Origin: a virus
DNA length: 64,000 nt
Strand: one strand, 5' to 3'
Virus record (IMG/VR): IMGVR_UViG_3300033475_001387
Shown: positions 1-64,000 of the stretch, one piece after another
Layout of the letters: each line of letters begins with the position of its first letter
How positions within the stretch are numbered: the first letter of the stretch is position 1
Notes under the pieces: generated by a model
The model's input: only the letters and a program-made list of their open reading frames with translations
The model's database searches: none
Told to the model about the DNA's origin: nothing
Position numbers and translations under genes: made by a program

Positions 1-804
1 GCCGTCACGCACCTGGCCACCTTCACCGAGCAGCAGCTCGACGAGGCCGAAGCCGAGCGCACCCGGCGCATGAGCCTCGAGGACGGGTTCCAGGTCCTGC
101 GCTGGCTGATCACGGCGCCGCGCAGCGAGCGCGTCACCGAGGTCGACACCGTTCTGCACACCGAGAAGGGTGACCTCGACCCCGACCAGATCAACGACTA
201 CATCGGGCACCTGCTGCGCGGCGCGACCTCGCTGCAGGCACGGCACGCGATGGTCAAGGACCGCCGGCACCCGGACATCGAGCGGGTGCGGCTGGTCGGG
301 ACCAGATTGCGGGGCTTCGCGGACAGCCAGTGGGGTCAGGCGCGGCAGGCTTCGCCGGCGCGCACGGCCGCCGCGTTGCCGCCCGCGGTGCCGAGCACGG
401 CGCCCGCCACGGCCGAGCCGCTGCCGCAGCGGCTGGTGCCGGCCGCGCCGGCGGAGAGCCCGTCCGAGACGACCGGGCAGATGATCGACCGGCACCGGGG
501 CCTCGGCGTCGCGGTCACCGCCGAGCAGGAAGCGGCGATGCGCAAGGACCACCGGACCGGCCCGGACATGGGCCCGGCGGCCGACCCGCGGTTCGCGGCC
601 TCCGCGATCCCGGCCGCGCGCGGCATGGGCGACACCATGCCGATGCGTGCCGACGAGGTCCTGGCCGAGCTCGCGGCCGACGACGCGCAGCAGGACGGCC
701 CCGAGGCCGACGGTGACGCGCCGGCGCCGCGCCCTTTCCCCGGAGCGGACACCGCGCAGCAGCCCAACGGCGTAAGCGGAAGGGGCGACGGCGATGACGA
801 CTGA
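1..804 (+). CDS. Hypothetical protein, 5'-truncated by window
   Basis: Frame open from base 1; Ala/Pro-rich C-terminus; overlaps next gene. Confidence 0.6.
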   Translation, partial: AVTHLATFTEQQLDEAEAERTRRMSLEDGFQVLRWLITAPRSERVTEVDTVLHTEKGDLDPDQINDYIGHLLRGATSLQARHAMVKDRRHPDIERVRLVGTRLRGFADSQWGQARQASPARTAAALPPAVPSTAPATAEPLPQRLVPAAPAESPSETTGQMIDRHRGLGVAVTAEQEAAMRKDHRTGPDMGPAADPRFAASAIPAARGMGDTMPMRADEVLAELAADDAQQDGPEADGDAPAPRPFPGADTAQQPNGVSGRGDGDDD

Positions 805-1162
805 CCCGATGGCCCTGGCCGTGTGGCACGCGCTCGACGTGTGCTGCGCGCTCGCGGCCGCGCACGTCGGCGCCCCCGTCGCGGTCTCCGACATTCGCGC
901 GACCGTGCGTCACCCGCGGCGCCCGATCTACGCGGGCGACGCCCTGGTCGACCTGGTGGTCCTGTCCGACGGCGTGATGGTGGTGTCCGAGGTCCGCGGC
1001 CGCGAGGCCCTCGGCGCGGTGCACGTGCCCTATCCGACGGTCGGCGGAACCTCCGTACCCGACCCGGTCGCAGTGTTCTCCCGCAGTTGGTACGAGGCGC
1101 TGGACAGCGTCCTGTCCACTGCGCTCGCCCGGCTGCCCGAGCAGGGTGCGGCGGTGGCGTGA
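794..1162 (+). CDS. Hypothetical protein
   Basis: 122 aa; TGATG coupling to next gene. Confidence 0.6.
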   Translation: MTTDPMALAVWHALDVCCALAAAHVGAPVAVSDIRATVRHPRRPIYAGDALVDLVVLSDGVMVVSEVRGREALGAVHVPYPTVGGTSVPDPVAVFSRSWYEALDSVLSTALARLPEQGAAVA

Positions 1163-1626
1163 TGGACACGAACGCTGCTGCTTTCGAGGTCGAAGGCCTG
1201 TTCGAGATCGACCCGTCCCAGGTTCGCATGCCCGAGCCGGACCCCTACGCGGGGTTGTCCGCCGACCGGCGGCGCACACTCCGGCAGGCCGAGACGATCG
1301 CGGCTGGCCGGCATCCGCTGACAGGCGAGCCGCTGCACGAGGAGGCCGCCCCGGCGGACGACCGCAAGGCCCCGGGGCGCCGGTGCGGCAACTGCTGGCA
1401 TCGCACGCCGGCGCTCTGGCACCAGCGCACGCACATCAAGTGCGGGTTCACCGGCGAGATGGGCGCGGACGAGGTAGCGGCCACCGCGCCGCCGCGGGTG
1501 ACGCACGGCGCTGCGACCGACCTGCGCGACTGGTGGCCGGCCTGTCCCGAGCACGAATACGGCGATACACAGTTGTCGCCGGACGCCGCCCGATGCGTGC
1601 CTGAGGCGGTGGCCGCAGATGTCTGA
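1162..1626 (+). CDS. Cys/His-rich hypothetical phage protein
   Basis: Starts MDTNAAAF at TGATG overlap; CGNC..H..KC..WWPAC..H pattern. Confidence 0.65.
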   Translation: MDTNAAAFEVEGLFEIDPSQVRMPEPDPYAGLSADRRRTLRQAETIAAGRHPLTGEPLHEEAAPADDRKAPGRRCGNCWHRTPALWHQRTHIKCGFTGEMGADEVAATAPPRVTHGAATDLRDWWPACPEHEYGDTQLSPDAARCVPEAVAADV

Positions 1627-2080
1627 CGCGACCCATCTGATCGCGCGCACCAGCGAGTCGATCGACGCTCCGCGACCCGGAACACCCATCACCCTCGTAT
1701 TCGCCCCCGGCTACTCGCCGTCCGCCACGAAGAACTTCTTCCAGTGCGGCGCGAACATGCGCACCAACCGCTGGGGGAAAGCCGCGATCACCAAGCAGAT
1801 CCGCGCCGACGTCGTGCTCCTCGCCCGCTCGCAGCACCTGCCGCGCATCACCGGGCGCGTGGACGTCCTCGGCGTGCAGCACCCGGCCACAGGCCGGCGC
1901 GCACACGACTCCGAGAACATCGCGCCGCTCGTAAAGGCCGCGATCGACGGACTTCGGGACGCGGGCGTGCTCGTCAACGACTCGCCGAAGTACGTGCGCA
2001 CCGTCTCGCTGACCACGGGCTACCGCGTCCCGGGCGGTCAGCTCGTCTTGCACATCACGATCTTGGAGGGTGGGGAATGA
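1619..2080 (+). CDS. rusA: RusA-like Holliday junction resolvase
   Basis: RRAHDSENIAPLVKAAIDGLRDAGVLVND matches RusA D-x-x-N...K...D...D catalytic pattern. Confidence 0.75.
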   Translation: MSDATHLIARTSESIDAPRPGTPITLVFAPGYSPSATKNFFQCGANMRTNRWGKAAITKQIRADVVLLARSQHLPRITGRVDVLGVQHPATGRRAHDSENIAPLVKAAIDGLRDAGVLVNDSPKYVRTVSLTTGYRVPGGQLVLHITILEGGE

Positions 2081-3930
2081 CCGCGCTACTGACGCACGGA
2101 GCCAGCCGCGACGACGACGAGCTGACCGTGTTCGATGAGTTCACCGGCTTCGGCGGTTCGCTCCAAGGCATCCTCAAGGTTCCCGGGACGCGCGGGTCGT
2201 TCGCTGCGAACCACGACCCGTACGTGATCGACGTCTCCCGGCACAACTACCCGGACATCGACCACTTCGAGGGTGACGTGCAGCGGCACGACATCACCAA
2301 GTTCCGGCCCTGCCACCTGTTCTCCGCCTCGCCGGCATGCCCGAAGTGGACCAGCGCCCGCGGCGTGGTGCGCGACTTCGACCAGTCGAACCAGGAGTTC
2401 ATCCCCGGCCTCGAGGGCGGCCCTGACGAGGCCACGCTGCGCTCCAGGCTGCTGATGGACGAGGTGCACCGCTACCTGGCCGCGATGTGGCTGTCCGGTC
2501 AGCCGGTGCTCGCCGGGATGGTCGAGAACGTCGTCGAGTGCCGGAAGTGGGACCAGTGGAAGCGCTGGCTCGGCGAGTTCCACAAGCTCGGCTACAAGAC
2601 CCGCGTGATCGCGTTCAACTCCATGCACGCCGAACCGGTCCGGGCGCTGCGCGCCCCGCAGTCCAGGGACCGCCTGTACGTGGCCTACTGGCTCGAGGCG
2701 CTCGGGCGTGACCCGGACTGGAACAAGTGGCTCCGGCCCTCGGCGTGGTGCCCGCGCTGCGAGGAGACCGTCCGCGCCGTCCAAGTGTTCAAGGACCCGC
2801 GCACCGACATGGGCCGTTACAAGGCGCAGTACGTGTACCGGTGCCCGCAGGCAACCTGCCGTGGCCAGATCGTGGAGCCCGAGGTGCTCGGCGCGTACGC
2901 GGCGATCGACTGGTCGCTGCCCTCGACGGCGATCGGGGAGCGCAACGAGCCGCTGGCCGCCAAGACGATGGCGCGCATCGGCACGGGCGTGCTGAAGTTC
3001 GCCGTCCCGCACCTGGCCCCGGCCGGCGGCACGTGGCGTACGGCGCCGACCCCGGTGAGCGAGCCGATGCCCACGCGCACCACGCGCGAGTCCGACGGCG
3101 TAGCGCTGCCTCCCCTGCTTGTGCCGGTCGAGGGTCGTCCGGGCAAGGAGGCGCGGCCGGTCTCGGAGCCGGGTCGCACGCAGACCTGCCGCAACGAGAC
3201 CGGCGTGGCCGTGCCGCCGTTCGTGGCCACGCTGCGCGGCGGGGGCAGCATGAAGAGCCCCGCCACCGTCGCCCAGCCACTGACCACGGTCACCGCATCC
3301 GGCAATCACCACGGACTCGCGGGCGCCGACGCCTTCTACGTCAAGAACTACGGCGGCGCCGCGCGGCCCGTGGACATGGTGCGCCCGGTCACGACGCCGC
3401 TGGGCGCGGTCACCACCGCCGACCACCACTCGCTGGCGACAATGGCGCCGACCGAGATGCTCGTGTCCTACTACGGCAACGGCAGCGCCAGCCCGGCCGC
3501 CCAGCCCGTCGGCACCCTGACGACCCGAGACCGGTACGGCAGGGCAAGCACCCCGGCCGCCGACATCGACGCCGCACGCGTGGCACAGCAGGTCGCCGAG
3601 ATCGACCGGATCAGCGCGGCGATCGAGAAGCTGCCGAAGCGGCCCAAGGGCGCACCGGCGTCACCGGAGCGCATCGCACTCGAGGCGAAGGCGGCACAGG
3701 CCGCCGAGCGGATGGTCGACGCCGGCCTCGGGTCGGTGTCGTTCCGGATGCTCGAGCCGAACGAGATCCGGCGCGCGATGGCGTTCGGCGACGACCACTC
3801 GGTGCCCTACGGCACGAAGCGGGCGATCGTGCGCGGCTACGGCAACGCCGTGACCGCACCCGTGGCCGAAGTCGTGTTCTCGGCGCTGACCGAGGCCGTG
3901 CTCGGTATCGAGCTGGAGCGGTCGCTGTGA
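2077..3930 (+). CDS. DNA cytosine-5 methyltransferase
   Basis: Motif I FTGFGG, motif IV SPAC, motif VI ENV, motif VIII PQSRDRLY, C-terminal GNAV; ATGA overlap start. Confidence 0.9.
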   Translation: MTALLTHGASRDDDELTVFDEFTGFGGSLQGILKVPGTRGSFAANHDPYVIDVSRHNYPDIDHFEGDVQRHDITKFRPCHLFSASPACPKWTSARGVVRDFDQSNQEFIPGLEGGPDEATLRSRLLMDEVHRYLAAMWLSGQPVLAGMVENVVECRKWDQWKRWLGEFHKLGYKTRVIAFNSMHAEPVRALRAPQSRDRLYVAYWLEALGRDPDWNKWLRPSAWCPRCEETVRAVQVFKDPRTDMGRYKAQYVYRCPQATCRGQIVEPEVLGAYAAIDWSLPSTAIGERNEPLAAKTMARIGTGVLKFAVPHLAPAGGTWRTAPTPVSEPMPTRTTRESDGVALPPLLVPVEGRPGKEARPVSEPGRTQTCRNETGVAVPPFVATLRGGGSMKSPATVAQPLTTVTASGNHHGLAGADAFYVKNYGGAARPVDMVRPVTTPLGAVTTADHHSLATMAPTEMLVSYYGNGSASPAAQPVGTLTTRDRYGRASTPAADIDAARVAQQVAEIDRISAAIEKLPKRPKGAPASPERIALEAKAAQAAERMVDAGLGSVSFRMLEPNEIRRAMAFGDDHSVPYGTKRAIVRGYGNAVTAPVAEVVFSALTEAVLGIELERSL

Positions 3931-4376
3931 ACACCCGCCAGACCGCTGCTGCCGAGAGGGCCCGCGAGCACGAGCGGGCCGTGCACCTCGTGGACGTTGT
4001 CGCCGTCCGCGAGGCGCTGCTCGGCAACGAGGTCGCACTGACCGAACTCGAACGCGACGCCGTCATCTCGCTCGCCAGCGGCGCTGGCATGGACCGCGAT
4101 GTCGTCCGCCGAGGCCTCGGTGTGTGCCGCTCCACCCTCGACACGTCGATCAAGGCGCAGCGCACCGCCCGGCCGCGGGTCGAGCGGCAGGCGCTCGCCA
4201 CCGCGCTGGTCGAACCCGCGCTCGACCTCATCGCCGCGGTCCGAGACCGGGACGCCGAGGCCGTCGCCGAGCTGCTCGGCCAGTTCGCCGGCATCAACCT
4301 CACCGGCTGGCACGCGTTCGCAATCGTCCTGGCCGACCTGGCCGGTCGCGAGGAAGGGGACGACGATGCCCGCTGA
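3927..4376 (+). CDS. Hypothetical protein, possible HTH
   Basis: GTGA overlap start; MDRDVVRRGLGVCRSTL resembles an HTH. Confidence 0.55.
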   Translation: MNTRQTAAAERAREHERAVHLVDVVAVREALLGNEVALTELERDAVISLASGAGMDRDVVRRGLGVCRSTLDTSIKAQRTARPRVERQALATALVEPALDLIAAVRDRDAEAVAELLGQFAGINLTGWHAFAIVLADLAGREEGDDDAR

Positions 4377-4692
4377 CCTCGAGCAGACCGAGCGGCTGCC
4401 GCAGTTCGCCGCGGTGGAGACGCAGCTCGCGAACCTGACGCGCGGCACCCAGGCGCTCACCCGGCAGCGGGACGAAGCGAACGACCGGGCCAGCGCGGCC
4501 CTCGACCGGGTCGCCGAGCTCGAGCGCGAGCTGGTGGAAGAGCCTGCGGCCCGCCGCGGCGCCGAGGCCCGCGCAGTGCGCGCTGAGGAGTCCGCGCGGC
4601 TGCTGCGCCTCGCCCCGACCCGCGAGATCCCGGCCTGCGTCGAGCCTGACCGGTCCCGTCGGCTCGGCCGGCGAGGAAGGAGCGGACGCTGA
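4366..4692 (+). CDS. Coiled-coil hypothetical protein
   Basis: RBS GGAAGG before ATG 4366; heptad-like helix. Confidence 0.55.
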   Translation: MPADLEQTERLPQFAAVETQLANLTRGTQALTRQRDEANDRASAALDRVAELERELVEEPAARRGAEARAVRAEESARLLRLAPTREIPACVEPDRSRRLGRRGRSGR

Positions 4693-5042
4693 TGCCGACC
4701 ACCGTGATCCGCCTCAACGGGCACCGCGACGAGTACGGGCCCGACCTCAGCCTGCGCTCCGACATCCGCTACATCGGCCGCAAGATGACCATGGGCGGCT
4801 GGAACCTGCGCAGCACCGAGTGGGCCAATCAGTTCACGATCAAGGAATACGGAGACGCCGAAACCGCCGTCGACGAGTACGAACGCTGGTTCTATGCCCC
4901 GAAGCAGGCCGACCTGCGGGCGCGGATCGGCGAGCTACGCGGCCACACACTCGGCTGCTGGTGCCTCGAGGGCCGGCCGTGCCACGGCCTCGTGCTCGCC
5001 CGCTTCGCCGACTACGGCATCCCCGCGGCGGTGCTGCCGTGA
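4692..5042 (+). CDS. DUF4326 family protein
   Basis: YIGR...WANQF...ELRGHTLGCWC...PCHGLVL signature. Confidence 0.8.
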   Translation: MPTTVIRLNGHRDEYGPDLSLRSDIRYIGRKMTMGGWNLRSTEWANQFTIKEYGDAETAVDEYERWFYAPKQADLRARIGELRGHTLGCWCLEGRPCHGLVLARFADYGIPAAVLP

Positions 5043-5380
5043 CTGCCGCCAACCCCTTCGCGCAGGAGCCGCTGTTCACCGGCGAGGACGTGCCCGCTCC
5101 CGCGCCGTTCGTGCCCGACTGGGGTGTGCGCGTCCAGGAAACACGGATCTTCGCCACGCGCCTCGGCGTGGACTGGTGGCTGCTCTACAGCTCCCGCTTC
5201 GAAGGCACACCCCGGATGACGTGTCTCGGGCACCTCCCGCAGGGCGCTGACTGGCACGTCGCCTGCGACTCGAAGGAAGACGCGCAGTGGCTTGCTGAGC
5301 ACATGGTCTCGCACGGCGGCATCCCAAAGGCCGCCGTCGAGGTCAAGCAGCTCAAGGACTGCAGGCGGTGGTCGTCATGA
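5039..5380 (+). CDS. Hypothetical protein
   Basis: GTGA overlap start, ATGA overlap end. Confidence 0.55.
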   Translation: MTAANPFAQEPLFTGEDVPAPAPFVPDWGVRVQETRIFATRLGVDWWLLYSSRFEGTPRMTCLGHLPQGADWHVACDSKEDAQWLAEHMVSHGGIPKAAVEVKQLKDCRRWSS

Positions 5381-5589
5381 CCGCCGAGAAGTGCCGGGAC
5401 TGCCACCGGCCGCTGCGCGCCCCCGAATCACAGGAGCGGGAGCGCGGATCGAAGTGCTGGCGCGCGCACCGCGCAACGTTCAACCCCCAGTCGGCGGCGC
5501 TCGGCAACCGCCGGCGAACCTGGGTGCCCGATATGCCCGGCCAGGAGACGCTCGAAGACGAGCAGCCGGGCGGCGGGTCCGATGCCTGA
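5377..5589 (+). CDS. Small zinc-finger protein (DUF6011-like)
   Basis: CRDCHRPL...S...G..C pattern. Confidence 0.55.
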   Translation: MTAEKCRDCHRPLRAPESQERERGSKCWRAHRATFNPQSAALGNRRRTWVPDMPGQETLEDEQPGGGSDA

Positions 5590-5770
5590 CCTGCTGCCCG
5601 CCCCGCCCGACAGGTGCCCACGGTGTGTCGGGCACGTGGTCGCGCCGTTCGACCAGAAGGTCAACGGCGGCGACCTCGTGTCCGGATACGCCTGCCCCGG
5701 CTGCGGGCACCGCTGGATCGCCCGCCGGACGCTGGAGTGGGTCGGCTGCCCGGCGGGCGGTGCGGCGTGA
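5582..5770 (+). CDS. Small zinc-ribbon protein
   Basis: CPRC...CPGCGHRW. Confidence 0.55.
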   Translation: MPDLLPAPPDRCPRCVGHVVAPFDQKVNGGDLVSGYACPGCGHRWIARRTLEWVGCPAGGAA

Positions 5771-5775
5771 CAGGG

Positions 5776-5976
5776 CTACTCGGAGAGGGCGGCCTTCTCG
5801 CGGGCGATCCGGCGCTCCTCGCGCTCGAACTCGGCGATCTCCCGCTTGATGCTCTGCCGGATGGCGTCGGCGCGGCTGATGCCGCGGGCGTCGCAGACGC
5901 GCGCGTAGGCGTCCCAGGTCTCGTCGTCGATGCGGACGACGCGGTTGGGTGTCTTGCCGTCTGCGCGTGCTGCCAT
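5776..5976 (-). CDS. Ribbon-helix-helix (CopG-like) DNA-binding protein
   Basis: TPNRVVRIDDETWDAYARVCDARGISRADAIRQSI: beta strand plus two helices. Confidence 0.75.
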   Translation of the reverse strand: MAARADGKTPNRVVRIDDETWDAYARVCDARGISRADAIRQSIKREIAEFEREERRIAREKAALSE

Positions 5977-5992
5977 GGCACCACCATAGCTA

Positions 5993-6132
5993 GTGCATAT
6001 GCCCTCGGTCCATCGTCCGGCGGGGGTGACGGGGGGCATGTCGGGGGCGGCGGGGCGGATCACTCGGCGATTCTGCATAGGCACAAGGCTACCCCAGGCG
6101 CGAAGAAGGGTGGTAGCGTTGTGCATATGCAC
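5993..6132. promoter_or_regulatory. Candidate operators GTGCATATGCAC in divergent intergenic region
   Basis: Perfect palindrome 6121-6132, near-copy GTGCATATGCC 5993-6003, degenerate TGCATAGGCAC near 6074. Confidence 0.55.
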
Positions 6133-6144
6133 TACACCACCCCC

Positions 6145-6609
6145 ATGATGCGGCCGTTCGACCCCCATTCGTCGTCCGGCACCTGGACCCCCGCCGCGTT
6201 CGGCATCGCCACGGTGCCCGTGTTCGAGGCCGCGCCAGTTGGCAACGGCCGAAGCATTGTGACCGCGTCTTTCCTCTACCGCTTCTACGACGCAGCGCAG
6301 GAGCTCCTGTATGTCGGAGTAACCACCGACCCGCGCAGCCGGTGGAACAGCCACCGGCACTCGGGCTGGTGGCAGCTGGCGCGCTTCGTCTCCCTCGCGC
6401 CCGTGCCGCCGGCCGAGCGCCTCGAGCGAGAGCGGGTAGCAATCGACGTCGAAGAGCCGAAGTTCAACTGGCTGCGTCCTAAGCGGCCGATCAGCATCCG
6501 TGTACGCCTGGCCGAGGGCCCGGCTGCCGTGGTCGCCGACCTCAAGCGCCGTCTGCCGACCGACGACTTCCATGCGCTGGCGGACGCATTCCGAGGAGCG
6601 GCGCAATGA
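6145..6609 (+). CDS. GIY-YIG nuclease family protein
   Basis: LYRFYD...LLYVGVT...R...H...ERVAIDVEEPKFN; start uncertain (6145 or 6259). Confidence 0.8.
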   Translation: MMRPFDPHSSSGTWTPAAFGIATVPVFEAAPVGNGRSIVTASFLYRFYDAAQELLYVGVTTDPRSRWNSHRHSGWWQLARFVSLAPVPPAERLERERVAIDVEEPKFNWLRPKRPISIRVRLAEGPAAVVADLKRRLPTDDFHALADAFRGAAQ

Positions 6610-7697
6610 CCACGCAAACGATCGCGGCTGCCGACGTAGCGGTCCCCAGTCAGGGCGAGATCGAGCGTGAGCACGTTGACACAATCACGATGCCGGCTGC
6701 GCCGATCTGGGAGCACGCTGGCGCGGCCAGCATCGGCAAGCCGTACTACAGGGACGAGCAGGTCACTCTGCTGCTCGGCAAATCCCTCGATGTGCTGCGC
6801 ACGTTGCCCGAAGCCTCCGTCGACTGCTGTGTGACCTCGCCGCCGTACTTCGGGCTTCGCGACTACGGCATCGAGGGCCAGTACGGGCTCGAGGACACCC
6901 CTGCGGAATACGTCGAGATCATGCGCGCCGTGTTTGCCGAGGTGCGAAGGATCCTGACCGTGGACGGCACGCTCTGGCTCAACATCGCAGACACCTACAA
7001 CAATCGCACCCGTGGCGCCTGGCGAGGCTCCTCCGACGGAGTAACCGGGCGTGCCGAGTCGCCTCGTTGGCAGCGCGTCACCGACGTCCCTGAGAAGTCG
7101 CTGATCGGGATCCCCTGGCGCGTTGCCTTCGCGCTCGTGGACGACGGATGGATCCTGCGCAACGAGGTCGTGTGGCACAAGACGAACCCGATGCCCGAGT
7201 CTGTCCGGGACCGGCTCGCCACCCGGCACGAGAAGGTTTTTCTGTTCACTCGCAGCGCCCGGTACGCCTTTGACCTCGACGCCATCCGCGAGATGCCCAG
7301 CCGTCCGGGCCGCGGCCGCACGTGGCCCGAGCGCCGCTCCGCCGGCGCACCCGGCCGGCACGGTCTCGCCGGCGTGGCCGGCCGCGATGGAGACTTCGTC
7401 GCCAGCGACGCCGGCCGAAATCCGGGCGACGTGTGGGTGTTCCCGACTCAGCCGTATCCCGAGGCGCACTTCGCGGTCTTCCCGGCCGAGTTGCCGATCC
7501 GATGCATCAAGGCCGGATGTAAGCCCGGCGGGGTCGTGCTCGACCCGTTCAGCGGGTCCGGGACGACCGGTGAAGTCGCGCGCAGGCTCGGCCGTAAGTA
7601 CGTCGGCATCGATCTCAACCCCGCGTACCACGACCTCGCGGTGAAGCGGTATGCGCAGGGAGTCCTCGCCCTCGAGCTTGAGGAGCCCGGCACCTGA
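6606..7697 (+). CDS. Site-specific DNA amino-methyltransferase (beta class, probably N4-C)
   Basis: TSPPY motif IV precedes VLDPFSGSGTT motif I. Confidence 0.92.
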   Translation: MTTQTIAAADVAVPSQGEIEREHVDTITMPAAPIWEHAGAASIGKPYYRDEQVTLLLGKSLDVLRTLPEASVDCCVTSPPYFGLRDYGIEGQYGLEDTPAEYVEIMRAVFAEVRRILTVDGTLWLNIADTYNNRTRGAWRGSSDGVTGRAESPRWQRVTDVPEKSLIGIPWRVAFALVDDGWILRNEVVWHKTNPMPESVRDRLATRHEKVFLFTRSARYAFDLDAIREMPSRPGRGRTWPERRSAGAPGRHGLAGVAGRDGDFVASDAGRNPGDVWVFPTQPYPEAHFAVFPAELPIRCIKAGCKPGGVVLDPFSGSGTTGEVARRLGRKYVGIDLNPAYHDLAVKRYAQGVLALELEEPGT

Positions 7698-7779
7698 TGT
7701 GCCCTCGAGATACCCGCCCCGGCGGCAGCGCCGGCTCAAGACCCCTGATCCGCCACACCAGCAGGAAAGAAGCGCCCTC

Positions 7780-8877
7780 ATGGCACGTACGTTCGGCAGG
7801 GTCTTCGGGACTATGTGGACCGACGATGACGAGTTTCTCGCCCTCGGCCCGCAGGCCAAGTACGTCTACACCTTCCTTGTCGGCCAGCCCGATCTCGGCC
7901 ATTCCGGGATCATCACGCTGCGCATCCCCCCGTGGTCCCGCCGCCTCGGCATCAGCCCCGCCCAGGTCGAAGCGGCGCTCGAGGAGTTGCACGCGCAGCG
8001 GTTCGTGGTCATGGACCCGGACGAGATGCTGCTGCTCGTTCGTGCCCTGATTCGTCGCGACTTCGTCTACCGGCAGCCGAACGTGTTCAAGTCGGCTGCG
8101 GACCAGATCTACGCAACGCCGTCTCGGCCGGTGCGCCGGGCACTGCTGGCGGAGCTTGAGCGGCTCGACGCGGCGGACATGAAGGGCGACACCGCGCAGG
8201 TTTGCAGTGAGCTGATCGCTTGGTTGCGGAAGTCTTCCGAGAACCCTTCACCTGACCCTTCCGGCAAGGGTTCCGGTAACCCTTCCGGCGAGCGCAACAG
8301 GCTAGACGCGCATTTTGAGCGCGAGGACACAGACGGCGCTGGCGAGGAGGGTTCAGCGAACCCTTCGGATAACCCTTCCGTGAACCCTCCCTCGCGCGCG
8401 CACGTGCGCGCGCTTTCCCCTACCCCTTCCCCTACCCCAACCCCTCTTGCCGCTGGCGCCCTCTTCGAAGTCGCCGACGCCGCACCCGCCAACGGCAGCG
8501 CGGGCAAGCCGCGCAAGGCCAAGGCGGCCAAGCCGCAGGATCCGGAGGTCGCGGCACGCAACAAGCTCGCGGTGGATCTGGTGAAGGAGTGGTACGAGGC
8601 GCAGTCGCCGAAACCGGCGGGCAAGTACGTCGGTTACCACCAGATCGCGGTGCGGCTGCTCGAGGCTGGCCACGAGCCGGACGTGATCGCGCAGGCGTTC
8701 AAGCGGTGCGGGATCTCGCTGACTCTCGCGTCGGTGCAGTTCCAGTTGCAGCGGATCGCGGAGACGGGCGGCAACAGCGTGGTCGCGCCGCTTCACCGTG
8801 GCCGCAACCCGTACATGGAGACCGAGGATCGCACGTACGGGTCGCTGGCCTCCGCGTTCGAGACGTCGGGGGCGTGA
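7780..8877 (+). CDS. Phage replication initiator / replisome organizer
   Basis: MARTFGRVFGTMWTDDDEFLAL...YTFLVGQPDL N-terminus typical of actinophage initiators; directly upstream of loader and DnaB; internal iterons. Confidence 0.75.
   Translation: MARTFGRVFGTMWTDDDEFLALGPQAKYVYTFLVGQPDLGHSGIITLRIPPWSRRLGISPAQVEAALEELHAQRFVVMDPDEMLLLVRALIRRDFVYRQPNVFKSAADQIYATPSRPVRRALLAELERLDAADMKGDTAQVCSELIAWLRKSSENPSPDPSGKGSGNPSGERNRLDAHFEREDTDGAGEEGSANPSDNPSVNPPSRAHVRALSPTPSPTPTPLAAGALFEVADAAPANGSAGKPRKAKAAKPQDPEVAARNKLAVDLVKEWYEAQSPKPAGKYVGYHQIAVRLLEAGHEPDVIAQAFKRCGISLTLASVQFQLQRIAETGGNSVVAPLHRGRNPYMETEDRTYGSLASAFETSGA
8242..8390. repeat. Iteron-like array (A/G)ACCCT(T/C)C, two groups of four at 12-bp period
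   Basis: Units at 8242, 8254, 8266 (inverted), 8278 and 8347 (inverted), 8359, 8371, 8383. Confidence 0.8.
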
Positions 8878-8881
8878 CGCG

Positions 8882-9556
8882 ATGTCCACTCTCAGGGAGT
8901 TGTTGGCCCGGAATCTGCCGGGCGTCGACTTGGATGCGGTGCCGCCGCCGGCGAGCGGTCCGCGGCGCCTTTCCGGTGAGGAGCAGGCCGAGCTTTGGCG
9001 TGAGCGGGCCGTGCGCCGGCACCAGCTCCGTGTTCCGGCCCCGTTCGCGGCCGCACGCCTGGACTGCGACACGCCGCGTGAGGTCCGGGCCTGGGTTCAG
9101 GCGCACATCGCCGGTACCGCGGGTGCACGGCATTCGCTGATGCTCTTCGGCCGCGTCGGGCGCGGCAAGACGTGGCTGGCTTACGCGGCACTCGCCGAGA
9201 TCGCCTACGCCGGTGTCCGTAACGCGGCGTGGGCCGGCGGCACGGTGGCCGAGGTGTTTACCAGGATGCGTCCCGGTTCCGGCGAGGACCGCGCGACCGT
9301 GTTCCGTGACCTGGCCGACGCCCCGATCCTGCTGCTCGACGACCTCGGCGCCGCCCGGTCGTCGGACTGGACGGAGGAGACGTTCCTCGACCTGATCGAC
9401 ACGCGCAGCCGCCGCAACGGGCCGGTGATCGTCACCACGAACGCGACCCCGCAGGAGTTGCGGGCCGCCATCGGCGACCGTGCCCTGTCTCGGCTGGCTG
9501 GGATGTGCGTCCAGTACGAGTTCCCCGCCGACGCGCCGGACCGGAGGCTGGCATGA
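8882..9556 (+). CDS. DnaC/IstB-like ATPase (helicase loader)
   Basis: Walker A GRVGRGKT, Walker B LLLDDLG, IVTTN. Confidence 0.88.
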   Translation: MSTLRELLARNLPGVDLDAVPPPASGPRRLSGEEQAELWRERAVRRHQLRVPAPFAAARLDCDTPREVRAWVQAHIAGTAGARHSLMLFGRVGRGKTWLAYAALAEIAYAGVRNAAWAGGTVAEVFTRMRPGSGEDRATVFRDLADAPILLLDDLGAARSSDWTEETFLDLIDTRSRRNGPVIVTTNATPQELRAAIGDRALSRLAGMCVQYEFPADAPDRRLA

Positions 9557-10923
9557 GCGAGCGGGAGATGCCGCACCACGACTTCGCGGAGGCCGCGGCG
9601 CTCGGCGGGATGCTGCTGTCGAAGACCGCGATCGCCGAGGTCATGAAGGTCGCAAAGGCACGGGACTTCTACCACCCGAAGCACGAGCAGATCTTCGACG
9701 CGATCACGACCCTGTACGCGCGCAACGAGCCGGTCGACGCCATCACCGTTTCCCGGGAGCTCGAGAAGCGCGGCGAGCTCACCCGGATCGGCGGGCCCGC
9801 GTACCTGCACACGCTGATGGAGTCCGCGCCGACCGCAGCCAACGCCGGGTACCACGCGGAGATCGTGCACGACCATGCGGTACGCCGCCGCATGATCGAG
9901 GCCGGTGTGCGGATCAGCGCGATGGGCTACGCCACTGACCAGTCCTACGACCTGCCGGAGGTCATCGGCCGGGCGCAGGCCGAGGTGCACGCCCTGTCCC
10001 GTGACCTGCCGGCCGCGGAGTCGACTCCGGGCGGGGCGATGGAGCGTTTCCTCGAGTCGATCGATGAAACCACCGCCCGCGGGCCCGTCCGCTGCATCCC
10101 GACCGGGTTCGCCGACCTCGACGAGCTCACCGGCGGGGGCCTGCACCCCGGGCAGATGGTCGTGGTCGCGGGCAGGCCCGGCCTCGGCAAGTCGACGCTC
10201 GGGGACGACATCGCGCGTGAGGCCTCGATCCGGCATCGCATCCCGGGCATCATCTTCAACTTCGAGATGGGCGAGGACGAGATCGTCCGCAGGCTGATCG
10301 CGGCCGAGGCGAAGGTGCCGCTGCACCACCTGCGCTACGGGAAGATGAGCGAGACTGACTGGAAGCGCATCGCCCAGCGCGGCTATCCCATCCTCGACGC
10401 GCCGCTGACCATCATCGACGACGTCACGCTGTCGATGCTCGACATCGCCTCGATGTGCCGTGAGGCGAAGCGGGAGCGGGACCTCGGCTACGCCGTCATC
10501 GACTACGCGCAACTGCTCAGCTCGGGTACGGGCCGACGGCACGGGACCCGTGAGCAGGAGGTCTCCGAGATCTCCCGCATGACGAAGCTCCTCGCGAAGG
10601 AGCTACAGATCGCGATCGTGTTGATCGCGCAGCTCAACCGCGGGCCGGAGCAGCGCGCAGACAAGAAGCCGCAGATCTCAGACCTGCGCGAGTCCGGTTC
10701 GCTGGAGCAGGACGCGGACACGGTCATCCTGCTGCACCGGCCCGACGCGTACGAGGCTGAGTCTCCGCGCGCCGGCGAAACCGACCTGATCGTCGCGAAG
10801 CACCGCAACGGCCCGTGCGCCACGATCACTGTCGCCGCGCAGCTGCACTACGCGCGCTTCATCGACATGGCGCGCGAGGACGACCGGGCCTGGCAGGACG
10901 CTGTTGCCGGAGGTGTCCGGTGA
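9553..10923 (+). CDS. dnaB: Replicative DNA helicase
   Basis: AGRPGLGKST Walker A, VIDYAQL, AQLNRGPEQR, DLRESGSLEQDAD, IVAKHRNG. Confidence 0.95.
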   Translation: MSEREMPHHDFAEAAALGGMLLSKTAIAEVMKVAKARDFYHPKHEQIFDAITTLYARNEPVDAITVSRELEKRGELTRIGGPAYLHTLMESAPTAANAGYHAEIVHDHAVRRRMIEAGVRISAMGYATDQSYDLPEVIGRAQAEVHALSRDLPAAESTPGGAMERFLESIDETTARGPVRCIPTGFADLDELTGGGLHPGQMVVVAGRPGLGKSTLGDDIAREASIRHRIPGIIFNFEMGEDEIVRRLIAAEAKVPLHHLRYGKMSETDWKRIAQRGYPILDAPLTIIDDVTLSMLDIASMCREAKRERDLGYAVIDYAQLLSSGTGRRHGTREQEVSEISRMTKLLAKELQIAIVLIAQLNRGPEQRADKKPQISDLRESGSLEQDADTVILLHRPDAYEAESPRAGETDLIVAKHRNGPCATITVAAQLHYARFIDMAREDDRAWQDAVAGGVR

Positions 10924-11186
10924 AGCCGCCGACGCCGTACTTCGACGAGGGCTGGCACCGCGAGCAGATCGCGGCCAGCACCGGCAACGGCCGCACCGGC
11001 GAGCCGACGCGTGTCGAGGTGCTCTGGTCCGACCGGCCGCTCGGCCAGCAGTGCGCACTCAACCCCGAGCTCGAGGACACCGACCGCGCTGCCAGCTCGT
11101 CGCTGGAGGAACGGGGCGCCGTCCTACCCGCCGCTCGCGCCAACACACGAGCCGGGCAGCCGTCGCTGTTCAGCGCCGACGGCTGA
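10920..11186 (+). CDS. Hypothetical protein
   Basis: GTGA overlap with dnaB. Confidence 0.45.
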   Translation: MKPPTPYFDEGWHREQIAASTGNGRTGEPTRVEVLWSDRPLGQQCALNPELEDTDRAASSSLEERGAVLPAARANTRAGQPSLFSADG

Positions 11187-11224
11187 CCGCATCGCACCAA
11201 CACCCTCAATTCGGAAGGAACCAC

Positions 11225-11752
11225 ATGAGCCAGAACTTTGAGCAGGAGCAGCCGAAGGAGCCGCGGCGCGGCGTGTTCGCCCGCGTGTTCGGGAAGGGCT
11301 CCGCGCCCGTGGACGGCCCCGAGCCGGAAGCCGACAGCGAGGCCGAGTCGGAGCAGGCCCCGGCGTTCGACGGCCCGCACCTCATCTGCGGACCGGACTG
11401 CCCCGGCCACCCGCTCCCGATCGGCGGCCTGTTCGCGCTGGGCCGCCCGGCTGGCCCGGCTGCCCCGTCGGCTAAGCGGGCGTGGTCGCCGGTGTTCGCG
11501 GACAAGATCGGCAAGGGTGACCTGGTCGGGATGCCGGCCGGTGCGTTCGGCGGCCGCGAGCGTGAGTTGAAGGTCTGTGAGATCCGCACGCACGAGGGCC
11601 AGGTTGAGGACCCGCTCGCGCCGTACGTGACGCTGCTGATGGTCGACACGGAGACGGGCGAGGTGTTCTCCCCGACGGTGTCCGTGAACGCGGGTTTCCG
11701 GGTGGCGCCGGCGGTGCCGGATTCGCCGGCGTTCCTCGGTGGCGGCGTGTGA
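11225..11752 (+). CDS. Hypothetical protein
   Basis: Strong RBS GAAGGA before ATG 11225. Confidence 0.6.
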   Translation: MSQNFEQEQPKEPRRGVFARVFGKGSAPVDGPEPEADSEAESEQAPAFDGPHLICGPDCPGHPLPIGGLFALGRPAGPAAPSAKRAWSPVFADKIGKGDLVGMPAGAFGGRERELKVCEIRTHEGQVEDPLAPYVTLLMVDTETGEVFSPTVSVNAGFRVAPAVPDSPAFLGGGV

Positions 11753-12015
11753 TGGCCGCGTCCGAAGGTCGCGAAGCCCTGCGGGGCGCCGTGTGGGCCG
11801 CGCGTGTCGCGCCCGGGGCGTCGGGCCGGGAGGACGGTGTGCGCCTCGCGGCGGCCCTGCTGCGTGCCGCGGCGGCGGGTTTCCGGGCTGCGGGTGTCGC
11901 GTGGACGCGACGGCGTCGGTCGGTGCCGGGCCAGTCGAGGCCGTTCGGGTTCTTCCTCGAGCGCGTGCCAGGCCGCCCGGCCACGCCCGCCCGCCCGGGG
12001 GCGAGCCATGGCTAG
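11752..12015 (+). CDS. Hypothetical protein
   Basis: TGATG coupling. Confidence 0.4.
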   Translation: MAASEGREALRGAVWAARVAPGASGREDGVRLAAALLRAAAAGFRAAGVAWTRRRRSVPGQSRPFGFFLERVPGRPATPARPGASHG

Positions 12016-12205
12016 GCCCGACGTGTCCGTGCTCTTGGACTGGCGGCAGGCCAAGGTGTACGACCCGCAGCCCTGCTTCCTGTGCGACCGCCCGGCGTTT
12101 CTGCGGCACCCGCACAGTCCGTCCACGCCATGCCACAAGGTGTGCGCCGACGCGCAGGCCAACCAGACCTCTGGCAACACCATCACGAATCGGAGTGCGC
12201 AGTGA
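12008..12205 (+). CDS. Small zinc-binding protein
   Basis: PCFLC...CHKVC. Confidence 0.55.
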   Translation: MARPDVSVLLDWRQAKVYDPQPCFLCDRPAFLRHPHSPSTPCHKVCADAQANQTSGNTITNRSAQ

Positions 12206-12726
12206 GCGTGGAGACGTTCGACCCGCACGCGGTGGACCGGCTCGCCGCGGCGGTCCTTGAGGCCGAGGCGGCGGGTGCGTCGTTCGCGACCGCGCGGACC
12301 GAGGACCTGCAGCAGTTGCTTAGCCAACTCGACTACGCGAAGGCGTCGCGGCTGACAATCGCCGACGGCGCGGCGCGCCTGCGAAGCCGCGTGGATGACG
12401 TGGTCGGCCAGCGCGACGAGGCCCGCACGATTGCGCGACGACTGTGGTCGGCGTCGGTTAGTGGCGAGGACGACCCGCTCGGCCAGCGGCTGTGCCCGGA
12501 CGCTGCGCCGCCGTGGCTGACGTCGCGCATCCCGGAGAAGCCGGCCGTGTCGGCCGTCTCCGACATCGAGGCGGCGCTCAAGCGGGCGGAGAGCCTGACG
12601 ATGTGCGGCCGCTGCAGGAACGCGGTGGCGGTGTATTCGACGCGGCAGGGCCACTTCTGTGCGATGTGCCGGGACGCGGTCTACCCGTCCGACGCGATTC
12701 CCGCCGATGTGAAGGCGGAGGCCTGA
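12202..12726 (+). CDS. Hypothetical protein with C-terminal zinc finger
   Basis: GTGA overlap; CGRC...FCAMC. Confidence 0.55.
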   Translation: MSVETFDPHAVDRLAAAVLEAEAAGASFATARTEDLQQLLSQLDYAKASRLTIADGAARLRSRVDDVVGQRDEARTIARRLWSASVSGEDDPLGQRLCPDAAPPWLTSRIPEKPAVSAVSDIEAALKRAESLTMCGRCRNAVAVYSTRQGHFCAMCRDAVYPSDAIPADVKAEA

Positions 12727-12727
12727 G

Positions 12728-13375
12728 ATGCCCGAGGCGATGACCGTCGACACGCACTCTGACGCCGCGCAGCTGCTCCGGCTGTTCGTCGCCGCGCGCA
12801 AGACCGGCGGTAGCTACGACCTCGACGTCGTTGCGGCGAATGCCGCGGCTGTCCTGGATGCCCTCGCCGACGCGGAAGGACGCGTCGCCGAACTCGAGGA
12901 CATGGGCACTGCCGCCTACGCCGAGAAGGTCTTTGAAGCGATGCGGTTGCGCTCGCTGGAGATCCGCAAGGGCAGCTTCGAGATGGACCTGGCCGAGGCC
13001 GAGGAGATCTTGACCTCGTTCGTCGCGGCCGCGCGCACGATGCTCGGTGACGCCCCGAACTACGCGGAGTCGGCGATGGGGTTCGACGGCAACAAGGTGA
13101 GCTTCGAGGTGAAGCTCGCCGGGTCACTGGAGAACTGGTTCGTCCTCACGGTCCAGCGGCACCACGGTTCGACACCGCACGACCTGCGGCAGCGGGCGGA
13201 GACGGAGCGAGACGCTGCGCTCGCGCGCGTCACCGAGCTCGAAGCCGAACTGAAGCGGCGTGAGGAGACGCGGCCCTGTGGGATCCCGCTGCCTCACCGG
13301 CCGCACCAGTGGATGGCTGCGCGCCACAGCATTCAGTGCCCGGGCGTGAGCGAGACCGCGGAGAGTGTCGCGTGA
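12728..13375 (+). CDS. Hypothetical phage protein
   Basis: 215 aa, high GC3, in operon. Confidence 0.6.
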   Translation: MPEAMTVDTHSDAAQLLRLFVAARKTGGSYDLDVVAANAAAVLDALADAEGRVAELEDMGTAAYAEKVFEAMRLRSLEIRKGSFEMDLAEAEEILTSFVAAARTMLGDAPNYAESAMGFDGNKVSFEVKLAGSLENWFVLTVQRHHGSTPHDLRQRAETERDAALARVTELEAELKRREETRPCGIPLPHRPHQWMAARHSIQCPGVSETAESVA

Positions 13376-13469
13376 CCCGCCTACGCATATACCGGCCGCT
13401 GGTCCTCGGCCTGGCATGGTTCGCCGTGGTCGCCCTCGCGGCGGCCGCGGTACTGGTGGAGGCGGTCCG

Positions 13470-13865
13470 GTGACGCCCGCCTCGCTCGGCTGCGCACGCT
13501 GCGGCACCTGCTGCCAGTCGATCCCCATGCAGGGCCTTGACCGGCTCGTGAAGGACCGGGCCGAGGGCAGGTACGCCGACAATCCGCGGCACTGCGAGGA
13601 CGTTGATTTCATGGCCGAGCACTGGACGCCGGTGCCCGGCCAGCCCGGCCGGTACTCGTGCGATCAGTACGACAGTGAAGCCCGCGCGTGCCGAGCGCAG
13701 GAATCGAAGCCGCCGGTGTGCCGCGACTACCCGTGGTACCTCGAGGGTCCGAGCGCGTTGCGCGCTGGCGCGCTGGACCCGCAGTGCTCGTACCTGCTCG
13801 ACGTGCCGCCGGCCGCCCGGCCCGCGGGTGCGCGCCCGCTGATCCCTATTGAGGTGATCCGGTGA
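13470..13865 (+). CDS. YkgJ-family cysteine-cluster protein
   Basis: CARCGTCC and C...C......PPVCRDYPW motifs. Confidence 0.8.
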   Translation: MTPASLGCARCGTCCQSIPMQGLDRLVKDRAEGRYADNPRHCEDVDFMAEHWTPVPGQPGRYSCDQYDSEARACRAQESKPPVCRDYPWYLEGPSALRAGALDPQCSYLLDVPPAARPAGARPLIPIEVIR

Positions 13866-14121
13866 GCGGCCGCGGCATGCCGCCCGGCTGGGAGTTCGGT
13901 GCAGCGATGGCCGGCGCCATGGTCCTGGTCGTGCTGGTTGCCGTGGTCTCGTGCTTGGCCGGGGGGGGGCGGTGATCCAGTGACACGGCGGCGCGACGAC
14001 TCCGTGAGGCTGAACACGATCCGGTTCCTGGTCCTGTCGGTGGTCGTGCTCTGCCTGATCGCCGTGATCGGCACATGCGCGGACTTTGTCGCCGCCCACT
14101 GTTTCGGGCGGTGACGTGGTG

Positions 14122-14349
14122 TCAGGACTGTGCGCGGCGCTTCTCCTCTGCGGTAATGATCTTGGCTACCCACTCGCGGGTGAAGCCGGTGGCGCGGGCG
14201 ATTTCGGAGGGACCGGCGTCTTCCTCCTTGGCGTCGAAGATCAGCGAGTTGAGGTTGGTGCGGGCGGTTTCGTAGGCGGCCTTCCGCTTCTGGAAGGCGG
14301 CGGCGGCGTTCTTGAGGGCGTTCTCGAGATCGGGCTCCATGGCGGTCAT
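14122..14349 (-). CDS. Small HTH regulator
   Basis: GPSEIARATGFTREWVAKI helix-turn-helix; divergent from a consensus promoter. Confidence 0.75.
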   Translation of the reverse strand: MTAMEPDLENALKNAAAAFQKRKAAYETARTNLNSLIFDAKEEDAGPSEIARATGFTREWVAKIITAEEKRRAQS

Positions 14350-14415
14350 GATCTCACCTCCCGTTCGCGCATGCTAGTAGCGACCGCTACATGCGAACAG
14401 CATACGCGAACAGTA

Positions 14416-14444
14416 TTGACAGGAATAGGGGTCGCGAATAGTGT
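14416..14444 (+). promoter_or_regulatory. Sigma70/HrdB-type promoter
   Basis: TTGACA (14416-21), 17 bp spacer, TAGTGT (14439-44); GCGAA(C/T)AG repeats at 14393, 14406, 14434. Confidence 0.75.
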
Positions 14445-14481
14445 TCTCACCAGAGAACGCCGCCGACCCAAGGAGCACCCC

Positions 14482-14865
14482 GTGGCCATCAGCCGAATCG
14501 CCCGCCGAATCGCCGCCAAGACCGCGGCCCGCGCTCGCAAAATCGGCCGCCACAACAGCGTCGCCAGACTCCACACGAACCTCACCGCGACCGCCGACCG
14601 GAACAACGCCGGCACCATCACCGCCGGCCAGTACCTGACCGAGTTCCTCGGCGCGGACGCCGAGTTCGCGGCCACGTACGACTCCCCGTTCGGCAAGGCG
14701 ATCAAGAAGGCGTACATGGCGCTGCACAACGAGGAGCCGCCGAAGCTGCGGCTGGTCGCTGTCGGCCACCGGCTGCACCGCAAGGTCGGCTACCTGCTCG
14801 GCGAGCCCGCCCTCGCAGCCGCCGCCCAGATCTACCCGCGCACCGCCGCACTGATCGGAGCCTGA
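14482..14865 (+). CDS. Basic hypothetical protein
   Basis: AGGAG RBS, GTG start, first gene after promoter. Confidence 0.65.
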   Translation: MAISRIARRIAAKTAARARKIGRHNSVARLHTNLTATADRNNAGTITAGQYLTEFLGADAEFAATYDSPFGKAIKKAYMALHNEEPPKLRLVAVGHRLHRKVGYLLGEPALAAAAQIYPRTAALIGA

Positions 14866-14866
14866 G

Positions 14867-15430
14867 ATGCCCGCGCGCAAGGAAATCGTCGAGGACCACG
14901 CCGCCGAGGCCAAGCGGATCCTGCACGAGGACCGCGTGTCCCCGAACGTTGTGCGCATCGAGAAGCGGCTGCTGAACGGCAAGTTGTGGGCCCTGTACTA
15001 CGCGAACGATCGCGACCGCGGCCTGCTGAACCTGTTGGAGGGCATGCGCCTGCTGCGCGACCTCGAGCAGGAGGAGAAGGACGCCGAGAACCACAAGGCG
15101 ATGCTGCGCGCTTTCGGACCCGCCGAGACGCCGCGCGAGAAGGGCTACGCCAGGCTTTGCCGTGCCGCCGCGGACGCCCTGCCGGCGAGTTTTCGCAAGG
15201 CCGTCGAGGCCCTGGAGAAGGTGCGCACCGACGAGGAGCTCGACGCGGCCCAGACGCCCTCCCTCCTCGACGTGCACGCCTGGCGGCACGGCGGCTCGGC
15301 CGAGGACGCGCTCGCCCTCGCTCGGGTCCGCAAGCTGACTTCGGACATGTGGCGCCGCAAGACGATTCCGATGCAGGCGCTGCTCGACGCACTCAACGGG
15401 CCGGCCGCGCAGGGCGAGAAGGGGCACTGA
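14867..15430 (+). CDS. Hypothetical protein
   Basis: 187 aa, high GC3. Confidence 0.6.
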   Translation: MPARKEIVEDHAAEAKRILHEDRVSPNVVRIEKRLLNGKLWALYYANDRDRGLLNLLEGMRLLRDLEQEEKDAENHKAMLRAFGPAETPREKGYARLCRAAADALPASFRKAVEALEKVRTDEELDAAQTPSLLDVHAWRHGGSAEDALALARVRKLTSDMWRRKTIPMQALLDALNGPAAQGEKGH

Positions 15431-15432
15431 CC

Positions 15433-15855
15433 GTGGACACCCTCACCCTCAGTCCGGTCCTGTTCGCACGGCCCGCCGAGATCCCGGCCCCGCTGCTCGC
15501 GCTCGCCGAGGCCATGTGGACCGCCACCCCGTATGAGGAGCCGCGCCACTCGCTGCTCGACATTGATGACGCGGACGACCTTCTCGCCACGCTCCTCGGC
15601 CTGGACACGACCGAGGACGCCTACCACGACGAGCTGACCCGCTGCCAGGCCGAGGGCTGTGGCGCCTGGTTCTGGGCGGATGACGGCGCGACCGTCTCGT
15701 ACGAGTCCGGCAGGGACCTGACGATGTGCGACGAGCATGCGGTCGCGGACGACCCGGGTGCGCGCGTCTATCCCGGGCCGCGGATCGAGGCCTTGTGGCG
15801 CGACCGGGACGCCGCGGAGACCTCGGCCCGGATCCGCGCGACCGGGTGCGCCTGA
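15433..15855 (+). CDS. Hypothetical protein with Cys pairs
   Basis: CQAEGC...MCDEH. Confidence 0.55.
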   Translation: MDTLTLSPVLFARPAEIPAPLLALAEAMWTATPYEEPRHSLLDIDDADDLLATLLGLDTTEDAYHDELTRCQAEGCGAWFWADDGATVSYESGRDLTMCDEHAVADDPGARVYPGPRIEALWRDRDAAETSARIRATGCA

Positions 15856-15944
15856 TGACTCGCTGAACGGCGGGTGCGCGGAGCGCATCGCTCTCCGCGC
15901 ACCCGCTCCCCCACTGTCCCAGACCACACCGAAGGAGGCCCACC

Positions 15945-16223
15945 GTGGCCACGAGCATTGAGCACTACGAGGCCGCCGAAAGGCTGCTCGCCGAGTCCGA
16001 ACGCCAGGACGCCCCGGAGTGGGCCCAGTCCTACGCGATGCAGGCGCAGGTCCACGCGACGCTGGCCCTGGCCGCTGCTACGGCACTCGGCATCGGGCAC
16101 CCGGAGATCACCGTCACGGGGCACGACTGGGAGCACTGGAACTACGCCGCCGAGGTCACCAGCCGGGCGCGCGTTGGCACGCTGGCTGGCGATGACGCCG
16201 ACGGCGCCGAGGGCGGTGTCTGA
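15945..16223 (+). CDS. Hypothetical protein
   Basis: AAGGAGG RBS. Confidence 0.65.
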   Translation: MATSIEHYEAAERLLAESERQDAPEWAQSYAMQAQVHATLALAAATALGIGHPEITVTGHDWEHWNYAAEVTSRARVGTLAGDDADGAEGGV

Positions 16224-16570
16224 TGTCTGGGCCCATGACGCCCGAACGGCTCGCCGAAATCGACATCGCCATCGCGGCGTTCAGGGACGCCTACCCCGGC
16301 AGCTTCGGCGGGATGATCGCCGAACTGCGCGCCGAGGTGGTCCGTCTGACGCCGCGCCAGATCACGACCGTGGAGGAGATCGAGGCGCTGCCGATGTACG
16401 CGGTTGTCACCGATCCGGACGGCGACGCGTGGCAGAAGCGCTACGACGACGACCAGCCGTGGGTGATGGCTGGTCTCGCATCTGAGCCTGAGGCGGATCA
16501 GACCCTGCTGACGTACGCCCCGCTGCTGCTGGTCCACACGCCGCAGGCGCAGGCCGAGAACACCGCCTGA
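16223..16570 (+). CDS. Hypothetical phage protein
   Basis: TGATG coupling; VVTDPDGDAWQK. Confidence 0.6.
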   Translation: MSGPMTPERLAEIDIAIAAFRDAYPGSFGGMIAELRAEVVRLTPRQITTVEEIEALPMYAVVTDPDGDAWQKRYDDDQPWVMAGLASEPEADQTLLTYAPLLLVHTPQAQAENTA

Positions 16571-16614
16571 CGCCCCCTTGGCTGCCGCAGCCGACTCTTC
16601 CCCGGCTGCGGCGG
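16564..16614 (+). repeat. Intergenic element copy 1: CGCCTGACGCC + 12-bp stem with ACTCTT loop
   Basis: Stem CTGCCGCAGCCG/CGGCTGCGGCGG; same layout as 17004-17055. Confidence 0.6.
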
Positions 16615-16650
16615 CCCACCCCCGAACCTGCAGACCGAAGGAGGCCCACC

Positions 16651-17010
16651 GTGACCGAGAACACCACCCCCAAGCGCCCCGTCCCGCCGCCGCTGGCATT
16701 CGTCCCACCGAACTGCTCCATCTGCGGCGAGGAGACCAGGGTCGAAGACGGCTACTACTGCGACAACTGCGAAGCGACCTGGGACTACGACGGCGCCCCC
16801 GACGGCGCATGGATCGAGCTGGACGCCGAGCAGTGCCCGTCAATCCACAAGCCGTACCCGAACGACACGAACGAGCGCCTGGCCGCGATCGAGTACCGGT
16901 GCCTCCTGGAGGCCGACCACGCCAACCGCGGCGTCGACACGCATCAGCACCCGCAGTCCTGGGACGGCTGGAAGGACCCTGAGCCGTCCGTCGCCGACGC
17001 GTCCGCCTGA
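16651..17010 (+). CDS. Zinc-finger hypothetical protein
   Basis: AAGGAGG RBS; CSIC..CDNC..CPS..C...H. Confidence 0.65.
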   Translation: MTENTTPKRPVPPPLAFVPPNCSICGEETRVEDGYYCDNCEATWDYDGAPDGAWIELDAEQCPSIHKPYPNDTNERLAAIEYRCLLEADHANRGVDTHQHPQSWDGWKDPEPSVADASA

Positions 17011-17055
17011 CGCCTTCTGGCCGCCGCTCTCGACTCTCCTCCGGGAGCGGCGGCC
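17004..17055 (+). repeat. Intergenic element copy 2: CGCCTGACGCC + 14-bp stem with ACTCTC loop
   Basis: Stem GGCCGCCGCTCTCG/CGGGAGCGGCGGCC. Confidence 0.6.
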
Positions 17056-17088
17056 CTCCATCCCTGTGACGACGAGGACTGACTGACC

Positions 17089-17646
17089 ATGACCAACACC
17101 CTGTTCCGCCCCGACTTCAAGGACAAGACCCGCTGTATCTCCGTGCACTGGTCGCTGCCCGTCCAGTGCGTGCTCTCGCCGACACACCGCGAGAACTGGC
17201 ACGAGACCTGGCACCCCAAGAGCGGCAACCGGCTGCGCTACCGGCACCCCGGCAAGCACACCGAGGAACTACGCGGCGGCGAGTGGCACGCGATTCAGGT
17301 CCCGATCGGCGCCGCGCGCATCGCGACGATCCGTTCCCTGTACCTGGGGCTGCCGGTCGTCGAGGAACTGCTCGGCGAGATCGAGCGGCTCAACGCGCAG
17401 GTCGCTGCACTTGAGGCGGCCGAGCACCTCCGCGGCTTCGACGTGCGCATCAAGGCCCCCCAGGCCGGCGGCGAAAGCACCCTCTGGCTCGGCTGCGCCC
17501 GACTGCCGTACCGCAACTTCAAGCAGCAACTGGTCTACCTCGACGACATCGTGCGGATGGCCATGGCGCACGCCGCGCGCTGCCCCGGCCACGAGCAGTC
17601 GGCCGCCGCCGGCGCCGCGCCCGCGACGGCCGGAATCGAGGCCTGA
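17089..17646 (+). CDS. Hypothetical protein
   Basis: GAGG RBS; 185 aa. Confidence 0.6.
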   Translation: MTNTLFRPDFKDKTRCISVHWSLPVQCVLSPTHRENWHETWHPKSGNRLRYRHPGKHTEELRGGEWHAIQVPIGAARIATIRSLYLGLPVVEELLGEIERLNAQVAALEAAEHLRGFDVRIKAPQAGGESTLWLGCARLPYRNFKQQLVYLDDIVRMAMAHAARCPGHEQSAAAGAAPATAGIEA

Positions 17647-17651
17647 GTCAC

Positions 17652-18131
17652 ATGGCCGACAAGACCACTCACGCCGGGATCATCCTGCGCGGCGTCGTGC
17701 CGCCGGACGAGGCCCGCGCGCAGCGCCGGAAGTACTGGGAGGGGCAGCTCACCCTCGCGCAGCGGGAACTCGCCCGCGAGGACGCCAGCATCGAAGTGAC
17801 GTACTGGCAGGGCACCCGGCGCCTGCACCCGGACTGCGAGGACCGGCCCGCCGTGACCGTGCCGACGCCGGAGGGCGCGACGCCGCTCGGCTACGACCGT
17901 GGGCTGCTGCTCGAGGCCGTCGACCTGGTGATCGAACGTCAGCATGCGTCGCCGATGTACCTGCAGCGCAGGATGCGCGTCGGTTTCGCGAAGGCGGGCC
18001 GGCTGATGCAGCTCATGGAAGAGCGGCGGGTGGTCGGCCGGTCTAACGACAACTACCACCTGTTCGAGGTGTTGGTGCCGCGCGCGGACAAGCGGCAGGC
18101 ACTCGACGCGATCAAGAGCGAGGCCGCGTGA
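17652..18131 (+). CDS. Protein with stand-alone FtsK gamma (winged-helix) domain
   Basis: LLLEAVDLVIERQHASPMYLQRRMRVGFAKAGRLMQLMEERRVVG matches the FtsK gamma pattern S.S.LQR..RIGY.RA.RL...LE..GVV. Confidence 0.8.
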   Translation: MADKTTHAGIILRGVVPPDEARAQRRKYWEGQLTLAQRELAREDASIEVTYWQGTRRLHPDCEDRPAVTVPTPEGATPLGYDRGLLLEAVDLVIERQHASPMYLQRRMRVGFAKAGRLMQLMEERRVVGRSNDNYHLFEVLVPRADKRQALDAIKSEAA

Positions 18132-18391
18132 TGGCCACCCCGTTGAACAGCTACCCGCAGCCCCCGTACCCGCACGACGCCGTGGATCTGCTGGCCCACG
18201 ACGTCACCTCGATGGGCGCGGTGCTCGGCATCCACCCCGAGATCTCGCCCGAGGCCGAGTTCCACAACCGGTGCACGGCCGTGAACAAGTCGGCCGAGCC
18301 GCGGCAGCTGTGCCTCCTCGACGCCGACCACACGAACCTGCACCGCGACATCACCGGCGACACGTGGGGCGACGACCCCCGAGACCACTAA
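18128..18391 (+). CDS. Hypothetical protein
   Basis: GTGA coupling; C......C.L...H...H. Confidence 0.5.
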   Translation: MMATPLNSYPQPPYPHDAVDLLAHDVTSMGAVLGIHPEISPEAEFHNRCTAVNKSAEPRQLCLLDADHTNLHRDITGDTWGDDPRDH

Positions 18392-18415
18392 TACAGAGCA
18401 CTACCAGGAGGAATC

Positions 18416-19027
18416 ATGCCTGACTGGAGACACCAGGCGGCCTGCCGCTACGAGGACCCGGAGCTGTTCTTCCCGATCGGGAACACTGGGCCGGCACTGC
18501 TGCAGATCGAGGACGCGAAGGCCGTGTGCCGTCGCTGCGACGTGATCGACCATTGCCTGCAGTGGGCCTTGTCGAGCAACCAGGACGCCGGCGTGTGGGG
18601 CGGCATGTCGGAAGACGAGCGGCGCACGCTCAAGCGGAAGGTCACGCGCGACGCGGTCCGCTACGGCCAGCAGATCCACGCCGCCGCCGTGAAGCGCTAC
18701 CACGAGATCCGGGGCGAGCACCTGTCCGACTGGGCGGCGTGCAAGGTTGTGGCCGACGAGTTCGGCATCTCGACGGTCCAGACGGTGCTGGCCTGGACCA
18801 CTGCGAGCAGCGGCAAGAACCGCAGGCCGGGCCGGAAGGCGGATCCGGAGTTGCGGGCGCACGCGGTGCAGTTGTTCGCGGCGCTGCGGCCGCACCACTC
18901 GTCGGAGCAGGCGGCGTATGCGGCTGTCGCGGACCGGGTTGGTGTAAGCGCGTACACGGTGGGCGGGTGGGCGCGTGAGGAGCGCGCGAAGACCCTGGCC
19001 GCCGCTGCTGCAGCGAAGGGGAAGTGA
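18416..19027 (+). CDS. whiB: WhiB-family Fe-S regulator with two C-terminal HTH repeats
   Basis: WRHQAAC...PELFFP...AKAVCRRC.V...CL.WAL...GVWGG, plus about 120 aa extension. Confidence 0.9.
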   Translation: MPDWRHQAACRYEDPELFFPIGNTGPALLQIEDAKAVCRRCDVIDHCLQWALSSNQDAGVWGGMSEDERRTLKRKVTRDAVRYGQQIHAAAVKRYHEIRGEHLSDWAACKVVADEFGISTVQTVLAWTTASSGKNRRPGRKADPELRAHAVQLFAALRPHHSSEQAAYAAVADRVGVSAYTVGGWAREERAKTLAAAAAAKGK

Positions 19028-19539
19028 CGGTGTCGTACAACAACCGCTACTCGGGCGCGATCACGATCACGCCGCCGCTGATCCGCTCTCAGATAGACGC
19101 CGCACCGGAGACGCGGGACGCGCTGCTGCGCGTGACCGAGGAGCGCAGCGAGACGCCGGGGGGCTACTCGGCGACCGTGGTCGCGGGCGCGATCGTCGGC
19201 CCGGACGAGCCGTGCTCCGGCTACCAGGTTGAGAAGGAGATCGCGGCGCTCGCCCGCTACTGCGAGAGCCTCGGCCGCACGGTCGGCGGCTACATCCAGG
19301 TGGACTGGGATCCGGGGTTCGGCGACCTGCCGTCCCGGTACTACTGGCGCGGCGGGCAGCTCGCCGAGATCAAGCCGACGATGACGTGGCCCGAGGAGGA
19401 CCCGGCCGAGAGGCCGCACACCCTCGGGGACATCATCGAGGGCTTGCGGAACTTCGAAGCCCAGCAGGCGCTCGACCGTGCCTCGGCCGAGGCTGCCGAG
19501 AACGACGTCAAGGCCGGAGCGGGCGGGGGCGATGTCTGA
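19024..19539 (+). CDS. Hypothetical protein (DUF6205-like)
   Basis: YNNRYSGAITITPPL N-terminus; family recalled, not searched. Confidence 0.55.
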   Translation: MTVSYNNRYSGAITITPPLIRSQIDAAPETRDALLRVTEERSETPGGYSATVVAGAIVGPDEPCSGYQVEKEIAALARYCESLGRTVGGYIQVDWDPGFGDLPSRYYWRGGQLAEIKPTMTWPEEDPAERPHTLGDIIEGLRNFEAQQALDRASAEAAENDVKAGAGGGDV

Positions 19540-19811
19540 TGGCCAGCAAGATGACCGCGGTCGAGCACCTCGAGCAGATCGTGGAGGAGCACCCGCATTC
19601 GCCGGGCAGTCAGCGTGTGTCGCTGACGCTCGGTGAAGTGCGCGACCTCAAGGCCCAGATCGCGATGCTGACCGACACGGTCGTCATGGCGGCCGCGCTC
19701 TACTTCGAGGAGATCACGGACGAGCGAGAGGCCGGCTACGCCTCCGAGGTGCTGCACGAGACCGCGCAGGGCCTGGTGCGGTCCACGCCGCGGCTCAAGG
19801 GTGGGCACTGA
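19539..19811 (+). CDS. Hypothetical protein
   Basis: TGATG coupling at both ends. Confidence 0.55.
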   Translation: MASKMTAVEHLEQIVEEHPHSPGSQRVSLTLGEVRDLKAQIAMLTDTVVMAAALYFEEITDEREAGYASEVLHETAQGLVRSTPRLKGGH

Positions 19812-20362
19812 TGACCGAGCAGCAGGCGCTCGACTTCGGCGATTTCGGGTTCGGCCGGTCCGCGGTGCTCTCGCCGGACGAGCGGTACCGGTATCGGCTC
19901 GACCGCCGCTGGTCCGACGGCCCGACGGTCGCGTGGGTGATGTTGAATCCGAGCACAGCCAACGGCGTGACCGATGACGCGACCCTGACCCGGATCACCC
20001 GCTTCACGCGCGGCTGGGGCTTCGGGGCGCTCACGGTCGTGAACCTCTACGCGTGGCGCGCCAGGGACCCGGAAGACCTGTGGACTGCCCCGGACCCCGT
20101 AGGGCCGGACAACGACTGGCATATCTACCAGGCGGTCGCCGGCCACGAAGTCGTGGTCGCGTGGGGTGCGCACGCCAAGGCCGAGCGGATCGCCGAGGTC
20201 GCCAGACTGATCGCCTCCTCGCCCGAGGCGGGCTTGCCGCACGCGCTCGCGTTGACGAAGACGGGGCAGCCGCGGCACCCGCTGTATCTGCGCGGCGACC
20301 TGACGCCGCGTCCGTGGACGAACCCGGCGCTGCTCGCCGAAGCGCAGCAGCCCGGTTCGTGA
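19811..20362 (+). CDS. DUF1643 family protein
   Basis: SAVLSPDERYRYRL.RRW...VMLNPSTA...DDAT...NLYA...HPLY. Confidence 0.88.
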   Translation: MTEQQALDFGDFGFGRSAVLSPDERYRYRLDRRWSDGPTVAWVMLNPSTANGVTDDATLTRITRFTRGWGFGALTVVNLYAWRARDPEDLWTAPDPVGPDNDWHIYQAVAGHEVVVAWGAHAKAERIAEVARLIASSPEAGLPHALALTKTGQPRHPLYLRGDLTPRPWTNPALLAEAQQPGS

Positions 20363-20424
20363 ACCGCACTACCCTCGCCGGCCGGGCGGGCCGGCTTCCT
20401 ATGATCCCGAAGGGACCGCAACCG

Positions 20425-21093
20425 ATGAACCGAACCCTCGCGCGGCTGCTCGCCGCTTGCTCGATCGTGCTCGCCACCGTCCTCACCCTGGCTGGCTGCG
20501 GATTGAGCAGCGGCGGCAGCGCGACCTACACGCCGGCCGCGTACTACCAGACGATCGGCGGTGTCGCCGAGTGCTACTACGTGCAGACCCCGCTCGAGGT
20601 CACCGACCTGATCCAGGCCGGGCTGTGCCCGGCGCACTCCGTGGCGGTCCGGATGCCGCTGTCGTGGGAGGAGGAGTACTGGGCGTACTACTCGAGCCCC
20701 GCGTATTACGACACGTACATGCCGACCTCGTATCGCAGCCGCTACACCAGCGTCACCGTGATCAGCTTCAGTAAGACGTACTCGAAGCAGATCAGCAGCG
20801 CGGAGACGAAGGCCACCTACAAGTCCTCGAGCGGCGGCACCGTCAAGGGCACCACGTCAAAGCTGAAGTTCGGCTCCGGCAGCGGCTCTTCGACGGTGCA
20901 CGGTGGCGGGTCCGGCCGGGGCGCGGCCGCGTGCTCGTTCGGCATGACCACGCTGCAGGACAAGTCGGGGACGTCCTCCTCCAGCCACGGCGGCGGCTCG
21001 GGCCGCTCCGGGACCTCGAGCGGGTCGAAGACCACGACGAAGACGACCACCAGGACCGGCAGCAAGACCGGCTCCGGATCGGGCGCCTGCTGA
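20425..21093 (+). CDS. Lipoprotein with Ser/Gly/Thr-rich tail
   Basis: Signal peptide with lipobox LAGC. Confidence 0.75.
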   Translation: MNRTLARLLAACSIVLATVLTLAGCGLSSGGSATYTPAAYYQTIGGVAECYYVQTPLEVTDLIQAGLCPAHSVAVRMPLSWEEEYWAYYSSPAYYDTYMPTSYRSRYTSVTVISFSKTYSKQISSAETKATYKSSSGGTVKGTTSKLKFGSGSGSSTVHGGGSGRGAAACSFGMTTLQDKSGTSSSSHGGGSGRSGTSSGSKTTTKTTTRTGSKTGSGSGAC

Positions 21094-21605
21094 TGAACAA
21101 GGCTTACACAGTGGTCGGCTGGTGGGTGGACTCGAACGAGCGGTACGTCGAGGCCTTCGACGCGCCGACCGCCCGCGACGCCGAAGAGGCGATGCTCGAG
21201 CAGGCGCGCGATGAGGCCGGCACGTTCCGGATCGCCGGCACGCTGCTCGGCCAGATCGAGGCCGCCGACACATACACGGCGTTCGTAGACCCCGACGACC
21301 CGGAGAACGAGGCGCGCGAGGACCTCGAGCCAGCGGTCGACGAACTCGGCATGACCGAGTGGACCGTGCTCGGTCTGGTCACAAGCACCCGGCATGGCGA
21401 CCACGACTGGAACGAGGAGACCGGCGGGCAGCGGCACCACACGGTGGAGATGGCGTTGAACCCGCGGATCGCTGAGGACCTGGCGCGCATGGCCGTTCGC
21501 GAGCGCGGCGCGGTCGACCTGACGGTGTGCGCAGTCGTCGCCGGCCGGGTGCACCGCTGCGAGTCGTTCCAGTTCGCCGACCATGACCAGAAGGCCGCCG
21601 CCTGA
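21093..21605 (+). CDS. Hypothetical protein with internal duplication
   Basis: YTVVGWW... and WTVLGLV... halves; TGATG coupling. Confidence 0.6.
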   Translation: MNKAYTVVGWWVDSNERYVEAFDAPTARDAEEAMLEQARDEAGTFRIAGTLLGQIEAADTYTAFVDPDDPENEAREDLEPAVDELGMTEWTVLGLVTSTRHGDHDWNEETGGQRHHTVEMALNPRIAEDLARMAVRERGAVDLTVCAVVAGRVHRCESFQFADHDQKAAA

Positions 21606-21639
21606 CGCAGAAGCTTGAAGTCCGCCCCGGTGCGTTCGC

Positions 21640-21990
21640 GTGCGCACCGGGGCGAACTGGTGGGTGGCCCGCTGCAGTCGGGCCAGGGCCGGACCCGGCG
21701 GGGGGAGACCGGGCGGCCGATCTCAGAGTAACCCCGGACGTGCGTATGCGGAGGATTTCGTGCGCATCCGCACCCGATGGGGTAAAACAGGGATCGTGGA
21801 TGTGCTCCCGCGGGACCTCGCCGACTCGCTCGCTGCCGCGTACGAAGCGAGGCGCAACATCCACTTCGACATCTGCACCGAGTACACGGCGGAGCCCGGG
21901 TTCGGTTGCACCTGCGGTGTGCCGCGGCTGCTCGAGCAACTGGTGGAGGAGCTGGGCCTCCCTGTGGCGGTGCCGGCGGGCGCGGCCTGA
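21640..21990 (+). CDS. Hypothetical protein (start uncertain)
   Basis: HFDIC...CTCG at C-terminus. Confidence 0.4.
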   Translation: MRTGANWWVARCSRARAGPGGGRPGGRSQSNPGRAYAEDFVRIRTRWGKTGIVDVLPRDLADSLAAAYEARRNIHFDICTEYTAEPGFGCTCGVPRLLEQLVEELGLPVAVPAGAA

Positions 21991-22039
21991 GCGTAAAGAA
22001 GTCGATTACCCCACCGATCGTGGGCTACGGTGTGGGTCA

Positions 22040-22110
22040 GGTTCAGGTGTGCAGGGATCGCCTACTTCTTCTGAAAAGGTTATGGCGAACCCGTTCTCGT
22101 TCTCTGGGCC
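22040..22110 (+). ncRNA. Y-RNA-like unit A (short)
   Basis: GTGTGCAGG...TACTTC 5' motif, GGGATCGCC/GGCGAACCC stem, GTTCTC 3' motif, closing stem GGTTCAGG/TCTGGGCC. Confidence 0.55.
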
Positions 22111-22118
22111 GCAGATTT

Positions 22119-22262
22119 GCCCCTGCTGGGTGTGCAGGCGTCGCTTACTTCCGCCTGTTAAGCGGCTGATATCGGTTCGAGTCCGGTCGGCGGCTTCGGC
22201 CGCTGTAGCTCAATCGGCAGAGCAGCTACGTTCGCGGCACCGACTTGTTCTCCGGCAGGGCG
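22119..22262 (+). ncRNA. YrlA-like Y RNA unit B with permuted tRNA domain
   Basis: Order: anticodon-like hairpin (CT-GTT-AA), T arm ATCGG-TTCGAGT-CCGGT, 7-bp acceptor closed by TTCG, D arm GCTC-AATCGGCA-GAGC. Confidence 0.8.
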
Positions 22263-22285
22263 AGCGTTGATAACTGAATATCGCA

Positions 22286-22387
22286 CCTCCCGGTGCGTTG
22301 GCCACGGATTCTTCGGTCGCCAGGGGTTCGCCCCACTTTCCGCGCTCTGACCGGCGCGGGTCCGTAGCCGCTTTGATCTCGGGAGGA
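22286..22387 (+). ncRNA. Y-RNA-like unit C
   Basis: Closing stem CCTCCCGG/CGGGAGG, inner GGCCACGGAT/GTCCGTAGCC, 3' motif CTTTGATCTC. Confidence 0.6.
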
Positions 22388-22396
22388 GAAGCATCG

Positions 22397-22544
22397 GGTC
22401 GCGCCCGGTGCGCAGGCTACGGGTACTTCCTGGATCCAAGGGTCGCTGGTTCGAGTCCAGCCACCGCCCCTCCGTGGGTGGTGTAGCTCAGTTGGCAGAG
22501 CATTGGCACTGTTCCGTCGCCGACTTCTGATCTCGGGCGCGACC
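22397..22544 (+). ncRNA. YrlA-like Y RNA unit D with permuted tRNA domain
   Basis: Closing stem GGTCGCGCCCG/CGGGCGCGACC; T arm GCTGG-TTCGAGT-CCAGC, looped acceptor CACCGCCC/GGGTGGTG, D arm GCTC-AGTTGGCA-GAGC. Confidence 0.8.
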
Positions 22545-22577
22545 GCCGCTCCTCCCGCATTCTCGTGGGAGTAGAGC

Positions 22578-24239
22578 ATGTCGAAGTTCAACCGCAGCAC
22601 CGTCCGGCCGGCTGTCCACTCGCCGGTCACCTCCGAGACCACCCCGTCCGGGCGCACGTTCGAGGGCGGCGCCGGCTACGCGCGAGACGCGAAGTCGGAG
22701 CTGTTCTTGCTCGCGGTCACGAACATGGTCGGCGAGAAGACGTTTTACGAGTCCGCGGAGGCGCGTGACGGCCGATTAGAGGCGCTCGTGCATCGGGTCG
22801 CGGTCGAGGACCCGGACTGGTTCGGCCGGTTCGTGCCGTGGGTGCGCTCGGACGCGAACATGCGCACCGCGTCCCTCGTAGCGGCCGCTGAAGGCGTCAA
22901 GGCGCGGCTCGACGCGGCCAAGGGCAGTGAGGGCCTGGGCACGCAGATGACTGTCGGCCACCAGACCGAGGACCACGCCGCCGGTGGTCAGAACCGCAAG
23001 CTCATCGCGGCCGCGTGCCAGCGTGCGGACGAGCCGGGCGAACTGCTCGCCTACTGGGTTTCCCGGTACGGTCGGACGATCCCGAAGCCGGTCAAGCGCG
23101 GCATCGCTGACGCCGCGGCGCGCCTGTACACCGAGCGCAGCCTCCTGAAGTACGACACCGCGTCCAAGGGCTACCGGTTCGGCGACGTCATCGACCTGAC
23201 GCACCCGGCGCCTGCCGGCGACAAGGCGCTCTGGCAGGGCGAGCTGTTCCGGCACGCCCTGGACCGGCGCCACAACCGCGACAACGGCATCCCCTCGGCG
23301 CTCACGGTCCTGCAGCGCAACGCACTGCTGCGCTCCGAGGGCGAGCCGGCCGACTGGCTGAACCCTGACACGCTCGCCGCGGCCGGGATCACGTGGGAGG
23401 ACGCGCTCTCCGCGGTCGGGTCGAAGGTCGACAAGGCCGCGCTGTGGTCGGCGCTGATCCCGTCGATGGGCTACATGGCGCTGCTGCGGAACCTGCGCAA
23501 CTTCGACGAGGCCGGTGTGCCCGACGCGATCGCGCAGACCGTAGCGGCGCGCCTGGCCGACCCGGCGGAGGTCGCCCGGTCGCGGCAGCTGCCGTTCCGG
23601 TTCCTCTCCGCGTACCGGGCGGCGCCGTCGCTGCGCTGGTCCTACCCGCTCGAGCAGGCGCTCGGCCACGCGCTCGCGAACATCCCCGCGCTGCCCGGTC
23701 GCACGCTAGTCCTCGTAGACACCTCGTCGTCGATGCACGCCGGGTTCTCGAAGGACGGCACGCTCATGCGCTGGGACGCGGCCGCGCTGTTCGGGATCGC
23801 GCTCGGCCAGCGGTGCAAGGCCGCGGACGTGGTGTCGTTCTCCTCGGCGCAGTACTACCACCACGACCCGGTCGGCGCGAAGACGAAGCCGTACCCGCTG
23901 CGCGCAGGCGAGTCGCTGCTCAAGTCGCTGGAGCGGTGGACAGCCGACGGGTACTTCCTCGGCGGCGGCACGGACACGCCCGCGGCGCTGCGCACCGAGT
24001 TCCGCGGCCACGACCGCGTGGTGATTGTCACGGACGAGCAGGCATCGGCGAACAGCGGCGAGGTCACGCAGGCGGTCCCGGGCTCAGTGCCGGTCTACAC
24101 CTGGAACCTGGCCGGCTACCAGTACGGGCACGCCCCGTCCGGCTCGGGCAACCGGCACACGTTCGGCGGGCTCACAGACCAGGCGTTCCGGATGATCCCG
24201 CTGCTCGAGTCGGGTCATGACGCGGTCTGGCCGTTCTGA
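22578..24239 (+). CDS. TROVE-domain RNA-binding protein (Ro60/Rsr ortholog) with VWA domain
   Basis: [62 protein letters not shown]. Confidence 0.92.
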
Positions 24240-24252
24240 CGGCGCACCTCGC

Positions 24253-24288
24253 ACGCTGCCCCCGAGACCTGCGTCTCGGGGGCAGCGT
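24253..24288 (+). terminator. Perfect 16-bp hairpin after TROVE gene
   Basis: ACGCTGCCCCCGAGAC-ctgc-GTCTCGGGGGCAGCGT. Confidence 0.7.
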
Positions 24289-24366
24289 CGTTTGCGGCCC
24301 GATGTGGAGAATCACCCACTGCCACACTGGTCACGGCATATCGCACCTCGAAGGACAGGGCGTCTC

Positions 24367-24570
24367 ATGGCAAACGGCACGGTGAAGTGGTTCAACGCGG
24401 AGAAGGGCTACGGGTTCATCGCCACCCAGTCCGGCCCGGATGTCTTCGTGCACTACAGCGCGATCCAGACCGACGGCTACAGGGAGCTGACCCAGGGCCA
24501 GCAGGTCGAGTACGAGATCGAGCAGGGTCACAGGGGCCCGCAGGCGGCGAACGTCAGGATCCTGAGCTAG
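24367..24570 (+). CDS. cspA: Cold-shock domain protein
   Basis: [15 protein letters not shown]...DVFVHYSAI...GPQAANV. Confidence 0.95.
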
Positions 24571-24787
24571 ACCTCTTCCGCTCCTTGTTGCCGTGCGGCG
24601 GCTTCGGCTGGTGCACGGCAACCTGGTCCGGGACGGTATCAAGGGCAGCGGCTATGGCGTACATGGCCGCTGCCGGGAGCCGTTCGAGCCCGGTCATGGT
24701 CATGTCGAGGCGCTGGAGCGCTGTAGCGAGGCGCGCGAGCGCGTCGCTGTACTGCTTCTCCTGGGTCCGCCGTTGTGGGCCGGTCAC
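24554..24787 (-). CDS. Small hypothetical protein
   Basis: 77 aa; overlaps cspA end, weak support. Confidence 0.35.
24587..24622. terminator. Hairpin at convergence of + and - blocks
   Basis: GTTGCCGTGC/GCACGGCAAC with inner TTCG loop. Confidence 0.45.
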
Positions 24788-24902
24788 GCCGCCTGCTCGG
24801 CGTCGAGGTGTCGCATGGTCTCGTCGAGCGCAAAGGCTCCCGGATCGTCACTGGTCATTGCTTCCAAGTTCCCTGTTCTCAGCCTGCGTATGCCAGGGCC
24901 GG

Positions 24903-25361
24903 TCAGGCGTTTACTCGCTCGAGCACGGCGGCTGGGTCGTCGAGGCGACCGCACACGCACCTGGATGGGCGCGCCTCCTGCGGGCAGACGGCGAGCGACG
25001 CCCACACGCACTTGCCGGTGTTGGTGGGGTCGGTGTCCCAGTCCTCGGCGAGCGCCTCGACGATGGCCAGCCCGCGGCCGCCCTCCGCGTCGGCGGCGGC
25101 GATCTCGGGCCGCGGCAGCGCCACGGCCGCGTCGTGCACCTCGATGAACAGCAGCCCGGAGTCCTCGTACACGACCATGCGGGCGGGCGCGACCCCGTGC
25201 AGGAGCGCGTTGGTGACCAGTTCGGAGCCGAGGAGTTCCGCCGTCTCGGTCAGGTGCTCGAGCCCTGCCTTGGTGAGGGCGGACTTGATGGCGGCGCGGG
25301 CGCGGCCGGCTACGGCCGGTGTGAGCGGTTCGAGCCGCATCTGCAGGAGCGGCGCGGTCAC
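24903..25361 (-). CDS. Anti-sigma-factor-type ATP-binding protein (HATPase_c, RsbW-like)
   Basis: SELVTNALLHG N-box, EVHD, EGGRGLAIVEAL, GKCVWA. Confidence 0.88.
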   Translation of the reverse strand: MTAPLLQMRLEPLTPAVAGRARAAIKSALTKAGLEHLTETAELLGSELVTNALLHGVAPARMVVYEDSGLLFIEVHDAAVALPRPEIAAADAEGGRGLAIVEALAEDWDTDPTNTGKCVWASLAVCPQEARPSRCVCGRLDDPAAVLERVNA

Positions 25362-25753
25362 CGGGCTGTCCCGATCTCGATGTGCCGGATCGGCAGGACC
25401 GCGGTGATGGTGTTGCCGCCGGCGCCGTGCAGTTGGACGTCCCACAGGCTCGCGTAGGGGTCGATGCGGGCGCCGAGGTCGCCGACGTCCGTCAGGGCAG
25501 GCCCGGAGTCAGTGACGGCGAGGGTTATCACGGCGTCCGCGGAGACGGTGATCGTGGCCGGCGGGTGGACGAGCGCCCAGGCCGCGAGCGCCTCGGCGAC
25601 GAGCCCGGCGGCGGCGATGGCGGGCTTGGGCAGGTGCCGGTCGAGCTCCGCGAGGGCTCCGCGCGTCCAGTCGGCGGCGCGGGCCGGCTTGGCGGCGTGG
25701 TCGAAGGTCTCTGTGGCGGTGGGGATCGCCGGACGCGTCAGCGCACTGATCAT
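25358..25753 (-). CDS. Degenerate HATPase_c-like protein
   Basis: Same topology (AR.W.R..L, LAVTDSG) but N-box and GRG box absent. Confidence 0.5.
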   Translation of the reverse strand: MISALTRPAIPTATETFDHAAKPARAADWTRGALAELDRHLPKPAIAAAGLVAEALAAWALVHPPATITVSADAVITLAVTDSGPALTDVGDLGARIDPYASLWDVQLHGAGGNTITAVLPIRHIEIGTAR

Positions 25754-25859
25754 CAGTCGGCCTCGGGTCGACGGTGACCTTATGTCACCTGGTAGCGCTC
25801 ACGGTAGGACCGTGCGGCACCCGAAATATGCGCCCATCGCATATGCGCATGATGCACTG

Positions 25860-27068
25860 TCAGGCGACCTGCAGGCGCGTGGCCATCCGGTGCATCCGGC
25901 CCCTGATCGAACGCCTCTCGGCGCGCAGCAGCCCGCGCATCACCGCCTGCGCCATGGGGTGGTTGCGCACCAGTTCCGGGGCGAGCGAGTCGGCGCGCTC
26001 GAGCGCAGCAAGCGACCTCTCCGGGTCGCCGATCCACGCGAACCCGCGGCTGGTGTCGAGGTAGTGGTGCGCCAGGCGCGAGGGCGGGATGTCCGCGGGC
26101 ACGATCAGGCCGCGGGAGCGGCGCACCGCCTCGACACCGTCTCCGATCTCCACGGCGACCGCGACACGGTGCAGCCCGACGTTCCCGGCGGAGAACCAGG
26201 TCAGGTACGGGTCGCAGGCACCGGCACCGTGGGCGGCGTCGCCGGCCTGATCGAGCCTGTGGTAGGCCTCATGCGCGTTGCCTGCGCGCGCCGCGGTGAT
26301 CGCGGCGCGCAGGTGCAGCGCCCCGGTGAGGCTGAGCGCGCCGACGCCGGACGGGTCGGGCGCCTGCTCGACGATGGCGAGCGCCCGGTCGATCAGCGCC
26401 ATGGCGTCGGCCCAGTCGGCGGTGGTCCAGGCGTCGCGGGCGGCGAGGTAGTCGGCCATCGCGAGCATGCGCGGGTCATCGCAGTGTTCGGCGGCCCAGC
26501 GCACCCGCCAGGCGGCGAGGACGACGAGGTCGGGGTAGCCGAGTCCGTGACCGAGCGAGTGGATCTCTTTGCAGGTGTGGGCGAGCAGCCGGAACGCGGC
26601 CTCGCGACGGGCCTGGCCCGGGTCGGTGGTGGCCGCGTGCAGTTCAGTGACGAGATCCACGGCCTGGATCCCCAGCTGCACGTACTTGGCCTGGCCGCGC
26701 AGGCGCGTGAGCGCGGCGAGCTCCTCGGCGAGCTGCTCGAGCGGCCGGTGCTCGGAGCGTTCCGGGGCGAGGTCGAGGCGGCGCAGGTGCCGCAGCAGGT
26801 CTGTGGCGGCGTCGTGGCCGCGGCGCGCCGGTGCGGCCGGGTCATGCAGGGGCCGGCCGGTCAGTTCGTTCGGGTGCGCGCGCAGGGCTCGGGCGAGTTC
26901 GTTGAGCTGGGAGACGGAGTCGAGTTCGTACTCGCCTTTCTCGATCCGCGAGATCCAGGACTGGTCGCGTCCTACGAGATTGCCGAGTTCGGCCTGTGTC
27001 ATGCCGGCGCGCTTGCGGAGCATGCGGACGCGCTCGCCCGGGGTCTCGTGGATGGGCACTTCGCTCAC
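25860..27068 (-). CDS. XRE-family HTH regulator with large helical C-terminal domain
   Basis: RVRMLRKRAGMTQAELGNLVGRDQSWISRIEKG. Confidence 0.9.
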   Translation of the reverse strand: MSEVPIHETPGERVRMLRKRAGMTQAELGNLVGRDQSWISRIEKGEYELDSVSQLNELARALRAHPNELTGRPLHDPAAPARRGHDAATDLLRHLRRLDLAPERSEHRPLEQLAEELAALTRLRGQAKYVQLGIQAVDLVTELHAATTDPGQARREAAFRLLAHTCKEIHSLGHGLGYPDLVVLAAWRVRWAAEHCDDPRMLAMADYLAARDAWTTADWADAMALIDRALAIVEQAPDPSGVGALSLTGALHLRAAITAARAGNAHEAYHRLDQAGDAAHGAGACDPYLTWFSAGNVGLHRVAVAVEIGDGVEAVRRSRGLIVPADIPPSRLAHHYLDTSRGFAWIGDPERSLAALERADSLAPELVRNHPMAQAVMRGLLRAERRSIRGRMHRMATRLQVA

Positions 27069-27106
27069 ACTGGCATGATGGCACGTCAGCAGCGCCCAAG
27101 TAGACG

Positions 27107-27685
27107 ATGGAGCGGATTGTGACTGATCAGCCTCGACCGGTGGTGTACGTGGTGGGGTGCGGTGCGCGGGCGGCGGCCGAGCTGGGCCGGGCGGTGTCGC
27201 TGGCGCAGGCGGCCGGCTTCACGGCGTGCGTGGTGCTCACGCCTGCCGCGATGGAGTTCGCCGGCGATCTCGGGGCGCTGCGCGAGTTGACCGGGCATCC
27301 GGTGCGCTCGACGTACAAGCGGCCGGAGGAACCGGACGCGCTGCCGTTGCCGGATGCGTTCCTCGTCTCGCCGCTGACGTTCAACTCGCTGAACAAGTGG
27401 GCGGCCGGGATCAGTGACACGCTCGCGATGGGCCTGTTGAACGAGTCGCTGGGGATGGGCGTGCCGATCACGGCGGTGCCGTGGCTCAACGCCCAGTTGG
27501 CGGCGCACCCGGCGGTGGCGCCGTCGATCGCCCGGCTCGAGGCCGCCGGGGTCCGGTTCACCTCGGGCCTGGGGCATCCCTCGACGCGCATTCCCGGCCC
27601 GGACGGGAAGACGGGTACGCCGGTCTACCCATGGTTGGAGATCGAGCAGGCGCTCGTGGAGATGGCGGCCGCGGCCCGGGCGTAG
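27107..27685 (+). CDS. HFCD-family flavoprotein
   Basis: VVLTPAA, DAFLVSPLTFNSLNKWAAGISD, P.LN...AHP. Confidence 0.85.
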   Translation: MERIVTDQPRPVVYVVGCGARAAAELGRAVSLAQAAGFTACVVLTPAAMEFAGDLGALRELTGHPVRSTYKRPEEPDALPLPDAFLVSPLTFNSLNKWAAGISDTLAMGLLNESLGMGVPITAVPWLNAQLAAHPAVAPSIARLEAAGVRFTSGLGHPSTRIPGPDGKTGTPVYPWLEIEQALVEMAAAARA

Positions 27686-27737
27686 CGACGTGTGGATCCG
27701 GCCTGCAGGGTCGGGTGGATGCGCTTAGCCTGGGGGT

Positions 27738-28616
27738 ATGCCGACGTCGGCGTGGACGGGTTCGATCAGCTTTGGCCTGGTCAACGTGCCCGTGCAGCTG
27801 TACAAAGCGACAGAGACGCACAGCGGGCCGGACTTCCACCAGGTCCATGTCCCCGACGGCGGGCGGATCCGACTCAAGCGGTTCTGTGAGCTGGAGGACG
27901 TCGAGGTGCCGCTGCATGAGATCAGTCGCGGTCTCACGGTCGGCCGGCGCGAAGTGGTGCTGACCTCGGCGGACATGGACACCCTGCCGCTGCCCTCGCG
28001 GTTCGTGATCGACGTGCAGGCGTTCGTGGACGCCGGCACGTTCGACGCCGTCCAGTTCGACCAGGCCTACTACGTGGGCCTGCCGCGGCGCACCCCCGGG
28101 AAGCCGTATGCGCTGCTGCGGGAGGCGATGCGGGAACGCGGCCAGGTCGCGGTCGCGAAGGTCACGCTCACCACCCGGGAGTCGCTCGCGGTGCTGCGCG
28201 TGGTCGGCGACATGCTCGTGCTGCACACGATGCTGTGGCCCGACGAGGTCCGCTCACCGCAGGGCGTGCCGACGGCGGACGACGAGATCCACTCGAACGA
28301 GCTCAAGATGACGATCTCGCTGATGCATGCCATGTCGCGGGACTTCCGCTTCGAGGACCTGCACGACGAGTATCGGCACGCCCTCGAGGAACTGGTCGAC
28401 GCGAAGCTGCACGGCGAGCAGCCCGCGGAGATCCGGCGGCCGCGGCGCGCGGTCGTCGACATCACGAAGGTGCTCGCGGAGTCGCTCGCAGCCGCGGAGG
28501 CGGCACATCCCGCCCACGAGCCGGAACCGGCGCCGAGGAAGCAGGCGGCGAAGAAGCCAGCGCCGGCGGCCAAGAAGGCGCCCGCGAAGAAGACCACGCC
28601 GCGGCGGACAGGCTGA
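27738..28616 (+). CDS. ku: Ku DNA end-binding protein
   Basis: WTGSISFGLVNVPVQLY, KPYALLREAM, Lys/Ala-rich tail. Confidence 0.95.
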   Translation: MPTSAWTGSISFGLVNVPVQLYKATETHSGPDFHQVHVPDGGRIRLKRFCELEDVEVPLHEISRGLTVGRREVVLTSADMDTLPLPSRFVIDVQAFVDAGTFDAVQFDQAYYVGLPRRTPGKPYALLREAMRERGQVAVAKVTLTTRESLAVLRVVGDMLVLHTMLWPDEVRSPQGVPTADDEIHSNELKMTISLMHAMSRDFRFEDLHDEYRHALEELVDAKLHGEQPAEIRRPRRAVVDITKVLAESLAAAEAAHPAHEPEPAPRKQAAKKPAPAAKKAPAKKTTPRRTG

Positions 28617-28620
28617 CCGA

Positions 28621-29094
28621 ATGGACGAACGCCGCGGCCACTTCACCGAGCCGCCGATCCTGCCTGAGGTGCCGGCGCCGCCGCCGGACCGGATCCTGGT
28701 GCGCGGGGCGCGGCTGGCGCGCATCTACGGCGAGCGGCAGATCCCGGACGTGCGGGGCCGTGAACGGCGCGGCGGCGGACGCGACGCCGTGATTTTGGCG
28801 TGGGCGAGAAGGCGGGACGGCTGGGCCGTGCTCTTGGCTTGGACGTCCTACTACATGTATGAGGACCCTCCGAAGCAGACCGAGGCCGCGCGCTGGGGCT
28901 GGTACGTGCTCGACGAGCAGCGGGTCAAGCCGATGCGGGCGCCACGGGCCTCGTACGAAGGTGCGGCGTGGCACGGATGGCATCAGGATTCGGAGCTGAA
29001 CGTCGCGATCGAACGCGCGGCGCTGCTACTGCCGGCCGAGGTACGCGAGCGAGCCAAGACGCCGATGCCGGACGCTCCCGCGGACTCGGACTGA
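28621..29094 (+). CDS. Hypothetical Trp-rich protein
   Basis: Starts MDERRG 5 nt after ku stop. Confidence 0.55.
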   Translation: MDERRGHFTEPPILPEVPAPPPDRILVRGARLARIYGERQIPDVRGRERRGGGRDAVILAWARRRDGWAVLLAWTSYYMYEDPPKQTEAARWGWYVLDEQRVKPMRAPRASYEGAAWHGWHQDSELNVAIERAALLLPAEVRERAKTPMPDAPADSD

Positions 29095-29113
29095 GCGCCG
29101 ACGGCGGGGCTGG

Positions 29114-29536
29114 TTACGCGAGCCGGTAGCGGCAGCCGCACGGCTGGAACTCGACCTCGGCCGCGTAGCCCGGTTCCCACGCCTCGCCGTACTGGTCGTG
29201 AATGTAGGTCGGCGGCGGCTCGACGCTGATGGAGACGTCGGTGGGTAGCCAGCGCCAGCCGTGGATGAACGAGCAGTGCCGCCGGTACCGCGTGCCGTGC
29301 CCATTCGGGCAGGCTGCGTTGCCGCAGCGCAGGCCGATCTGGGCGCGCAGCAGATCGAGCGGGTGCAGCAGCGGCGGGAACGGAAACAGCCCGGGCGTCC
29401 ACCACGTGCACTCGCCGTCGTGCCCGCACAGTTGCCCGCACTGGTAGCCGGTCTCGCCGTCCGGTCCGGTGGTCACGCGGCAGCAGCCGTGTTCCCCGAA
29501 CTGGTCGTGAAAAATGAGCGCCGGGGCCAGCGTCAT
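29114..29536 (-). CDS. Cys/His-rich hypothetical protein
   Basis: Multiple Cys pairs; ATGA coupling. Confidence 0.55.
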   Translation of the reverse strand: MTLAPALIFHDQFGEHGCCRVTTGPDGETGYQCGQLCGHDGECTWWTPGLFPFPPLLHPLDLLRAQIGLRCGNAACPNGHGTRYRRHCSFIHGWRWLPTDVSISVEPPPTYIHDQYGEAWEPGYAAEVEFQPCGCRYRLA

Positions 29537-29973
29537 CGGGCGTCCCGGTTCCGGCAGCAGGAGCCGTCGGCGTGGTGCTGGTGCTCGGTGACGAGCCGGT
29601 AGCAGTCGCGCGGCTCGCTCGAGGGCGGCCACGTGCCGGTGCGGCACAGTAGCCGGCCGGCGATGCGGGCGCTCGAGGCGGTGGGTCGGCCGCAGTGCCC
29701 GCACACGCCCTGCTCGACCACAGCAGCCGGGGCAATCAGCTGCAGGGCCTGGATCCGGCGTGCCTCGGCGCGCTGCCGGACGCTGGCGCGGCGCAGCAGG
29801 TGCTCGCGGGCGAATGCGAGCCCGAACACCCCGGCGACCGCACCGACGAGCAGCAGCAAGGCCGCCCACCACGGCAGATGCAGCGCGCGGGCCAGAACCT
29901 CGACGAGCCGCACGAGGTCGCGGCCTAGTTCCTCGCGCTGCTCCTCGGTGAGACGGACTGTGGCCGCGGCCAT
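29533..29973 (-). CDS. Membrane protein with C-terminal zinc finger
   Basis: One hydrophobic helix, CGHC...C...C. Confidence 0.55.
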   Translation of the reverse strand: MAAATVRLTEEQREELGRDLVRLVEVLARALHLPWWAALLLLVGAVAGVFGLAFAREHLLRRASVRQRAEARRIQALQLIAPAAVVEQGVCGHCGRPTASSARIAGRLLCRTGTWPPSSEPRDCYRLVTEHQHHADGSCCRNRDAR

Positions 29974-29975
29974 CG

Positions 29976-30185
29976 CTACCGCCGCTTCTCGTCGTGCCGC
30001 TCGGCCCACGTGAAGGCCCACAGCATGCCGAGGATCCCGCCGCCCACAACGCCGCCGAGGCCGAGCAGCGCGCCGGCGGTCTCGTCGTTCGGGTCGGGCC
30101 AGTTCGCCGCAACGAGCACGGCAAGCCCGCCACCGGCAAGCATGGGACCGAAGAACCGGACCGCGGCACCGAGGTAGAAGCGCAT
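29976..30185 (-). CDS. Small two-TM membrane protein
   Basis: Two hydrophobic segments. Confidence 0.55.
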   Translation of the reverse strand: MRFYLGAAVRFFGPMLAGGGLAVLVAANWPDPNDETAGALLGLGGVVGGGILGMLWAFTWAERHDEKRR

Positions 30186-30481
30186 CAGTTCCTGATCTCC
30201 TTCCGCACGATCTTGCCGTCCACGGTCGGTGACGTCTGCTCGTTGATCAGGAACCTGGCTTCGCTCACACCGTCGGCGCCGACTTGGACGCGGATCCACA
30301 CACCCAGGCTCTTCCACTCCCAGGAGAGCGAGCCGTCCTCGGTGGCCTCGTGCTGCGGGTCGGTATGGAGGATGACCCAGCGGACATGCTCTTGCAGGCG
30401 CGCGGGAACGGAGACGCCTACCAGTAGCGCGGCGCCGACGGGCGTGGAGGCGGTCGCGTCGCCGCTGATCGCAGTACTCAC
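30185..30481 (-). CDS. Hypothetical protein
   Basis: TGATG coupling. Confidence 0.5.
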   Translation of the reverse strand: MSTAISGDATASTPVGAALLVGVSVPARLQEHVRWVILHTDPQHEATEDGSLSWEWKSLGVWIRVQVGADGVSEARFLINEQTSPTVDGKIVRKEIRN

Positions 30482-31084
30482 TCGTTGCCCACCCCGATCC
30501 CTCGGACTGTGGCTACCCACGTGCCGTCGGGCAACTGCGTCACGGTGTGTTTCTCCATGAAGCGCTCCTGGAAGCGGCGCTGGGCGCGACGCCGCGACTC
30601 GAACCAGCGACGCGGCACGATGAGCCAGTCCATCGCGGGGAGATCCTGGTGCCCGGTCCTGCCGCCTTGATCCCGAGCGCCTTCGCGATCGCCAACACCG
30701 TGCTCGGCTGACTTGCTCATGTCGTTGAGTCTGGCAGTGGGAGAATCTCCACTTACCTGTGTCCGCGCGGGCCCGATCCGTGCAATGGCACCGCCTTACC
30801 CGACGGGCACGGCCTCGGCAGCTGCCGAGCGGGCGATCGACCAGGCCCCGGAAACGCTGCCGCCGAGACTACGCGAGGCTGCTATGCGACCGGCGCCGGA
30901 TCCGCCCAGGTGTTCTCGAACGCTGGGCAGCCACGGTGCCGGCCTCGGTATTCGGCGGCGGGCGTCGACTTGGGCTGCTTGTCGAGCCAGAGTTCGAACC
31001 GGCCAGGCACGTGGACGCGGTCGGGTGCGTCAATCGCGGTGGCGTGAGTAGGCATCCGAGCATTTTGGCGGACCGCGCTGACAA

Positions 31085-31450
31085 TCATGCGCCGGCGAGC
31101 GTCGCCTGGTACCGCTCGAGTGCGACCCGGTTCAGCTCTTTCTCGGCCTTGTGCCGGTCGGGCTGTTGTTGCTTCCACGGGTGCCGAAAGATCTCGAGCG
31201 TGATGCGTTGGACCTTGTCGCGTGCCTCGTTGAGTCGGGCCATCTGTTCGGCGGTGGGCAGCAGGATGTCGTGGGGTTGCTCCCCAGCGTGCCGTGGGTT
31301 GATTGTGACGGTCCGGCTCTGCCGGTCGGCTTCATCGTCCTCGTTGATCGGGGCGGCCGGTTCGTTGGCGATCTGGTCGGCGAGGGCGCGAGCCGCGTAC
31401 CAGTCGGCCTTGAGTTGGATCAGGTCGGCGGGCGGGGTGATCTCGGCCAT
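31085..31450 (-). CDS. Hypothetical protein
   Basis: MAEITPPADLIQLKADWYAA, helical. Confidence 0.55.
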   Translation of the reverse strand: MAEITPPADLIQLKADWYAARALADQIANEPAAPINEDDEADRQSRTVTINPRHAGEQPHDILLPTAEQMARLNEARDKVQRITLEIFRHPWKQQQPDRHKAEKELNRVALERYQATLAGA

Positions 31451-31509
31451 ACTGCTCCAGACGTGCGCTCGGTAGGGTCGGTTCATTCTGCCCGACCCCA
31501 CTGACAAGA

Positions 31510-32139
31510 TCACGCAGGCGTGGGAGCACCGACCTCGCGCGCGGCCGCCGCGATCGTCGCCGAGACGCGGGCGCTATTCACCGTCTTGATGATCTGCCAG
31601 TTCGCAGGACGCCCCACGATGCCGCCACCCGAGTCTCGGCCTCCGACGTTGCAGCCGTAGTGCGCGATCGCGAGGTTGTCGGGGTCGTCGGTGCCGCCGA
31701 CGCATACGGGCAGGAGATGCTCGACGGTCGGGTGGTCGTGGTTGCGCTCCGGCTCGCCTGTCCGCTGCCACTGGTGGTTCGGGTCGACCGGTTTCGAGCA
31801 GATCTGGCAGATCCACCCGTCGCGCTCTCCGATCCGGGCGCGCAGTGCTCGGGAGACTCCGCCGCGGCGGTCGGGCACGGGCCGGTCGAGCCAGCGCTCC
31901 GGGTCGGTGATGCCTGCGGCGGTGAGAATCTCGACGGCGTGGATGCGGGCGACGAGCGCGATCGCGTCGAGTTCGGCCGGGGTGCGCTCGCCGTACGCGC
32001 GAGCCGTGTGGGCGGCCCGTCCGGCGTCCGCTGTGTCGCTGAGGTCGGTGCTGACGCCGGCGCGGGCGAACTTGCGGAGGTGATCCGGCACTCGTCGCAC
32101 GGCTTCGCGCACACCGGACCGACGCGCATCAGGCGACAC
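31510..32139 (-). CDS. HNH endonuclease
   Basis: RDGWICQIC...TVEHLLP...GGTDDPDNLAIAH.GCN. Confidence 0.9.
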   Translation of the reverse strand: MSPDARRSGVREAVRRVPDHLRKFARAGVSTDLSDTADAGRAAHTARAYGERTPAELDAIALVARIHAVEILTAAGITDPERWLDRPVPDRRGGVSRALRARIGERDGWICQICSKPVDPNHQWQRTGEPERNHDHPTVEHLLPVCVGGTDDPDNLAIAHYGCNVGGRDSGGGIVGRPANWQIIKTVNSARVSATIAAAAREVGAPTPA

Positions 32140-32151
32140 CAGGTGATCAGT

Positions 32152-32493
32152 TCAGCCATGCTCGCCTTCGCTCTGCTGCTCGCCGAGGGCTGCGGCACGG
32201 CGCGCCAGGATGTCTTGCCGCGGCTGCCCGGCTGGCACGAGCCGGATGCCGACCTCGTACCCGCACGCCCACAGCCACGCCGCCAGGTCGCCAATGGTGG
32301 CGGCACCGGGACGCTTGCGGAGCCGGCGGGCGGCGCGCCGGGATAGGCCGCTGGAGCGCCCAACTTCCCGTTCATCGAGGCCACCGGAGCCCATGTAGAC
32401 GAGCGTGGCAACGCGCCTCCGTAGGCGCGCGGCGGCCAGTCCGCGCTCGCCTTCCGGGGTGGCCGCGATGCGCTCGTAGAGGCTAGTCAACAC
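32152..32493 (-). CDS. HTH-like protein
   Basis: REVGRSSGLS...ATIGDLAAWLWACG resembles Cro/HigA-type HTH. Confidence 0.55.
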   Translation of the reverse strand: MLTSLYERIAATPEGERGLAAARLRRRVATLVYMGSGGLDEREVGRSSGLSRRAARRLRKRPGAATIGDLAAWLWACGYEVGIRLVPAGQPRQDILARRAAALGEQQSEGEHG

Positions 32494-33755
32494 GCCACCT
32501 CGTCCTCATCGTCGAGAGCCGTACCGGCTGTCATCGCCTTGAGGCACCCGATCACGGCGAGGCAGTCGCCGTGCGCGCGGTGGGCGCCGCCGAGCCGCTG
32601 CCAGCGGTAGTTGCCGTGCCGCTCTGACCATTCGCCGTACCAGGCGGAGTACGGCTCCATAGCGTCCTCCCAGGTATGCCGGGCCATCCACGCCGCCGCT
32701 GGGTCCGTGCCGTCGAGGTGGAGTTCGAGCTCGTGTCGGATCCGCGCGGTGTCGTACGCCCGGTTGTAGATCAGGACGCGCTTGCCGGCGAGCGCGTTCT
32801 CCAGGTCGGGCAGGGTCTTAGCGAACGTGGGCGCGGCGGCGACCATGGCGTCGGTGATGCCGTGGATGTCGGTGGACTCGGCCGGGATCGGCACGCCCGG
32901 GTTCACGAGCGTGTTCAGCAGGGTCTCGCCGGCCGCGGTGACGACGGCGATGTCGACGATCCTGGCGGTGTCGTGCAGGCCCGTGGTCTCGGTGTCGAGG
33001 ATGACCGTGTTCGGGTCGGCAAGCGCGTCCACCGCCCACTGTCTGAGTTCGGCGAGCTCGTCCCGACGCGCGGCCTCGGCGGCTTGCTCGCGGGCGCGCT
33101 CCTCGGCACGCGCCTGAATCATCTCGGCTTCGCGCCGCTGCTCGCATCCCGCGCAGAACCTGACCGGGAAGTACGTGTTCCCGGCCCGCAGATGACGCAG
33201 CACCTCCTGCTTCGAGGCGTGCCGCACGGTGCAGCCGTACCGGTCACGGCCCGCACACCACTGCGCCCGCTCCACGCGCCGGGCGCGCTCGGCGGCCTTC
33301 TCAGCCCGCTGCTCGCGCAGGCACGGGGCGCACAGTAGGCGCTTGAGCCGCTGCGGGCGGAGGGAACTGCAGCGGCGGCACGTGCGGTTGTAGACGGCGG
33401 TCTGGCGGGCGTCGTCCTTGCGGTAGCAGTCGCCGCACTGCTTTCCGTGAATAACGTAGCCCTTGACCTCGCTGCAGCGCGGGCAGGTGTGGCTGATGCG
33501 GTACGCCCATGCGTCTCCGATACGCCGCGGGGGAAGCGCCTCGGCTCTGGCGGGGTCGTAGAGGGCGGCGAGAGTCTTGTAATAGCGGACCCTGATGTAC
33601 GCGGCGGGCTGTTGTCCGGGTGCCGGGCGCAGCCGACGTACCTCGAGGGCGCTGCGGGTGAGCAGGTGGGCGGGGGCGGTGCCGTTGGCGTACAGCGGGA
33701 TCTCGGATATCCGGCCGATTGGCTCGGCGGTGGCGGTGGCGGTGCCGGCGGCCAT
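32487..33755 (-). CDS. DEDDh 3'-5' exonuclease fused to N-terminal zinc-binding region
   Basis: VILDTETTGL, IHGIT, YN..YD, HRAHGDC; N-terminus with four or more Cys pairs. Confidence 0.85.
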   Translation of the reverse strand: MAAGTATATAEPIGRISEIPLYANGTAPAHLLTRSALEVRRLRPAPGQQPAAYIRVRYYKTLAALYDPARAEALPPRRIGDAWAYRISHTCPRCSEVKGYVIHGKQCGDCYRKDDARQTAVYNRTCRRCSSLRPQRLKRLLCAPCLREQRAEKAAERARRVERAQWCAGRDRYGCTVRHASKQEVLRHLRAGNTYFPVRFCAGCEQRREAEMIQARAEERAREQAAEAARRDELAELRQWAVDALADPNTVILDTETTGLHDTARIVDIAVVTAAGETLLNTLVNPGVPIPAESTDIHGITDAMVAAAPTFAKTLPDLENALAGKRVLIYNRAYDTARIRHELELHLDGTDPAAAWMARHTWEDAMEPYSAWYGEWSERHGNYRWQRLGGAHRAHGDCLAVIGCLKAMTAGTALDDEDEVAC

Positions 33756-34061
33756 GCGAATCCTCCAGAGATGATCAGGTATCTGATGGTCTATACGGGA
33801 TTCTGGCACCTTCCTGTGACATTTTCGTGTGCTGCAATTGCCGCCGCACATGCAGCAGGGCCCATACGATGGGAGACGTCGGGCACGTCGCGGGTGGGCT
33901 GCTGGTGCCTGGCGATCACGCTGGCCGCGTGGAAACGGCTGGCAGGCCCGGTTCGCTGGTGGGACTCGAACCGGGCCATCGCCTTTTCTCGACCTTCCCC
34001 TCCCCTGCATGAGCCTGGTCCGCTAACGTGGCGCGATCAGACGTCTGCAAGGGGGATCATC

Positions 34062-34598
34062 GTGAACGCACAGCAGCCCGCCGTGCTCACGGCCAAGGGC
34101 CAGGGCACCACCGTCACATTCGACGGGGCCACCGTCACCATCACCCGCGGAGTCATGGCGCCCGGCGGCAAGGGCGAGGCAGCGTTCCCGCTACGCCTGC
34201 TGACGGGCGTGGACCTCGTGATGCCGGGCCTCACAGCGATGGCCGGCCGGTTCTCGCTGATCGGCGCGGGCGGGAGCGCGCAGCGGCATACGAAGCGCGA
34301 TCCGATGTCGGTGACCTTCACTTACACGCACCGGCGGGAATTCGAGGCGCTGGCGAACGCCGTGCGCGAGGCGCTGACCCAGGTGCAGGGGCAGGCCTAC
34401 GCACAGCCCTCGTTTGCCCAGCAGGCGCCGGCGGCCGCTCCTACCCCCAGCGCGGGCCAGGGCCTGGACGCGCAACTGGCGAACCTCGCGGCGTTGCGCG
34501 CGTCCGGCGCGTTGACCGAGCAGGAGTTCGCCGCAGCGAAGGCCCACCTGCTCGGCGGCGCGGCCGGCCCGCAAAACTCTGCTCCGCAGCAGTGGTAG
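34062..34598 (+). CDS. DUF4429-like + SHOCT domain protein
   Basis: AKGQGTTVTFDGATVTI; C-terminal LAALRASGALTEQEFAAAKAHLL. Confidence 0.8.
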   Translation: MNAQQPAVLTAKGQGTTVTFDGATVTITRGVMAPGGKGEAAFPLRLLTGVDLVMPGLTAMAGRFSLIGAGGSAQRHTKRDPMSVTFTYTHRREFEALANAVREALTQVQGQAYAQPSFAQQAPAAAPTPSAGQGLDAQLANLAALRASGALTEQEFAAAKAHLLGGAAGPQNSAPQQW

Positions 34599-34651
34599 AC
34601 GACGATGCTGACACAATGCGCGCGGGTAGCAGGAGGAAGCATCTGAGGTGA

Positions 34652-35632
34652 CTAGATCTCCGTGAGAGCCCAGCGGTCGATATCGACGAGGGTGCGACGG
34701 CCATGTTCCAGGGCATCCTGGGCGTCGCGTACGTCCTGAAGGGTTACCACGTCTTTGAGCTCGATGCGCAGCGGTAGCTGGAGCCGGTGGCCGACCTGTT
34801 CGAGCGCGGCGTTAAGGCAGTCAAGGATTGATTGCCTGATCTTGATCTTAAAGATGAGGCATTGGAGGTTGCGGTACACGAGGTATGGGTTGAGCTGGCG
34901 CTTGGAAAGCGGGTTCACCCCTCCGTTCCACCCGATTGGTGCGGTTGCTGCGGTAAGACTGGCAGTCTGTTCCCGCCGCGGGGGGCGCTCCGGAGAGCCG
35001 GCGGCCGTGCCGTCTGCAGCCATGTCGGACAGGATCGTCGGAGAGGCGAGGGCCGTCATCGCCGTCCTCAGCTTCGCCTCGAGAGCTGTATCGAGGTGGA
35101 AACGCGCGAGTTGAGTCTCGCCAAGCTTCACGTACCCAACGCCGCGCAGCGTGTGATGGTCAGCCAGGGTGCGCGGCACGAACTGAACCGGACGGCCGCG
35201 GTAGGTTCCGATACTCCCGCGCAGGACGGGACACAGCCGGAACGCCACCGGCAGCGCGTCTGGGGTTCCCGACTCGTGCGCGTAGACGATCTCGAAGTAT
35301 GCGTCCGGCCGACATAGGAGTTCGAGCGCCGTCGCGTTGAAGAACTCACGAAGAGCGCGGGCGAGCGGCTGTGGTCTGCCGTCCAGCGCTAGCGCGTCGG
35401 CGATCAGTCCTTCTGCCCTGGCCGAATCTGCACTGACGATCACGGGGGTGAAGTCGCGGCGAGCGCCAAAACCGTCGCCAAGAACGTGGCTGCAGTGCTC
35501 GAGCATGTAGTGAGTCAGCAGCCCGGCAGGATATGCGCCGCGCCGAAGGATGGCGCCCAGCTTTCGATCCTGCTGTGGCGAGAAGTCGTAGGTGGTGCTG
35601 CGCCGCTCGGCGAAAACGACCCCCTCAGGCAT
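34652..35632 (-). CDS. Hypothetical protein (lower-GC island)
   Basis: 326 aa; overlaps upstream large gene by 8 nt. Confidence 0.7.
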   Translation of the reverse strand: MPEGVVFAERRSTTYDFSPQQDRKLGAILRRGAYPAGLLTHYMLEHCSHVLGDGFGARRDFTPVIVSADSARAEGLIADALALDGRPQPLARALREFFNATALELLCRPDAYFEIVYAHESGTPDALPVAFRLCPVLRGSIGTYRGRPVQFVPRTLADHHTLRGVGYVKLGETQLARFHLDTALEAKLRTAMTALASPTILSDMAADGTAAGSPERPPRREQTASLTAATAPIGWNGGVNPLSKRQLNPYLVYRNLQCLIFKIKIRQSILDCLNAALEQVGHRLQLPLRIELKDVVTLQDVRDAQDALEHGRRTLVDIDRWALTEI

Positions 35633-38156
35633 TATCGCTCACCTCCGCATCCGGCTTCTGGGATCGTCTGGCTCGTATGATCCGCTTTCGCAGTAGCTCG
35701 GCGCTCGGCCCTGGCTGCTGATCCGCTCCACCTGGTCGTGCGGCGAGGTACTCAAAGCGGAACAGGTCAGCCATCAGGTATGTGGTCATCGGTCCTTCTG
35801 CAACAACTGCACGTACCAGCGGGTTGAGCTTTTTACGGGTGCTACGCGGACTTGGGATGGCTCCACCTATCCCGGAGCTAAGACCATGCTCCTCGAGCCA
35901 TCTGGCGAACTTCTGCTGCCAACCCATGCGACTTGCGTCGCCGGCCACGAAGTGATGGCGAGCTTCGAGCGCGGCTACGAGCGTGCGGGCGTTGTCGGGT
36001 TTGGTTGTGACCGCATCCCAGTACGCCTGGACCTGCGGCCAGATGCCGGAGCCGTCGAATGCGTTGAAGAACAACGCGTATCCGCTGATCAGCATCATGT
36101 CGATCAGGGGCGCGACCGCTCGGATGAGATGGTTAATCTGCGGTTGCTCGCTGACGTCCTCGGAGGCGCGCTCATGTGCGTCCTGCGCGAGTTGCATTGC
36201 TGCGGGAAACAGCGCGGACGCGGTCGTATCCTCGCCATCGAGGATGGCGTCGAATAATGCCTGCGAGACCACGCTGTAGGAGCGGCCGAGTAGATCGGGC
36301 TCGTCGCCAGAGTACCGGCGTGCGGGCAGCTTGGTTGCCGCGCCTCCGAGGGCACCGAGAAGTTTGGATCGGCGCTCGGCAAGCGACTGCCGGTCCGGCT
36401 TCCACACAGGCCAGGCGTCGTAGCTGTGTGTCTCGGGTTCCAGTTGCGCCAATGCCCGTCCAGCAGTCTCCACGTCGTCGACGGCGAGTTCTGCGCGTCC
36501 AAGTGCCTCCAGTCCGATCAACAGCATCGTCACGAGGACCTCAGGATCGGGTGCGTTCTGTACAGCGGCGTGCCGGGCTGCGAGATATGCGTGTAGATCG
36601 GCGAGGAGTTCGTCGGCGGTGGAGAAGAGGGCGCGCGCCAGGGTGTGCGCTGTCAGGTGGCGCAGCCACCAGGCAGGGCTGATCTCATGACCCTCCGCCT
36701 CCCGCTCGAGCGCCAGACCGAGTGCCATCGCGTCGAGCATGGCGCGAAGGTTTCTGGGGACCGGCACCAGCGCCATGATCTCCGGGTCGTTGGGCGCATG
36801 GGCTGCGCCTTCGAGGTGGTCGCCCATATCTGGGCTGGCAGCGTGGCGTGCAGCGATCGACAGCCCGTGCCACATTCGGCTTCGTACGACCGACCCGGCT
36901 TGCACCGCCGCATTTCGAAACCGTCGACGCTGCATATGGTCTGGCGCAAGATCGCTCTGCGCTGTCGGCGTGTCCGCCACGTGGTCGACCACGGCGCTCG
37001 CCGCTCGGCACAGCAGCAGAGCCTCGTCGATGTTCAAGTTCGCGACAAGTCCACCGGCCACCAGCGAGGTCACATCGATCGCGTCCATCGCCGCTTCCCA
37101 ACCCTCGCCGCGCACCAGCGGCCGCAGAATGCTGGTGTACTGCTCAGCCAACTCCCGCTCGATCCACATGCTGTCTGGCGCTACGTTTACGCGAACAGGC
37201 TCCTGCGTTACTGGATCCCTCAGCTCGAAGGGGTTCACCGCCAGCCAGTTCGTCGCCTGCACCTGACGTCTGAACCAGGCGCTATTGGAGGGAATTGTCG
37301 CCTTGAGCTGCGCGTAGACGTTCCACATGCGCATCGTCTCGCTCAGCACCGCCGGCGCGACCTCCACCAGCCCGTCTCGCTGCGCGATCATCGCAAGCAC
37401 CTGGCGCCTCAGGCGCAGAGCGCGTTCAGCGACTTCGTACGCCTCGGTCTGTTTCGTCTCATCCGGCCGGGTTCCGCTCGCTGGCACTGCCGCCTTCACG
37501 ACCGCAGCGATGAACAGGTCAGGCAACGGCTCGGCCAGCGTGACGAGATCGAAGAATCCAAATAGCCCCACGCCGAGCGCCGCCGAGCCTAGCACTGACA
37601 AGAGCGATAGCACGGCGAACAAAAGTACAGTCAGTGCGTACGGGTGATAACCCACGATATGGGCGGCGAGCAAGAGAATTCCCGCCATCAGCGCCCGAAC
37701 CACCGTGGCGACATACACGGCGTTTTGCCGCCCACGGAGAAATGCGGCGCGCACCTCGCCGGGTACGTTCGCGTACGCCGTAGCGGCGACCACCCCTAAC
37801 GTCGTGAAAAACAACGCCAGGAACGCAGCTAGCGAGCCGACCATCGCGGCCACGAACGCCTCGAAGTTATCCGGCGTCACTCGGTGGTCTAGGCCCCAGC
37901 CCGGTCCGGCGATGTGGAACCAGCGCGCCAACCTCGACACTGCCTCGGTACACACCACCAACCCGAGCGCCGTCACCACCGAGCCTCCCGTCTGCCAGAC
38001 CCACTCGACCGCCACGTGCCGCGCGCGCCATCTCGGCCACGCGGAGGGCCCTACGGCCGCCTCCAAGCGGCGGGCGATGCGGTGTGCTGGCGCTGCCAGC
38101 CGCTGCGCGGTGCGACGCAACGTGGAGCGACCGCACCTCGGAACCAATGACCGCAT
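35625..38156 (-). CDS. Large protein with N-terminal multi-TM region (DUF2254-like) and helical body
   Basis: 843 aa ORF; about four hydrophobic helices in first 200 aa; start uncertain. Confidence 0.7.
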   Translation of the reverse strand: MRSLVPRCGRSTLRRTAQRLAAPAHRIARRLEAAVGPSAWPRWRARHVAVEWVWQTGGSVVTALGLVVCTEAVSRLARWFHIAGPGWGLDHRVTPDNFEAFVAAMVGSLAAFLALFFTTLGVVAATAYANVPGEVRAAFLRGRQNAVYVATVVRALMAGILLLAAHIVGYHPYALTVLLFAVLSLLSVLGSAALGVGLFGFFDLVTLAEPLPDLFIAAVVKAAVPASGTRPDETKQTEAYEVAERALRLRRQVLAMIAQRDGLVEVAPAVLSETMRMWNVYAQLKATIPSNSAWFRRQVQATNWLAVNPFELRDPVTQEPVRVNVAPDSMWIERELAEQYTSILRPLVRGEGWEAAMDAIDVTSLVAGGLVANLNIDEALLLCRAASAVVDHVADTPTAQSDLAPDHMQRRRFRNAAVQAGSVVRSRMWHGLSIAARHAASPDMGDHLEGAAHAPNDPEIMALVPVPRNLRAMLDAMALGLALEREAEGHEISPAWWLRHLTAHTLARALFSTADELLADLHAYLAARHAAVQNAPDPEVLVTMLLIGLEALGRAELAVDDVETAGRALAQLEPETHSYDAWPVWKPDRQSLAERRSKLLGALGGAATKLPARRYSGDEPDLLGRSYSVVSQALFDAILDGEDTTASALFPAAMQLAQDAHERASEDVSEQPQINHLIRAVAPLIDMMLISGYALFFNAFDGSGIWPQVQAYWDAVTTKPDNARTLVAALEARHHFVAGDASRMGWQQKFARWLEEHGLSSGIGGAIPSPRSTRKKLNPLVRAVVAEGPMTTYLMADLFRFEYLAARPGGADQQPGPSAELLRKRIIRARRSQKPDAEVSDNA

Positions 38157-38316
38157 CGAACTCCCCTATCCACGATCGTCGCCATCGGCCTGGACGGCCA
38201 GCGAATCGGACTGAAGGACACCCATGTCCCGGAATCCGCCGCTAGTGGTAAATGTGCCAGTTGACAGGGCGATCCGGAGCCCTGCTCCGAATCACGGAAC
38301 CTGTTATCCCGCCGCT

Positions 38317-39645
38317 TCAGCTCGGCGCCATGTCGACGAATCTTGCATAATGGCCTTGAAATGCCACGGTCATGGTCGCGGCTGGCCCGCTGCGATGCTT
38401 CGCGACAATGAAGTCGGCCTCGCCAGCCCGCGGGGATTCGGGCTCGTAGGCTGCTTCGCGGTGCAGCAGGAGCACGACGTCTGCGTTGTCCTCGAGCGTT
38501 CCAGCGTCGCGCAGGTCGGCCATCATCGGCCTCCGGTCGGTGCGCTGCTCGGCGCCGCGGTTGAGCTGGGATACTGCGACGATGGGGATCTCAAGCTCTT
38601 TCGCGAGCTGCTTGAAGCACCGGGCGATCTCGGAGATTTCCAGGTAGCGAGTGTCAAACGGCCTCGTGCCATAGGTCATCATGTTGACGGTGTCGACGAT
38701 GGCCAGGCGTAGGTCGTGGCGGTCGCGTAGGCGGCGAGCCCGCGCCCGGATCTCGGTGAAGGTGAGGTCCGCCGTGTCGTCGATGAATAGCGGGGCTGCA
38801 GAAACCTCACCCATCCGATGGGCCAGCCGGCTCCATTCCTCGTCGGTCATCGTGCCTGAACGGATGTGGTGCAGTGCGACGCGCGACTCCGCGGCAAGAA
38901 GCCGCGTGGTGATCTCGTTGCGCCCCATCTCTAGAGAAAAGATGACCGAAGTCATCCCGTGCTTGATGGAGCACGATCGGGCCAGGTTGAGGGCGAGCAT
39001 GCTCTTTCCCATGGCCGGACGTCCAGCGATGATCACGAGCTGGCCCGGGTGCAGGCCCTGGGTAAGCAAGTCGAGATCGGCGAAGCCGGTGGGCACTCCG
39101 GTCATCTGGCCGGAGCGGTTAGAGATCGACTCGATTTCGTCGAGCGTGCCCTCCATGATGTCCGCCAGAGGCGCATATCCCGTTGGCTCCCGCGCTACGT
39201 CGGTGAGCAGCCGTGTTGCCGCCGCGTAGGTGTCCTCGGACTCGATGGAGCCTGCTGCCCTGGCTTCCGCAGCGATCTGAGCTCCCGCCTGTTCGAGCCG
39301 TCGGAGCAAGCCGCCTCCGCGAACCAGGTCGGCGAGCGACTCGATTTCGCTCGGGGCGCCGACCTTGCGAAGCAGTTCCTGCAGGTATTCCTTACCGCCG
39401 ACCTGAAGGAGCAGGCTGGCGCGATCGAGCCACTCGGCCACGGTGTCGAGGTCAACGGGCCCTCGGGCGAGGTAGACCTCGCAGATGGCGTGGAAGATAT
39501 CGGCATGCGCCGGGGACCGGAAATCTCGCTCCTCGAGCGCTGCGATGGCGTCTGCGATGGCATCCTTCGAGGTCAGCATCGCTCCCAGGAGACCCTGTTC
39601 CGAAGCCTCATCAGGCGAGCCACCTGGGGTCTCGGAATTGGCCAT
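38317..39645 (-). CDS. dnaB: Second replicative DNA helicase
   Basis: IAGRPAMGKS, SQLNRGAEQR, DLRDAGTLEDNAD, IVAKHRSG. Confidence 0.92.
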   Translation of the reverse strand: MANSETPGGSPDEASEQGLLGAMLTSKDAIADAIAALEERDFRSPAHADIFHAICEVYLARGPVDLDTVAEWLDRASLLLQVGGKEYLQELLRKVGAPSEIESLADLVRGGGLLRRLEQAGAQIAAEARAAGSIESEDTYAAATRLLTDVAREPTGYAPLADIMEGTLDEIESISNRSGQMTGVPTGFADLDLLTQGLHPGQLVIIAGRPAMGKSMLALNLARSCSIKHGMTSVIFSLEMGRNEITTRLLAAESRVALHHIRSGTMTDEEWSRLAHRMGEVSAAPLFIDDTADLTFTEIRARARRLRDRHDLRLAIVDTVNMMTYGTRPFDTRYLEISEIARCFKQLAKELEIPIVAVSQLNRGAEQRTDRRPMMADLRDAGTLEDNADVVLLLHREAAYEPESPRAGEADFIVAKHRSGPAATMTVAFQGHYARFVDMAPS

Positions 39646-39783
39646 GTCGTCCGTCTCTATCGAGGATTGGTTGCCGCTGTGCGTGCCCGAGGGGAGCCGC
39701 CGCCGACGCCCAGCCGAGGTTAGCGCAACGCCTCGCGGTGCGCAGGCGATTCGGGCCCATCCACGGGCAGCGCTTCTCCCTCG

Positions 39784-40242
39784 TCAGGCGAAGAGCGCCT
39801 TCGGATCCCAGCCGGGCACAACGGTTACGGGGATGCCGGCGCGCTGCCAGACCTCGACGACCTCGGGTCGGTCATCGTAGGCGTGCACGACCTGGAAGCT
39901 CGGTCGGATCTTCCTGAGGATCTCGGCCTTCACCACGTGGTCCGGGCGCGAGTCGTTCGTCGCGCGCATCCACATCGCCTCGGACGGGACGTCGTGCAGT
40001 GCGAGCCACCAGGCGGTGATATTCCGGTAGCGGGCCTGCCGCGCGGTCACGATCAACACGGCGCGACCTGCCGCGTGCTCGGCGCGGGCGGCCTGCACAA
40101 CCCAGTCGTTCGCGGGTGCGTCGATGCTGGCGCGGTGGAACGCGTCGAACCGGCCGGGCCCGTCGAGCAGGTGGCGCAGGCCTCGCACGTCGGCGAGGGT
40201 GCCGTCCATGTCGAACACCACGGCCTCGGGCAGATCAGGCAA
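39784..40242 (-). CDS. HAD phosphatase, Pnkp 3'-phosphatase-like
   Basis: FDMDGTLAD, IVTAR, MRATNDSRPDHVVK, YDDRPEVV; TTG start overlapping upstream stop. Confidence 0.85.
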   Translation of the reverse strand: MPDLPEAVVFDMDGTLADVRGLRHLLDGPGRFDAFHRASIDAPANDWVVQAARAEHAAGRAVLIVTARQARYRNITAWWLALHDVPSEAMWMRATNDSRPDHVVKAEILRKIRPSFQVVHAYDDRPEVVEVWQRAGIPVTVVPGWDPKALFA

Positions 40243-40960
40243 CGGGCACCTCCTCGCGCGGCTGGATGTAGTGGGCGGCGCGGACCCGGTTGAGCCAGGC
40301 CTGCACGACGCCGGTGCGCGGCTCGTCCGGCAGCACGGTGCGCGCGCTGGCGAACCGCTCCTCCGCGGCCGCCATGAACGGCACCGCGGTCTGCGGGTCG
40401 GCGGCGACCTGCTCGCCGAAGTCCAGGTAGCGCTGCGGGTCCTCGAGCCGGATGCGCAGCCGGCCGGTGGTGTAGAGCTCATAGCCCTGATCCACCAAGC
40501 GCATCAGGTGCCGGGCATGCTTGGCGGTGCGCCGGTCGGGGATGTCGCTGCCGAACCTGCCGCGGTCGAGCAGCCTGCGGAACTGCTGGGTCGCGTACCC
40601 GAGATACGCGTCGTGGGTGCGCTTGGCGGACAGAAACGCTTCGCGGATCGCGATCAGGTCGGCGCCGAGGGGCGTGCGGATCTCGTACTCGTCGAGGTGC
40701 ATCAGCTCCATGACCGTCGGATTGCCGCGGAGCGCGAGCCGCGCGTACTTCGCTGCCTCGTGCAGGGTCACGTCCGGGTCGTGGGTGACCCACGAGTCCT
40801 TCGGCTCGTCAAGGTCGAACAGGCGCCGCGTCGGCCACGCGAACACGCCAAGCCTGTCCACGTCGGAGTCGGGGCCGGCCAGCCCGTAGGCGGTGGACCC
40901 GACGATGCCCTGCAGCAGGATGTGCACGGTTCCTCCCCGGGCGTTGGCGATGTCATCCAT
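40235..40960 (-). CDS. Pol-beta superfamily nucleotidyltransferase (RlaP/YcgL type)
   Basis: GIVGSTAYGLAGPDSDVDRLGVF, GNPTVMEL, KHARHLMRL. Confidence 0.88.
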   Translation of the reverse strand: MDDIANARGGTVHILLQGIVGSTAYGLAGPDSDVDRLGVFAWPTRRLFDLDEPKDSWVTHDPDVTLHEAAKYARLALRGNPTVMELMHLDEYEIRTPLGADLIAIREAFLSAKRTHDAYLGYATQQFRRLLDRGRFGSDIPDRRTAKHARHLMRLVDQGYELYTTGRLRIRLEDPQRYLDFGEQVAADPQTAVPFMAAAEERFASARTVLPDEPRTGVVQAWLNRVRAAHYIQPREEVPVA

Positions 40961-41009
40961 GGTGCCTCGATTTTCGAGGGGCGCAGCACCGTTTCTGCGG
41001 CCGTGTCGG

Positions 41010-41615
41010 CTACGAGAGGCCGAGCGCGCTCTCGGCGGTCATCCAGTTCGCGGCGATGGCCTGCTGCGCCGCGGCGACCTGGACCTTGCCGGAGCATACG
41101 GCCTTGTGAAGGTCGTTTTCGACCTTGTCCTTGGGGTTGGGCAGCTTCCCGACCTCCGGCCAGAGGTTGGCGACGTCGTTGGCTCCCCCAAGTTCGAGAG
41201 GGACATCGTGGTCGAGCTCTGAGACGGTGCCATTCGGGATGCTGTATGCGACGTACATCTTCGCCTTGAGCTTGTTGGTCGCGCTCGAGGACGGGCGGAC
41301 CTTCGCCGTGTAGCCGGAGGCGCAAATCGTGCTGCCGATGTTCGCCTGGGTGACCGCGGGGTCGATCGCGCCGGGCGTGCAGGCCGGGTCCGGCCGCGGG
41401 CCGGACAGGACATGGCAGGACGCGGGCACGGTCCCGGTCACCTTGCCGGGATCGTGGACCTGTAGGAGCGCGCCGGCGCGGGCCTGGCTGCCTGCCGAGG
41501 CCGCGCCGGCGGTCGCCGTGCCCGCCGCTGTGCCGGACCCCTGGACCTTGCATCCGGCGACGCAGCAGGCTGCGATAGCGAAGGTCGCGGCCAGGGCACG
41601 GAAGTTTCGTGTCAT
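41010..41615 (-). CDS. Secreted lipoprotein with HNH-like motif
   Basis: Signal with VAGC; PD...TPGA, ELDHDVPLELGG.N...NLWPE. Confidence 0.75.
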   Translation of the reverse strand: MTRNFRALAATFAIAACCVAGCKVQGSGTAAGTATAGAASAGSQARAGALLQVHDPGKVTGTVPASCHVLSGPRPDPACTPGAIDPAVTQANIGSTICASGYTAKVRPSSSATNKLKAKMYVAYSIPNGTVSELDHDVPLELGGANDVANLWPEVGKLPNPKDKVENDLHKAVCSGKVQVAAAQQAIAANWMTAESALGLS

Positions 41616-41692
41616 GCCTCGATTGTCGCGCCTCAGCCCGAGCTCCGCGGCCATTCAGCCCCGTGTGGCCGCCAGAGCTCAGGCGATGGGCG

Positions 41693-42439
41693 TCAGTACC
41701 TCCACGGCACCCGGGCGAGCACCAGGCCGGTCACCGACGCGGCACCGTGCTCCTTGAGCAGCCGCGCTACCGTGTCGAGCTGCGCTCCGGTGGTGAGCAC
41801 GTCGTCGTACACGAGGATCCGCGCGTCCAGCACCGACTCGAGGCCGTTGGGGAACTCCAGTGCCGCGGCGTGCGCTTCAGCGGCCTGGATCTTCGGCGCG
41901 AAGCTGGTGCTCTTCGACTTCGTCGTCTCGCTCGTCTTGATCATGACCGGCTCGTCCGGATGGACGATGTTGAAGTCATCCCACGCATCCTCACGCCAGG
42001 CGTGCCTGAGCACGGCCTCGGTGTGCCCGATGTCGCCTTCACGCCGGAACGTCGGATTCGGGATGATCAGATCGAAGTCCAGGGGGCTGCGGTTGCGGCG
42101 CAGCCACCCGAACACCAAGCGCCCGAATATCAGACCCCAGTGCGAGGACGGATTCTCCTTCAGCCTGAAGATCAGGCCGCGCAGCGGGTCGGTGTACACC
42201 GCCACCGCCGCCACCGACTCGATCGCCCGGTTCGGGTCGTTGCAGATCCGGTTCGTGCACTTACCCGACGCGCCGAGAGCCTGGCTGCACACCTCGCAGT
42301 GGTCGTCAGCGATCGGGGTGAGGGTCTTGGCCGCGCAGCGGGTGCACACCCGCACCGGGCCGTTGACGAGGAACGCGCAGGACAGGCAGTTCGGGAACCC
42401 CTTGGGCTCCGGAAGGCCGAGGCCGGCGCGATCCGTCAC
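41693..42439 (-). CDS. ComF-like phosphoribosyltransferase with N-terminal double zinc ribbon
   Basis: CLSC..CTRC..CEVC..C....C; ILVYDDVLTTGAQ PRPP loop. Confidence 0.88.
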   Translation of the reverse strand: MTDRAGLGLPEPKGFPNCLSCAFLVNGPVRVCTRCAAKTLTPIADDHCEVCSQALGASGKCTNRICNDPNRAIESVAAVAVYTDPLRGLIFRLKENPSSHWGLIFGRLVFGWLRRNRSPLDFDLIIPNPTFRREGDIGHTEAVLRHAWREDAWDDFNIVHPDEPVMIKTSETTKSKSTSFAPKIQAAEAHAAALEFPNGLESVLDARILVYDDVLTTGAQLDTVARLLKEHGAASVTGLVLARVPWRY

Positions 42440-43398
42440 TCTTCCTCCGCGAAAAGGTCGATGGCGAGCTGCTGGCGCGACTCTGCGACCGCGCTGATTC
42501 GGTCGGGTTCGGCCAGGTGCTTGAGAATCGTATCGCTGTCATCGACCTCTGTGGCTTTTCGGTCGGCGAGCATTTTCGCGGCCCAAGGCTGGGACTGTAC
42601 GAGCGAGCGAATCAGGAACACGCGCTTGCCGTGCTCGTAGGCGTATCTGGCCTGGAGTTTCGCACCGGACGTGGACCCGGCTTCGATTACGCAGGTGGCT
42701 TGGGAGAGCCCGGACATGGTGACGTTGCGCCGAGGGAACGTCCACTTCGCTGCCGATGACGATGGCCAGAACTGAGAGATCACGGCACCGTGCTCGGCGA
42801 TCCGGTCGGCGAGAGCCCGGTTCTCGGCGGGATAGCACTTCGTGATGCCGGTGCCGACAACGGCGAGGGTGCGGCCGCCCGCATCGAGGGTGGCCGTGTG
42901 CGCCGCGGTGTCGATACCGCGAGCGAGCCCGGAACAAATCCGCACTCCGTGGTCGCTGAGCTCCCGCGCCATGCGCGCGGCACGCCTGAGACCGTCGTCT
43001 GTGGCCTGACGGGTGCCGACCACGGCGATGGAGTAGGCGTCGTCTGGTTCGAGGGTGCCTTGGTAGAACAGGAACGGCGGCAGGTTCGGCACCAGGCGCA
43101 GGTTCGCTGGGTAGTCCTTGTCGAGCACGGTGGTCAGCCGCGCTCCGAAGCGTTCGGCGATCTCGAGTTCGCGTGTCACGCGCTCTTCAGCGGCCGAGAG
43201 GTCATGTTCCAGACCTGCGGCAAGGACGGTCTCGGATTTACGGGCGGCGCGGGAGTCTTCGGGGATGTGGCCGCGGTAGAGCTGGTCCAGGCCTCCGGCG
43301 AGTTGCGCTGTGCGCGCGAGGACGTACCAGTCAATGGTCGCGTCGCCGTGTCGTATGGCGGCGAGCACCAGCAGCCTGCGCTGGTCTGAAGTCGTCAC
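42436..43398 (-). CDS. dprA: DprA/Smf-family protein
   Basis: IAVVGTR, SGLARGIDTAAH, FPRRN, IEAGSTSGA; no C-terminal winged helix; start uncertain. Confidence 0.9.
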   Translation of the reverse strand: MTTSDQRRLLVLAAIRHGDATIDWYVLARTAQLAGGLDQLYRGHIPEDSRAARKSETVLAAGLEHDLSAAEERVTRELEIAERFGARLTTVLDKDYPANLRLVPNLPPFLFYQGTLEPDDAYSIAVVGTRQATDDGLRRAARMARELSDHGVRICSGLARGIDTAAHTATLDAGGRTLAVVGTGITKCYPAENRALADRIAEHGAVISQFWPSSSAAKWTFPRRNVTMSGLSQATCVIEAGSTSGAKLQARYAYEHGKRVFLIRSLVQSQPWAAKMLADRKATEVDDSDTILKHLAEPDRISAVAESRQQLAIDLFAEEE

Positions 43399-43628
43399 GG
43401 TGTGCCCTTCTACTGGGTTGCTCATGTTCGAAGGTGCGCGGTGTACCCGACGTATCAGTGGTACGTCGGGTACGCCGCACATCATGCCGTCTGCCTCTGA
43501 CATCGCATAGTGCTGGGTGTGTGTCGCGCTACACATTCGCCTGAGTGGGTGAGCTGTCGGTGACGTGCGGTGATCTTATGTCGGGTGGTGCGAGATGGCG
43601 TGTCGCGAAATGGAGTGATGTGCGCGCG

Positions 43629-44153
43629 CTAGCGCGGTCCATGGCAGGAGGCGCACAGGCCGAGGTCGGCCATGGTCGCCGCCACCACGTTCGGCGGAAA
43701 CGCGAGCACCGGCTCGCGCTCGTCCACGTCGTCGAGACGGGCGTGGAACCGCAGCGACGTGTCGACGGCGCGGACCGGCCGGCCGGGCGTCTCAGTGAAG
43801 AACGCGACCGGGAAGTCGGTGAGCACGGCCAGGCGCAGCATCTCGTCCCACGTCGGGTAGAGGATCCCGGCCTCCCACATGTCCACCGACGGGTCCTCGA
43901 CGCCGAGGTCTACGTCGACCTGGGGCCCGTGCAGTTCGCGGATGTCGAGCGCCGTCGTGATGCGCCACGGGACGACGAGGCCGTCGTGCCAGCGGCGGTG
44001 CGCGGCAGCGGCACCGGGTGCCCGGCCGGCGCGCACGACCTCGAGCGAGACGACCGGCTCGGGCTCGGGAATCGCGAGCTGCACCTGCTGCGGCACCCGG
44101 ACCTTCCGCGGCACCGTGCGGCGCCGCGGTGCGGGCGGGGCATCGCGGGTCAC
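43629..44153 (-). CDS. XRE-like HTH protein
   Basis: VDVDLGVEDPSVDMWEAGILYPTWDEMLRLAVLTDFPVAFF. Confidence 0.65.
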   Translation of the reverse strand: MTRDAPPAPRRRTVPRKVRVPQQVQLAIPEPEPVVSLEVVRAGRAPGAAAAHRRWHDGLVVPWRITTALDIRELHGPQVDVDLGVEDPSVDMWEAGILYPTWDEMLRLAVLTDFPVAFFTETPGRPVRAVDTSLRFHARLDDVDEREPVLAFPPNVVAATMADLGLCASCHGPR

Positions 44154-44956
44154 AGCGCGTCCCCGACGATCAGCCGCAGGCGCGGCTTCTTCGGCACCAA
44201 CTGCGCGGCCTCCGGCGTGGTGGGCCAGTCGTCCGCGCACAGCCCGTACACCGGCGCCTCCCAGCCCCGAGCCATGCTCGAGTACATCCGCTGCCACGGC
44301 GCCTTGAAGTAGCACGGCAGCAGCCCGCCGACGTTCGGCACCGGCACCGGCGGCTCGCCGGCGGCCTCGACCTGCGCGCGCACCCGCGCGGCCTGGTCCT
44401 TGTGCCTCGTGCAGAACCAGTGGTCCACCTGCCAGCCCGTGCGCAGGTCCCGCTCGACCACGTGCAACTCCGGGTTCGGGCGGGCCCCGCACACCGCGCC
44501 GACCGGCGCCGGCTTCCACACGACCGCGCCTTCGGCGGGGCCGATCCGCTTAACCGGCCGGCACTGGCCGAGGTGCGGGTGATGCGGGTACGCGCAGCGG
44601 ATCGTGGTCGTCGCACGCCGCGGCTCCTGCACCCGCACCCGCGGCGCCTCGCAGGCCGCGGTGGGCCACGTGTTCGCCGGCTCGTAGCGCGGGGCGTCGG
44701 CGGCGACCGCGTCCTTGTACCGGGCCCGACCGCGCTCGTTGACACCCATCAGGCCACTGACGGCCTGCCACAGGAGCCTGCCGCGGTCCTTCCGGCTCAG
44801 GTCCGGGCCGGCCGCGGGCGCGTGCTCGAGCACGTACGCAAGGGCGAGCAACAGCTCCCGCACGAGCGGGCTAGCGCGCTTCTCGAACCACAGGCGCGTG
44901 GTGAACTCGTCGTACGAGCGCAGCCGCGCCACGTCGTCAGTCGTCTGAGCGGTCAC
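44150..44956 (-). CDS. Hypothetical protein with Cys/His motifs
   Basis: GTGA coupling; WFCTRH. Confidence 0.6.
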   Translation of the reverse strand: MTAQTTDDVARLRSYDEFTTRLWFEKRASPLVRELLLALAYVLEHAPAAGPDLSRKDRGRLLWQAVSGLMGVNERGRARYKDAVAADAPRYEPANTWPTAACEAPRVRVQEPRRATTTIRCAYPHHPHLGQCRPVKRIGPAEGAVVWKPAPVGAVCGARPNPELHVVERDLRTGWQVDHWFCTRHKDQAARVRAQVEAAGEPPVPVPNVGGLLPCYFKAPWQRMYSSMARGWEAPVYGLCADDWPTTPEAAQLVPKKPRLRLIVGDAL

Positions 44957-45624
44957 CGTGCACCCCCGTCCCCGGCAGCGGCGGGCGCGGCAGCCTCGGC
45001 CTCCCACCGCCGGCGCAGCGGCCCAAGGAACCGCTCCACATCCGTACTCAAGTGATCGACGTACGCGACCGCCTGCGTGACGGTCACCCACAGTGCCTGC
45101 AGTTCCTCCGGCACCAGCGTGTCCTCGACGCCGGCAAGCACCGCTTGCACCAGCCCGCCGTGCTCGCACAGGAGCCGGTCGAAGCGCCGGGCGGTCGCGT
45201 CCTTCGCTTCCAGGCGTATCCGCTCGCAGCCGTCCCCGCCAAGCGCCTGGCGCACGAACGGCGGGAGCGCAGCCCAGAACTCGGGAAGGGTGAACGGCTT
45301 GTCCCAGCCGGGCAGTGCCGGGTTGTCCCAGGGGATGCCGTACTGCGCGCACCACTCGGGCGGGGTGCGCTGAATCAGCTGGCCCGACTCCTGGGGTTCG
45401 GGCTGCACGGCGGCCAGCACGGCGTCGGCGAGAGTCTCAGCCTCGCCGCGGCACAGCGCGCACGTGGCGTCGTAGCGATGCGCGTCGTGCCTCCTCCACG
45501 CCACCATGTCGGGGTCGGCGAAGGTTTCCGGGACGTCGCGGACGAACGCGGCCGGTGCGGTGTTCAACGCCTCGAGGATCCGGGCGCGCAGGCCTTCGGG
45601 GACGTCGGGGATGGTTTCGGACAT
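44953..45624 (-). CDS. Hypothetical protein
   Basis: GGAGG RBS before MSETIPD. Confidence 0.6.
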   Translation of the reverse strand: MSETIPDVPEGLRARILEALNTAPAAFVRDVPETFADPDMVAWRRHDAHRYDATCALCRGEAETLADAVLAAVQPEPQESGQLIQRTPPEWCAQYGIPWDNPALPGWDKPFTLPEFWAALPPFVRQALGGDGCERIRLEAKDATARRFDRLLCEHGGLVQAVLAGVEDTLVPEELQALWVTVTQAVAYVDHLSTDVERFLGPLRRRWEAEAAAPAAAGDGGAR

Positions 45625-45647
45625 GGTTGCCTCCCTGCTGTTGATTG

Positions 45648-46694
45648 TCATGCCGCGACTGTTGATCGCTGGCCAAGGTGTGCCTGCAGCGCGTGCCACA
45701 ACGTCTCCCGGTTGAACGCGTCCAGGTCGTACGAGAGCCCGCGGCGGGTGGCGTGCGCCAGGGCCCCGCGGTGCAGATCGGGGAAGTTCGCGGCGAGGTT
45801 GGCCAGGCTCTGCTCGAGCGTGGCCGGGTCCATCGCTGCGATGCGCCGCCGCTGCGCCTCGATGCCGCCTACGGCCGCAACCGGCGTCGGATCGTCGTTC
45901 TCGTCGATGCCGTCCAGATCTGGCTCTGACGGCCGTAGGCCGTCCCCCGCCGGGAGGCCGCTGGGACCGCGGCGTTGCTCGGAGGCGCGAGCGCAGGGTT
46001 GGTTACTTCCTTTGGGTTTACTTCCTTTGGGTTTAAAGGGGGGGTGTTTTTCACCCCCCTCTAGGGTGGTGTTTTTCGGACCCTCCAGGGTCGGTGCGTC
46101 CTGATCCCCTTCCGGGGCGCCACTCACATTCCCGCTGGTCAGAGGGTTTTGCGCCGAGGGCGGCCCGAAGGGTTCCCGATACCCTTCCGGTACCCCTTCG
46201 CCAACCCCTTCCCGCCTACCCTCCCCAGGGTCGGTATCGCCGTCGGGCTCGTTGCCGCCGGTGCAGGTCGCGCCGCACGCCGTACAGCGATGCGCCGACG
46301 TGCTCTTCCGTTCACCGGACCACCACGCCGGCGTGTGCCCCCGAGGCCGGCCGCCCTGGCCCGGCCCCTTGAAGTTGATCCGCTTGGCGAACGCGACCTC
46401 GAGCGGCGGCAGCTCATCGAACACCCCGCGGACACAGCCGAGGAAGTAGCCCGGCGACGCGTCCGCCCCCGACGGTGTCTGCCAGGGCACGAGGACCAGG
46501 TCCCCGTTCTTCACCGCCCGGTTCTGGTGGTCGCGGATGGTGCTTTCCTTGAGGCCGGTGACTTTCGCGAGCGTCTTGCGGCTGGCCCAGGTGGCCATGT
46601 ACTGGTTCGCAGTGTCGCTCATCGCGGTCAGGACGGCCTTGTACCCGGCGTTGCCCTGGCGCGACTTCGCCCAGCCGATGGCGCGGTTGCTCAT
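45648..46694 (-). CDS. Winged-helix (HTH_36-type) replication-initiator-like protein
   Basis: MSNRAIGWAK...KAVLTAMSDTA...WASRKTLAKVTGLKESTI pattern of phage O-like initiators; central low-complexity repeat region. Confidence 0.65.
   Translation of the reverse strand: MSNRAIGWAKSRQGNAGYKAVLTAMSDTANQYMATWASRKTLAKVTGLKESTIRDHQNRAVKNGDLVLVPWQTPSGADASPGYFLGCVRGVFDELPPLEVAFAKRINFKGPGQGGRPRGHTPAWWSGERKSTSAHRCTACGATCTGGNEPDGDTDPGEGRREGVGEGVPEGYREPFGPPSAQNPLTSGNVSGAPEGDQDAPTLEGPKNTTLEGGEKHPPFKPKGSKPKGSNQPCARASEQRRGPSGLPAGDGLRPSEPDLDGIDENDDPTPVAAVGGIEAQRRRIAAMDPATLEQSLANLAANFPDLHRGALAHATRRGLSYDLDAFNRETLWHALQAHLGQRSTVAA
46003..46224. repeat. AT-rich 15-bp tandem repeat plus ACCC(C)TTC array
   Basis: TTACTTCCTTTGGGT x2 (46003, 46018); units near 46168 (inverted), 46180, 46192, 46204, 46217. 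Confidence 0.65.
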
Positions 46695-47281
46695 CGGCCG
46701 GCCCGCTTATTCAGGCGCGGGAACCGCTCGGCGAGCAGGCGCTCCTCGAGTTGGTAGGCGGCCTCGCGGTCCGAGCAGAGGTAGGCCTGCCAGGTGGAGA
46801 ACTGCTTGCCGGCTCGGCTGTGCTGCTTCAGCCGCGTCCGTAGGTTGCCTGTGCTGCCGACGTAGCAGGGTTCGTTGGTCGCATCGAAGAGTATGTAGAC
46901 GACTGCCGTACCGCCGATCGGAGCGGCGTCGTCCACAGCGATCGGCCATACGCCGACCCACGTCCCCTCGGGGCCGTTCGGCTTCCAGCGGCGCTCCTGG
47001 TCGATGCGCTGCCACTTGATGGCGATGTGCTCGTTCCAGCGCTTCGAGCGGCCGGGGATCTCCAGTGCGCGGTAGGCGTCGAAGGCGGCGAACAGTTGCT
47101 CATTGCTGATCCGGCCGGCCTGGTGCCCAATCCCAAGCCGGTGGAGCATCTGCTCCTCGGCCTGCTCGCGCACCGCGGCCAGCGCGGCCTCACGCTCCCT
47201 AAGCTTCCGGATCTGCTGGAGCGTCGCAAGCGTCGATGGGTCGATACCGCTGTCAGCGTCATCGGCTACCGTGGCAGACAA
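46691..47281 (-). CDS. GIY-YIG nuclease family protein
   Basis: VVYILFD...CYVGST..LRTRLKQH...EERLL...PRLN; probable TTG start with AAAGG RBS. Confidence 0.75.
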   Translation of the reverse strand: MSATVADDADSGIDPSTLATLQQIRKLREREAALAAVREQAEEQMLHRLGIGHQAGRISNEQLFAAFDAYRALEIPGRSKRWNEHIAIKWQRIDQERRWKPNGPEGTWVGVWPIAVDDAAPIGGTAVVYILFDATNEPCYVGSTGNLRTRLKQHSRAGKQFSTWQAYLCSDREAAYQLEERLLAERFPRLNKRAGR

Positions 47282-47498
47282 GCGCGTGCCTTTCGTCGTC
47301 GGGGCGTTGGGTGTGCTGGTCTGCGAGGTGCGATCTCGCTGACCATCTGCTCGGGCCGGCCCTTCGGGGCTGGCCCGCTGCGTTGTGGTGGCTGTCGCCG
47401 CAGGGTTCGCCAGGGCGCGGATCACCGCGTCGCGCTGACAAGCCCGACTGGCCGCGGGTACGGTGAGCAGTGAGCCGATTCGTGGAGGGACCTGCTCG

Positions 47499-47780
47499 AT
47501 GACTGCAGCGCACGCACACGCGTTCCATGGCGCCCGGCCGGCGCAACTGCCGAACACGGTCGAAGCGATCCGCAAGGCGCTGCCGCCCGCGCAGCGCGAG
47601 CAGTTCCTCACCGAGCTGGGGCCGGCGGTTGACCGCGGCGACTTGGCCGAGGTGGATGAGATCAAGGGCAAGTGGTGGGCGCATGCGATGTGGCACCACG
47701 ACCCGAGCATCCAGGCCGACTTTGAGGCCTCGGCCCGGGGCGAGCTTGAGTTCTTCGCTTCGCCGTTCGCCAACCGGTGA
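47499..47780 (+). CDS. DUF6247-like protein, putative antitoxin
   Basis: TVEAIRKALPPAQREQFL.EL...WW; GGAGG RBS. Confidence 0.65.
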   Translation: MTAAHAHAFHGARPAQLPNTVEAIRKALPPAQREQFLTELGPAVDRGDLAEVDEIKGKWWAHAMWHHDPSIQADFEASARGELEFFASPFANR

Positions 47781-48031
47781 GCCGCGCGGAGGACATTTGG
47801 ACGAAGCTCGCCCTCGAGGCGGCAGCGTCGCTGCCGCTCGCCGAGCGCGACCAGCTCGAGGCACTGGTCGGCGAGATCTGCCGGGATCCGTTCGGGCGCG
47901 GCATCGAGGACCCAGCGCTGCCTGACCCGCTGGGCCGTGCCCGGGTCGCCACGGCGAGGCGAGCGGTTGTGTTCTACGAGGTCGTGGACGAGGACATCGT
48001 CCGGATCACCCGCGTGTTCTGGCGCTCGTAG
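47777..48031 (+). CDS. RelE/ParE-like putative toxin
   Basis: 84 aa; RAVVFYEVVDEDIVRITRV C-terminal strands; GTGA coupling. Confidence 0.55.
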   Translation: MSRAEDIWTKLALEAAASLPLAERDQLEALVGEICRDPFGRGIEDPALPDPLGRARVATARRAVVFYEVVDEDIVRITRVFWRS

Positions 48032-48139
48032 CGGGACGCCCTGTCCCGTCAGCCAGTGCAGATGCGGCATGCCGCTTGACCTGCTTGTTAGCGGCTCCGG
48101 TTCGCCAACAGTACCGCCCTTCGCGTACAGTTGTAAGGC

Positions 48140-48646
48140 GTGGAGTGGACTAGTAGTTCGGTGCCGTACATCGCCCCGCCGAAGCCGGGCGAATCCGATG
48201 CGTGGACGAAGGCCGGAGGCAAGCAACGTCTCCTCGGCGTGAGCCTCGTCGAGGCCTCCAGCGAGGTGCGCACGGCCCTGCAACTGACCGAGGGCGCGCG
48301 CGTTGTCCGGCGTTCCCGTCTGATCATCGATGCCGACGGTCCGATGGAAGTCGCCACGTCGTACTGGCCTGCTGAGTGGGCCGAAGGCACACCGTTGGCT
48401 GAGCCAAAGCCCGCCAAGGGCGGGACGGTGCGCGTCCTTGCAGATATGGGCCGAGTCACCGCGACTTCGGTCGAGGACAACACAGCCGAGATCGCCGACG
48501 ACGTGAACTGCCCGGAAGCTCCGCGCGGCGCTCCGCTGCTCGTCATCAAGCGGACCATGCTCGATACGGAGAAGCAGCCCTTCGAGTACATCGTCATGCA
48601 CCGCTGGAACGGCGAGCCCCAGCGCTACGTCCTGAAGGCGGGGTAG
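48140..48646 (+). CDS. UTRA-domain-only protein
   Basis: VVRRSR...ATSYWPAEWAEGTPLA...LLVIKRT; no HTH. Confidence 0.7.
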   Translation: MEWTSSSVPYIAPPKPGESDAWTKAGGKQRLLGVSLVEASSEVRTALQLTEGARVVRRSRLIIDADGPMEVATSYWPAEWAEGTPLAEPKPAKGGTVRVLADMGRVTATSVEDNTAEIADDVNCPEAPRGAPLLVIKRTMLDTEKQPFEYIVMHRWNGEPQRYVLKAG

Positions 48647-48652
48647 ATACCT

Positions 48653-49375
48653 GTGCGCACTTGGGAAGACACCCGGCCGCCGTACCTGAAGTACGCGGCG
48701 CAGATCCGCAGGCAGATCATGTCCGGCGACTTCGATTCCGGGGAGTCCGATAACCAACTGCCGTCGATCAAGTACCTCATGGAGGTGCTCAACACGAAGT
48801 CGACGAGCGTCGTTCAGCGCGCCCTCGAGGTGCTCGAAGCTGAAGGACTGGTGGAGCGGCAGCACGGCAAGGGCAACTTTGCGCGCCGCTGGAGAGTCGT
48901 TGCGATCGACGCCGTCCGTGATCCGATGGCGGCGAACATGAAGTACAAGCTCCGAAGGGTCGAAGAGGTCGTGCCGGCCGCCGACGTGCGCGCTGAACTC
49001 GGTATCGGGCCGTCGGACACCGCGATCCTGCGTGAGCAGGTCGGCCGTCGTGACGGCGAGCCCGTCGAGCTCGTGAGCAACTACTACAGGCACGACGTGG
49101 CCGACGGCACTCGACTCGCGGAGTCGGGACCGCTCGGTGGCGGCTCGAAGGCCTACCTCGAATCGATGGGGTACGTCGAGGCCGAGATGATCGACCTGGA
49201 GACGTTCCGCGCGCCGGAAGAGCACGAAGTCGTCGCCCTGGAGCTGCCCGAGGGCGTGCCTATTGTCTCGGTCCTCAGGGTCATCCGTAACGAGCACGGT
49301 GTGCCAGTCGAGGTGTCCGTGATAGTCAAGGGCGGCCATCGGTACGCACTTCGGCATCGAACTTTGCTGCGCTGA
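48653..49375 (+). CDS. GntR-family regulator (HTH+UTRA), KorSA-like
   Basis: PPYLKYAAQIRRQI...LPS...VQRALEVLEAEGLVERQHGKGNF. Confidence 0.88.
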   Translation: MRTWEDTRPPYLKYAAQIRRQIMSGDFDSGESDNQLPSIKYLMEVLNTKSTSVVQRALEVLEAEGLVERQHGKGNFARRWRVVAIDAVRDPMAANMKYKLRRVEEVVPAADVRAELGIGPSDTAILREQVGRRDGEPVELVSNYYRHDVADGTRLAESGPLGGGSKAYLESMGYVEAEMIDLETFRAPEEHEVVALELPEGVPIVSVLRVIRNEHGVPVEVSVIVKGGHRYALRHRTLLR

Positions 49376-49397
49376 CAGCTGACTCACCCCTTCCCAT

Positions 49398-49424
49398 GCC
49401 CCCGGTTCCGACCGGGGGCTTTTT
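49398..49424 (+). terminator. Rho-independent terminator
   Basis: GCCCCCGGT-tccg-ACCGGGGGC-TTTTT. Confidence 0.85.
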
Positions 49425-49454
49425 CGTGCTCCGAGGTGTGTTCAACCTCGCCTC

Positions 49455-49482
49455 TTGCACTGTACCGAATCTGCGGTACTCT
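49455..49482 (+). promoter_or_regulatory. Promoter overlapped by palindromic operator
   Basis: TTGCAC, 16 bp spacer, TACTCT; GTACCG-N6-CGGTAC within it. Confidence 0.6.
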
Positions 49483-49487
49483 GGGCA

Positions 49488-49760
49488 ATGTCAGCACGAA
49501 ACGAAGCGCCCGAAGCGGACGCCAAGAACGCAAGGGAGGAAGCCATGGAGGCGGAGCGCGACGAGGTATCCGTCAGCGAAGCCGCGCGCCGCTTCGGCGT
49601 CAGCACCCGCACGGTTCTCAACATGATCTACCGCGGCGTCATCAAGGCCCGCCGTCCCACCGGCGCTAAGCGCGGGATGTACCGCATCCCCACGGCCGAG
49701 ATCGACCGGCACCTCGCTGAGACCGAAGTCAGCCGGTTTCCCGAGCCGGTAACCGCCTGA
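49488..49760 (+). CDS. Excisionase-like HTH protein
   Basis: SVSEAARRFGVSTRTVLNMIYRGVIKA...YRIP; alternative start 49545. Confidence 0.75.
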   Translation: MSARNEAPEADAKNAREEAMEAERDEVSVSEAARRFGVSTRTVLNMIYRGVIKARRPTGAKRGMYRIPTAEIDRHLAETEVSRFPEPVTA

Positions 49761-49806
49761 TCGTCTGTCCGACCGGTTCGAACTGGACGGTCGGACTTGA
49801 AGGGAA

Positions 49807-49847
49807 GCGGCCCCGCCCGCCGGACTCCAAACAGCGGGCGGGGCCGC
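49807..49847 (+). repeat. Intergenic hairpin with GACTCCAA loop, copy 1
   Basis: GCGGCCCCGCCCGC/GCGGGCGGGGCCGC; similar to 55169-55205. Confidence 0.6.
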
Positions 49848-49908
49848 AACCGAAGCACCAACGTCGAGGCCGTAGCCCGCCCGCCCGAATCCCAGAAGGA
49901 GGCCCCCG

Positions 49909-50073
49909 ATGACGATCAACTGGAGTGACCCGACCAAGAACACGCAGGCGGACCTGGACGCCTACCGCCAGTGGATCGACGACACCAACCTGTCCAAGAA
50001 CCACAGCGACCTGTACCGGCCGGTCGTGAAGCGGGACGGCGACAAGCCGGCCGCCACTCCGGCCGCCGCGTAA
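49909..50073 (+). CDS. Small hypothetical protein (54 aa, not in ORF track)
   Basis: AAGGAGG RBS; MTINWSDPTK...TAA. Confidence 0.6.
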   Translation: MTINWSDPTKNTQADLDAYRQWIDDTNLSKNHSDLYRPVVKRDGDKPAATPAAA

Positions 50074-50303
50074 CCCAACTAGCCCCTCGGGGCCGCGAAG
50101 GCGGCCCTCAAGCCCCTGACCTCGGAGGTCCCGGGACTGCTGCCGCACCAGCAGTTACCTGGGGAGCCGGTTCGACACCGGCCTGTGGGCACGCACGATC
50201 CAAGCCCTCGTCTGGGTCGGACCGCTGGCCTCCCCCACCAGCGCGCGAGTTCGAGACTCGCGGAGGGCACTCGGCACCACCCGTTCGAGCAAGGAGCCTC
50301 CAA

Positions 50304-50927
50304 GTGGAGTACGAGCGCCGCACGATCACCCAGACCATCAAGGTCCCGACGAACACCGGCCGCACCGTGGACGAGCACACGCAGGCGTACCTGAACCGGG
50401 CGATGGACGTCATGGACTCGATGGGCATCGGCATGTGGCCCGCGGCAGTGACCAACCCGGACGCGGCAGGAGCAACCGAGGACGAGAAGCCGGAGGCGAT
50501 CCGCCTGACCGCGGACGTGGTGCTGTTCGGCGAGTTCGACGGCGTCGCGCACGTCCTGCTGATCGAGCGCGGCGACGAGCCGTTCAAGGGCCTGTCGGCA
50601 TGGCCGGGCGGCCACGCCGACGAGGGCGAGGACGTCAAGGCCGCCGCCTACCGCGAGTTGGCCGAGGAGACCGGAATCCACATCGGCCCGCAGCTCAAGC
50701 TGGTCGGCGCCTACCAGACCCCGGGCCGGGACCCTCGCGGCCGCTACGTCACCTTCGCCTACACCGGCCGACTCGGCCACCGCGTCGAGCCGACCGCCGG
50801 GGACGACGCGGCGAAGGCCGAGTGGGTGCGCCTGGACCGGGTGATGTCGGGCGACATTCTGCTCGCGTTCGACCACGCGGAGATCCTGCGGGACGCGCTG
50901 AAGGTGCAGCCGCTGTACGGCGCGTGA
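50304..50927 (+). CDS. Nudix hydrolase (pSAM2 Pif-like position)
   Basis: Nudix box GGHADEGEDVKAAAYRELAEETG; DPRGRYVT; LAFDHAEI. Confidence 0.9.
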   Translation: MEYERRTITQTIKVPTNTGRTVDEHTQAYLNRAMDVMDSMGIGMWPAAVTNPDAAGATEDEKPEAIRLTADVVLFGEFDGVAHVLLIERGDEPFKGLSAWPGGHADEGEDVKAAAYRELAEETGIHIGPQLKLVGAYQTPGRDPRGRYVTFAYTGRLGHRVEPTAGDDAAKAEWVRLDRVMSGDILLAFDHAEILRDALKVQPLYGA

Positions 50928-51223
50928 TGTACGACCCGGCTTCGGCCGGCAAGCCCTCTAGCTCGCTGGTCGAGCGTCGCGCCCTCCCTCCTCGGGGCAC
51001 GAAGGACAGGTTCGACACCTGTGAGGGCACGCGGACCGGAACCTAGGCCGGTCGGCAGAAGGCGGATCGACGGATCCGCTGGGGCTGTGGTGTCGGGAGC
51101 ACGCCCTCCATGGAGGGAAGCGCCGGTTCAAGTCCGGCCAGCCCACGTCAAAAGGCCCAGCCGCTGGTGACGCAGCGGCCGGGCCAGGTCGAACCACTCC
51201 CGACCGGAAGAAGGCCCAACATC

Positions 51224-51463
51224 ATGCAGGGTACCGCCACCACCAGACCGCGCTCGGCCGAGTACGACTACCAGGCCATGGGCGAGATGCTCGCCGTGCT
51301 CGAGCGCGCCGCCACCGACTCGGCGTTCTTCGACGGGCTGCTGACCGCGCACCGCATCGCCGGCCGCCCCGACATCGCCGACTCCGCCGCGGCCGCGGTC
51401 GCCTCGATCCAGCGGCAGAACACCATCGTCCGGCCCGAGACCATCCTGGACGGCCCGCGATGA
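51224..51463 (+). CDS. Hypothetical protein
   Basis: ATGA coupling. Confidence 0.5.
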   Translation: MQGTATTRPRSAEYDYQAMGEMLAVLERAATDSAFFDGLLTAHRIAGRPDIADSAAAAVASIQRQNTIVRPETILDGPR

Positions 51464-51663
51464 GCCGCCGCCACGAAGAACTGCTCGGCTACGCCGAGAA
51501 GCGCGACCGTGACGCCGCCGCCGCGCGCGATGCCCGCGACAACGCGCAGTACGGCAGTTGGGAGCGCGGCGTCTACGCCCAGGCGTATGAGGACGCGAAG
51601 GCCGACGCGAAGAGCTTGCGCTTCCAGGTTGCGGACGAGAAGTGGAGGGAAAGCCGCCGATGA
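51460..51663 (+). CDS. Hypothetical protein
   Basis: ATGA coupling at both ends. Confidence 0.55.
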   Translation: MSRRHEELLGYAEKRDRDAAAARDARDNAQYGSWERGVYAQAYEDAKADAKSLRFQVADEKWRESRR

Positions 51664-52154
51664 CCTCCCCCTACGGCCCCTACTTCGCGCGCGTGGACGC
51701 CACGGCCGACCTCGGCCCGGGCGACCGGGCCGGGCGGCTCGCCGCCCTCACCTCCGCCCTCACCGGCGCTGGCGTCGCCCTCGGCGACTTCGACCAGGAC
51801 GTCGCCGCCTGGCTCGCCGGTTCGGACCCCGCCACCATCCAGGCCGTCATCGGCTGGATCACCCGCGCCGACAGCCGGCCCGCGCCCGTCTCCCCCGCCG
51901 GCACCTGGGCCATCTACCGGCCCACCCCCGCCGACAGGGAAGTGCTCGAGGCCACCGGCATCCACGGCACCTGGAGCGGATACGCCGAGCCCGACACTCT
52001 CGCCGGCAACGTCCTCGAGACCTACGCCGACGCCAACCCCGACTGGGTCGTGAACGTCTACGGCCCCGACGCGCTGCTCGTCGCCTGGGCCGAGTGGGAC
52101 GGCGGCAAGGTCGCCGTGCACCGCGCGGCCGCGAAGGTGGTGCAGCCGCGATGA
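51660..52154 (+). CDS. Hypothetical protein
   Basis: ATGA coupling. Confidence 0.55.
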   Translation: MTSPYGPYFARVDATADLGPGDRAGRLAALTSALTGAGVALGDFDQDVAAWLAGSDPATIQAVIGWITRADSRPAPVSPAGTWAIYRPTPADREVLEATGIHGTWSGYAEPDTLAGNVLETYADANPDWVVNVYGPDALLVAWAEWDGGKVAVHRAAAKVVQPR

Positions 52155-52540
52155 CCACTGCCACCGCCGCCCGCCGCCGCGCGCACCTGACGCCGGTCAC
52201 CGACGGCTACGTGCCCCCGGCGCCCGCCGACGACCTGACCGCCAAGGCCGACGCCGAGGGCGCTAACCGCCTCGAGCAGTTCGCAGAGGACCACGACGAC
52301 GCGTGCGTCGCGGCGCTCGTCCCCGAAGTCGTCGAGCAGCAGCGCGCCCTGATCGCCAAGGCCATGGCCGCGGTCGCCACCCCGGGCGCGGACCTCCACG
52401 CGATCCTCCTCGACTACGGCCACGCCATGTTCGTCGTCGGACACACCGAGCGCGCCCTGAGCGACCGTGAGCTCCCCGGCCCGTCCGAGACCGAAGTCGG
52501 CACGCTCGCCGCGATCCTCCGGCTGGAGGCCCGCCGATGA
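52151..52540 (+). CDS. Hypothetical protein
   Basis: ATGA coupling. Confidence 0.55.
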   Translation: MTTATAARRRAHLTPVTDGYVPPAPADDLTAKADAEGANRLEQFAEDHDDACVAALVPEVVEQQRALIAKAMAAVATPGADLHAILLDYGHAMFVVGHTERALSDRELPGPSETEVGTLAAILRLEARR

Positions 52541-52737
52541 GCGTCTCGATCGTCGCCACCGAGAACGGGCGCACCATCACCGCCCCCGACTCCCCCACCC
52601 TCGCCCGCTGGGCCTACGAAACCCACTGCGAGACCTGCGCCACCTGCCGCCGCGGCGAGACCTGGTGCAACCACGGCCGCGCCCTGCTCGCCGCCACCGC
52701 CCCCACCAACGACCTCCCGGGATTCCCGGCTATCTAA
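52537..52737 (+). CDS. Small zinc-binding protein
   Basis: HCETCATC...WCNHG. Confidence 0.55.
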   Translation: MSVSIVATENGRTITAPDSPTLARWAYETHCETCATCRRGETWCNHGRALLAATAPTNDLPGFPAI

Positions 52738-52747
52738 GGAGGCTGTC

Positions 52748-52951
52748 GTGCTCTACTTCTACTTCATGGCCGCGCTCGGGTGGGGCAACACCCCAATCGA
52801 ACTCGCCGGCACCGTTATCCCGGCGCCCGGCGCCACCCGGCACGACCTCTACCGCCAGCTCGCAGAGAAGGCTCGCGAGACCCTCGGCTGCGAGCGGAAG
52901 CAGCTCATCGTCACCCAGTTCAGCCTCGAGCCGAACGAACTGGGGACCTGA
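52748..52951 (+). CDS. Hypothetical protein
   Basis: AAGGAGG RBS; FSLEPNEL C-terminus. Confidence 0.6.
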   Translation: MLYFYFMAALGWGNTPIELAGTVIPAPGATRHDLYRQLAEKARETLGCERKQLIVTQFSLEPNELGT

Positions 52952-52952
52952 C

Positions 52953-53156
52953 ATGCCGTCCAACCACACCCCGCGCGGCCTGACCGTCGCGCTCACCACC
53001 GGCTCCACGCTCATCGTCGCGCTCGCCGTCGCCGAGCGCGCGCTCCCAGCCGAGAAGTGGCCGCTGCGCATCGCCGCCCTCGCTGTGCTCGTGATCCTCA
53101 CCGTCATCGCCGCCGCCCACAATGGCCGGCCCGAACAGCCCCGACCGGAGCAGTGA
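52953..53156 (+). CDS. Small two-TM membrane protein
   Basis: Two hydrophobic helices. Confidence 0.55.
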   Translation: MPSNHTPRGLTVALTTGSTLIVALAVAERALPAEKWPLRIAALAVLVILTVIAAAHNGRPEQPRPEQ

Positions 53157-53158
53157 CC

Positions 53159-53644
53159 ATGAGCCCCCGCCGCATCCTGATCAATGCCGCGATCGCCCTG
53201 GTCACTGCCGCGATCGCCGTCCACATCGTCTCCGGTCAGCCGTTCACCCCTACGTGGATCGCCCTCGCCCTGGCGTGGGCCACCGGAGTCATCTCCATGT
53301 GGACCATCGAGCGGCGGATCACGGCCGCGCGGCGGCAAGAGGACCGCCAGGCCCAGCGTCCGCTGATCGAGCAGTTCCCCGAGTTCCAGCCGACCACCAT
53401 CGTCGTAGTCGACGAGGTCGCGGAATTGATGGGCAAGCCGCACGCCGAAGCCACCCTCCGCGGCGAGCGGGTCGCGATGGAACCGTGCCCCGACGGCGAG
53501 CACTACTTCCCGTTCCCGGAGGAACTCGGCTGCGACCCCGAATCCTTTCCCGGCGGCCCGGACTCCCGCGGCAGCTGCGCCTGCGGCACCGCCTACTCAC
53601 CCTGGCTAGCCAACCTGATGGCCAACAAGGACACCGACCAGTGA
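53159..53644 (+). CDS. Membrane protein with C-terminal Cys motif
   Basis: Two TM helices, then CPDGEH...CAC. Confidence 0.55.
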   Translation: MSPRRILINAAIALVTAAIAVHIVSGQPFTPTWIALALAWATGVISMWTIERRITAARRQEDRQAQRPLIEQFPEFQPTTIVVVDEVAELMGKPHAEATLRGERVAMEPCPDGEHYFPFPEELGCDPESFPGGPDSRGSCACGTAYSPWLANLMANKDTDQ

Positions 53645-54045
53645 ACACCGCGACCATGCTCCTGCTCGCCGTGATGCTCCACTTCGTCGGGGACTACGTC
53701 ACCCAGTCCCACTGGATGGCCACCGAGAAGACCAACCGCCACCTGCCCGCGATCATCCACGGACTCGTCTACGCGCTGCCCTTCCTCATCCTCACCCGCT
53801 CGCTGGCCGCGCCCGCCGTCATCGCCGGCACGCACATCATCATCGACCGCTACCGGCTCGCCCGGCACCTGGTGTGGGCGAAGAACCTGCTCGCCCCGCG
53901 CCGCGCGCGCCGGTCGTGGGCGGAGTGCTCGGCCACCGGCTACCCACCGGAGACTCCGGCGTGGCTCGCCGTCGGCCTCATGATCGCCGCGGACAACACG
54001 GCACACATCCTGATCAACACTGCCGCGCTCGCGTGGCTGCACTGA
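53641..54045 (+). CDS. DUF3307 family membrane protein
   Basis: LHFVGDYVTQSHWMA.EK...HGLVY...THIIID. Confidence 0.8.
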   Translation: MNTATMLLLAVMLHFVGDYVTQSHWMATEKTNRHLPAIIHGLVYALPFLILTRSLAAPAVIAGTHIIIDRYRLARHLVWAKNLLAPRRARRSWAECSATGYPPETPAWLAVGLMIAADNTAHILINTAALAWLH

Positions 54046-54087
54046 CCGCAAGCAACCCCCCGACTGACCGCGAAGGAGACCACGCAC

Positions 54088-54342
54088 ATGGCCACCGCCC
54101 CCATCCCCGTCCACGAGGCCGACGACGAGATCGAGGACCTGTACATCCCCGACTTCAAACTCGTCAAGGAGCTCGCCCAGCGCGTCACCGACAACCACGG
54201 CAAGTCCGCGCGGCTGCCCCAGGTCGCCGGCATGCTCGACACCTGGGACGAGACCAAGAACCTCGACCTCGGCCAGCAGGAAATCCTCGCCGACGAGATC
54301 GTCGACGTTCTCGCCTCCCGCGACAACGGCCGACGGCGGTAA
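54088..54342 (+). CDS. Hypothetical protein
   Basis: AAGGAG RBS. Confidence 0.6.
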   Translation: MATAPIPVHEADDEIEDLYIPDFKLVKELAQRVTDNHGKSARLPQVAGMLDTWDETKNLDLGQQEILADEIVDVLASRDNGRRR

Positions 54343-54364
54343 CGAACCCTGACTCGTGGAGGCT

Positions 54365-54688
54365 CTAGCTGGCCGACCCACTATCCGACGCCCGACCTTC
54401 ACCGGTCGGGCGTTCGGCGTCTGTCGACTTGTGCGCAGATCTACCGCCGACATAACCGGTCGCGATCTGCTGGGCGCGGGCCCGGGTAATGCCGAGCTCG
54501 TCTCCGATGACCGTGTAGCTGCGGTCCTCGTGCATGGCGTTGACGGCTTCCCGCCGTGCCTCGCGCAGCCACGTCTGGAGCGCCGGCACGGCGTCGATCG
54601 CCTGCATGAGCGCCTTGGCGCGTGCAGTGGGATCGGGCTCGTCGGCCAGGCTACCGAGCACCTCGAACGGGGGCGGGGGCGCGTCCAT
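54365..54688 (-). CDS. Small HTH regulator
   Basis: RSYTVIGDELGITRARAQQIATG. Confidence 0.75.
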   Translation of the reverse strand: MDAPPPPFEVLGSLADEPDPTARAKALMQAIDAVPALQTWLREARREAVNAMHEDRSYTVIGDELGITRARAQQIATGYVGGRSAHKSTDAERPTGEGRASDSGSAS

Positions 54689-54696
54689 GGGGACAG

Positions 54697-54739
54697 TGTA
54701 TCGGGCCCCCTTGACGCTGACTAGGGGACCCTATACATT
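54697..54739 (+). promoter_or_regulatory. Promoter flanked by 15-bp inverted repeat
   Basis: TTGACG, 17 bp spacer, TACATT; TGTATCGGGCCCCCT / AGGGGACCCTATACA (13 of 15 complementary). Confidence 0.7.
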
Positions 54740-54778
54740 AAAGATGCCAGCACGGACCGCCGAACGAGGAGCCGAACA

Positions 54779-55069
54779 ATGCTCGCCCTAGCCTCGATCC
54801 TGATCCTCATCGCCATCGGCGCCCTGCTCGCGGCCGCCGGCACCGCAGGGTTCGTCCTCGTCTGGCAGCAGGCCTCATCGGCCGCCGACCTCGGTCACGC
54901 CCGTGTGACCGCTACGGCCGGCCGCTGGATGTCCGCGATCGGCCTGACCCTGTTCACCCTCCACCACACCGCCGCCGGCCCCGGTCTCGCTGCGCTCCTG
55001 TGCGTCGCAGCCCTCGCCGTCGCCACGCTCCTCACGAAATCCACCAGGCGCCTCGTTCACGCGCCCTGA
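54779..55069 (+). CDS. Small three-TM membrane protein (Spd-like)
   Basis: Three hydrophobic helices upstream of transfer genes. Confidence 0.6.
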   Translation: MLALASILILIAIGALLAAAGTAGFVLVWQQASSAADLGHARVTATAGRWMSAIGLTLFTLHHTAAGPGLAALLCVAALAVATLLTKSTRRLVHAP

Positions 55070-55168
55070 TATCGCTCGAATCGAAAAGCCCGAGGAACTT
55101 TGCCAGCTGAACCAGCCGGGAATTCCCCACCCCGCCCGGCGTAACGTAGAACCCGCACACATAAGGAC

Positions 55169-55205
55169 GGCCCCAAACCCGCTGACTCCAACAGCGGGCG
55201 GGGCC
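55169..55205 (+). repeat. Intergenic hairpin with GACTCCAA loop, copy 2
   Basis: GGCCCC..CCCGCTG-ACTCCAA-CAGCGGG.GGGGCC. Confidence 0.6.
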
Positions 55206-55239
55206 TAAACACCTCCGACGCTGAACTGGAGCGCCGCAA

Positions 55240-56211
55240 ATGCCTGCAGAGAAGGATAGCCGCACCGCGCCGCCGCCGAAACGCCGCGCGGCCCGACACG
55301 AGCCCACCCCACCCGTGCGCACCCCCAAGTCAGTGCGCATCGTCGCAGCCATCGGCATCCCGATCTCCCTCGCAGCCTCCGCCGCCGTCTCGTTCCAGGG
55401 CCTGTCCGGCCTGGGTGCGCTCATCGGCATCGCGCACCCGTGGCTGCTGCCGATCTCGATCGACGTCTACGCGATCACCGCCACCCTCATCGCGATGTTC
55501 CTGCCCGAGGGGCACCGGGCCCGGACCGCCGCCGAGTGGAACGCCCGGCTGGGCCTGGCCATGTCCATGGGCGGCAACGCCGCGGAGCGCGCGATCCACC
55601 TCGGCTCGTACACCGCCTCCGACGGCATCCTCACCTTCATCGGTGCGTGGCCGTCACTGATCGTCGAGCGACTGCTGCACCTGCAGGGCCGGCTCGCCGA
55701 CAGCGTGAAGACCACCGACACCGTCACCGACACCGAGGCGCCCGCGCCGACCGTCACCCGGCCGCGCAAGACCGACACTCCCGCGCGCGTCACCGTCACC
55801 GACACTCCCGCTCTGCCGCCGTCACCGACACCCGTCACCGACACTCTGGCCGACACTGCGCCCGTCACCGACACCGCGCCGTCGCCCGACACCGTCACCG
55901 CCCGCCCGACACTCGCGCCCGTCACCGTCGTCCGCGCGGCCGTCACCGACACCGACACCGACAGCGAACACGCCGAGCGCAGCCTCCCGTGGTGGGCCGA
56001 GAAGGCCGCACCCCTCTACCGGCAGTGGATGCGCGACCACAACGGCACCACCCCCGCCGCCCCCATGCTCGCCGATCTTCTGCGCAAGGCAGGCCACGAC
56101 GTCCCGGCCGGTGAGGTCCAGCGCCGCAAGATTCGGCGCGAGACCGAGACGTACATCAATGCGCACCCTGAGCCCGAGCCGGAGCCCGAGCAGGTCGGAG
56201 CCACGTCATGA
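55240..56211 (+). CDS. DUF2637/Spd-like membrane protein
   Basis: AAAVSFQGL..L...PWLLPISID...AMSMGGNA; TM N-terminus, Thr/Pro linker, C-terminal helical domain; coupled to FtsK-type gene. Confidence 0.75.
   Translation: MPAEKDSRTAPPPKRRAARHEPTPPVRTPKSVRIVAAIGIPISLAASAAVSFQGLSGLGALIGIAHPWLLPISIDVYAITATLIAMFLPEGHRARTAAEWNARLGLAMSMGGNAAERAIHLGSYTASDGILTFIGAWPSLIVERLLHLQGRLADSVKTTDTVTDTEAPAPTVTRPRKTDTPARVTVTDTPALPPSPTPVTDTLADTAPVTDTAPSPDTVTARPTLAPVTVVRAAVTDTDTDSEHAERSLPWWAEKAAPLYRQWMRDHNGTTPAAPMLADLLRKAGHDVPAGEVQRRKIRRETETYINAHPEPEPEPEQVGATS
55714..55964 (+). repeat. Co-oriented CCGACAC repeat array (candidate clt)
   Basis: 12 copies of CCGACAC, six within GTCACCGACAC, in more than one reading frame. 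Confidence 0.7.
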
Positions 56212-58517
56212 GCCTCATCAACCGCCACGCTTCAAGGGCCGCGGAGGCCGAGAACCTCGACGCAATCGGGGATCTCGACGCGGCCGGGGCCGAGCTCGTC
56301 GTGCGTGGCGTAGCGGAGCGCCGCATCGACCCGTACCGCACGACCAGCGGCAACACGATCATTCCGCGCCAGGGATACGCTCCAGGGCCCGCCATGGTGG
56401 CCCACGCCTACTCGCCGTTCTCCGGCGAGCTCCCGGCCCACGTGGCGGATCAGATGACCCCCGGCCGGGCCGACCGGACCGCGTGGGCGTTCTTCCAGTG
56501 GCTCCAGGACCGGCACCTGCTGCCCTCCGCCGCGGTCCTCGCCGGCCTCGTGTGCGGCTGGGGCACCGCCCTGACCGAACCCGACCACGTGCCCCTGGGC
56601 GCGGTCACCACGGCCTTCGGTCTGGTCGGCGCCCTCGGCTACGGCGGGCTGCACGTCATCCGGTCGATCAACTCCGACAGTGAGCCGATGCACCGCTCGC
56701 AGCACGCTGTCGGTCTGCTCGGGCTCGTCGCCACCGCGTTCGGTGTCGTCTGCATCACCGGACCGTCGTTCTACGGTGTCGGTGTCACCCTGCTCGAACT
56801 CGGTGTCGCCTACTGGGCGTACTTCGAGCACCGACACTCCAGGCTGTCGGATCAGCGGGAGTTCACTGTCGCCTACCACGCCGCCGTCACTCAGCAGATC
56901 GTGGCAGTGTCGGGCGACAGTGGCGCCGCGATGCAGCCGCTGCCGCTCGACGGCCAGGTCCTCTCCCACGAGGAGACGATGGTCCGCAACGCGTTCGACG
57001 GCATCGGGATCGGCCTGTCCGACATCTACGGCTTCTCGCGGATCAACGAGTCGTCGTTCGCCGTCACCGTCGTGCTGGCGCCGGCGAAGGGCATCAGCCC
57101 CGACGCGATCATCCGGCGCCGCGAGGAGATCAAGAGCGCGCTGCAGGCGAACCAGGTCCTGATCACGAAGACGCGCCGCGGCCACGAGGTGCGGATCACC
57201 GCGCGCTACGGGGAGATCGACGAGCTCGCCGAGACGATAGAGGCACCGGGCATCACCGTCCGCTCGATCAAGGAGCCGATCCCGCTCGGGCCGGCCGCTA
57301 CCGGTGAGATGTCGCTGCTGCACCTGCTCGGCAACCACACCGTCATCGGCGGCACGACGAACAACGGAAAGTCCGGTCTGGTCAACAACATCGTCACGCA
57401 GGTCGTGCCGATGAAAGACGCGCGCCTGGTTCTCCTGGACTGCAAGCCCGGCCAATTGGAGCTCGGGATTTACGAGGACGTCGCGTACGCGTCGGCGGAT
57501 TCATTCGAGCGCGCAGCGTTGATTCTGAAGGCTCTGGTCGCGGTGATGAATATCCGCGGCGCGAAGCTCAAGAAGCTGCGCCTGGAGTCCGGCAAGCCCG
57601 CGCGACAGTGGGACACCGAGGACGGGCCTGCCCTCGTCGTGGTGATCGACGAGCTCGCGGAGCTGTTCCGCGACCTCAAGCAGACCGAACTCAAGAAGAT
57701 CAAGAATGATGTGCTGCGCGACGCGATCGAGCACATGAACGCGAACTTCGTGCGTCTGTGCCAGGTCGCCCGCGCCTACGCCATCTCCCTGGTCATTGCG
57801 ACACAGAAGCCGGACGCGCTCGCGGCCGGCGGTGTGAAGTCCGGTGTCGACCAGGCGCAGAACCGGCTGTGCGTCGCGACCACGAGCTCGCGCCTGACGA
57901 ACATCGTGCTGCGTGAGGGCGCACACGGCGAGGGCTTCAAGGCGACCGAGCTCGACGTGGCCGGCAAATTCCTGATGATCACACTGAAGGAGGCGCTGAA
58001 GGTCGAGCGCAAGTCCTTCTGGTGGACCGACGAGCGCATCGCCGAGGTCGTCGAGCAGAACGGCGAGGACCTCGCCCCACTGGCGGACGATGAGGATGAT
58101 GCGTTCAAGGCGATCCTCGCCGGCCGCAAGCCCGACTTCGAGATCCCCTCCCCGTTCGACGACCCCGACGGCACGGAGGACGAGTGGGACGAGGAGGAGT
58201 TCGACGACACGCCCGCCGCCGACCCGCGCCACGGACTGCGGCTCGTGCCGGAGTACCCGGACGGCAGCGTGATCGAGACCAAATACCTGGCGTGCTGGGA
58301 GATGCTCGCCACCTTCGGCGACCGCGGCGCGACCGTCGCAGACCTCTCCGTCGCCGCCAAGCGCGCCGGGCACGAGAACAGCTCGCTCGCGTGGGTGCGC
58401 AACCTGTGCGCGGAGTGGCGCGCCGCCGGTTACGTCGTGGTCGAGCAGCAGGGCCGGGACTTCCGGTACTGGCGCGACGACGCCGCCGTGCGCCAGCAGT
58501 TGCGGATGGAGGCGTAG
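56208..58517 (+). CDS. FtsK/SpoIIIE-family conjugative DNA translocase (TraB/TraSA-like)
   Basis: N-terminal TM helices, Walker A GGTTNNGKS, LLDCKPG, Walker B VVIDELAE, ATQKP, C-terminal winged helix. Confidence 0.9.
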   Translation: MSLINRHASRAAEAENLDAIGDLDAAGAELVVRGVAERRIDPYRTTSGNTIIPRQGYAPGPAMVAHAYSPFSGELPAHVADQMTPGRADRTAWAFFQWLQDRHLLPSAAVLAGLVCGWGTALTEPDHVPLGAVTTAFGLVGALGYGGLHVIRSINSDSEPMHRSQHAVGLLGLVATAFGVVCITGPSFYGVGVTLLELGVAYWAYFEHRHSRLSDQREFTVAYHAAVTQQIVAVSGDSGAAMQPLPLDGQVLSHEETMVRNAFDGIGIGLSDIYGFSRINESSFAVTVVLAPAKGISPDAIIRRREEIKSALQANQVLITKTRRGHEVRITARYGEIDELAETIEAPGITVRSIKEPIPLGPAATGEMSLLHLLGNHTVIGGTTNNGKSGLVNNIVTQVVPMKDARLVLLDCKPGQLELGIYEDVAYASADSFERAALILKALVAVMNIRGAKLKKLRLESGKPARQWDTEDGPALVVVIDELAELFRDLKQTELKKIKNDVLRDAIEHMNANFVRLCQVARAYAISLVIATQKPDALAAGGVKSGVDQAQNRLCVATTSSRLTNIVLREGAHGEGFKATELDVAGKFLMITLKEALKVERKSFWWTDERIAEVVEQNGEDLAPLADDEDDAFKAILAGRKPDFEIPSPFDDPDGTEDEWDEEEFDDTPAADPRHGLRLVPEYPDGSVIETKYLACWEMLATFGDRGATVADLSVAAKRAGHENSSLAWVRNLCAEWRAAGYVVVEQQGRDFRYWRDDAAVRQQLRMEA

Positions 58518-58520
58518 CCG

Positions 58521-59984
58521 ATGGCCGGCAAGCCCCGGCGCCGCAAGCCGCCGGCAACGGCCGTGGACCGGGCGGTGCGCTCAGCGAAGCGCACCGCCCG
58601 GTCCATGACCCCGGACCGAGTGGTCGCCCGGTTCCTGAGCGGCGGGCGACACCAGACGATCGGCGCGATCGCAAGAGCGCCGTTCAAGGAGCACACGGTC
58701 GCCACCCCGAAGTCGGGCAAGCGCCGCTACCAGCAGATCGTGGCGAAGGAGCGCAAGGCCCAGGCGAAGAAGGCCGCTGAGACGAAGCGGGCGCAGGCCG
58801 CGGCACAGAGAGCTGTCCGCGCCCAGACGCGGGGCCAGAAGCCGCGCGCGCCGAGGCCGCAGCGGCAGCCGATCGCCGTGAACCCGCGCACCGGCAAGGC
58901 GATCACCTGGGGCCAGGCGCAGGCCGGTGTGCGGGCCGCGCAACGCGAGGTCGACCGGATCGAGCGGGAACTCGCCGGCGCCCCGGCGCCGCGCCCGCGC
59001 GCACCTCGGCCGAAGCCGGAGCAGGCGCCCGCCTCGAAGTCGCCGCTGCAGGCCGCCATCGCCGAGGTCAAGGCCAAGCAGAAGCCGCCGGACCGGACAC
59101 CGGCCAAGCCGAAGCCCCGGAAGAAAGCCGCCGCCAAGCCGCGCCGCCCGCTGGCGAAGAAGAACAGCGGCATCGAGACCGTCGCCGACCTGATCCCGGG
59201 CCGCGCGATCCTCGCCCCCACCACGCCGCAGCGCGCCACCCCCGGCGCGCCGACGGCGCCGTATGCCATCCCGCTGAGCCCGCGCTCTCGTGCCGCCCGC
59301 AAGGGCGGCAAGGGCGTGTACGGCGCCGTCCTGCGACGCACCTGCGAATGCGGCGGCACTGGCCGCATCCCCACCTACGACCCGAAGACCGCGGCACTCA
59401 CCGGCTCCGCCTCCTGCCCGGTGCACGGACGCCGCGCCCGCGGCACCCGCCGCCACTTCACCCGCACCGCCGCCCGCGACGCCGGCCTGCCCGGGCTCGC
59501 CGGGTACCTCGAGAAGAAGCGCCGCAACGGATCGAAGCGGCTCGACAAGCAGCAGGAACGCGTACAGCACCGCGCCGCCACCGACCTACGGCGCATGGGC
59601 CCGACCGTGCCGTGCCCGCAGACCGCGCACTGCGACAACGGAATCTGGGACCGCAAGGACAAGGACCGCGAGCGCGAGGCGTTCATCGCCGCGCACGTCG
59701 CCGCCGCCCGCGCCGAGGACCAGCCCGTCCCGTCGAACCGGAGACTGCGGAAGCTGGCCGCACAGGCACTGCCGTATGAGCACTGCGACACCTGCGGCGG
59801 CCTCGGCCGCGTGCCGACCTCGACCGAGGTCACCCAGGACGGTCAGATCCCGGTGTGGGAGTGGCGTACCGGCGCGGGCCTGCGCTACGGACACCAGCCC
59901 ACGGCGCGCGAGCGCTCGACCGGCCGACGGCAGACCGAACACGCCGAGCGCGTCGAGCGCCGCCGCAAACTCCCCCGCCTGTAG
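58521..59984 (+). CDS. Basic protein with DnaJ-type zinc-finger motifs
   Basis: CECGGTGR and CDTCGGLGR; Arg/Lys/Ala-rich. Confidence 0.65.
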   Translation: MAGKPRRRKPPATAVDRAVRSAKRTARSMTPDRVVARFLSGGRHQTIGAIARAPFKEHTVATPKSGKRRYQQIVAKERKAQAKKAAETKRAQAAAQRAVRAQTRGQKPRAPRPQRQPIAVNPRTGKAITWGQAQAGVRAAQREVDRIERELAGAPAPRPRAPRPKPEQAPASKSPLQAAIAEVKAKQKPPDRTPAKPKPRKKAAAKPRRPLAKKNSGIETVADLIPGRAILAPTTPQRATPGAPTAPYAIPLSPRSRAARKGGKGVYGAVLRRTCECGGTGRIPTYDPKTAALTGSASCPVHGRRARGTRRHFTRTAARDAGLPGLAGYLEKKRRNGSKRLDKQQERVQHRAATDLRRMGPTVPCPQTAHCDNGIWDRKDKDREREAFIAAHVAAARAEDQPVPSNRRLRKLAAQALPYEHCDTCGGLGRVPTSTEVTQDGQIPVWEWRTGAGLRYGHQPTARERSTGRRQTEHAERVERRRKLPRL

Positions 59985-60146
59985 GCCCACCGAACCGTCG
60001 GTAGCTGACCACCTGATTAGGAAACAGGAAACACCTTCCCGCCCCCTTGCTGCAGCGGGAGAATCAGAACTAGAAGACGGGCCGCCACCGAGGCAACGGC
60101 GACGGCCCAGCCCCCTCCGTAGTACCGACGAAGGAGACACCACATC

Positions 60147-60608
60147 ATGGACCACTCCAGTCCGGGATCCAAGCCCCGGGTTTTGATCACCACGTACGGC
60201 AGCCTCCACGGCGCGCCGCCGAGGTCCGCGCCGTTCGCCGTGCTCGCACTCGACCTGCGCCACTCGCTGCGCAACCCGTTCGACGACCCGGCGATGCGCG
60301 AGTTGACCGGCCTCGACCCCGTCGTGCGCGACCACGTCCTGAACACCGACGGTGCCGACGCGATCCTCGCCGACACCACCGGGCGCCTGATGGCGCTGCT
60401 CGACTGGTCCGACCGGAAGAACGCGCAGACCGACCGCGACGACCAGGTCACCTTGCACGTGTTCTGCAAGGGCGGCCGGCACCGTTCGGTCGCCGTAGCC
60501 GAGGAGATCGCCGCGACGCTCCGCTCCGCCGAAATCAGCGTCGGCGTCGAGCACCGCGACGTCACCAAGCCCGTGATCCAGCCGACTTCCGCGACCCAGG
60601 AGGCGTGA
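60147..60608 (+). CDS. RapZ C-terminal-domain-like protein
   Basis: ITTYG..HG...DLR..LRNPF.DP.MRELTG.D..V...V...C.GGRHRSVA. Confidence 0.8.
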   Translation: MDHSSPGSKPRVLITTYGSLHGAPPRSAPFAVLALDLRHSLRNPFDDPAMRELTGLDPVVRDHVLNTDGADAILADTTGRLMALLDWSDRKNAQTDRDDQVTLHVFCKGGRHRSVAVAEEIAATLRSAEISVGVEHRDVTKPVIQPTSATQEA

Positions 60609-60610
60609 CC

Positions 60611-60808
60611 ATGGCGAAGAAGATGCCGACCCACGGCATGGACGACGACACGCGCCAGATGTGGGCCGAAGGCAAGCTCGAAACGTTCTCCTACGTCGCG
60701 AAGAAGGCACGTCAGGACGGCAACCTCGCCGAACAGCAGTGGGCCAACGACGGCATGAACGAGATGCTCGACCACCTCGAGGACATCAAGAACCGCCGGC
60801 GCGGATAG
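60611..60808 (+). CDS. Hypothetical protein
   Basis: GGAGG RBS; 65 aa. Confidence 0.55.
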   Translation: MAKKMPTHGMDDDTRQMWAEGKLETFSYVAKKARQDGNLAEQQWANDGMNEMLDHLEDIKNRRRG

Positions 60809-61015
60809 CTTCCGTCGCACGCCCCGGTTGCCCTGGTTGGGCGGCCGGGGCGTTGCCGTTCCCCAGCTGTACCCGCGTCCTGACGGATCCGGCTTGCGTT
60901 GCGTGCACGCGACACGCACAATCACATCAACGATCACGGCCGCCCCGGGCACCAACCGGAGCGGCCACAAGACGGATCGGACGACACCCCAACCGTACCG
61001 TCCCGGGAGTTGTCC

Positions 61016-61849
61016 ATGCCTCTACCAGCGCGCCCCTACTGGGTCCACTCCGACCCGGCCACTCCCGAACCCGCCGCCCCGGTGCCGCCCGCACCGAGCG
61101 CCGGCCCGTGCCCGCACCGCTGCAACCGCGACTGGCGCAAGGCGGTGGAGGACTACGACAAGGCCGTCGCCGCGTGGGCCGCCGCCGGGTACCGCGGCCA
61201 AGAGCCCGCCCCCGTCGAGATCGAGCCGTGGCCCGGCGAGCCGATCCTGTGCCGCCGCTGCACCGCCACCGTCCGTGCCGCCCTACGCGAACTGCCGCGC
61301 GCGTACGACGCGCTCGCCGCCGTACCGTTCCTCACCCGGTCCGCGTCCGCGGGCGAAGAGCGCCGCGGCCGCTCCGACGTGCCCGCCTCGCCCAGCCCGG
61401 GCGCCGACCACCAGGACGAGATCCTGCGCCTGGCCCGCGAGTGGGAGGACGCGGTCCGCAAGCACCTGGGCCACGCTGCGGCGACCGACGCATTCGGCCG
61501 CCCGACCGCGACCCTCGCGGCCGCGGTCGAGTATCTGAACGCGAACTACACCGCGCTGCTCGAGTGGGAGCGTGACCCGGTCGAGGAGTTCGCCCGCGAC
61601 ATCGAACGCGCCTTCTCCACCGCGGTGGCGATGGTCAAGAACAAGCCCGTGCGCAAGCACCTACCCGTGCCCTGCCCGACCTGCGACACCCTCAGCCTGA
61701 TCCAGGAGGAGGGCATCGCGGGCAAACCCTGGTACGTCGAATGCGTCGAGCGGGCCGGCGGGTGCGGCCGGCTGTTCACCGAGTCCGAATACTCGTGGCT
61801 CACGCAGCTCATCACCGATGGCCACGTACCGACAGCGGCCGCCGCATGA
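61016..61849 (+). CDS. Zinc-finger phage protein in late-regulator position
   Basis: LCRRC..V...L.ELP..Y and C-terminal CPTC...C.....GC; precedes HTH and tRNAs as in actinophages. Confidence 0.65.
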   Translation: MPLPARPYWVHSDPATPEPAAPVPPAPSAGPCPHRCNRDWRKAVEDYDKAVAAWAAAGYRGQEPAPVEIEPWPGEPILCRRCTATVRAALRELPRAYDALAAVPFLTRSASAGEERRGRSDVPASPSPGADHQDEILRLAREWEDAVRKHLGHAAATDAFGRPTATLAAAVEYLNANYTALLEWERDPVEEFARDIERAFSTAVAMVKNKPVRKHLPVPCPTCDTLSLIQEEGIAGKPWYVECVERAGGCGRLFTESEYSWLTQLITDGHVPTAAAA

Positions 61850-62097
61850 ACGGGCCGACGCACTACCTGACGGTCGCCGAGGCCGCGCTCTTCACCGGCC
61901 GCTCCGAGCGCACGATCCGCCGATGGATGAACAACCAACTCCTGGCGATCTACCGGCGCGGAGACGGGATCCTCGTGCTCGACGTCAAGGAGCTCGCGCG
62001 CATCGAACGCCAGCAGCGCAACGCCAACCCGACGGCCCGGAGCAAGAAGCGCGCCGCGACGTTTGCACTGGTCCGCCCTGTTGACCTATCCTCCTGA
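61846..62097 (+). CDS. HTH DNA-binding protein
   Basis: LTVAEAALFTGRSERTIRRW. Confidence 0.8.
   Translation: MNGPTHYLTVAEAALFTGRSERTIRRWMNNQLLAIYRRGDGILVLDVKELARIERQQRNANPTARSKKRAATFALVRPVDLSS
62063..62092 (+). promoter_or_regulatory. Candidate late promoter
   Basis: TTGCAC, 18 bp spacer, TATCCT upstream of tRNA cluster. Confidence 0.45.
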
Positions 62098-62219
62098 GTA
62101 ATGAGGCGCAGAGCGCCCGCAGCAGACTTCGAGGACCCTGGCTCATGTCGGGGTCCTCTGTCGTTCCCGACCCGAAATCCGGGTGCGATCACCCCAGGCC
62201 GCCGCGTACCGTCGAGCCA

Positions 62220-62293
62220 AGCAGGGTAGCGCAGCCGGTTAGCGCGTCGGTTTCATACGTCGAAGGTCGCGGGTTCGAGTCCCGTCCCTGCCC
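62220..62293 (+). tRNA. tRNA-Met(CAT) with A1:C72 mismatch
   Basis: D arm GCGC, loop TT-CAT-AC, T arm GCGGG-TTCGAGT-CCCGT; no encoded CCA. Confidence 0.8.
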
Positions 62294-62295
62294 CC

Positions 62296-62368
62296 GGGGT
62301 TGACGCTGAGGTAGCGGGCCTGTCCTGCAAACAGGCTGCAGTCGGTTCGATTCCGACCTACTCCACCA
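62296..62368 (+). tRNA. Atypical tRNA, Ala(TGC)-like or Cys(GCA)-like
   Basis: G3:U70, A73, CCA; stem CCTGT/ACAGG centres TGC with C33; short D loop. Confidence 0.65.
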
Positions 62369-62395
62369 CTCGGACGACGGAACCGCCCGGGCGCT

Positions 62396-62476
62396 GGCGC
62401 GGCTGCTGGGACAGAACGGGGTCTGTAAAGCCCTGGCCTCCGGGCTCGCTAGGTTCGATTCCTAGACGCGCCACCA
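62396..62476 (+). tRNA. tRNA-Tyr(GTA), long variable arm
   Basis: CT-GTA-AA loop, T arm CTAGG/CCTAG, ACCA end; D arm degenerate. Confidence 0.75.
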
Positions 62477-62500
62477 CGTAGATTCCGCTTCTCCAGCCGC

Positions 62501-62572
62501 GCCGTGTTAGCTCAGTGGGTAGAGCGTCGCTCTCGTAAAGCGGAGGCCAGGGTTCGAACCCCTGACGCGGCT
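62501..62572 (+). tRNA. tRNA-Thr(CGT)
   Basis: Canonical cloverleaf; CT-CGT-AA loop. Confidence 0.88.
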
Positions 62573-62583
62573 CGCCCCGTCGA

Positions 62584-62660
62584 AGCCCGGGGCTTCACCT
62601 CGACGGTCGGGGACGCGCCTGCAAAGCGCGCAGCAGTCGGTTCGACTCCGATCCGGGCAT
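62584..62660 (+). tRNA. tRNA-Cys(GCA)-like, atypical D region
   Basis: CGCGC-CTGCAAA-GCGCG, T arm GTCGG-TTCGACT-CCGAT, 6-bp acceptor GCCCGG/CCGGGC. Confidence 0.6.
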
Positions 62661-62814
62661 CTCATCGTCCCGTGCACGGCTGTGGGGAAGCCGCCGTGCA
62701 CGGGATTCGACTCCCGCGGCGGTGTCGAGGGTCGCCGTCGCGGGAACGGCCCCGGCCGGCCCGAGCGCTCCACCGCCACGGCCGGGGCCCCCTCAGATCC
62801 GCCGGGAGGTCGCC

Positions 62815-63108
62815 GTGACGGTCACCGGCCACGACCCGCACGCGGACGGCGACACGTTCCTCGACGATAGTCACGCCTACCGTTTCTGGTACCGCACCGA
62901 CTCACCACGCCCGGCCGGGCTGATCGAGTCGCACCGGCTCCCCGACGGCCGCTGGTGCTCCGGATCGGTCGCGTTCAAGGGCAGCGGCGACGGCGCACCC
63001 GAATGGACCGTCATCCTCGAAGACCCGCTCACCCTCAGCTCCTCGATCCTGTGCCGGAGTTGCGGCAGCCACGGCTACATCGAGGGCGGCCGGTGGCGCC
63101 CCGCGTGA
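62815..63108 (+). CDS. DUF6527-like protein
   Basis: PLTLSSSILCRSCGSHGYIEGGRW. Confidence 0.65.
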   Translation: MTVTGHDPHADGDTFLDDSHAYRFWYRTDSPRPAGLIESHRLPDGRWCSGSVAFKGSGDGAPEWTVILEDPLTLSSSILCRSCGSHGYIEGGRWRPA

Positions 63109-63350
63109 CTACCGCACCTGCCAAGCCACTGCCGCGCGTCGAGCGTGACTCGGACGACAACCACCCCGTGTTCTTCCACGCCTGCACCGGACTCCACGCC
63201 GGCTGGGAAGACATCGGCGGCAAACTCCCGCTCGGCGCCGACGGCTGGCAATGGCGGCCCGACGGATCTCTCACCCCGTCGATCCGCTGCCTCGAGTGCG
63301 GCACGCACGGGTTCTGGGACGGCCCCGCCAAGGGCTGGCGCGAAGTCTGA
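63105..63350 (+). CDS. DUF6527-like protein (paralog)
   Basis: SLTPSIRCLECGTHGFWDG; GTGA coupling. Confidence 0.65.
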   Translation: MTTAPAKPLPRVERDSDDNHPVFFHACTGLHAGWEDIGGKLPLGADGWQWRPDGSLTPSIRCLECGTHGFWDGPAKGWREV

Positions 63351-63470
63351 CCGCCTGTCATGCCGAGCCGCCCTCGTTTCACCCTCTAGACCTCACCGGA
63401 GCACCAGATCAGCACCGCCCTGCTCGAGCGCACCCACCGCGCGCAGTCCGCAACCATCCGGGACGAGACC

Positions 63471-63668
63471 GTGACCCGCTACCGGCTCCCGCGCCCCGGT
63501 GACCTGCTCACCGTCCGCTCATCCGACCCGCACCTCGACGAGGTCAGCGTCCAGATCCACACCGTCGCAGACAACGGCGGCTACCTCTTCCTCGCCGGCA
63601 CATGGGGCGAACACGACCTCGAAGTCGTGCTGCGCCGCACCGGCGGCCCGAACCCTCCGGAGGCATGA
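63471..63668 (+). CDS. Hypothetical protein
   Basis: 65 aa, coupled to next gene. Confidence 0.5.
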   Translation: MTRYRLPRPGDLLTVRSSDPHLDEVSVQIHTVADNGGYLFLAGTWGEHDLEVVLRRTGGPNPPEA

Positions 63669-63669
63669 C

Positions 63670-64000
63670 ATGTCCCTGCTCACCCCCGCACTCGACGAAC
63701 TGCACACCCTCATCTCCCACCTCGAGGAGCAGGAGCACGCGCTCGCCGAGAAGTTCCGCGCCGCCTTCGACAAGCTGAAGGCGGCCGCGCCCGAGGTCGA
63801 GCACTCCGCCGCCGCGGACGCCGCGAACATCGTCGGCGACGCCGAGGCCGCGGCCGCCCCGGTGGTCGCCGAGGCCGAGAAGGACGCCGGCGAGGTCGCC
63901 GAGCAGGCCAAGACCGACGCCGAGCAGGTCACCGGCGCCCCGGCCACGCCGACCGAGGCGCCAGCCAGCGAGGCGCTGGCGGCCGACACCTCCAAGGGCG
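63670..64000 (+). CDS. Ala/Glu-rich protein, 3'-truncated by window
   Basis: GGAGG RBS, MSLLTPALDELH, frame open to window end. Confidence 0.6.
   Translation, partial: MSLLTPALDELHTLISHLEEQEHALAEKFRAAFDKLKAAAPEVEHSAAADAANIVGDAEAAAAPVVAEAEKDAGEVAEQAKTDAEQVTGAPATPTEAPASEALAADTSKG

What the first reader, a model, noticed from the sequence alone, without database searches (positions are those of the whole stretch)
22040..22544. Tandem array of four Y-RNA-like genes sharing one scaffold, directly upstream of a Ro60/TROVE gene
Seen: four consecutive units, each closed by its own terminal stem (unit D has a perfect 11 bp), each with a 5' GTG(T/C)G(CA/TT)GG motif followed, after an inner stem, by a TACTTC-like motif, and a 3' pyrimidine-rich G(T/A)TCTC motif. 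Units B and D insert a circularly permuted tRNA domain (T arm, looped acceptor, D arm); A and C insert unrelated hairpins. Established: bacterial Ro60 (Rsr) genes are flanked by Y RNAs, and YrlA mimics tRNA with a loop-closed acceptor stem. Inference: one Ro protein with four interchangeable RNA adaptors, a modular RNP on a mobile element. An annotation pipeline would miss A and C and miscall B and D.
Basis: partly seen in the sequence, partly recalled or inferred. Interest (0 to 1): 0.9.

Follow-up and report, generated by a model that had tools for sequence, protein, structure and literature searches.

The report
Four Y RNA genes before Ro60
Four small structured RNA genes sit head to tail in front of a bacterial Ro60 (Rsr) gene and share one protein-docking stem, a well-conserved but mostly unannotated actinomycete version of the known bacterial Y RNAs, so it is real but an extension of known biology, not a new kind of system.

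Summary
Window 22040-22544 holds four tandem units: A 22040-22110, B 22121-22260, C 22286-22386, D 22397-22544. Each has a closing stem, a GUGYGYW motif, an 8-nt inner stem, a YUACUUC-like motif, a variable insert, and a 3' G.YUU..UCU strand. They end 33 nt before an intact TROVE/Ro60 gene.

B and D carry a T arm, a loop-closed 7-bp acceptor stem and a D arm. They match Rfam YrlA below its cut-off. A and C carry the same scaffold with other inserts.

The scaffold recurs upstream of TROVE genes in 80 actinomycete loci, on the gene's strand, with strong compensatory base changes. Most loci have 2-3 units. Three have 4-5, and so does Streptomyces phage GiJojo, so the four-unit array is high-end, not unique. 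A TAnnnT -10 box lies 11-17 nt before the first unit in 46 of 62 arrays.

These are Y RNA genes: two YrlA-type tRNA mimics and two YrlB-like. They are most likely co-transcribed with rsr and bound by Rsr through the shared stem. Binding and discrete transcripts are untested. The only RNA evidence is one soil metatranscriptome contig identical to 22114-22313.

New detail: in most tRNA-like units of the family, B included, the "V" hairpin behaves as an anticodon arm.

Verdict: new member of a known kind; interest is moderate.

The parts
22026..22031 (+). Promoter-like -10 hexamer TACGGT, 14 nt before unit A
   Evidence: A TAnnnT hexamer starts 11-17 nt before the first unit in 46 of 62 related arrays. 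The consensus promoter scan found nothing at its thresholds. Calling it a promoter is an inference.
22040..22110 (+). Unit A: short Y RNA-like unit (YrlB-like). Closing stem 22040-22046/22104-22110; GUGUGCA 22047-22053; inner stem 22054-22061/22085-22092; pyrimidine-rich apical loop 22062-22084 that starts CUACUUCUUCU.
   Evidence: Detector. Aligns with 12 homologous short units from other genera; 9 of 18 pairs show compensatory changes. The 72-bit model R1 score is by construction, because A was in the training set.
22121..22260 (+). Unit B: YrlA-type tRNA mimic with an anticodon-like arm. Closing stem 22121-22129/22252-22260; GUGUGCA 22130-22136; inner stem 22137-22144/22234-22241; UUACUU 22145-22150; hairpin CCGC-CUGUUAA-GCGG 22151-22165; T arm 22171-22187; acceptor 22188-22194/22199-22205 closed by UUCG; D arm 22208-22223.
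   Evidence: Rfam YrlA partial match 22167-22223, 27.3 bits. ARAGORN miscalls 22119-22195 as tRNA-Asn(gtt). Rfam tRNA scores 26.6, below its 29-bit cut-off, with no D arm in place. Aligns in A3. Anticodon-arm analysis. A metatranscriptome contig is identical over 22114-22313.
22286..22386 (+). Unit C: Y RNA-like unit with a two-hairpin insert. Closing stem 22286-22292/22380-22386 (CCUCCCG/CGGGAGG); GUGCGUU 22293-22299; inner stem 22300-22307/22362-22369; insert 22308-22361 holding GGGG-UUCG-CCCC and a second hairpin.
   Evidence: Model R1 scores 53.4 bits, E 1e-10, and C was not in its training set. Aligns with 12 homologues, most of which carry a T-arm-like hairpin at the second position. MFE fold.
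22397..22544 (+). Unit D: YrlA-type tRNA mimic without the anticodon hairpin. Closing stem 22397-22407/22534-22544 (11 bp); GUGCGCA 22408-22414; inner stem 22415-22422/22514-22521; GUACUUC 22423-22429; 4-bp stem CCAA 22436-22439 / UUGG 22503-22506; T arm 22445-22461; acceptor 22462-22468/22477-22483; D arm 22486-22501.
   Evidence: Rfam YrlA full-length match 22419-22526, 39.2 bits, E 5e-7. Model R1 scores 51.4 bits, E 3e-10. Alignment and covariation. Fold z-score -2.9.
22578..24239 (+). TROVE/Ro60 (Rsr) gene, 553 aa, intact
   Evidence: Pfam TROVE, E 3.4e-17. Full-length matches at 57-67% identity to 80 actinomycete homologues. 40-47% identity to the 'Ro-like RNA binding protein' of actinophages.
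24255..24286 (+). 14-bp G+C-rich hairpin after the TROVE stop codon; likely end of the operon
   Evidence: Read directly from the sequence. It has no U tract, so the terminator scan does not list it. Calling it a terminator is an inference.

Best explanation
The region is an operon of four Y RNA genes followed by rsr (Ro60).

Shown:
- All four units share a conserved module: a closing stem ending ...CCCG/CGGG..., a 5' GUGCGCA-type strand opposite a 3' GAYUU(N)GAUCU strand, an 8-bp GG....GG/CC....CC inner stem, and then YUACUUC.
- The module recurs, with compensatory changes, upstream of rsr in many actinomycetes, their plasmids and phages.
- B and D add a tRNA-like domain (T arm, loop-closed 7-bp acceptor, D arm). 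A and C add other apical elements.

Inferred:
- A promoter just upstream of A drives one transcript through A-B-C-D and rsr to the hairpin at 24255-24286. RNases then trim it to four RNAs of about 71, 140, 101 and 148 nt, as reported for M. smegmatis YrlA and YrlB.
- Each RNA docks on the outer face of the Rsr ring through the shared module. Its 5' strand, GGUGCGCAGG, resembles the GGUCCGAAGG strand that Ro60 contacts in vertebrate Y RNAs.
- The different apical modules bring or exclude different partners: tRNA-binding proteins for B and D, PNPase-like single-strand binders for the pyrimidine-rich loop of A.
- The result would be a gated and retargeted Rsr, acting in structured-RNA decay or repair under stress, here carried on a plasmid- or ICE-like element.
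For: - Position and strand: the units end 33 nt before an intact TROVE gene.
- Family matches: Rfam YrlA matches B and D. Model R1 matches C and D.
- Specificity across genomes: R1 gives 159 matches at E<=0.01 in 80 TROVE loci. All are on the gene's strand, and all but one lie within about 800 nt upstream.
- Covariation in 67 tRNA-like units: 99.2% of cells paired against 78.5% in shuffles. 22 of 33 pairs have double-sided changes. The covariation score is 0.50 against 0.13 in shuffles (reached in 0 of 500) and at most 0.10 with slid partners.
- Short and C-type units: scaffold pairs with compensatory changes.
- Chance control.
- Promoter: a conserved -10 box lies before the first unit.
- Age of the copies: B and D are 57% identical to each other but 68-69% identical to units in other genomes. 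They are old paralogues, not recent duplicates.
- RNA: a 200-nt soil metatranscriptome contig is identical to 22114-22313, while the flanking genes are not covered.
- Link to experiment: the published M. smegmatis YrlA and YrlB probe sequences contain UUAC-CA-CUUCUAA-UGG and GACUUC...GGUUCGA, the same motifs as here. Those RNAs were immunoprecipitated with Rsr (PMC4201824).
- Vertebrate Y1 ends GGCTGGTCCGAAGG and CACTTGACTAGTCT (PMC3928194) resemble the two scaffold strands.
Against: - No experiment on these RNAs. Binding to Rsr, processing and RNA ends are all inferred.
- Both YrlA matches are far below Rfam's gathering score.
- The 5' motif differs at two positions from the published GNCGAAN0-1G.
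- Helices 1 and 2 of alignment A3 were partly selected for pairing by the detector, so their statistics are inflated. The T, acceptor and D helices were not selected.
- The metatranscriptome evidence is one contig, from assembled contigs, in a library that can contain DNA. It spans a spacer, so it shows no discrete RNA.
- The 80 loci are related, so counts are not independent events.
- Unit B's scaffold is weak by the covariance model.
Confidence: 0.82

Rival explanations
1. The array is mainly a cis-acting structured 5' leader of the rsr mRNA. Rsr would bind the four scaffold copies in its own leader and repress or stabilise its own message (autoregulation). Stable trans-acting RNAs would not be the main product.
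For: Unit D ends only 33 nt before the start codon. No terminator-like site lies between the units and rsr. A single promoter-like box sits before the first unit. The metatranscriptome contig runs across the B-C spacer.
Against: In M. smegmatis the equivalent RNAs accumulate as discrete Rsr-bound species cut from the precursor (PMC4201824). The apical modules are conserved with covariation (T, D and acceptor helices), which a mere Rsr-binding leader would not need. In Salmonella the Y RNAs lie 3' of rsr (10.1101/312249). This rival is not exclusive of the main explanation.
Confidence: 0.1
2. B and D are decayed or rearranged tRNA genes (remnants of a tRNA cluster on a mobile element), and A and C are incidental G+C-rich hairpins. 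There would be no dedicated function with Ro60.
For: ARAGORN calls 22119-22195 a tRNA-Asn. Part of B is 82% identical over 72 nt to a phage tRNA-Asn (H18). The element has a real tRNA cluster at 62.2-62.6 kb. YrlA RNAs have been proposed to descend from dimeric tRNA transcripts (10.1101/312249).
Against: The arm order is T, then closed acceptor, then D. The Rfam tRNA score is below its cut-off and the called gene has no D arm. The same non-tRNA scaffold flanks all four units and recurs with compensatory changes upstream of TROVE genes in 80 loci, on one strand only. A and C have homologues in other genera.
Confidence: 0.03
3. The units are functional RNAs but work without Rsr, for example as decoys or substrates for tRNA-modifying or tRNA-cleaving enzymes, and are only co-located with rsr.
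For: The tRNA-like core is the best-conserved part. An anticodon-like loop with U33 and A37-A38 is kept in most units. No binding data exist for this clade.
Against: A and C lack a tRNA body yet keep the scaffold. The scaffold strands resemble the Ro60-contacted strand of vertebrate Y RNAs. Strict linkage and co-orientation with TROVE genes. M. smegmatis relatives co-precipitate with Rsr.
Confidence: 0.05

Closest known systems
YrlA (Rfam RF02553), the tRNA-like bacterial Y RNA of Salmonella, M. smegmatis and many other bacteria and phages (Chen et al. 2014, PMC4201824; Wang et al. 2018, bioRxiv 10.1101/312249)
   Same: Units B and D share these features: location next to rsr on the same strand; 5' and 3' ends paired in a long stem; a YUAY motif; the order T arm, loop-closed acceptor stem, D arm, with tRNA-like conserved nucleotides; and a 7-bp acceptor as in M. 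smegmatis YrlA. Unit D has the Salmonella-like 4-bp stem that links the tRNA core to the Ro-binding stem.
   Different: Scores are below Rfam's cut-off (39 and 27 bits against 69). There are two YrlA-type units in one array. The 5' motif is GGUGCGCAGG, not GNCGAAN0-1G, and a conserved 3' strand (GAYUU.GAUCU) is also recognisable. Unit B and most relatives carry a 5-bp/7-nt-loop hairpin whose covariation fits an anticodon arm, whereas Salmonella YrlA 'lacks the anticodon loop' and the hairpin was earlier read as a variable arm.
M. smegmatis YrlB, Salmonella YrlB and D. radiodurans Yrn2 (second Y RNAs of a locus; Chen et al. 2014)
   Same: Units A and C share the Rsr-docking stem but not the full tRNA body. 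A has a pyrimidine-rich apical loop. C-type homologues carry a lone T-arm-like hairpin, as reported for M. smegmatis YrlB. They are encoded in the same upstream transcript.
   Different: There is no Rfam model and no sequence-level proof of orthology to the published YrlB RNAs; only probe fragments could be compared. The window's own C has a degenerate second hairpin instead of a clear T arm. The window has two such units, not one.
Metazoan Y RNAs (hY1, hY3, hY4, hY5) bound by Ro60
   Same: Several paralogous RNAs share one Ro60-binding stem and differ in the loop module. The scaffold strands (CCGGUGCGCAGG and GACUUGAUCUCG) resemble the Y1 ends (CUGGUCCGAAGG and CACUUGACUAG).
   Different: Metazoan Y RNAs are separate Pol III genes. 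They have no tRNA-like domain, and their bulged-helix register differs. The resemblance is a lead, not a tested homology.
Thermus phage phiLo Yrl1 and Yrl2 with phage Ro60 (PMC12135203)
   Same: Y RNA-like genes lie upstream of a Ro60 gene on a mobile genome, with a stem-bulge-stem layout. Binding to Ro60 and to host PNPase was shown there.
   Different: There are two units, not four. They use a CGAA motif, no tRNA-like domain is described, and the host lineage is unrelated.

Membership tests
Bacterial Y RNA, YrlA type (RF02553) | Encoded within about 4 kb of a Ro60/TROVE gene on the same strand | tested here: met
   Units at 22040-22544 (+); TROVE gene at 22578-24239 (+).
Bacterial Y RNA, YrlA type (RF02553) | T arm, loop-closed acceptor stem and D arm in that order, with tRNA-like conserved nucleotides | tested here: met
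   Present in B and D. In 67 relatives all three helices show compensatory changes: T 3 of 5 pairs, acceptor 7 of 7, D 2 of 4.
Bacterial Y RNA, YrlA type (RF02553) | Score at or above Rfam's gathering threshold (69 bits) | tested here: not met
   D scores 39.2 bits (E 5e-7) and B 27.3 bits (E 0.0014). All actinomycete, plasmid and phage relatives tested also fall below it, at 26-52 bits. The threshold looks too strict for this clade.
Bacterial Y RNA, YrlA type (RF02553) | 5' and 3' ends pair into a long stem carrying the Ro-binding motif GNCGAAN0-1G (related to GGUCCGA) | tested here: inconclusive
   The long stem is present with covariation. The motif here is (G)GUGCGCAGG, which differs at two positions from GNCGAANG and matches 8 of 10 positions of vertebrate GGUCCGAAGG.
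Bacterial Y RNA, YrlA type (RF02553) | Conserved YUAY after the Ro-binding stem | tested here: met
   CUAC in A, UUAC in B, GUAC in D, AUUC in C. UUAC is the family consensus.
Bacterial Y RNA (any type) | Bound and stabilised by Rsr/Ro60 in vivo | not testable with these tools
   Needs pull-down or EMSA. Only indirect support: shared motifs with the Rsr-bound M. smegmatis RNAs.
Bacterial Y RNA (any type) | Accumulates as a discrete small RNA | tested here: inconclusive
   One 200-nt metatranscriptome contig is identical to 22114-22313. Contigs cannot show RNA ends, and DNA carry-over is possible.
YrlB-like second Y RNA | Shares the Rsr-binding stem of the locus's YrlA but lacks the full tRNA-like domain | tested here: met
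   A and C carry the scaffold. They have no D arm or acceptor stem.
tRNA | Cloverleaf in the order acceptor, D, anticodon, T, acceptor, with free ends, and a score above the Rfam tRNA cut-off | tested here: not met
   Rfam tRNA scores 26.6 against a 29-bit cut-off, with no D arm in place. The acceptor is closed by UUCG and the D arm lies 3' of it. The ARAGORN call at 22119-22195 is a miscall.

The most novel reading that the evidence does not exclude
In this actinomycete clade the tRNA-like Y RNAs are nearly complete, circularly permuted tRNAs. They keep a true anticodon arm: a 5-bp stem and a 7-nt loop C-U-N-N-N-A-A, usually with U36-A37. The Ro-binding stem enters through the 5' strand of the anticodon stem. 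On mobile elements such as this one, several such RNAs, with different 'anticodons' and different apical modules, would let one Rsr ring act as a decoy, sensor or repair platform for enzymes that read anticodon loops. Those enzymes could be anticodon nucleases of defence systems or modification enzymes. That would link Ro/Y RNPs to the conflict between mobile elements and hosts over tRNA.
Probability: 0.12. Interest if true: 0.7.

Novelty: new member of a known kind. Interest (0 to 1): 0.4.

Why it matters
Bacterial Ro60/Y RNA particles are still poorly understood, and only a handful of Y RNAs have been studied. This locus and its roughly 80 relatives give three things.

1. A sharply defined, covarying Rsr-docking module for actinomycetes. 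It could seed a covariance model that recovers the Y RNAs current pipelines miss or miscall as tRNA-Asn or tRNA-Arg, including in deposited phage genomes.
2. Natural arrays of 1-5 Y RNAs with distinct apical modules. These are a ready-made test bed for the adaptor/tether model.
3. Comparative evidence that the hairpin called the 'V' arm of YrlA behaves as an anticodon arm in this clade. This bears on the proposed tRNA origin of YrlA and on which tRNA-binding proteins are its partners.

None of this overturns current views. It extends them.

Tried and rejected
- Rfam at gathering thresholds over the whole window finds only three tRNAs at 62.2-62.6 kb and none of the four units.
- The consensus promoter/terminator scan of 21500-24800 finds nothing. 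The -10 box was found only by comparing loci.
- Folding the whole 531-nt region gives a weak z-score of -1.6. Single units give -1.6 to -2.9. Thermodynamics alone does not establish the structures.
- No whole genome is held for the window. There is no near-identical phage record, and plasmid records match only at gene level. The replicon stays unidentified.
- PHROGs gives nothing informative for the ORFs just upstream.
- Model R1 misses unit B with default filters. With filters off it gives only a partial 10-bit match. B is supported by the detector, the Rfam YrlA match and alignment A3.
- The M. smegmatis rsr locus could not be fetched for direct comparison. Comparison rests on the probe sequences printed in PMC4201824.
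- Two reviews (PMC10870794, PMC6542706) are not held.
- Rejected readings: real tRNA genes (wrong arm order, closed acceptor); chance hairpins; recent tandem duplication (B and D are only 57% identical).
- Complex prediction was not used, because it does not take RNA partners.
Full report
**The observation**

The stretch 22040-22544 lies between a small ORF that ends at 21990 and a 553-aa gene (22578-24239, + strand) with a Pfam TROVE domain (E 3.4e-17). A cold-shock protein gene follows at 24367-24570.

Reading the sequence and running a purpose-written detector gives four units with the same layout:
- A, 22040-22110, 71 nt
- B, 22121-22260, 140 nt
- C, 22286-22386, 101 nt
- D, 22397-22544, 148 nt

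Each unit has, in order:
- a closing stem of 7, 9, 7 and 11 bp for A, B, C and D;
- a seven-base strand GUGUGCA / GUGUGCA / GUGCGUU / GUGCGCA;
- an 8-nt inner stem with 7 of 8 pairs;
- a YUACUUC-like motif;
- an insert of 23, 89, 54 and 91 nt;
- the 3' half of the inner stem;
- a 10-12 nt pyrimidine-rich strand ending in UCU;
- the 3' half of the closing stem.

**Family matches in the window**

At Rfam's gathering thresholds nothing is reported here. With E-value thresholds:
- YrlA (RF02553) matches D over its full length (22419-22526, 39.2 bits, E 5e-7).
- YrlA matches the T-acceptor-D core of B (22167-22223, 27.3 bits, E 0.0014).
- The tRNA model scores 26.6 bits on part of B, below its 29-bit cut-off and with the D arm missing.

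ARAGORN calls 22119-22195 a tRNA-Asn(gtt). That is a miscall: it joins B's anticodon-like hairpin and T arm to unrelated flanks.

**Comparative evidence**

The TROVE protein has full-length relatives at 57-67% identity in 80 actinomycete genomes, including Microbispora, Micromonospora, Nocardiopsis, Streptomyces, Amycolatopsis, Nocardia and Glycomyces. In their upstream regions the 5' motif, the ACUUC motif about 16 nt later, the T-arm and D-arm sequences and the 3' GAUCU motif recur at fixed distances from the start codon.

Detector results:
- It finds 111 full scaffolds at 153 motif matches upstream of TROVE.
- After shuffling the downstream sequence the rate is 12%.
- Elsewhere in the loci it finds 61 at 517 motif matches.
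- On the minus strand it finds 3 at 34.

Laid side by side, the units give a sharp consensus...CCCG | GUGCGCA | GG-N4-GG | UUACUUC ... CC-N4-CC | GAYUU(N)GAUCU | CGGG...

Three insert classes recur across genera:
- about 22 nt, as in A;
- about 52 nt, as in C;
- 85-95 nt and tRNA-like, as in B and D.

RNAalifold on the three class alignments recovers the closing and inner stems, with compensatory changes in 9 of 18 (short class) and 5 of 18 (C class) pairs. For the 67 tRNA-like units it also recovers the T arm, a 7-bp loop-closed acceptor and the D arm, with compensatory changes in 22 of 33 pairs.

Counting pairs on that structure:

| Measure | Observed | Control |
|---|---|---|
| Cells paired | 99.2% | 78.5% in shuffles |
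| Covariation score | 0.50 | 0.13 in shuffles (reached in 0 of 500) |
| Covariation score with partners slid 1-3 columns | – | at most 0.10 |

One caveat applies. The closing and inner stems were partly selected for by the detector. The T, acceptor and D helices were not.

A covariance model built from the 13 short units (R1) finds C at 53.4 bits and D at 51.4 bits in the window. Neither was in its training set. Nothing else in the 64 kb scores better than E 0.1. In the 80 loci it gives 159 matches at E<=0.01. All are on the TROVE strand, and all but one lie within about 800 nt upstream.

**Array size**

I merged the model and detector hits by hand to count units per locus. The counts are approximate.

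| Units per locus | Number of loci |
|---|---|
| 1 | 11 |
| 2 (one of them possibly 3) | 49 |
| 3 | 17 |
| 4 | 2 (L032 Glycomyces albidus, L079 Thermocatellispora) |
| 5 | 1 (L034 Nocardia) |

Mobile genomes show the same pattern:
- A Rhodococcus plasmid has three units.
- Gordonia phage VanLee has three. Its annotated tRNA-Arg(tct) is in fact the anticodon-like hairpin plus T arm of a YrlA-type unit.
- Streptomyces phage GiJojo shows four GAUGCGYAG...UUACUUC units by eye. An annotated tRNA-Arg(cct) lies within the last of them.

A four-unit array is therefore at the high end but not unique. B and D are only 57% identical to each other, while each is 68-69% identical to units of other genomes. 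They are old paralogues, not a recent duplication.

**Anatomy of the tRNA-like units**

After UUACUU most relatives have a hairpin with a 7-nt loop. Across 51 distinct sequences the loop reads C32 (45), U33 (50), N, N, U36 (32), A37 (41), A38 (47).

The covariation splits the stem in two:
- Positions 29-31 covary with 39-41 inside the hairpin.
- Positions 42-43 covary with the two bases that follow the D arm and one spacer. At 27-43 the pairs are C-G 31, G-C 15 and U-A 1 (47 of 51 paired). At 28-42, 48 of 51 are paired. Sliding the partner drops the first three pairs from 133 to 64-82 of 153.
- Positions 42-43 do not covary with the invariant UU of UACUU.

The simplest reading is a composite anticodon arm, with the Ro-binding stem entering between positions 28 and 29.

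B fits this reading (CCGC-CUGUUAA-GCGG, then G-C and C-G with the GC that follows the D arm). D lacks the hairpin. It has the 4-bp CCAA/UUGG stem that Rfam aligns to the Salmonella 'anticodon stem'.

Published work describes Salmonella YrlA as lacking an anticodon loop and calls the extra hairpin of other YrlAs a variable arm. This reading is therefore a refinement that needs structure probing.

**Transcription**

No terminator-like site separates the units from rsr. A TAnnnT hexamer starts 11-17 nt before the first unit in 46 of 62 arrays. In about 70% G+C DNA this is far more than chance would give; that expectation is my own rough estimate, not a computed control. Here the hexamer is TACGGT at 22026-22031.

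A 14-bp hairpin follows the rsr stop codon at 24255-24286. One soil metatranscriptome run holds a single 200-nt contig identical to 22114-22313 (unit B, the spacer and the start of C). It holds nothing on rsr or the flanks. This is compatible with an abundant precursor or small RNA. It is weak evidence, because contigs show no ends and DNA can contaminate such libraries.

**What it is and how it most likely works**

Bacterial Y RNAs are known to have these properties (PMC4201824; 10.1101/312249; PMC12135203):
- they lie beside rsr;
- they are modular, with a Ro-binding stem plus an effector module;
- each locus includes a tRNA-like YrlA and a second RNA;
- in M. smegmatis they are cut from one precursor upstream of rsr and co-precipitate with Rsr.

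The published M. smegmatis probes contain the same UUAC...CUUCUAA...UGG and GACUUC...GGUUCGA motifs.

The scaffold's 5' strand, CCGGUGCGCAGG, matches 9 of 12 positions of vertebrate Y1 CUGGUCCGAAGG, the strand Ro60 contacts. The 3' strand shares ACUUGA with Y1's CACUUGACUAG.

I therefore read the region as four Y RNA genes: two YrlA-type and two YrlB-like. They are probably co-transcribed with rsr. Each would dock on Rsr through the shared module and offer a different apical module to partners.

Shown here: the structures, their conservation, their linkage to rsr and the promoter-like box. Inferred: Rsr binding, processing and partner choice.

**Context**

The window also encodes DNA methylases, a RepB-primase-like protein, two DnaB helicases, WhiB, Ku, DprA, a NUDIX protein, DUF2637 and a TraB-like FtsK/SpoIIIE protein. 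It also carries a tRNA cluster. This fits an actinomycete plasmid or integrative conjugative element. TROVE genes are common on plasmids and phages. I could not identify the replicon.

**Verdict**

The finding is real and well supported by comparison. It belongs to a known kind of system. The array size, the sharply conserved two-strand docking module and the anticodon-arm reading are useful extensions.

Noticed in passing
window 21623-21654: An intergenic palindromic hairpin, CGCCCCGGUGCG..CGCACCGGGGCG, whose arm contains CCCGGUGCG, the same bases as the 5' strand of the Y RNA scaffold. Model R1 gives it weak matches on both strands (E 0.0025-0.11). It may be a terminator or a coincidence.
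   Followed up: partly
L082 (Streptomyces phage GiJojo, PP725410.1) 920-1420; L083 (Gordonia phage VanLee, MZ028627.1) 1050-1440: The deposited phage genomes annotate tRNA-Arg(cct) and tRNA-Arg(tct) just upstream of their Ro-like genes. In VanLee the call covers the anticodon-like hairpin plus T arm of a YrlA-type unit. GiJojo shows four scaffold units by eye. These tRNA annotations are probably wrong.
   Followed up: partly
about -45 to -30 relative to the first unit in many of loci L001-L080 (listing); window 21995-22010: Upstream of the -10 box many arrays share a GAAAA.CGG..TGA-like motif (for example ggaaaaccggttgatc and ggatattcggtt). It could be the -35 region or an operator site. The window has gtaaagaagtcgattac there.
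   Followed up: no
L043 5498-5637: One scaffold match (51.6 bits) lies downstream of the TROVE gene in a Nocardia locus instead of upstream. It may be a displaced unit or belong to a second locus.
   Followed up: no
window 62220-62573: A tRNA cluster. Rfam finds three tRNAs above its threshold, one of them at only 36 bits. ARAGORN calls four (Met, Ala, Tyr, Thr); the Tyr call at 62396-62476 is not supported by Rfam at gathering score.
   Followed up: no
window 9505-10923 (+) and 38317-39645 (-): Two full-length DnaB-type replicative helicase genes lie in one 64-kb stretch on opposite strands. This suggests a composite of two replicons or elements.
   Followed up: no
window 22114-22313: A 200-nt contig of a soil metatranscriptome run (X1) is identical to this stretch, so the element or a near-identical one lives in soil. 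A soil metagenome run (X2) holds only 90-95% relatives of the conserved parts.
   Followed up: partly
G001 (genome of L034) contig C4 126732-126883: A further YrlA-like match (32 bits) lies on a different contig from the TROVE locus examined. It hints at a second Ro/Y RNA locus in that Nocardia genome. One Micromonospora assembly also has two TROVE loci (L004 and L063).
   Followed up: no

Follow-up and report, generated by a model that had tools for sequence, protein, structure and literature searches.

The 64-kb stretch of viral DNA analysed here (the window) carries genes for RNA binding, RNA end processing and tRNAs, and it raises the question whether these form one RNA-protection system. 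We observe that the named genes are real, yet they are separately mobile modules and not one system. Four modules of the element bear on this: Ro/Y RNA/Csp, a phosphatase-RlaP pair, tRNAs, and a transfer module. Domains were checked with Pfam, Rfam and ARAGORN, and certain genes also with NCBIfam and PADLOC.

The element, its Ro locus and its tRNAs

The window is probably the non-structural, accessory half of a large high-GC tailed actinophage of approximately 110-130 kb. This reading is based on synteny with the relatives G003 and G004 (110-116 kb, 70% GC, direct terminal repeats, 100% CheckV completeness), which share methylase, DnaB, HAD+RlaP, GntR and TraB-like genes with the window, and on the terminase, portal, major head, tail or tape-measure genes present in G003 and in a further relative, G001. 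Such complete relatives with terminal repeats and structural genes are in good agreement with the initial annotation, which took the element as phage-like. The Ro locus comprises:

22036-22112, + strand: candidate short Y-like stem-loop, unit A (fold z -1.4)
22121-22262, + strand: YrlA-like Y RNA, unit B, with a permuted tRNA-like domain (Rfam YrlA 27.3 bits at 22167-22223, tRNA 26.6 bits)
22284-22386, + strand: candidate short Y-like stem-loop, unit C (fold z -1.9)
22396-22545, + strand: YrlA-like Y RNA, unit D, the best supported unit (Rfam YrlA at 22419-22526)
22578-24239, + strand: Ro60/Rsr homologue (Pfam TROVE E 3e-17; weak vWA, VWA_2 E 0.006)
24382-24570, + strand: cold-shock protein of the CspA/CspE type (Pfam CSD E 1e-29; NCBIfam CspE E 3e-28)

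The Y RNAs, Ro60 and Csp annotated at 22-24.6 kb are thus real, with at least two YrlA-like RNAs, a TROVE domain and a CSD. Unit D matches the YrlA model over its full length (39.2 bits, E 7e-7), and this match as well as that of unit B (27.3 bits) stays under the Rfam gathering score of 69; both units immediately precede Ro and share its strand, an arrangement reported from 254 bacteria and 22 phages. The fold of unit D (-73.7 kcal/mol, z = -3.0) shows a long closing stem, a T arm, a loop-closed acceptor-like stem and a D arm, and unit B folds alike. Part of unit B is labelled "tRNA-Asn" by ARAGORN (22119-22195). Units A and C, which together span 22036-22386 (+) and enclose unit B, have no match in Rfam. 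The Ro60 protein aligns over its full length with phage proteins named "Ro-like RNA binding proteins" and is 74% identical to its counterpart in G001.

Known Ro60/Rsr-Y RNA particles (YrlA, PMC4201824; Ro60-Yrl of Thermus phage phiLo, PMC12135203) likewise have their tRNA-like Y RNAs encoded just before the protein gene, in the same orientation. The window differs in that its RNAs score below the Rfam gathering threshold and in its up to four tandem units followed by a Csp gene; it also lacks the rtcB/rtcA neighbour of the Salmonella operon. Together, Ro60, the YrlA-like RNAs and Csp may form an RNA-surveillance particle of known phage type, which would probably engage host PNPase or misfolded RNAs.

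At the far end of the region lies the tRNA cluster:

62220-62573, + strand: tRNA-Met(CAT), tRNA-Ala(TGC), tRNA-Tyr(GTA) and tRNA-Thr(CGT) (ARAGORN)
62585-62658, + strand: atypical tRNA-like RNA with a GCA loop (30.7 bits, E 6e-4)

Five tRNAs had been annotated at 62.2 kb; four of them stand, while the fifth is an atypical tRNA-like RNA (30.7 bits). Rfam assigns 67, 58 and 36 bits to three tRNAs, and the Tyr tRNA and the fifth RNA reach sub-threshold scores only, 29-31 bits on the tRNA-Sec model. This small cluster of partly atypical tRNAs would supplement or replace host tRNAs.

A phosphatase-RlaP pair with neither kinase nor ligase

The RNA end-processing genes and their surroundings are:

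39784-40242, - strand: stand-alone polynucleotide 3'-phosphatase, T4 Pnkp phosphatase domain only (Pfam HAD_PNKP E 3e-25)
40235-40960, - strand: RlaP-family RNA 3'-end nucleotidyltransferase (PF10127 E 1e-22; GS...DSDVD motif intact)
41010-43536, - strand: DUF1524/GmrSD_C-like nuclease and ShosT/ShosA defence pair (PADLOC, Atlas)
43629-44114, - strand: small HTH-like protein (57% tblastn match to a gene of the relative G002 at 119487-119966)

Pfam and the motifs bear out the Pnkp-like HAD phosphatase and RlaP-type nucleotidyltransferase annotated at 39.8-41 kb. The phosphatase matches the phosphatase domain of T4 Pnkp (5uj0/1ltq) with E 1e-13, retains DxDGT and DDR, and has no kinase domain. 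The two genes overlap by 8 nt. Orthologues in G002, G003 and G004 are 65-72% identical for the phosphatase and 63-74% for RlaP, and the HAD protein measures 148-167 aa across the window and these three genomes. HAD and RlaP are adjacent in the window, G002 and G003 and approximately 1 kb apart in G004; beyond the pair, these genomes have few genes in common with the window. Elsewhere RlaP stands beside other phosphoesterases, namely Metallophos in G006 and a weak HAD_SAK_2 match in G004.

The orthologue of the HTH gene is located directly upstream of RlaP in G002. The HTH-like protein is therefore a possible regulator of the pair; its Atlas feature matches to HTH_3 families (score 0.90) serve as a lead only. 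The nuclease and ShosT/ShosA block (ShosA E 5.5e-67 and ShosT E 1.2e-7 in PADLOC; DUF1524 score 0.94 in Atlas) is absent at the corresponding position in G002; it seems to be an insertion that parts the HTH gene from RlaP, and it falls outside the RNA set.

According to a preprint on Pseudomonas homologues, which are distant from the RlaP of the window, RlaP extends an RNA 3'-OH by 1-2 NMP and refuses 3'-phosphate RNA and DNA (bioRxiv 10.64898/2025.12.29.696909). The need for a 3'-OH accounts for a phosphatase as partner. We infer a translationally coupled pair that acts by "heal and extend". The phosphatase would convert 2',3'-cyclic or 3'-phosphate RNA ends, as left by metal-independent RNases, to 3'-OH, the only end RlaP accepts, and RlaP would then add one or two nucleotides. 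As the window encodes no kinase and no ligase, the pair likely acts on RNA or tRNA 3' termini and not on internal breaks for resealing.

The statement that the window holds no RtcB or Rnl ligase is true for every ORF scanned (all of at least 300 aa and most of at least 120 aa); the remainder of the element, beyond 64 kb, could still encode a ligase or kinase. Short, phosphatase-only frames occur in G002, G003, G004, G018, Gordonia phage VanLee and Streptomyces phage Satis, and none of these six genomes has an Rnl1- or PF09414-type ligase; RtcB is likewise missing from the five of them that were searched for it (all but G018). Long frames of 275-444 aa occur in G005, G008, G009, Neville, GiJojo, Bromden, G026, G042, G047, G052, G054 and G056, 11 of which carry such a ligase, and the kinase domain is confirmed in G005 and G009. 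The association of frame class and ligase (Fisher p ~4e-4) is uncorrected for phylogeny, and the lengths refer to stop-to-stop frames and not to verified gene models. What can be learned from this comparison is a rule: genomes whose Pnkp is phosphatase-only lack an Rnl-type ligase (6 of 6), and those with a kinase-bearing Pnkp have one (11 of 12). The ligase-free class is not perfectly clean because G003 carries a PF01068 ATP-dependent DNA-ligase-type gene approximately 4.5 kb from its cassette, and the class may include ligases of unrecognised families. For the phosphatase-RlaP pair, the suggestion of a ligase-independent system thus gains comparative support from a kinase-less pair in complete genomes without RtcB, Rnl1 or Rnl2-type ligase.

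Two known systems come close. The window phosphatase shares fold and catalytic motifs with the C-terminal domain of T4 Pnkp, which acts with Rnl1 to "heal and seal", but the window and the complete relatives G002, G004, VanLee and Satis have no 5'-kinase domain and no RNA ligase. The RNA repair cassettes of large phages contain the same RlaP family (PMC7824862, citing Burroughs & Aravind 2016), and more distant relatives of the window RlaP reside in full Rnl1/Pnkp/RlaP cassettes. In jumbo phages the distribution of RlaP mirrors that of RNA ligases (PMC7824862), a pattern which does not hold here.

VanLee (NC_073474; genes 110, 114, 126) and Satis (MH576962) are cultured actinophages with RlaP and a Ro-like protein. 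Their phosphatase-only HAD_PNKP frames are short (155 and 173 aa), as in the window, and neither genome has an Rnl1, PF09414, PF01068 or RtcB match. VanLee holds RlaP, phosphatase and Ro-like gene within 8 kb, with a "tRNA" call just upstream of Ro. Both differ from the window in genome backbone, and identities are 40-47% for Ro and only 38-50% for RlaP. In place of the overlap seen in the window, phosphatase and RlaP are approximately 1 kb apart in VanLee, and the HAD frame of Satis lies some 120 kb from RlaP.

Three other readings of the pair were weighed. The pair could ready only the 3' side of a cleaved tRNA, leaving 5' phosphorylation and sealing of the break to host enzymes. RlaP is located between bifunctional Pnkp and Rnl1-/Rnl2-like ligases in G005, G008, G009, GiJojo and Bromden; break repair is thus its ancestral or common context, and in the published model RlaP restores a lost nucleotide before ligation. 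From enzymology, however, RtcB would require the very 3'-phosphate that the phosphatase destroys, and 5'-phosphate ligases would require the missing kinase. Moreover, kinase loss tracks ligase loss in at least four lineages, which looks like a coherent pathway change rather than host reliance, and we consider this reading unlikely. Still less probable by a wide margin is that the pair repairs nothing, and instead strips 2',3'-cyclic-phosphate damage signals (RtcR-type CARF sensors) or tails host RNAs. Cyclic-phosphate-ended tRNA fragments regulate the host RNA repair operon (PMC7790460), and phage enzymes processing cyclic phosphates were proposed to blunt signalling (PMC7824862, section 3.4.8). 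Thg1 family members restore nucleotides at tRNA 5' ends (PMC7824862). A gene for a Thg1-like tRNA 5'-end polymerase directly upstream of RlaP in G003 points to repair instead. An NHEJ-like processing of DNA ends by the phosphatase and a pol-beta-family transferase, together with phage Ku and a host ligase, is hardly credible: although Ku is encoded in the window (27738-28616, Pfam Ku E 2e-39), a DnaB helicase gene adjoins the pair, and the T4 Pnkp phosphatase is active on DNA 3'-phosphates too, characterised RlaP enzymes do not use DNA, the pair is kept in G002, G003 and G004 without a Ku homologue, and Ku lies 11 kb away on the opposite strand.

Nudix and RapZ-C in a transfer-like module

The initial annotation also counted a Nudix hydrolase and a RapZ-CTD-like RNA-binding domain among the RNA genes. 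Their surroundings are:

48653-49375, + strand: GntR/UTRA regulator, KorSA-like (Pfam GntR and UTRA; AICE review)
50304-50927, + strand: Nudix hydrolase (Pfam NUDIX E 5e-22; perfect Nudix box)
55240-59984, + strand: plasmid-type transfer core of a DUF2637-like protein, an FtsK/SpoIIIE TraB-like ATPase (56208-58517) and a 487-aa protein
60147-60608, + strand: stand-alone RapZ C-terminal-domain protein (PF22740 E 9e-24; E. coli RapZ C-terminal domain 5o5s E 3e-8)

Both genes exist as described, the Nudix at 50.3 kb intact and the RapZ-C protein at 60.1 kb supported by PF22740 and 5o5s and devoid of the N-terminal kinase-like domain. Their place in an RNA toolkit does not hold up: they belong to a GntR/TraB-like/DUF2637-like block, and RapZ-C occurs on none of 50 Ro-bearing phage contigs and in none of the eight RlaP-lineage genomes examined. 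In NCBIfam the Nudix protein is closest to NtrR and NadM-Nudix, all under cut-off, and reaches only 20-22 bits for RppH-type models; it resembles ADP-ribose pyrophosphatases more than RppH. It is best read as a candidate Pif-like Nudix of the transfer module. The transfer core (Pfam FtsK_SpoIIIE E 5e-14, DUF2637 E 0.006) has orthologues in G003 and G004.

AICEs typically carry a GntR KorSA, an FtsK-like Tra protein and a Nudix Pif (PMC2440964, PMC3218068). As in pSAM2-type AICEs and Streptomyces conjugative plasmids (KorSA, TraSA/TraB, Pif), GntR, Nudix, DUF2637-like and FtsK/SpoIIIE genes form one co-oriented block in the window. Planobispora plasmid pPR2 combines DUF2637, ATPase, Nudix and RapZ-C in the same thematic order; on pPR2 and NZ_CP108069, Nudix and RapZ-C are adjacent beside transfer genes. 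RapZ-C is found on 136 actinomycete plasmid records, 102 of them from Streptomyces. Unlike these elements, the window block lies within a tailed-phage genome, no integrase or att site is seen in the 64 kb, and the ATPase matches NCBIfam plasmid_TraB (E 5e-9) under the cut-off. Nudix and RapZ-C would thus serve a plasmid/AICE-like transfer module with GntR, the DUF2637-like and the TraB-like protein, and not RNA care.

Probably independent modules under a common theme

It remains to weigh the proposal that five modules (Ro/Y RNA/Csp, phosphatase with RlaP, Nudix, RapZ-C and tRNAs) cooperate to heal, re-tail, decoy or replace damaged tRNA during anti-phage defence. All domains are real, and counter-defence in large phages is reported to draw on a combination of tRNAs, RNA ligases, PNK/phosphoesterases, RlaP, TROVE and Nudix (PMC7824862). 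Ro and RlaP co-occur far above chance in cultured phages, with at least 16 shared records against approximately 0.5 expected (290 and 91 of 50,697). The overlap is complete in Streptomyces phages, where 13 out of 13 records with Ro or RlaP carry both; VanLee and Atuin have the two as well. GiJojo and Neville have Ro amid tRNAs and close to an RNA ligase and a nucleotidyltransferase. RlaP is also present on 9 of the 50 Ro contigs. Some functional link between the Ro and RlaP modules is therefore possible.

Against cooperation, Ro and RlaP part company in the closest relatives: TROVE is found in none of the five complete genomes with the closest RlaP, and complete G001 has no RlaP, HAD or ligase. 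Nothing therefore points to one integrated machine. RapZ-C is absent from the Ro contigs and RlaP-lineage genomes, phages with RapZ-C are a different set from those with Ro or RlaP, and the neighbours of Nudix and RapZ-C are plasmid transfer genes. Distances of 10-20 kb and unrelated genes separate the modules, which occupy different strands. Co-occurrence thus links three modules weakly, at genome level, and fails for two, and the proposed single system appears improbable.

Ro/Y RNA, phosphatase with RlaP, and tRNAs are gene kinds with which large phages counter attacks on RNA (PMC7824862), and they may play a role against host defence here. We favour as best explanation that the element collects independently exchangeable modules, the RNA modules among them sharing a common selective theme and not forming one obligate system. 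A toolkit of RNA repair and tRNAs in phages is, in general terms, known from the literature. The one unusual part is an RNA 3'-phosphatase joined to an end-extending enzyme, without kinase or RNA ligase.

The phosphatase-RlaP pair and RNA ligases

Genes were called by codon-position GC, followed by a profile scan of the relevant products. All domains named in the initial annotation (TROVE, CSD, HAD_PNKP, RlaP, NUDIX and RapZ-C) were recovered, and its statement that the window holds neither RtcB nor Rnl is true for the scanned ORFs: in the 64-kb window, no ORF scanned (all of at least 300 aa and most of at least 120 aa) has a Pfam match to RtcB, Rnl1 or Rnl2. Two genes with an overlap of 8 nt are of central interest:

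39784-40242, minus strand, HAD_PNKP phosphatase (E 3e-25)
40235-40960, minus strand, RlaP (PF10127; 81.4 bits against a cut-off of 23)

The phosphatase, a protein of 152 aa, consists of the phosphatase domain alone. It aligns with the phosphatase domain of T4 Pnkp (5uj0, 1ltq; E ~1e-13) and keeps FDxDGTLA and DDR, while a P-loop 5'-kinase (AAA_33) is matched neither in this protein nor in its orthologues from G002, G003 and G004, the IMG/VR relatives with the closest RlaP. With T4-type Pnkp/Rnl the window thus has in common the HAD 3'-phosphatase domain with DxDGT, whereas the T4-type kinase and ligase are without a counterpart in its scanned ORFs. RlaP carries the pol-beta motif GS...DSDVD; a PDB sequence search with it gave no match. 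Its neighbours in the window are the phosphatase, DnaB and a DUF1524-like nuclease, but no ligase, although a ligase neighbourhood gave the family its name. A ligase hidden beside RlaP was considered and rejected, as 41010-41654 is DUF1524/HNH-type nuclease-like and 43629-44114 is HTH-like.

A minus-strand stretch (41010-43536) separates RlaP from a small HTH-like gene and holds a ShosA (DprA-like, E 5.5e-67) / ShosT (PRTase, E 1.2e-7) defence pair and a DUF1524/GmrSD_C-like nuclease. In G002, the orthologue of the HTH-like gene abuts RlaP directly. The stretch looks like a defence islet inserted in an RNA-repair operon.

G002, G003 and G004 also have the pair, their phosphatase-only proteins being 148-167 aa long; a gap of approximately 1 kb separates its genes in G004. 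Further out, the RlaP lineage has full T4-like cassettes: in G005, G008 and G009, an Rnl1-like ligase adjoins a long Pnkp and RlaP, often accompanied by a second ligase (PF09414), and the AAA_33 kinase domain was confirmed in the Pnkp of G005 and G009. These three genomes carry 15-39 tRNAs, compared to 0-2 in G002-G004. Among cultured phages, GiJojo, Neville and Bromden combine long Pnkp frames (301-343 aa) with RNA ligases. VanLee (Gordonia) and Satis (Streptomyces) have short frames of 155 and 173 aa, respectively, and no match to Rnl1, PF09414, PF01068 or RtcB. No Rnl1, Rnl2 or RtcB was found in the complete relatives G002, G003, G004, VanLee and Satis, with the caveat that G003 has, 4.5 kb from its RlaP cassette, a gene of the DNA-ligase type (PF01068).

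Table. Pnkp frame length and Rnl-type ligases in the IMG/VR relatives, cultured phages and Ro-bearing IMG/VR contigs.
Pnkp frame; genomes; genomes with Rnl-type ligase
Short, phosphatase-only (148-173 aa); 6; 0 of 6
Long (275-444 aa); 12; 11 of 12

For the association of frame length with ligase presence, Fisher p is ~4e-4 without phylogenetic correction. A simple, testable rule emerges: phages that lose the Pnkp kinase are also without an RNA ligase, while RlaP stays tightly coupled to the phosphatase.

Other partners occur beside RlaP of the same lineage, namely a metallophosphoesterase in G006 and a HAD_SAK-like protein (a weak match) in G004. In G003, a Thg1-like gene of the tRNA-His guanylyltransferase family is located directly upstream of RlaP (L096:7845-8621, minus strand); such genes also accompany the RlaP cassettes of G005 (~83.1-83.9 kb) and G008 (~77.2-77.9 kb), and none was found in the window.

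The addition of 1-2 NMP to an RNA 3'-OH by RlaP was demonstrated for Pseudomonas enzymes only (bioRxiv 10.64898/2025.12.29.696909). Such an end requirement gives a direct reason to couple RlaP with a 3'-phosphoesterase, and the phosphoesterases beside RlaP in G006 and G004 fit this reason. We infer that the pair is a "heal and extend" module, in which the phosphatase would heal RNA 3' ends and RlaP would extend them, and breaks would not be rejoined: RtcB depends on the 3'-phosphate, which the phosphatase takes away, and ligases acting on a 5'-phosphate need a kinase, which is absent here. A bolder version is possible but doubtful. The kinase-less phosphatase and RlaP, with the Thg1-like protein beside them in G003, might form a true ligase-independent pathway which rebuilds damaged RNA termini instead of resealing anticodon breaks, and which arose repeatedly from full Pnkp-Rnl-RlaP cassettes through joint loss of kinase and ligase. 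Its targets could then include tRNA acceptor or CCA ends shortened by those RNases of host defence whose cleavage leaves a 3'-phosphate.

Ro60, tRNAs and the association of modules

The further RNA-related features of the window are:

22578-24239, plus strand, Ro60 (TROVE, E 3e-17; alignment to phage Ro-like proteins over residues 1-553)
ending at 24570, downstream of Ro60, CSD protein (Csp)
62220-62658, tRNA cluster: Met, Ala, Tyr, Thr and a fifth, atypical tRNA-like RNA (62585-62658, GCA loop)

The TROVE ring protein is full length. Just upstream of its gene and on the same strand, two YrlA matches of Rfam were found, neither reaching the gathering score of 69: one over the full model length at 22419-22526 (39.2 bits, E 7e-7) and a partial one at 22167-22223 (27.3 bits, E 0.002). 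Upstream placement of Y RNAs on the same strand is described for 254 bacteria and 22 phages (PMC4201824). Among the four candidate Y-RNA units, unit D (22396-22545; z = -3.0) has a fold in which a long closing stem is combined with a T arm, a D arm and an acceptor-like stem closed by a loop. A similar fold was obtained for unit B (22121-22262), whose tRNA-like shape accounts for the "tRNA-Asn" reported by ARAGORN at 22119-22195; units A and C form modest stem-loops only. A phage Ro60 with two Y-like RNAs has been characterised, which binds and attenuates the host PNPase (PMC12135203).

Divergent from the Ro-Csp arm, on the minus strand (24903-27068), are genes for a HATPase_c_2 protein (anti-sigma-factor-like kinase) and a 402-aa HTH_31 regulator. 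Homologues of this regulator (53%) and of a neighbouring flavoprotein (71%) occur together in G002.

Where five tRNAs had been annotated, four (Met, Ala, Tyr, Thr) stand and the fifth is better described as an atypical tRNA-like RNA. Canonical tRNA scores are reached by two of the five cluster RNAs only. The tRNA-Met has an A1/C72 mismatch, the tRNA-Ala scores only 36 bits with a shortened D region, and the general tRNA model detects neither the tRNA-Tyr nor the fifth RNA. CCA is encoded in two genes of the cluster.

Within 50,697 GenBank phage records, RlaP relatives are present in 290 and Ro relatives in 91. The same 13 Streptomyces phage records appear in both lists, and VanLee and Atuin also carry both genes. 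This overlap is far above the ~0.5 expected by chance, the records representing about four lineages of large genomes; it is uncorrected for phylogeny and genome size, and the baseline scans yielded few genomes (DnaB 3 loci, TraB-like none, G003 terminase 12). Ro-bearing IMG/VR contigs carry RlaP in 9 of 50 cases; among contigs with a completeness of 90% or more, the count is 7 of 34. TROVE is found in none of five complete genomes with the closest RlaP, and G001, the relative with the closest Ro60, has neither RlaP nor phosphatase nor ligase. RlaP and HAD_PNKP themselves are strongly linked within the Ro set (n = 50; odds ratio 24, p 0.001): both are present in 5 contigs, RlaP alone in 4, HAD_PNKP alone in 2 and neither in 39. 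Co-occurrence of Ro and RlaP, as expected for a single toolkit, is thus seen as overlap at the genome level, while the two separate in the closest relatives. The picture is mixed: the modules have a theme in common and are associated at the genome level, yet they separate freely.

The transfer-like block and the type of element

The two remaining parts of the proposed toolkit were identified as follows:

50304-50927, plus strand, NUDIX (E 5e-22, perfect Nudix box)
60147-60608, RapZ C-terminal domain (PF22740, E 9e-24; 5o5s E 3e-8, C-GG-HRSV motif kept)

The RapZ-C protein has 141-153 aa, and its match is limited to residues 161-278 of the RapZ model (full length ~280 aa). It lacks the N-terminal P-loop kinase-like domain and is therefore not RapZ proper. 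The Nudix protein is nearer to ADP-ribose pyrophosphatase-type domains than to RNA pyrophosphohydrolases, with all scores below cut-off. RapZ-C occurs in none of the 50 Ro contigs and in none of the 8 RlaP-lineage genomes, and the cultured phages with RapZ-C (YDN12-like Streptomyces phages, Gordonia Tarzan and Corynebacterium phages) are distinct from the Ro/RlaP phages.

GntR+UTRA, FtsK_SpoIIIE (E 5e-14) and NUDIX form one block at 48.6-58.5 kb, all on the plus strand; an integrase was not found among the scanned window ORFs. In actinomycete integrative conjugative elements (AICEs) and Streptomyces plasmids, a Kor repressor of the GntR family, a Tra protein resembling FtsK and a Nudix protein typically occur together; in pSAM2, this Nudix protein is Pif, which mediates conjugal immunity (PMC2440964, PMC3218068). 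The window block shares with the pSAM2-type AICE this combination of Kor-type GntR, Tra-type ATPase and Nudix. Plasmid records with RapZ-C number 136, including 102 from Streptomyces. In the transfer regions of pPR2 (both genes at 11849-13128 of NC_019291) and NZ_CP108069 (both at 67347-68307) it directly follows Nudix; on five other plasmids examined its neighbours differ. In the 57-kb Streptomyces phages YDN12 and Geonosis, Nudix and RapZ-C are located within ~5 kb. The adjacency on two plasmids and the short distance in these phages suggest Nudix and RapZ-C as a candidate functional pair linked to mobile-element biology. From the failed co-occurrence with Ro and RlaP and the plasmid/AICE context, we assign both to a putative transfer-like block at 48.6-60.8 kb. 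The proposal of one distributed system is supported only in part: three modules are indeed RNA-related and of known kinds, but Nudix and RapZ-C were misassigned to it.

In the window, the plasmid/AICE-like block as a whole (GntR, Nudix, DUF2637-like, FtsK/TraB-like ATPase, a 487-aa partner and RapZ-C) spans 48140-60808, inside an apparent tailed-phage genome. TraB-like and GntR homologues are also present in G003 (~83-93 kb) and G004 (~63-75 kb), both complete and bearing direct terminal repeats (DTR), so that a conjugation-type DNA translocase recurs in this phage group. Among the closest phage homologues of the window Nudix is one in Streptomyces phage ZL12 (NC_013420, 65314-65736). We take ZL12 to be a plasmid-prophage (pZL12), which would fit a phage-plasmid lifestyle for the group.

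Near-identical DNA was not found in phage or plasmid collections. GC content is 69-73% throughout, with a dip to ~65% at 34-40 kb. Plasmid-suggestive context comprises the FtsK/SpoIIIE TraB-like ATPase, DUF2637-like, GntR, Ku, two DnaB, a RepB-like primase, methylases and the DprA-PRTase pair. A plasmid or AICE reading of the entire window was prompted by the TraB-like, GntR, Nudix, Ku and DprA genes and by weak matches to Streptomyces plasmids only; it was rejected in view of synteny with complete DTR-bearing phage genomes that have terminase, portal, capsid and tail genes. The contigs with the closest RlaP (G002-G004, 63-74% identical) and the closest Ro (G001, 74%) have 110-127 kb, ~70% GC and 100% completeness (CheckV), two of the four with direct terminal repeats. 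G003 and G001 contain terminase, portal, major head, tail and tape-measure genes; capsid was found in relatives with PHROGs, while a search for Pfam Phage_capsid gave no match. Window, G003 and G004 share the order methylase, DnaB, HAD+RlaP, GntR, TraB-like. The window has few genes in common with any one relative, so the region is highly mosaic. Most likely, the window represents the non-structural half of the genome of a large tailed actinophage, one containing a plasmid-like transfer block.

Two full-length DnaB-type helicases lie on opposite strands (9505-10923, plus; 38317-39645, minus), the first preceded by an IstB/DnaC-like loader (8882-9556) and a RepB-like primase/initiator (7651-8877). 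A flavoprotein-family gene followed by a Ku homologue (E 2e-39) occupies 27107-28616 on the plus strand; Ku was not found in the nearest relatives examined. The phage Ku may be tied to end protection or circularisation.

Relation to known phage RNA repair

That tRNAs, Ro particles and RNA end-repair act against attacks on translation is already published and hence ordinary: for jumbo phages, tRNAs, RNA ligases, PNK/phosphoesterases, RlaP, TROVE and Nudix were set out as counter-defence, and RlaP was said to mirror RNA ligases (PMC7824862). The departure from this picture is the kinase-less, ligase-less phosphatase-RlaP arrangement, whereas the jumbo-phage RlaP is said to track RNA ligases. Two points are added here: Nudix and RapZ-C, counted among the five parts of the claimed toolkit, are moved to a putative plasmid-like transfer module, and a rule ties loss of the Pnkp kinase to ligase absence, with RlaP retained.

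VanLee and Satis are cultured, genetically tractable and have the same arrangement, which makes a bench test possible, and the pair is worth testing in either phage. If it works without sealing, it would represent a second mode of phage RNA repair, the rebuilding of ends as opposed to the joining of breaks, and would be a hint of host defences directed against RNA 3' ends.

What the first reader, a model, noticed from the sequence alone, without database searches (positions are those of the whole stretch)
39784..40960. RlaP-type nucleotidyltransferase coupled to a stand-alone Pnkp-like 3' phosphatase
Seen: 8-nt overlap between the two genes; intact GS..YG...DSD.D and DxDGT/DDR motifs; no kinase domain. 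Established: T4 Pnkp phosphatase removes 2',3'-cyclic or 3' phosphates; RlaP-family pol-beta enzymes occur in RNA repair contexts. Inference: heal-then-extend module for broken RNA 3' ends, possibly restoring CCA ends; three of the element's five tRNAs lack encoded CCA.
Basis: partly seen in the sequence, partly recalled or inferred. Interest (0 to 1): 0.7.

Follow-up and report, generated by a model that had tools for sequence, protein, structure and literature searches.

The report
Phage RNA-end phosphatase and extender pair
Two overlapping genes of an uncultured Streptomyces-type phage encode an enzyme that most likely strips a blocking phosphate from a broken RNA end and one that then adds a nucleotide or two, a known repair chemistry that here occurs as a conserved kit lacking the usual kinase and RNA ligase.

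Summary
Gene A (40235-40960, minus strand, 241 aa) is an RlaP-family nucleotidyltransferase (PF10127, 81 bits). Gene B (39784-40242, TTG start, 152 aa) is a kinase-less T4-Pnkp-type HAD 3'-phosphatase (PF25109, 91 bits; TM 0.82-0.87 to 5UJ0). They overlap by 8 nt, and all catalytic motifs are intact.

The pairing is not chance:
- The same coupled pair, with 4-8 nt overlaps, recurs in related viral contigs and in a Streptomyces prophage.
- Two natural RlaP-HAD fusion proteins exist.
- In one sister phage the HAD is replaced by a calcineurin-like phosphoesterase.

Published biochemistry shows that RlaP extends RNA 3'-OH ends by 1-2 nt and cannot use 3'-phosphate ends, so "heal, then extend" is the best-supported reading.

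What is unusual is that four complete phage genomes with RlaP plus a stand-alone phosphatase carry no RNA ligase or polynucleotide kinase. Sister phages carry Rnl1-RlaP-Pnkp cassettes, and ligase tracks kinase (13/20 versus 0/12 loci). This points to ligase-independent repair of terminal (tRNA) 3' ends, or to hand-over to host enzymes.

No activity was tested here. This scan has already noted the same or similar pairs on other DNA. I class it as a new variant of a known kind, of moderate interest.

The parts
40235..40960 (-). RlaP-family Pol-beta nucleotidyltransferase gene (241 aa). Catalytic residues: G21-S22, D33, D35, D63.
   Evidence: - Pfam PF10127: 81.4 bits against a cut-off of 23. phrog_388: 3.5e-30.
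- Invariant residues in a 116-sequence alignment.
- AF2 model: pLDDT 93.4, an NTase domain plus a C-terminal helical domain.
- Nearest solved fold: Hailong HalB 9dbh, Z 10.2; also ANT(4').
39784..40242 (-). Stand-alone T4-Pnkp-type HAD 3'-phosphatase gene (152 aa, TTG start), with no kinase domain.
   Evidence: - Pfam PF25109: 91.3 bits against a cut-off of 27.6. phrog_415: 4e-40.
- phmmer to T4 Pnkp 1ltq residues 156-294: E 2.6e-13, with all catalytic residues aligned.
- AF2 model: pLDDT 95. Foldseek top hit 5uj0 (T4 Pnkp phosphatase): TM 0.82/0.87.
- 302 near-length homologues against 1 longer one.
40235..40242 (-). 8-nt overlap TTGCCTGA: the phosphatase start lies inside the end of the RlaP gene (translational coupling).
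   Evidence: - Read directly from the sequence.
- Equivalent overlaps in relatives: GTGCCTGA in the Streptomyces prophage L027, GTGA in L004, ATGA in L005.
40249..40255 (-). Shine-Dalgarno-like GAGGAGG, 6 nt before the TTG start of the phosphatase gene.
   Evidence: Read directly from the sequence. Its function is inferred.
40965..40968 (-). Shine-Dalgarno-like GAGG, 4 nt before the ATG of the RlaP gene.
   Evidence: Read directly from the sequence. Its function is inferred.

Best explanation
The two genes form one translationally coupled module that repairs RNA 3' ends.

1. The HAD enzyme, of the same type as the phosphatase half of T4 Pnkp, removes a 3'-phosphate (probably also a 2',3'-cyclic phosphate) left by a metal-independent ribonuclease or another end-blocking defence enzyme. 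This gives a 3'-OH.
2. [quoted passage not shown]

In this phage lineage the module works without a phage polynucleotide kinase or RNA ligase. The repaired end is therefore most likely a terminal one, such as a tRNA acceptor 3' end that the host CCA-adding enzyme and synthetases can then finish. Otherwise it is handed to host sealing enzymes.

Shown here: family membership, intact active sites, conserved coupling, fusions, partner replacement, and absence of ligase and kinase. Inferred: the substrate, the order of the two steps, and the biological target.
For: **Family and active sites**.

**Published biochemistry** (bioRxiv 10.64898/2025.12.29.696909).
- Pseudomonas RlaPs add 1-2 NMP to RNA 3'-OH.
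- RNA with a 3'-phosphate is not a substrate, and DNA is not a substrate.

**Conserved coupling.**
- RlaP is directly followed by a stand-alone HAD in L004, L005, L013 and L027, with 4-8 nt overlaps, and the two genes lie near each other in L007.
- 12 of 80 IMG/VR RlaP loci carry a kinase-less HAD within 4 kb.

**Natural RlaP-HAD_PNKP fusions in the same order.** P0243 (377 aa, in a cellular genome) and P0252 (375 aa).

**Non-homologous replacement of the partner.** A calcineurin-like phosphoesterase overlaps RlaP in L006/L033, which sits inside the window's 97%-supported clade, and in L024.

**Sister phages carry fuller cassettes.** Rnl1 ligase-RlaP-Pnkp occurs in L008, L010, L011 and P0019 (76% identical RlaP).

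**RNA-end neighbours.**
- Thg1-like 5'-end repair polymerase lies beside the pair in L005 and L027.
- CCA-adding enzyme lies beside RlaP in 6 of 80 loci.

**Ligase-less, kinase-less state.**
- Complete genomes G001-G003 and the cultured Streptomyces phage Satis have RlaP plus a stand-alone HAD but no Rnl1, PF09414, RtcB or AAA_33 kinase. Positive controls did give hits.
- Ligase lies within 4 kb in 13 of 20 Pnkp loci and 0 of 12 stand-alone-HAD loci, Fisher p = 4e-4.
- L082 and L083 share RlaP at 79% nucleotide identity. Homology stops exactly at its 3' end, followed by stand-alone HAD in one and ligase+Pnkp in the other.
Against: - No activity has been measured for these proteins. The window RlaP is distant from the Pseudomonas enzymes that were tested.
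- Those enzymes preferred an anticodon-loop break end to the CCA end. That favours break repair, which needs a ligase.
- The window's contig is only about 66 kb of a probable 110-130 kb genome, so a ligase could lie outside it.
- Either gene also occurs alone in actinomycete chromosomes: HAD alone in L025/L026, RlaP alone beside a PIN toxin pair in L023. The partnership is therefore not obligatory.
- 37 of the 80 RlaP loci had none of the partners I searched for within 4 kb.
- In Satis-type phages the two genes lie 120 kb apart.
Confidence: 0.62

Rival explanations
1. Ordinary heal-fill-seal break repair, as in T4. The pair heals and fills the 3' side of an anticodon-loop cut. A kinase and ligase encoded elsewhere, either in the unsequenced part of this phage or in the host, finish the job.
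For: - Tested RlaPs prefer break ends in a nicked-tRNA mimic.
- Close relatives (P0019 at 76% identity; L008, L010, L011) have Rnl1-RlaP-Pnkp cassettes.
- The window covers only about 64 of roughly 66 kb of a partial contig.
Against: - Four complete genomes with RlaP plus a stand-alone HAD lack every RNA ligase family and the kinase that I searched for.
- No ligase or kinase was found in the 64 kb.
- Host RtcB needs the very 3'-phosphate that this phosphatase would remove (established chemistry, discussed).
- No host RNA 5'-kinase partner was identified.
Confidence: 0.2
2. DNA end processing. The 3'-phosphatase and the Pol-beta-type transferase clean and fill DNA ends for Ku-dependent end joining of the phage genome.
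For: - The window encodes Ku (27738-28616).
- G002 has an ATP-dependent DNA ligase about 5 kb from the pair.
- T4 Pnkp phosphatase also acts on DNA 3'-phosphates (established knowledge).
Against: - Ku lies 12 kb away on the other strand and is absent from all five related complete genomes that carry RlaP and HAD.
- Tested RlaPs do not extend DNA.
- The conserved neighbours are RNA enzymes: Rnl1, Thg1-like and CCA-adding enzyme.
Confidence: 0.06
3. A job unrelated to repair. One possibility is small-molecule or signal-nucleotide chemistry: an ANT-like adenylyltransferase or a HalB-like oligonucleotide synthase working with a nucleotide phosphatase. Another is offensive tagging of host tRNA 3' ends to shut down the host, as MenT toxins do.
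For: - The nearest solved folds are Hailong HalB (Z 10.2) and aminoglycoside ANT(4').
- The pair sits in an accessory region next to a ShosTA-like pair.
- Tested RlaPs also label intact tRNA and rRNA 3' ends.
Against: - The Pfam RlaP score is far above its cut-off, and identity to HalB and ANT is only 12-17%.
- The phosphatase is specifically of the Pnkp type. The next HAD classes score about 5 orders of magnitude worse.
- There are no PADLOC hits.
- The neighbourhoods are consistently RNA repair.
Confidence: 0.1

Closest known systems
RlaP nucleotidyltransferases (PF10127): P. fluorescens and P. aeruginosa RlaP; T4 NrdC.11 (Carruthers, Fatma and Huang 2025 preprint; named by Burroughs and Aravind 2016)
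   Same: - Same Pfam family, well above threshold.
- Same GS / DxD / third-carboxylate active site.
- Same two-domain build: NTase plus a helical domain.
- The expected activity is addition of 1-2 nt to RNA 3'-OH.
   Different: - The Pseudomonas genes sit between rtcB and rtcA. Here there is no ligase at all, and the partner is a 3'-phosphatase, which the preprint does not mention.
- The sequences are distant, and no activity has been tested.
Phosphatase domain of T4 polynucleotide kinase-phosphatase (1ltq, 5uj0) and of Pnkp1 in the Pnkp1/Rnl/Hen1 complex (4xrp)
   Same: - 32-33% identity and TM 0.82-0.87.
- All acyl-phosphatase residues conserved: DxDGT, T/R, D/K, DD.
   Different: - No N-terminal P-loop kinase.
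- It belongs to a separate lineage that is almost always stand-alone: 302 near-length homologues against 1 longer one.
- It is only about 31% identical to the HAD of neighbouring phages' full Pnkp.
T4-type heal-and-seal tRNA repair (Pnkp + Rnl1) and the actinophage Rnl1-RlaP-Pnkp cassettes (L008, L011, P0019, GiJojo)
   Same: Same RlaP subfamily (52-76% identity), same phage group, and the same logic of making a 3'-OH and refilling lost bases.
   Different: Kinase and ligase are missing together. The cassette downstream of RlaP is swapped as a block (L082 versus L083).
Ligase-free RlaP + CCA-adding/HD enzyme pairs in phages (earlier scan note e1-3277783; 6 of 80 loci in my census)
   Same: RlaP is tightly linked to a second tRNA-3'-end enzyme with no RNA ligase nearby.
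   Different: The partner here is a Pnkp-type HAD phosphatase, not a CCA-adding enzyme with an HD phosphohydrolase domain.
Hailong HalB (9dbh), a template-independent oligodeoxyadenylate synthase of an anti-phage system
   Same: It is the best structural match: Z 10.2, 170 residues, rmsd 3.9 Å. Both are 3'-end-extending Pol-beta NTases.
   Different: Identity is only 13%. No HalA-like partner was examined here. The similarity is in fold, not in family membership.

Membership tests
RlaP (PF10127) | Match to the family profile above the curated threshold | tested here: met
   81.4 bits against a cut-off of 23, E 1.1e-22. phrog_388: 3.5e-30.
RlaP (PF10127) | Pol-beta NTase catalytic signature (G[GS], DxD, third carboxylate) | tested here: met
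   G21, S22, D33 and D35 are invariant and D63 is at least 90% conserved across 116 sequences.
RlaP (PF10127) | N-terminal NTase domain plus a C-terminal helical domain that form a cleft (PfRlaP crystal description) | tested here: inconclusive
   The AF2 model (pLDDT 93.4) has this layout. The PfRlaP coordinates are not in the PDB copy, so no direct superposition was possible.
RlaP (PF10127) | Gene neighbourhood with an RNA ligase (origin of the name) | tested here: not met
   No ligase was found in the window or in four complete relatives. The feature is met in sister lineages. This is a contextual feature, not a structural one.
RlaP (PF10127) | Adds 1-2 NMP to RNA 3'-OH; is inactive on 3'-P RNA and on DNA | not testable with these tools
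   Needs enzyme assays.
T4 Pnkp-type HAD phosphatase (PF25109) | Profile match and fold | tested here: met
   91.3 bits against a cut-off of 27.6. 5uj0: TM 0.82/0.87, E 1e-12. Other HAD classes score 7e-7 or worse.
T4 Pnkp-type HAD phosphatase (PF25109) | Catalytic residues equivalent to T4 D165, D167, S211, R213, D254, K258, D277, D278 | tested here: met
   D11, D13, T66, R68, D101, K105, D123 and D124 align with them and are invariant or nearly so. The T4 residue roles are recalled from the literature.
Bifunctional Pnkp (kinase-phosphatase) | P-loop 5'-kinase domain fused to the phosphatase | tested here: not met
   The 152-aa protein has only the HAD domain. My kinase HMM finds nothing in the window.
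T4-type heal-and-seal RNA repair system | 5'-kinase, 3'-phosphatase and RNA ligase all encoded together | tested here: not met
   Only the phosphatase is present. Kinase and ligase are absent from the window and from complete relatives.

The most novel reading that the evidence does not exclude
The RlaP plus stand-alone phosphatase pair (also found fused into one protein) is a self-sufficient, ligase-independent counter-defence that rescues tRNA acceptor ends.

- The phosphatase strips 3'-phosphate, cyclic-phosphate or even pyrophosphate blocks. Possible sources are acceptor-stem RNases, or toxSAS/CapRel-type effectors, which are known to pyrophosphorylate tRNA CCA ends (PMC9712102; bioRxiv 10.1101/2021.04.30.441581).
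- RlaP rebuilds nucleotides that the CCA-adding enzyme cannot add.
- Thg1-like and CCA-adding enzymes are optional add-ons.
Probability: 0.25. Interest if true: 0.7.

Novelty: new variant of a known kind. Interest (0 to 1): 0.45.

Why it matters
RlaP was characterised only in late 2025, and two questions remain open: how its substrates get a 3'-OH, and what happens to its products.

- **Source of the 3'-OH.** A conserved, sometimes fused, RlaP/3'-phosphoesterase partnership answers the first question genetically.
- **Fate of the products.** Complete phage genomes that have this pair but no kinase or ligase suggest an RNA-end repair route that needs no sealing step. Its likely targets are defence enzymes that damage or block tRNA 3' ends.
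- **Where to test it.** The cultured phage Satis on S. lividans, and a Streptomyces prophage with the identical 8-nt-overlap pair, are practical systems.

If the pair turns out to be ordinary break repair using host enzymes, the finding is only a well-documented example of a catalogued toolkit.

Tried and rejected
- **Longer start.** The 232-aa ORF from ATG 40482 was rejected as the phosphatase gene (see observation check).
- **Vestigial kinase.** A tblastn extension of L008 Pnkp into the region upstream of the TTG is low-complexity, high-GC sequence lying inside the RlaP frame. I did not take it as a vestigial kinase.
- **Close DNA relatives.** Megablast of 10 kb around the pair found nothing in the phage or plasmid collections.
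- **Whole genome.** None is held for the window.
- **PDB sequence match for RlaP.** None was found.
- **PADLOC.** No hit for either protein.
- **Uninformative negative control.** The PF09511 search of related genomes rang in no control genome. I repeated the test with the L008 ligase protein and with PF09414; both found the ligases in positive-control phages.
- **Literature.** Burroughs and Aravind 2016 (PMC5062991) is not held. I could not check whether they drew this exact pairing and relied on the summary in PMC7824862.
- **HMM contamination.** The second iteration of my kinase HMM was contaminated by HAD sequence. I redid the census with domain-level hits from the clean HMM.
- **Tree quality.** The tree is the quick search, not the finished careful one.
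- **Ku and Ro60/Y RNA links.** Both were considered and set aside, because relatives that carry the pair lack both.
- **Upstream gene.** The 214-aa gene upstream of RlaP is not conserved next to RlaP in relatives.

Full report
**1. What is there**

The window is about 70% GC. Earlier notes of this scan read it as a large uncultured actinophage. The RlaP protein is on record on a contig of 65,893 bp, so the window is nearly all of a partial genome.

On the minus strand lie two genes:
- A 241-aa gene (40960 to 40235).
- A 152-aa gene that starts at TTG 40242 and ends at 39784. The two overlap in TTGCCTGA.

A GAGGAGG lies 6 nt before the TTG. The longer ORF from ATG 40482 is an artefact of high GC:
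- The RlaP frame has GC3 of 0.94.
- The public gene call is also 152 aa.
- A Streptomyces prophage homologue starts at the equivalent GTGCCTGA.

**2. Families**

Gene A:
- It matches Pfam RlaP PF10127 at 81 bits (cut-off 23) and phrog_388 "nucleotidyltransferase".
- In a 116-sequence alignment G21, S22, S32, D33, D35, K147, R154 and R227 are invariant. D63, H67 and E68 are nearly so.
- The AF2 model is confident (pLDDT 93.4) and shows an NTase domain plus a helical domain.
- The best solved match is Hailong HalB (Z 10.2, 170 residues), followed by ANT(4').

Gene B:
- It matches PF25109 HAD_PNKP at 91 bits.
- It aligns to T4 Pnkp residues 156-294 with every catalytic residue kept.
- Its model (pLDDT 95) superposes on the T4 phosphatase domain 5uj0 at TM 0.82/0.87. 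Other HAD classes score about five orders of magnitude worse.
- It has no kinase domain. Its lineage is almost always stand-alone: 302 near-length homologues against one longer protein.

**3. Is the pairing meaningful?**

Yes, on several independent grounds.
- **Adjacency in viral contigs.** Of ten close viral contigs, L004, L005 and L013 have RlaP directly followed by the same HAD (65-72% identity), and L007 has it 1 kb away.
- **Same overlap in a prophage.** A prophage in Streptomyces sp. NPDC051452 has the pair with the same 8-nt overlap. L004 and L005 use 4-nt overlaps with different start codons.
- **Fusions.** Two cluster representatives are single polypeptides, RlaP then HAD_PNKP. P0243 is a solitary gene in a cellular actinobacterial assembly, and P0252 comes from a metagenome.
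- **Partner replacement.** In L006/L033 a calcineurin-like phosphoesterase overlaps the RlaP start instead. That phage sits inside the window's own 97%-supported clade of eight, of which seven have the stand-alone HAD. L024 shows the same arrangement.
- **Genome-level co-occurrence.** The seven cultured Streptomyces phages with the best RlaP matches are also the seven with the best HAD matches, although there the genes lie 120 kb apart.

**4. Neighbourhood census**

I examined 80 IMG/VR loci holding this RlaP subfamily, 4 kb on each side:

| Partner within 4 kb | Loci |
|---|---|
| Stand-alone HAD | 12 |
| Full kinase-HAD Pnkp | 20 (13 also have an Rnl1-type ligase) |
| Calcineurin-like phosphoesterase | 4 |
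| CCA-adding enzyme | 6 |
| Thg1-like only | 1 |
| None of these | 37 |

- Thg1-like genes accompany the stand-alone-HAD pair in L005/L013, L038 and L027.
- Ligase goes with kinase and never with the stand-alone HAD: 13/20 versus 0/12, Fisher p = 4e-4.
- On the quick tree the stand-alone state needs at least five origins.
- L082 and L083 share RlaP at 79% nucleotide identity. The homology ends exactly at the RlaP stop. It is followed by a stand-alone HAD in one and by ligase plus Pnkp in the other, and the two HADs are only 25% identical. The downstream cassette is therefore exchanged as a unit.

**5. A ligase-less, kinase-less toolkit**

- The complete genomes G001, G002 and G003 (CheckV 100%) carry the pair. 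They have no match to the L008 Rnl1 ligase, PF09414, RtcB or the AAA_33 kinase. They also lack CCA-adding enzyme, Ku and TROVE.
- G006 and G008, which have full cassettes, gave the expected hits.
- The cultured Streptomyces phage Satis (186.7 kb) shows the same pattern, while DatBoi and GiJojo act as positive controls.
- The window itself has no kinase, ligase, phosphoesterase, Thg1 or CCA enzyme by HMMs built from the relatives.

**6. Mechanism**

The only experimental work on the family (bioRxiv 10.64898/2025.12.29.696909) shows the following for the Pseudomonas RlaPs:
- They add one or two NMPs to RNA 3'-OH.
- They do not use 3'-phosphorylated RNA or DNA.
- They prefer Mn2+.
- They can partly restore aminoacylation of a tRNA that lost a nucleotide before ligation.

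That paper never mentions a phosphatase. A 3'-phosphoesterase partner is what such an enzyme needs after cleavage by metal-independent RNases. Healing of 3'-P and 2',3'>P ends by T4 Pnkp is established knowledge.

I therefore read the pair as "heal, then extend". Because kinase and ligase are absent together, the likeliest use is on terminal 3' ends, such as damaged tRNA acceptor ends. That fits the Thg1-like and CCA-enzyme neighbours. The main alternative is break repair completed by unlinked or host enzymes. Against a terminal-end role, the Pseudomonas enzymes preferred a break end to the CCA end.

**7. The CCA idea**

- tRNA-Met and tRNA-Thr lack an encoded CCA. tRNA-Ala and tRNA-Tyr have one.
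- Since host CCA-adding enzymes normally serve such genes, this is not evidence for the pair's function.

**8. Novelty**

Both families, and the general link of RlaP with RNA-repair phosphoesterases in phages, are catalogued (PMC7824862, summarising Burroughs and Aravind 2016, which I could not read). This scan has also noted the same or similar pairs on other DNA: e1-5391689/-696/-704, e1-3795897, e1-3413212, and the related RlaP plus CCA-enzyme pair e1-3277783.

What I could not find described:
- The documented stand-alone, translationally coupled and sometimes fused RlaP-phosphatase unit.
- Its repeated exchange with ligase+Pnkp cassettes.
- Its presence in complete genomes with no ligase or kinase.

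Verdict: a real feature, a new variant of a known kind, of moderate interest.

Noticed in passing
window 41693-43536 (-): A DprA-family gene (PF02481, 1.4e-61) overlaps a zinc-ribbon ComF-like phosphoribosyltransferase that hits PADLOC ShosT (1.2e-7) and PsyrT. This is a ShosTA-like defence pair two genes upstream of RlaP on the same strand.
   Followed up: partly
window 41010-41654 (-): The 214-aa ORF directly upstream of RlaP has a lipoprotein-like N-terminus (a Cys after a hydrophobic stretch). It has no Pfam, PHROG, NCBIfam or PADLOC hit and is not found next to RlaP in relatives.
   Followed up: partly
window 22578-24239 (+) and 22119-22195: A TROVE/Ro60 gene lies just after an ARAGORN 'tRNA-Asn' call that Rfam does not call a tRNA. 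Earlier notes read this as a Y RNA array. Five related complete genomes carrying RlaP and HAD lack TROVE.
   Followed up: partly
window 27738-28616 (+), 27107-27685 (+), 49971-50927 (+): Phage-borne Ku (PF02735, 2.3e-39), a flavoprotein and a NUDIX protein. Ku is absent from the related complete genomes.
   Followed up: partly
proteins P0248, P0253, P0256, P0338, P0381: RlaP homologues of 367-407 aa. The match to the window protein is split in two after about residue 133 by an insertion of roughly 140 aa with no Pfam hit. It could be an intein or an inserted domain.
   Followed up: no
L023 (Streptacidiphilus sp. EB129 chromosome): A solitary RlaP (67% identical) sits next to a divergently transcribed PIN/RHH toxin-antitoxin pair. 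This is a possible cellular pairing of an RNase toxin with an RNA-end extender.
   Followed up: no
L025/L026 (Streptomyces chromosomes): The stand-alone Pnkp-type HAD (64% identical) is a conserved chromosomal gene without RlaP. It lies between a LysR-type regulator and a SpoIIE/HATPase sensor phosphatase.
   Followed up: no
L002 (Streptomyces phage GiJojo) and phage records: Many roughly 140-150-aa actinophage genes annotated 'polynucleotide kinase' are phosphatase-only homologues of this HAD and so are probably mis-named. GiJojo has RlaP, a small 'PnuC-like' gene and a full Pnkp in a row.
   Followed up: no
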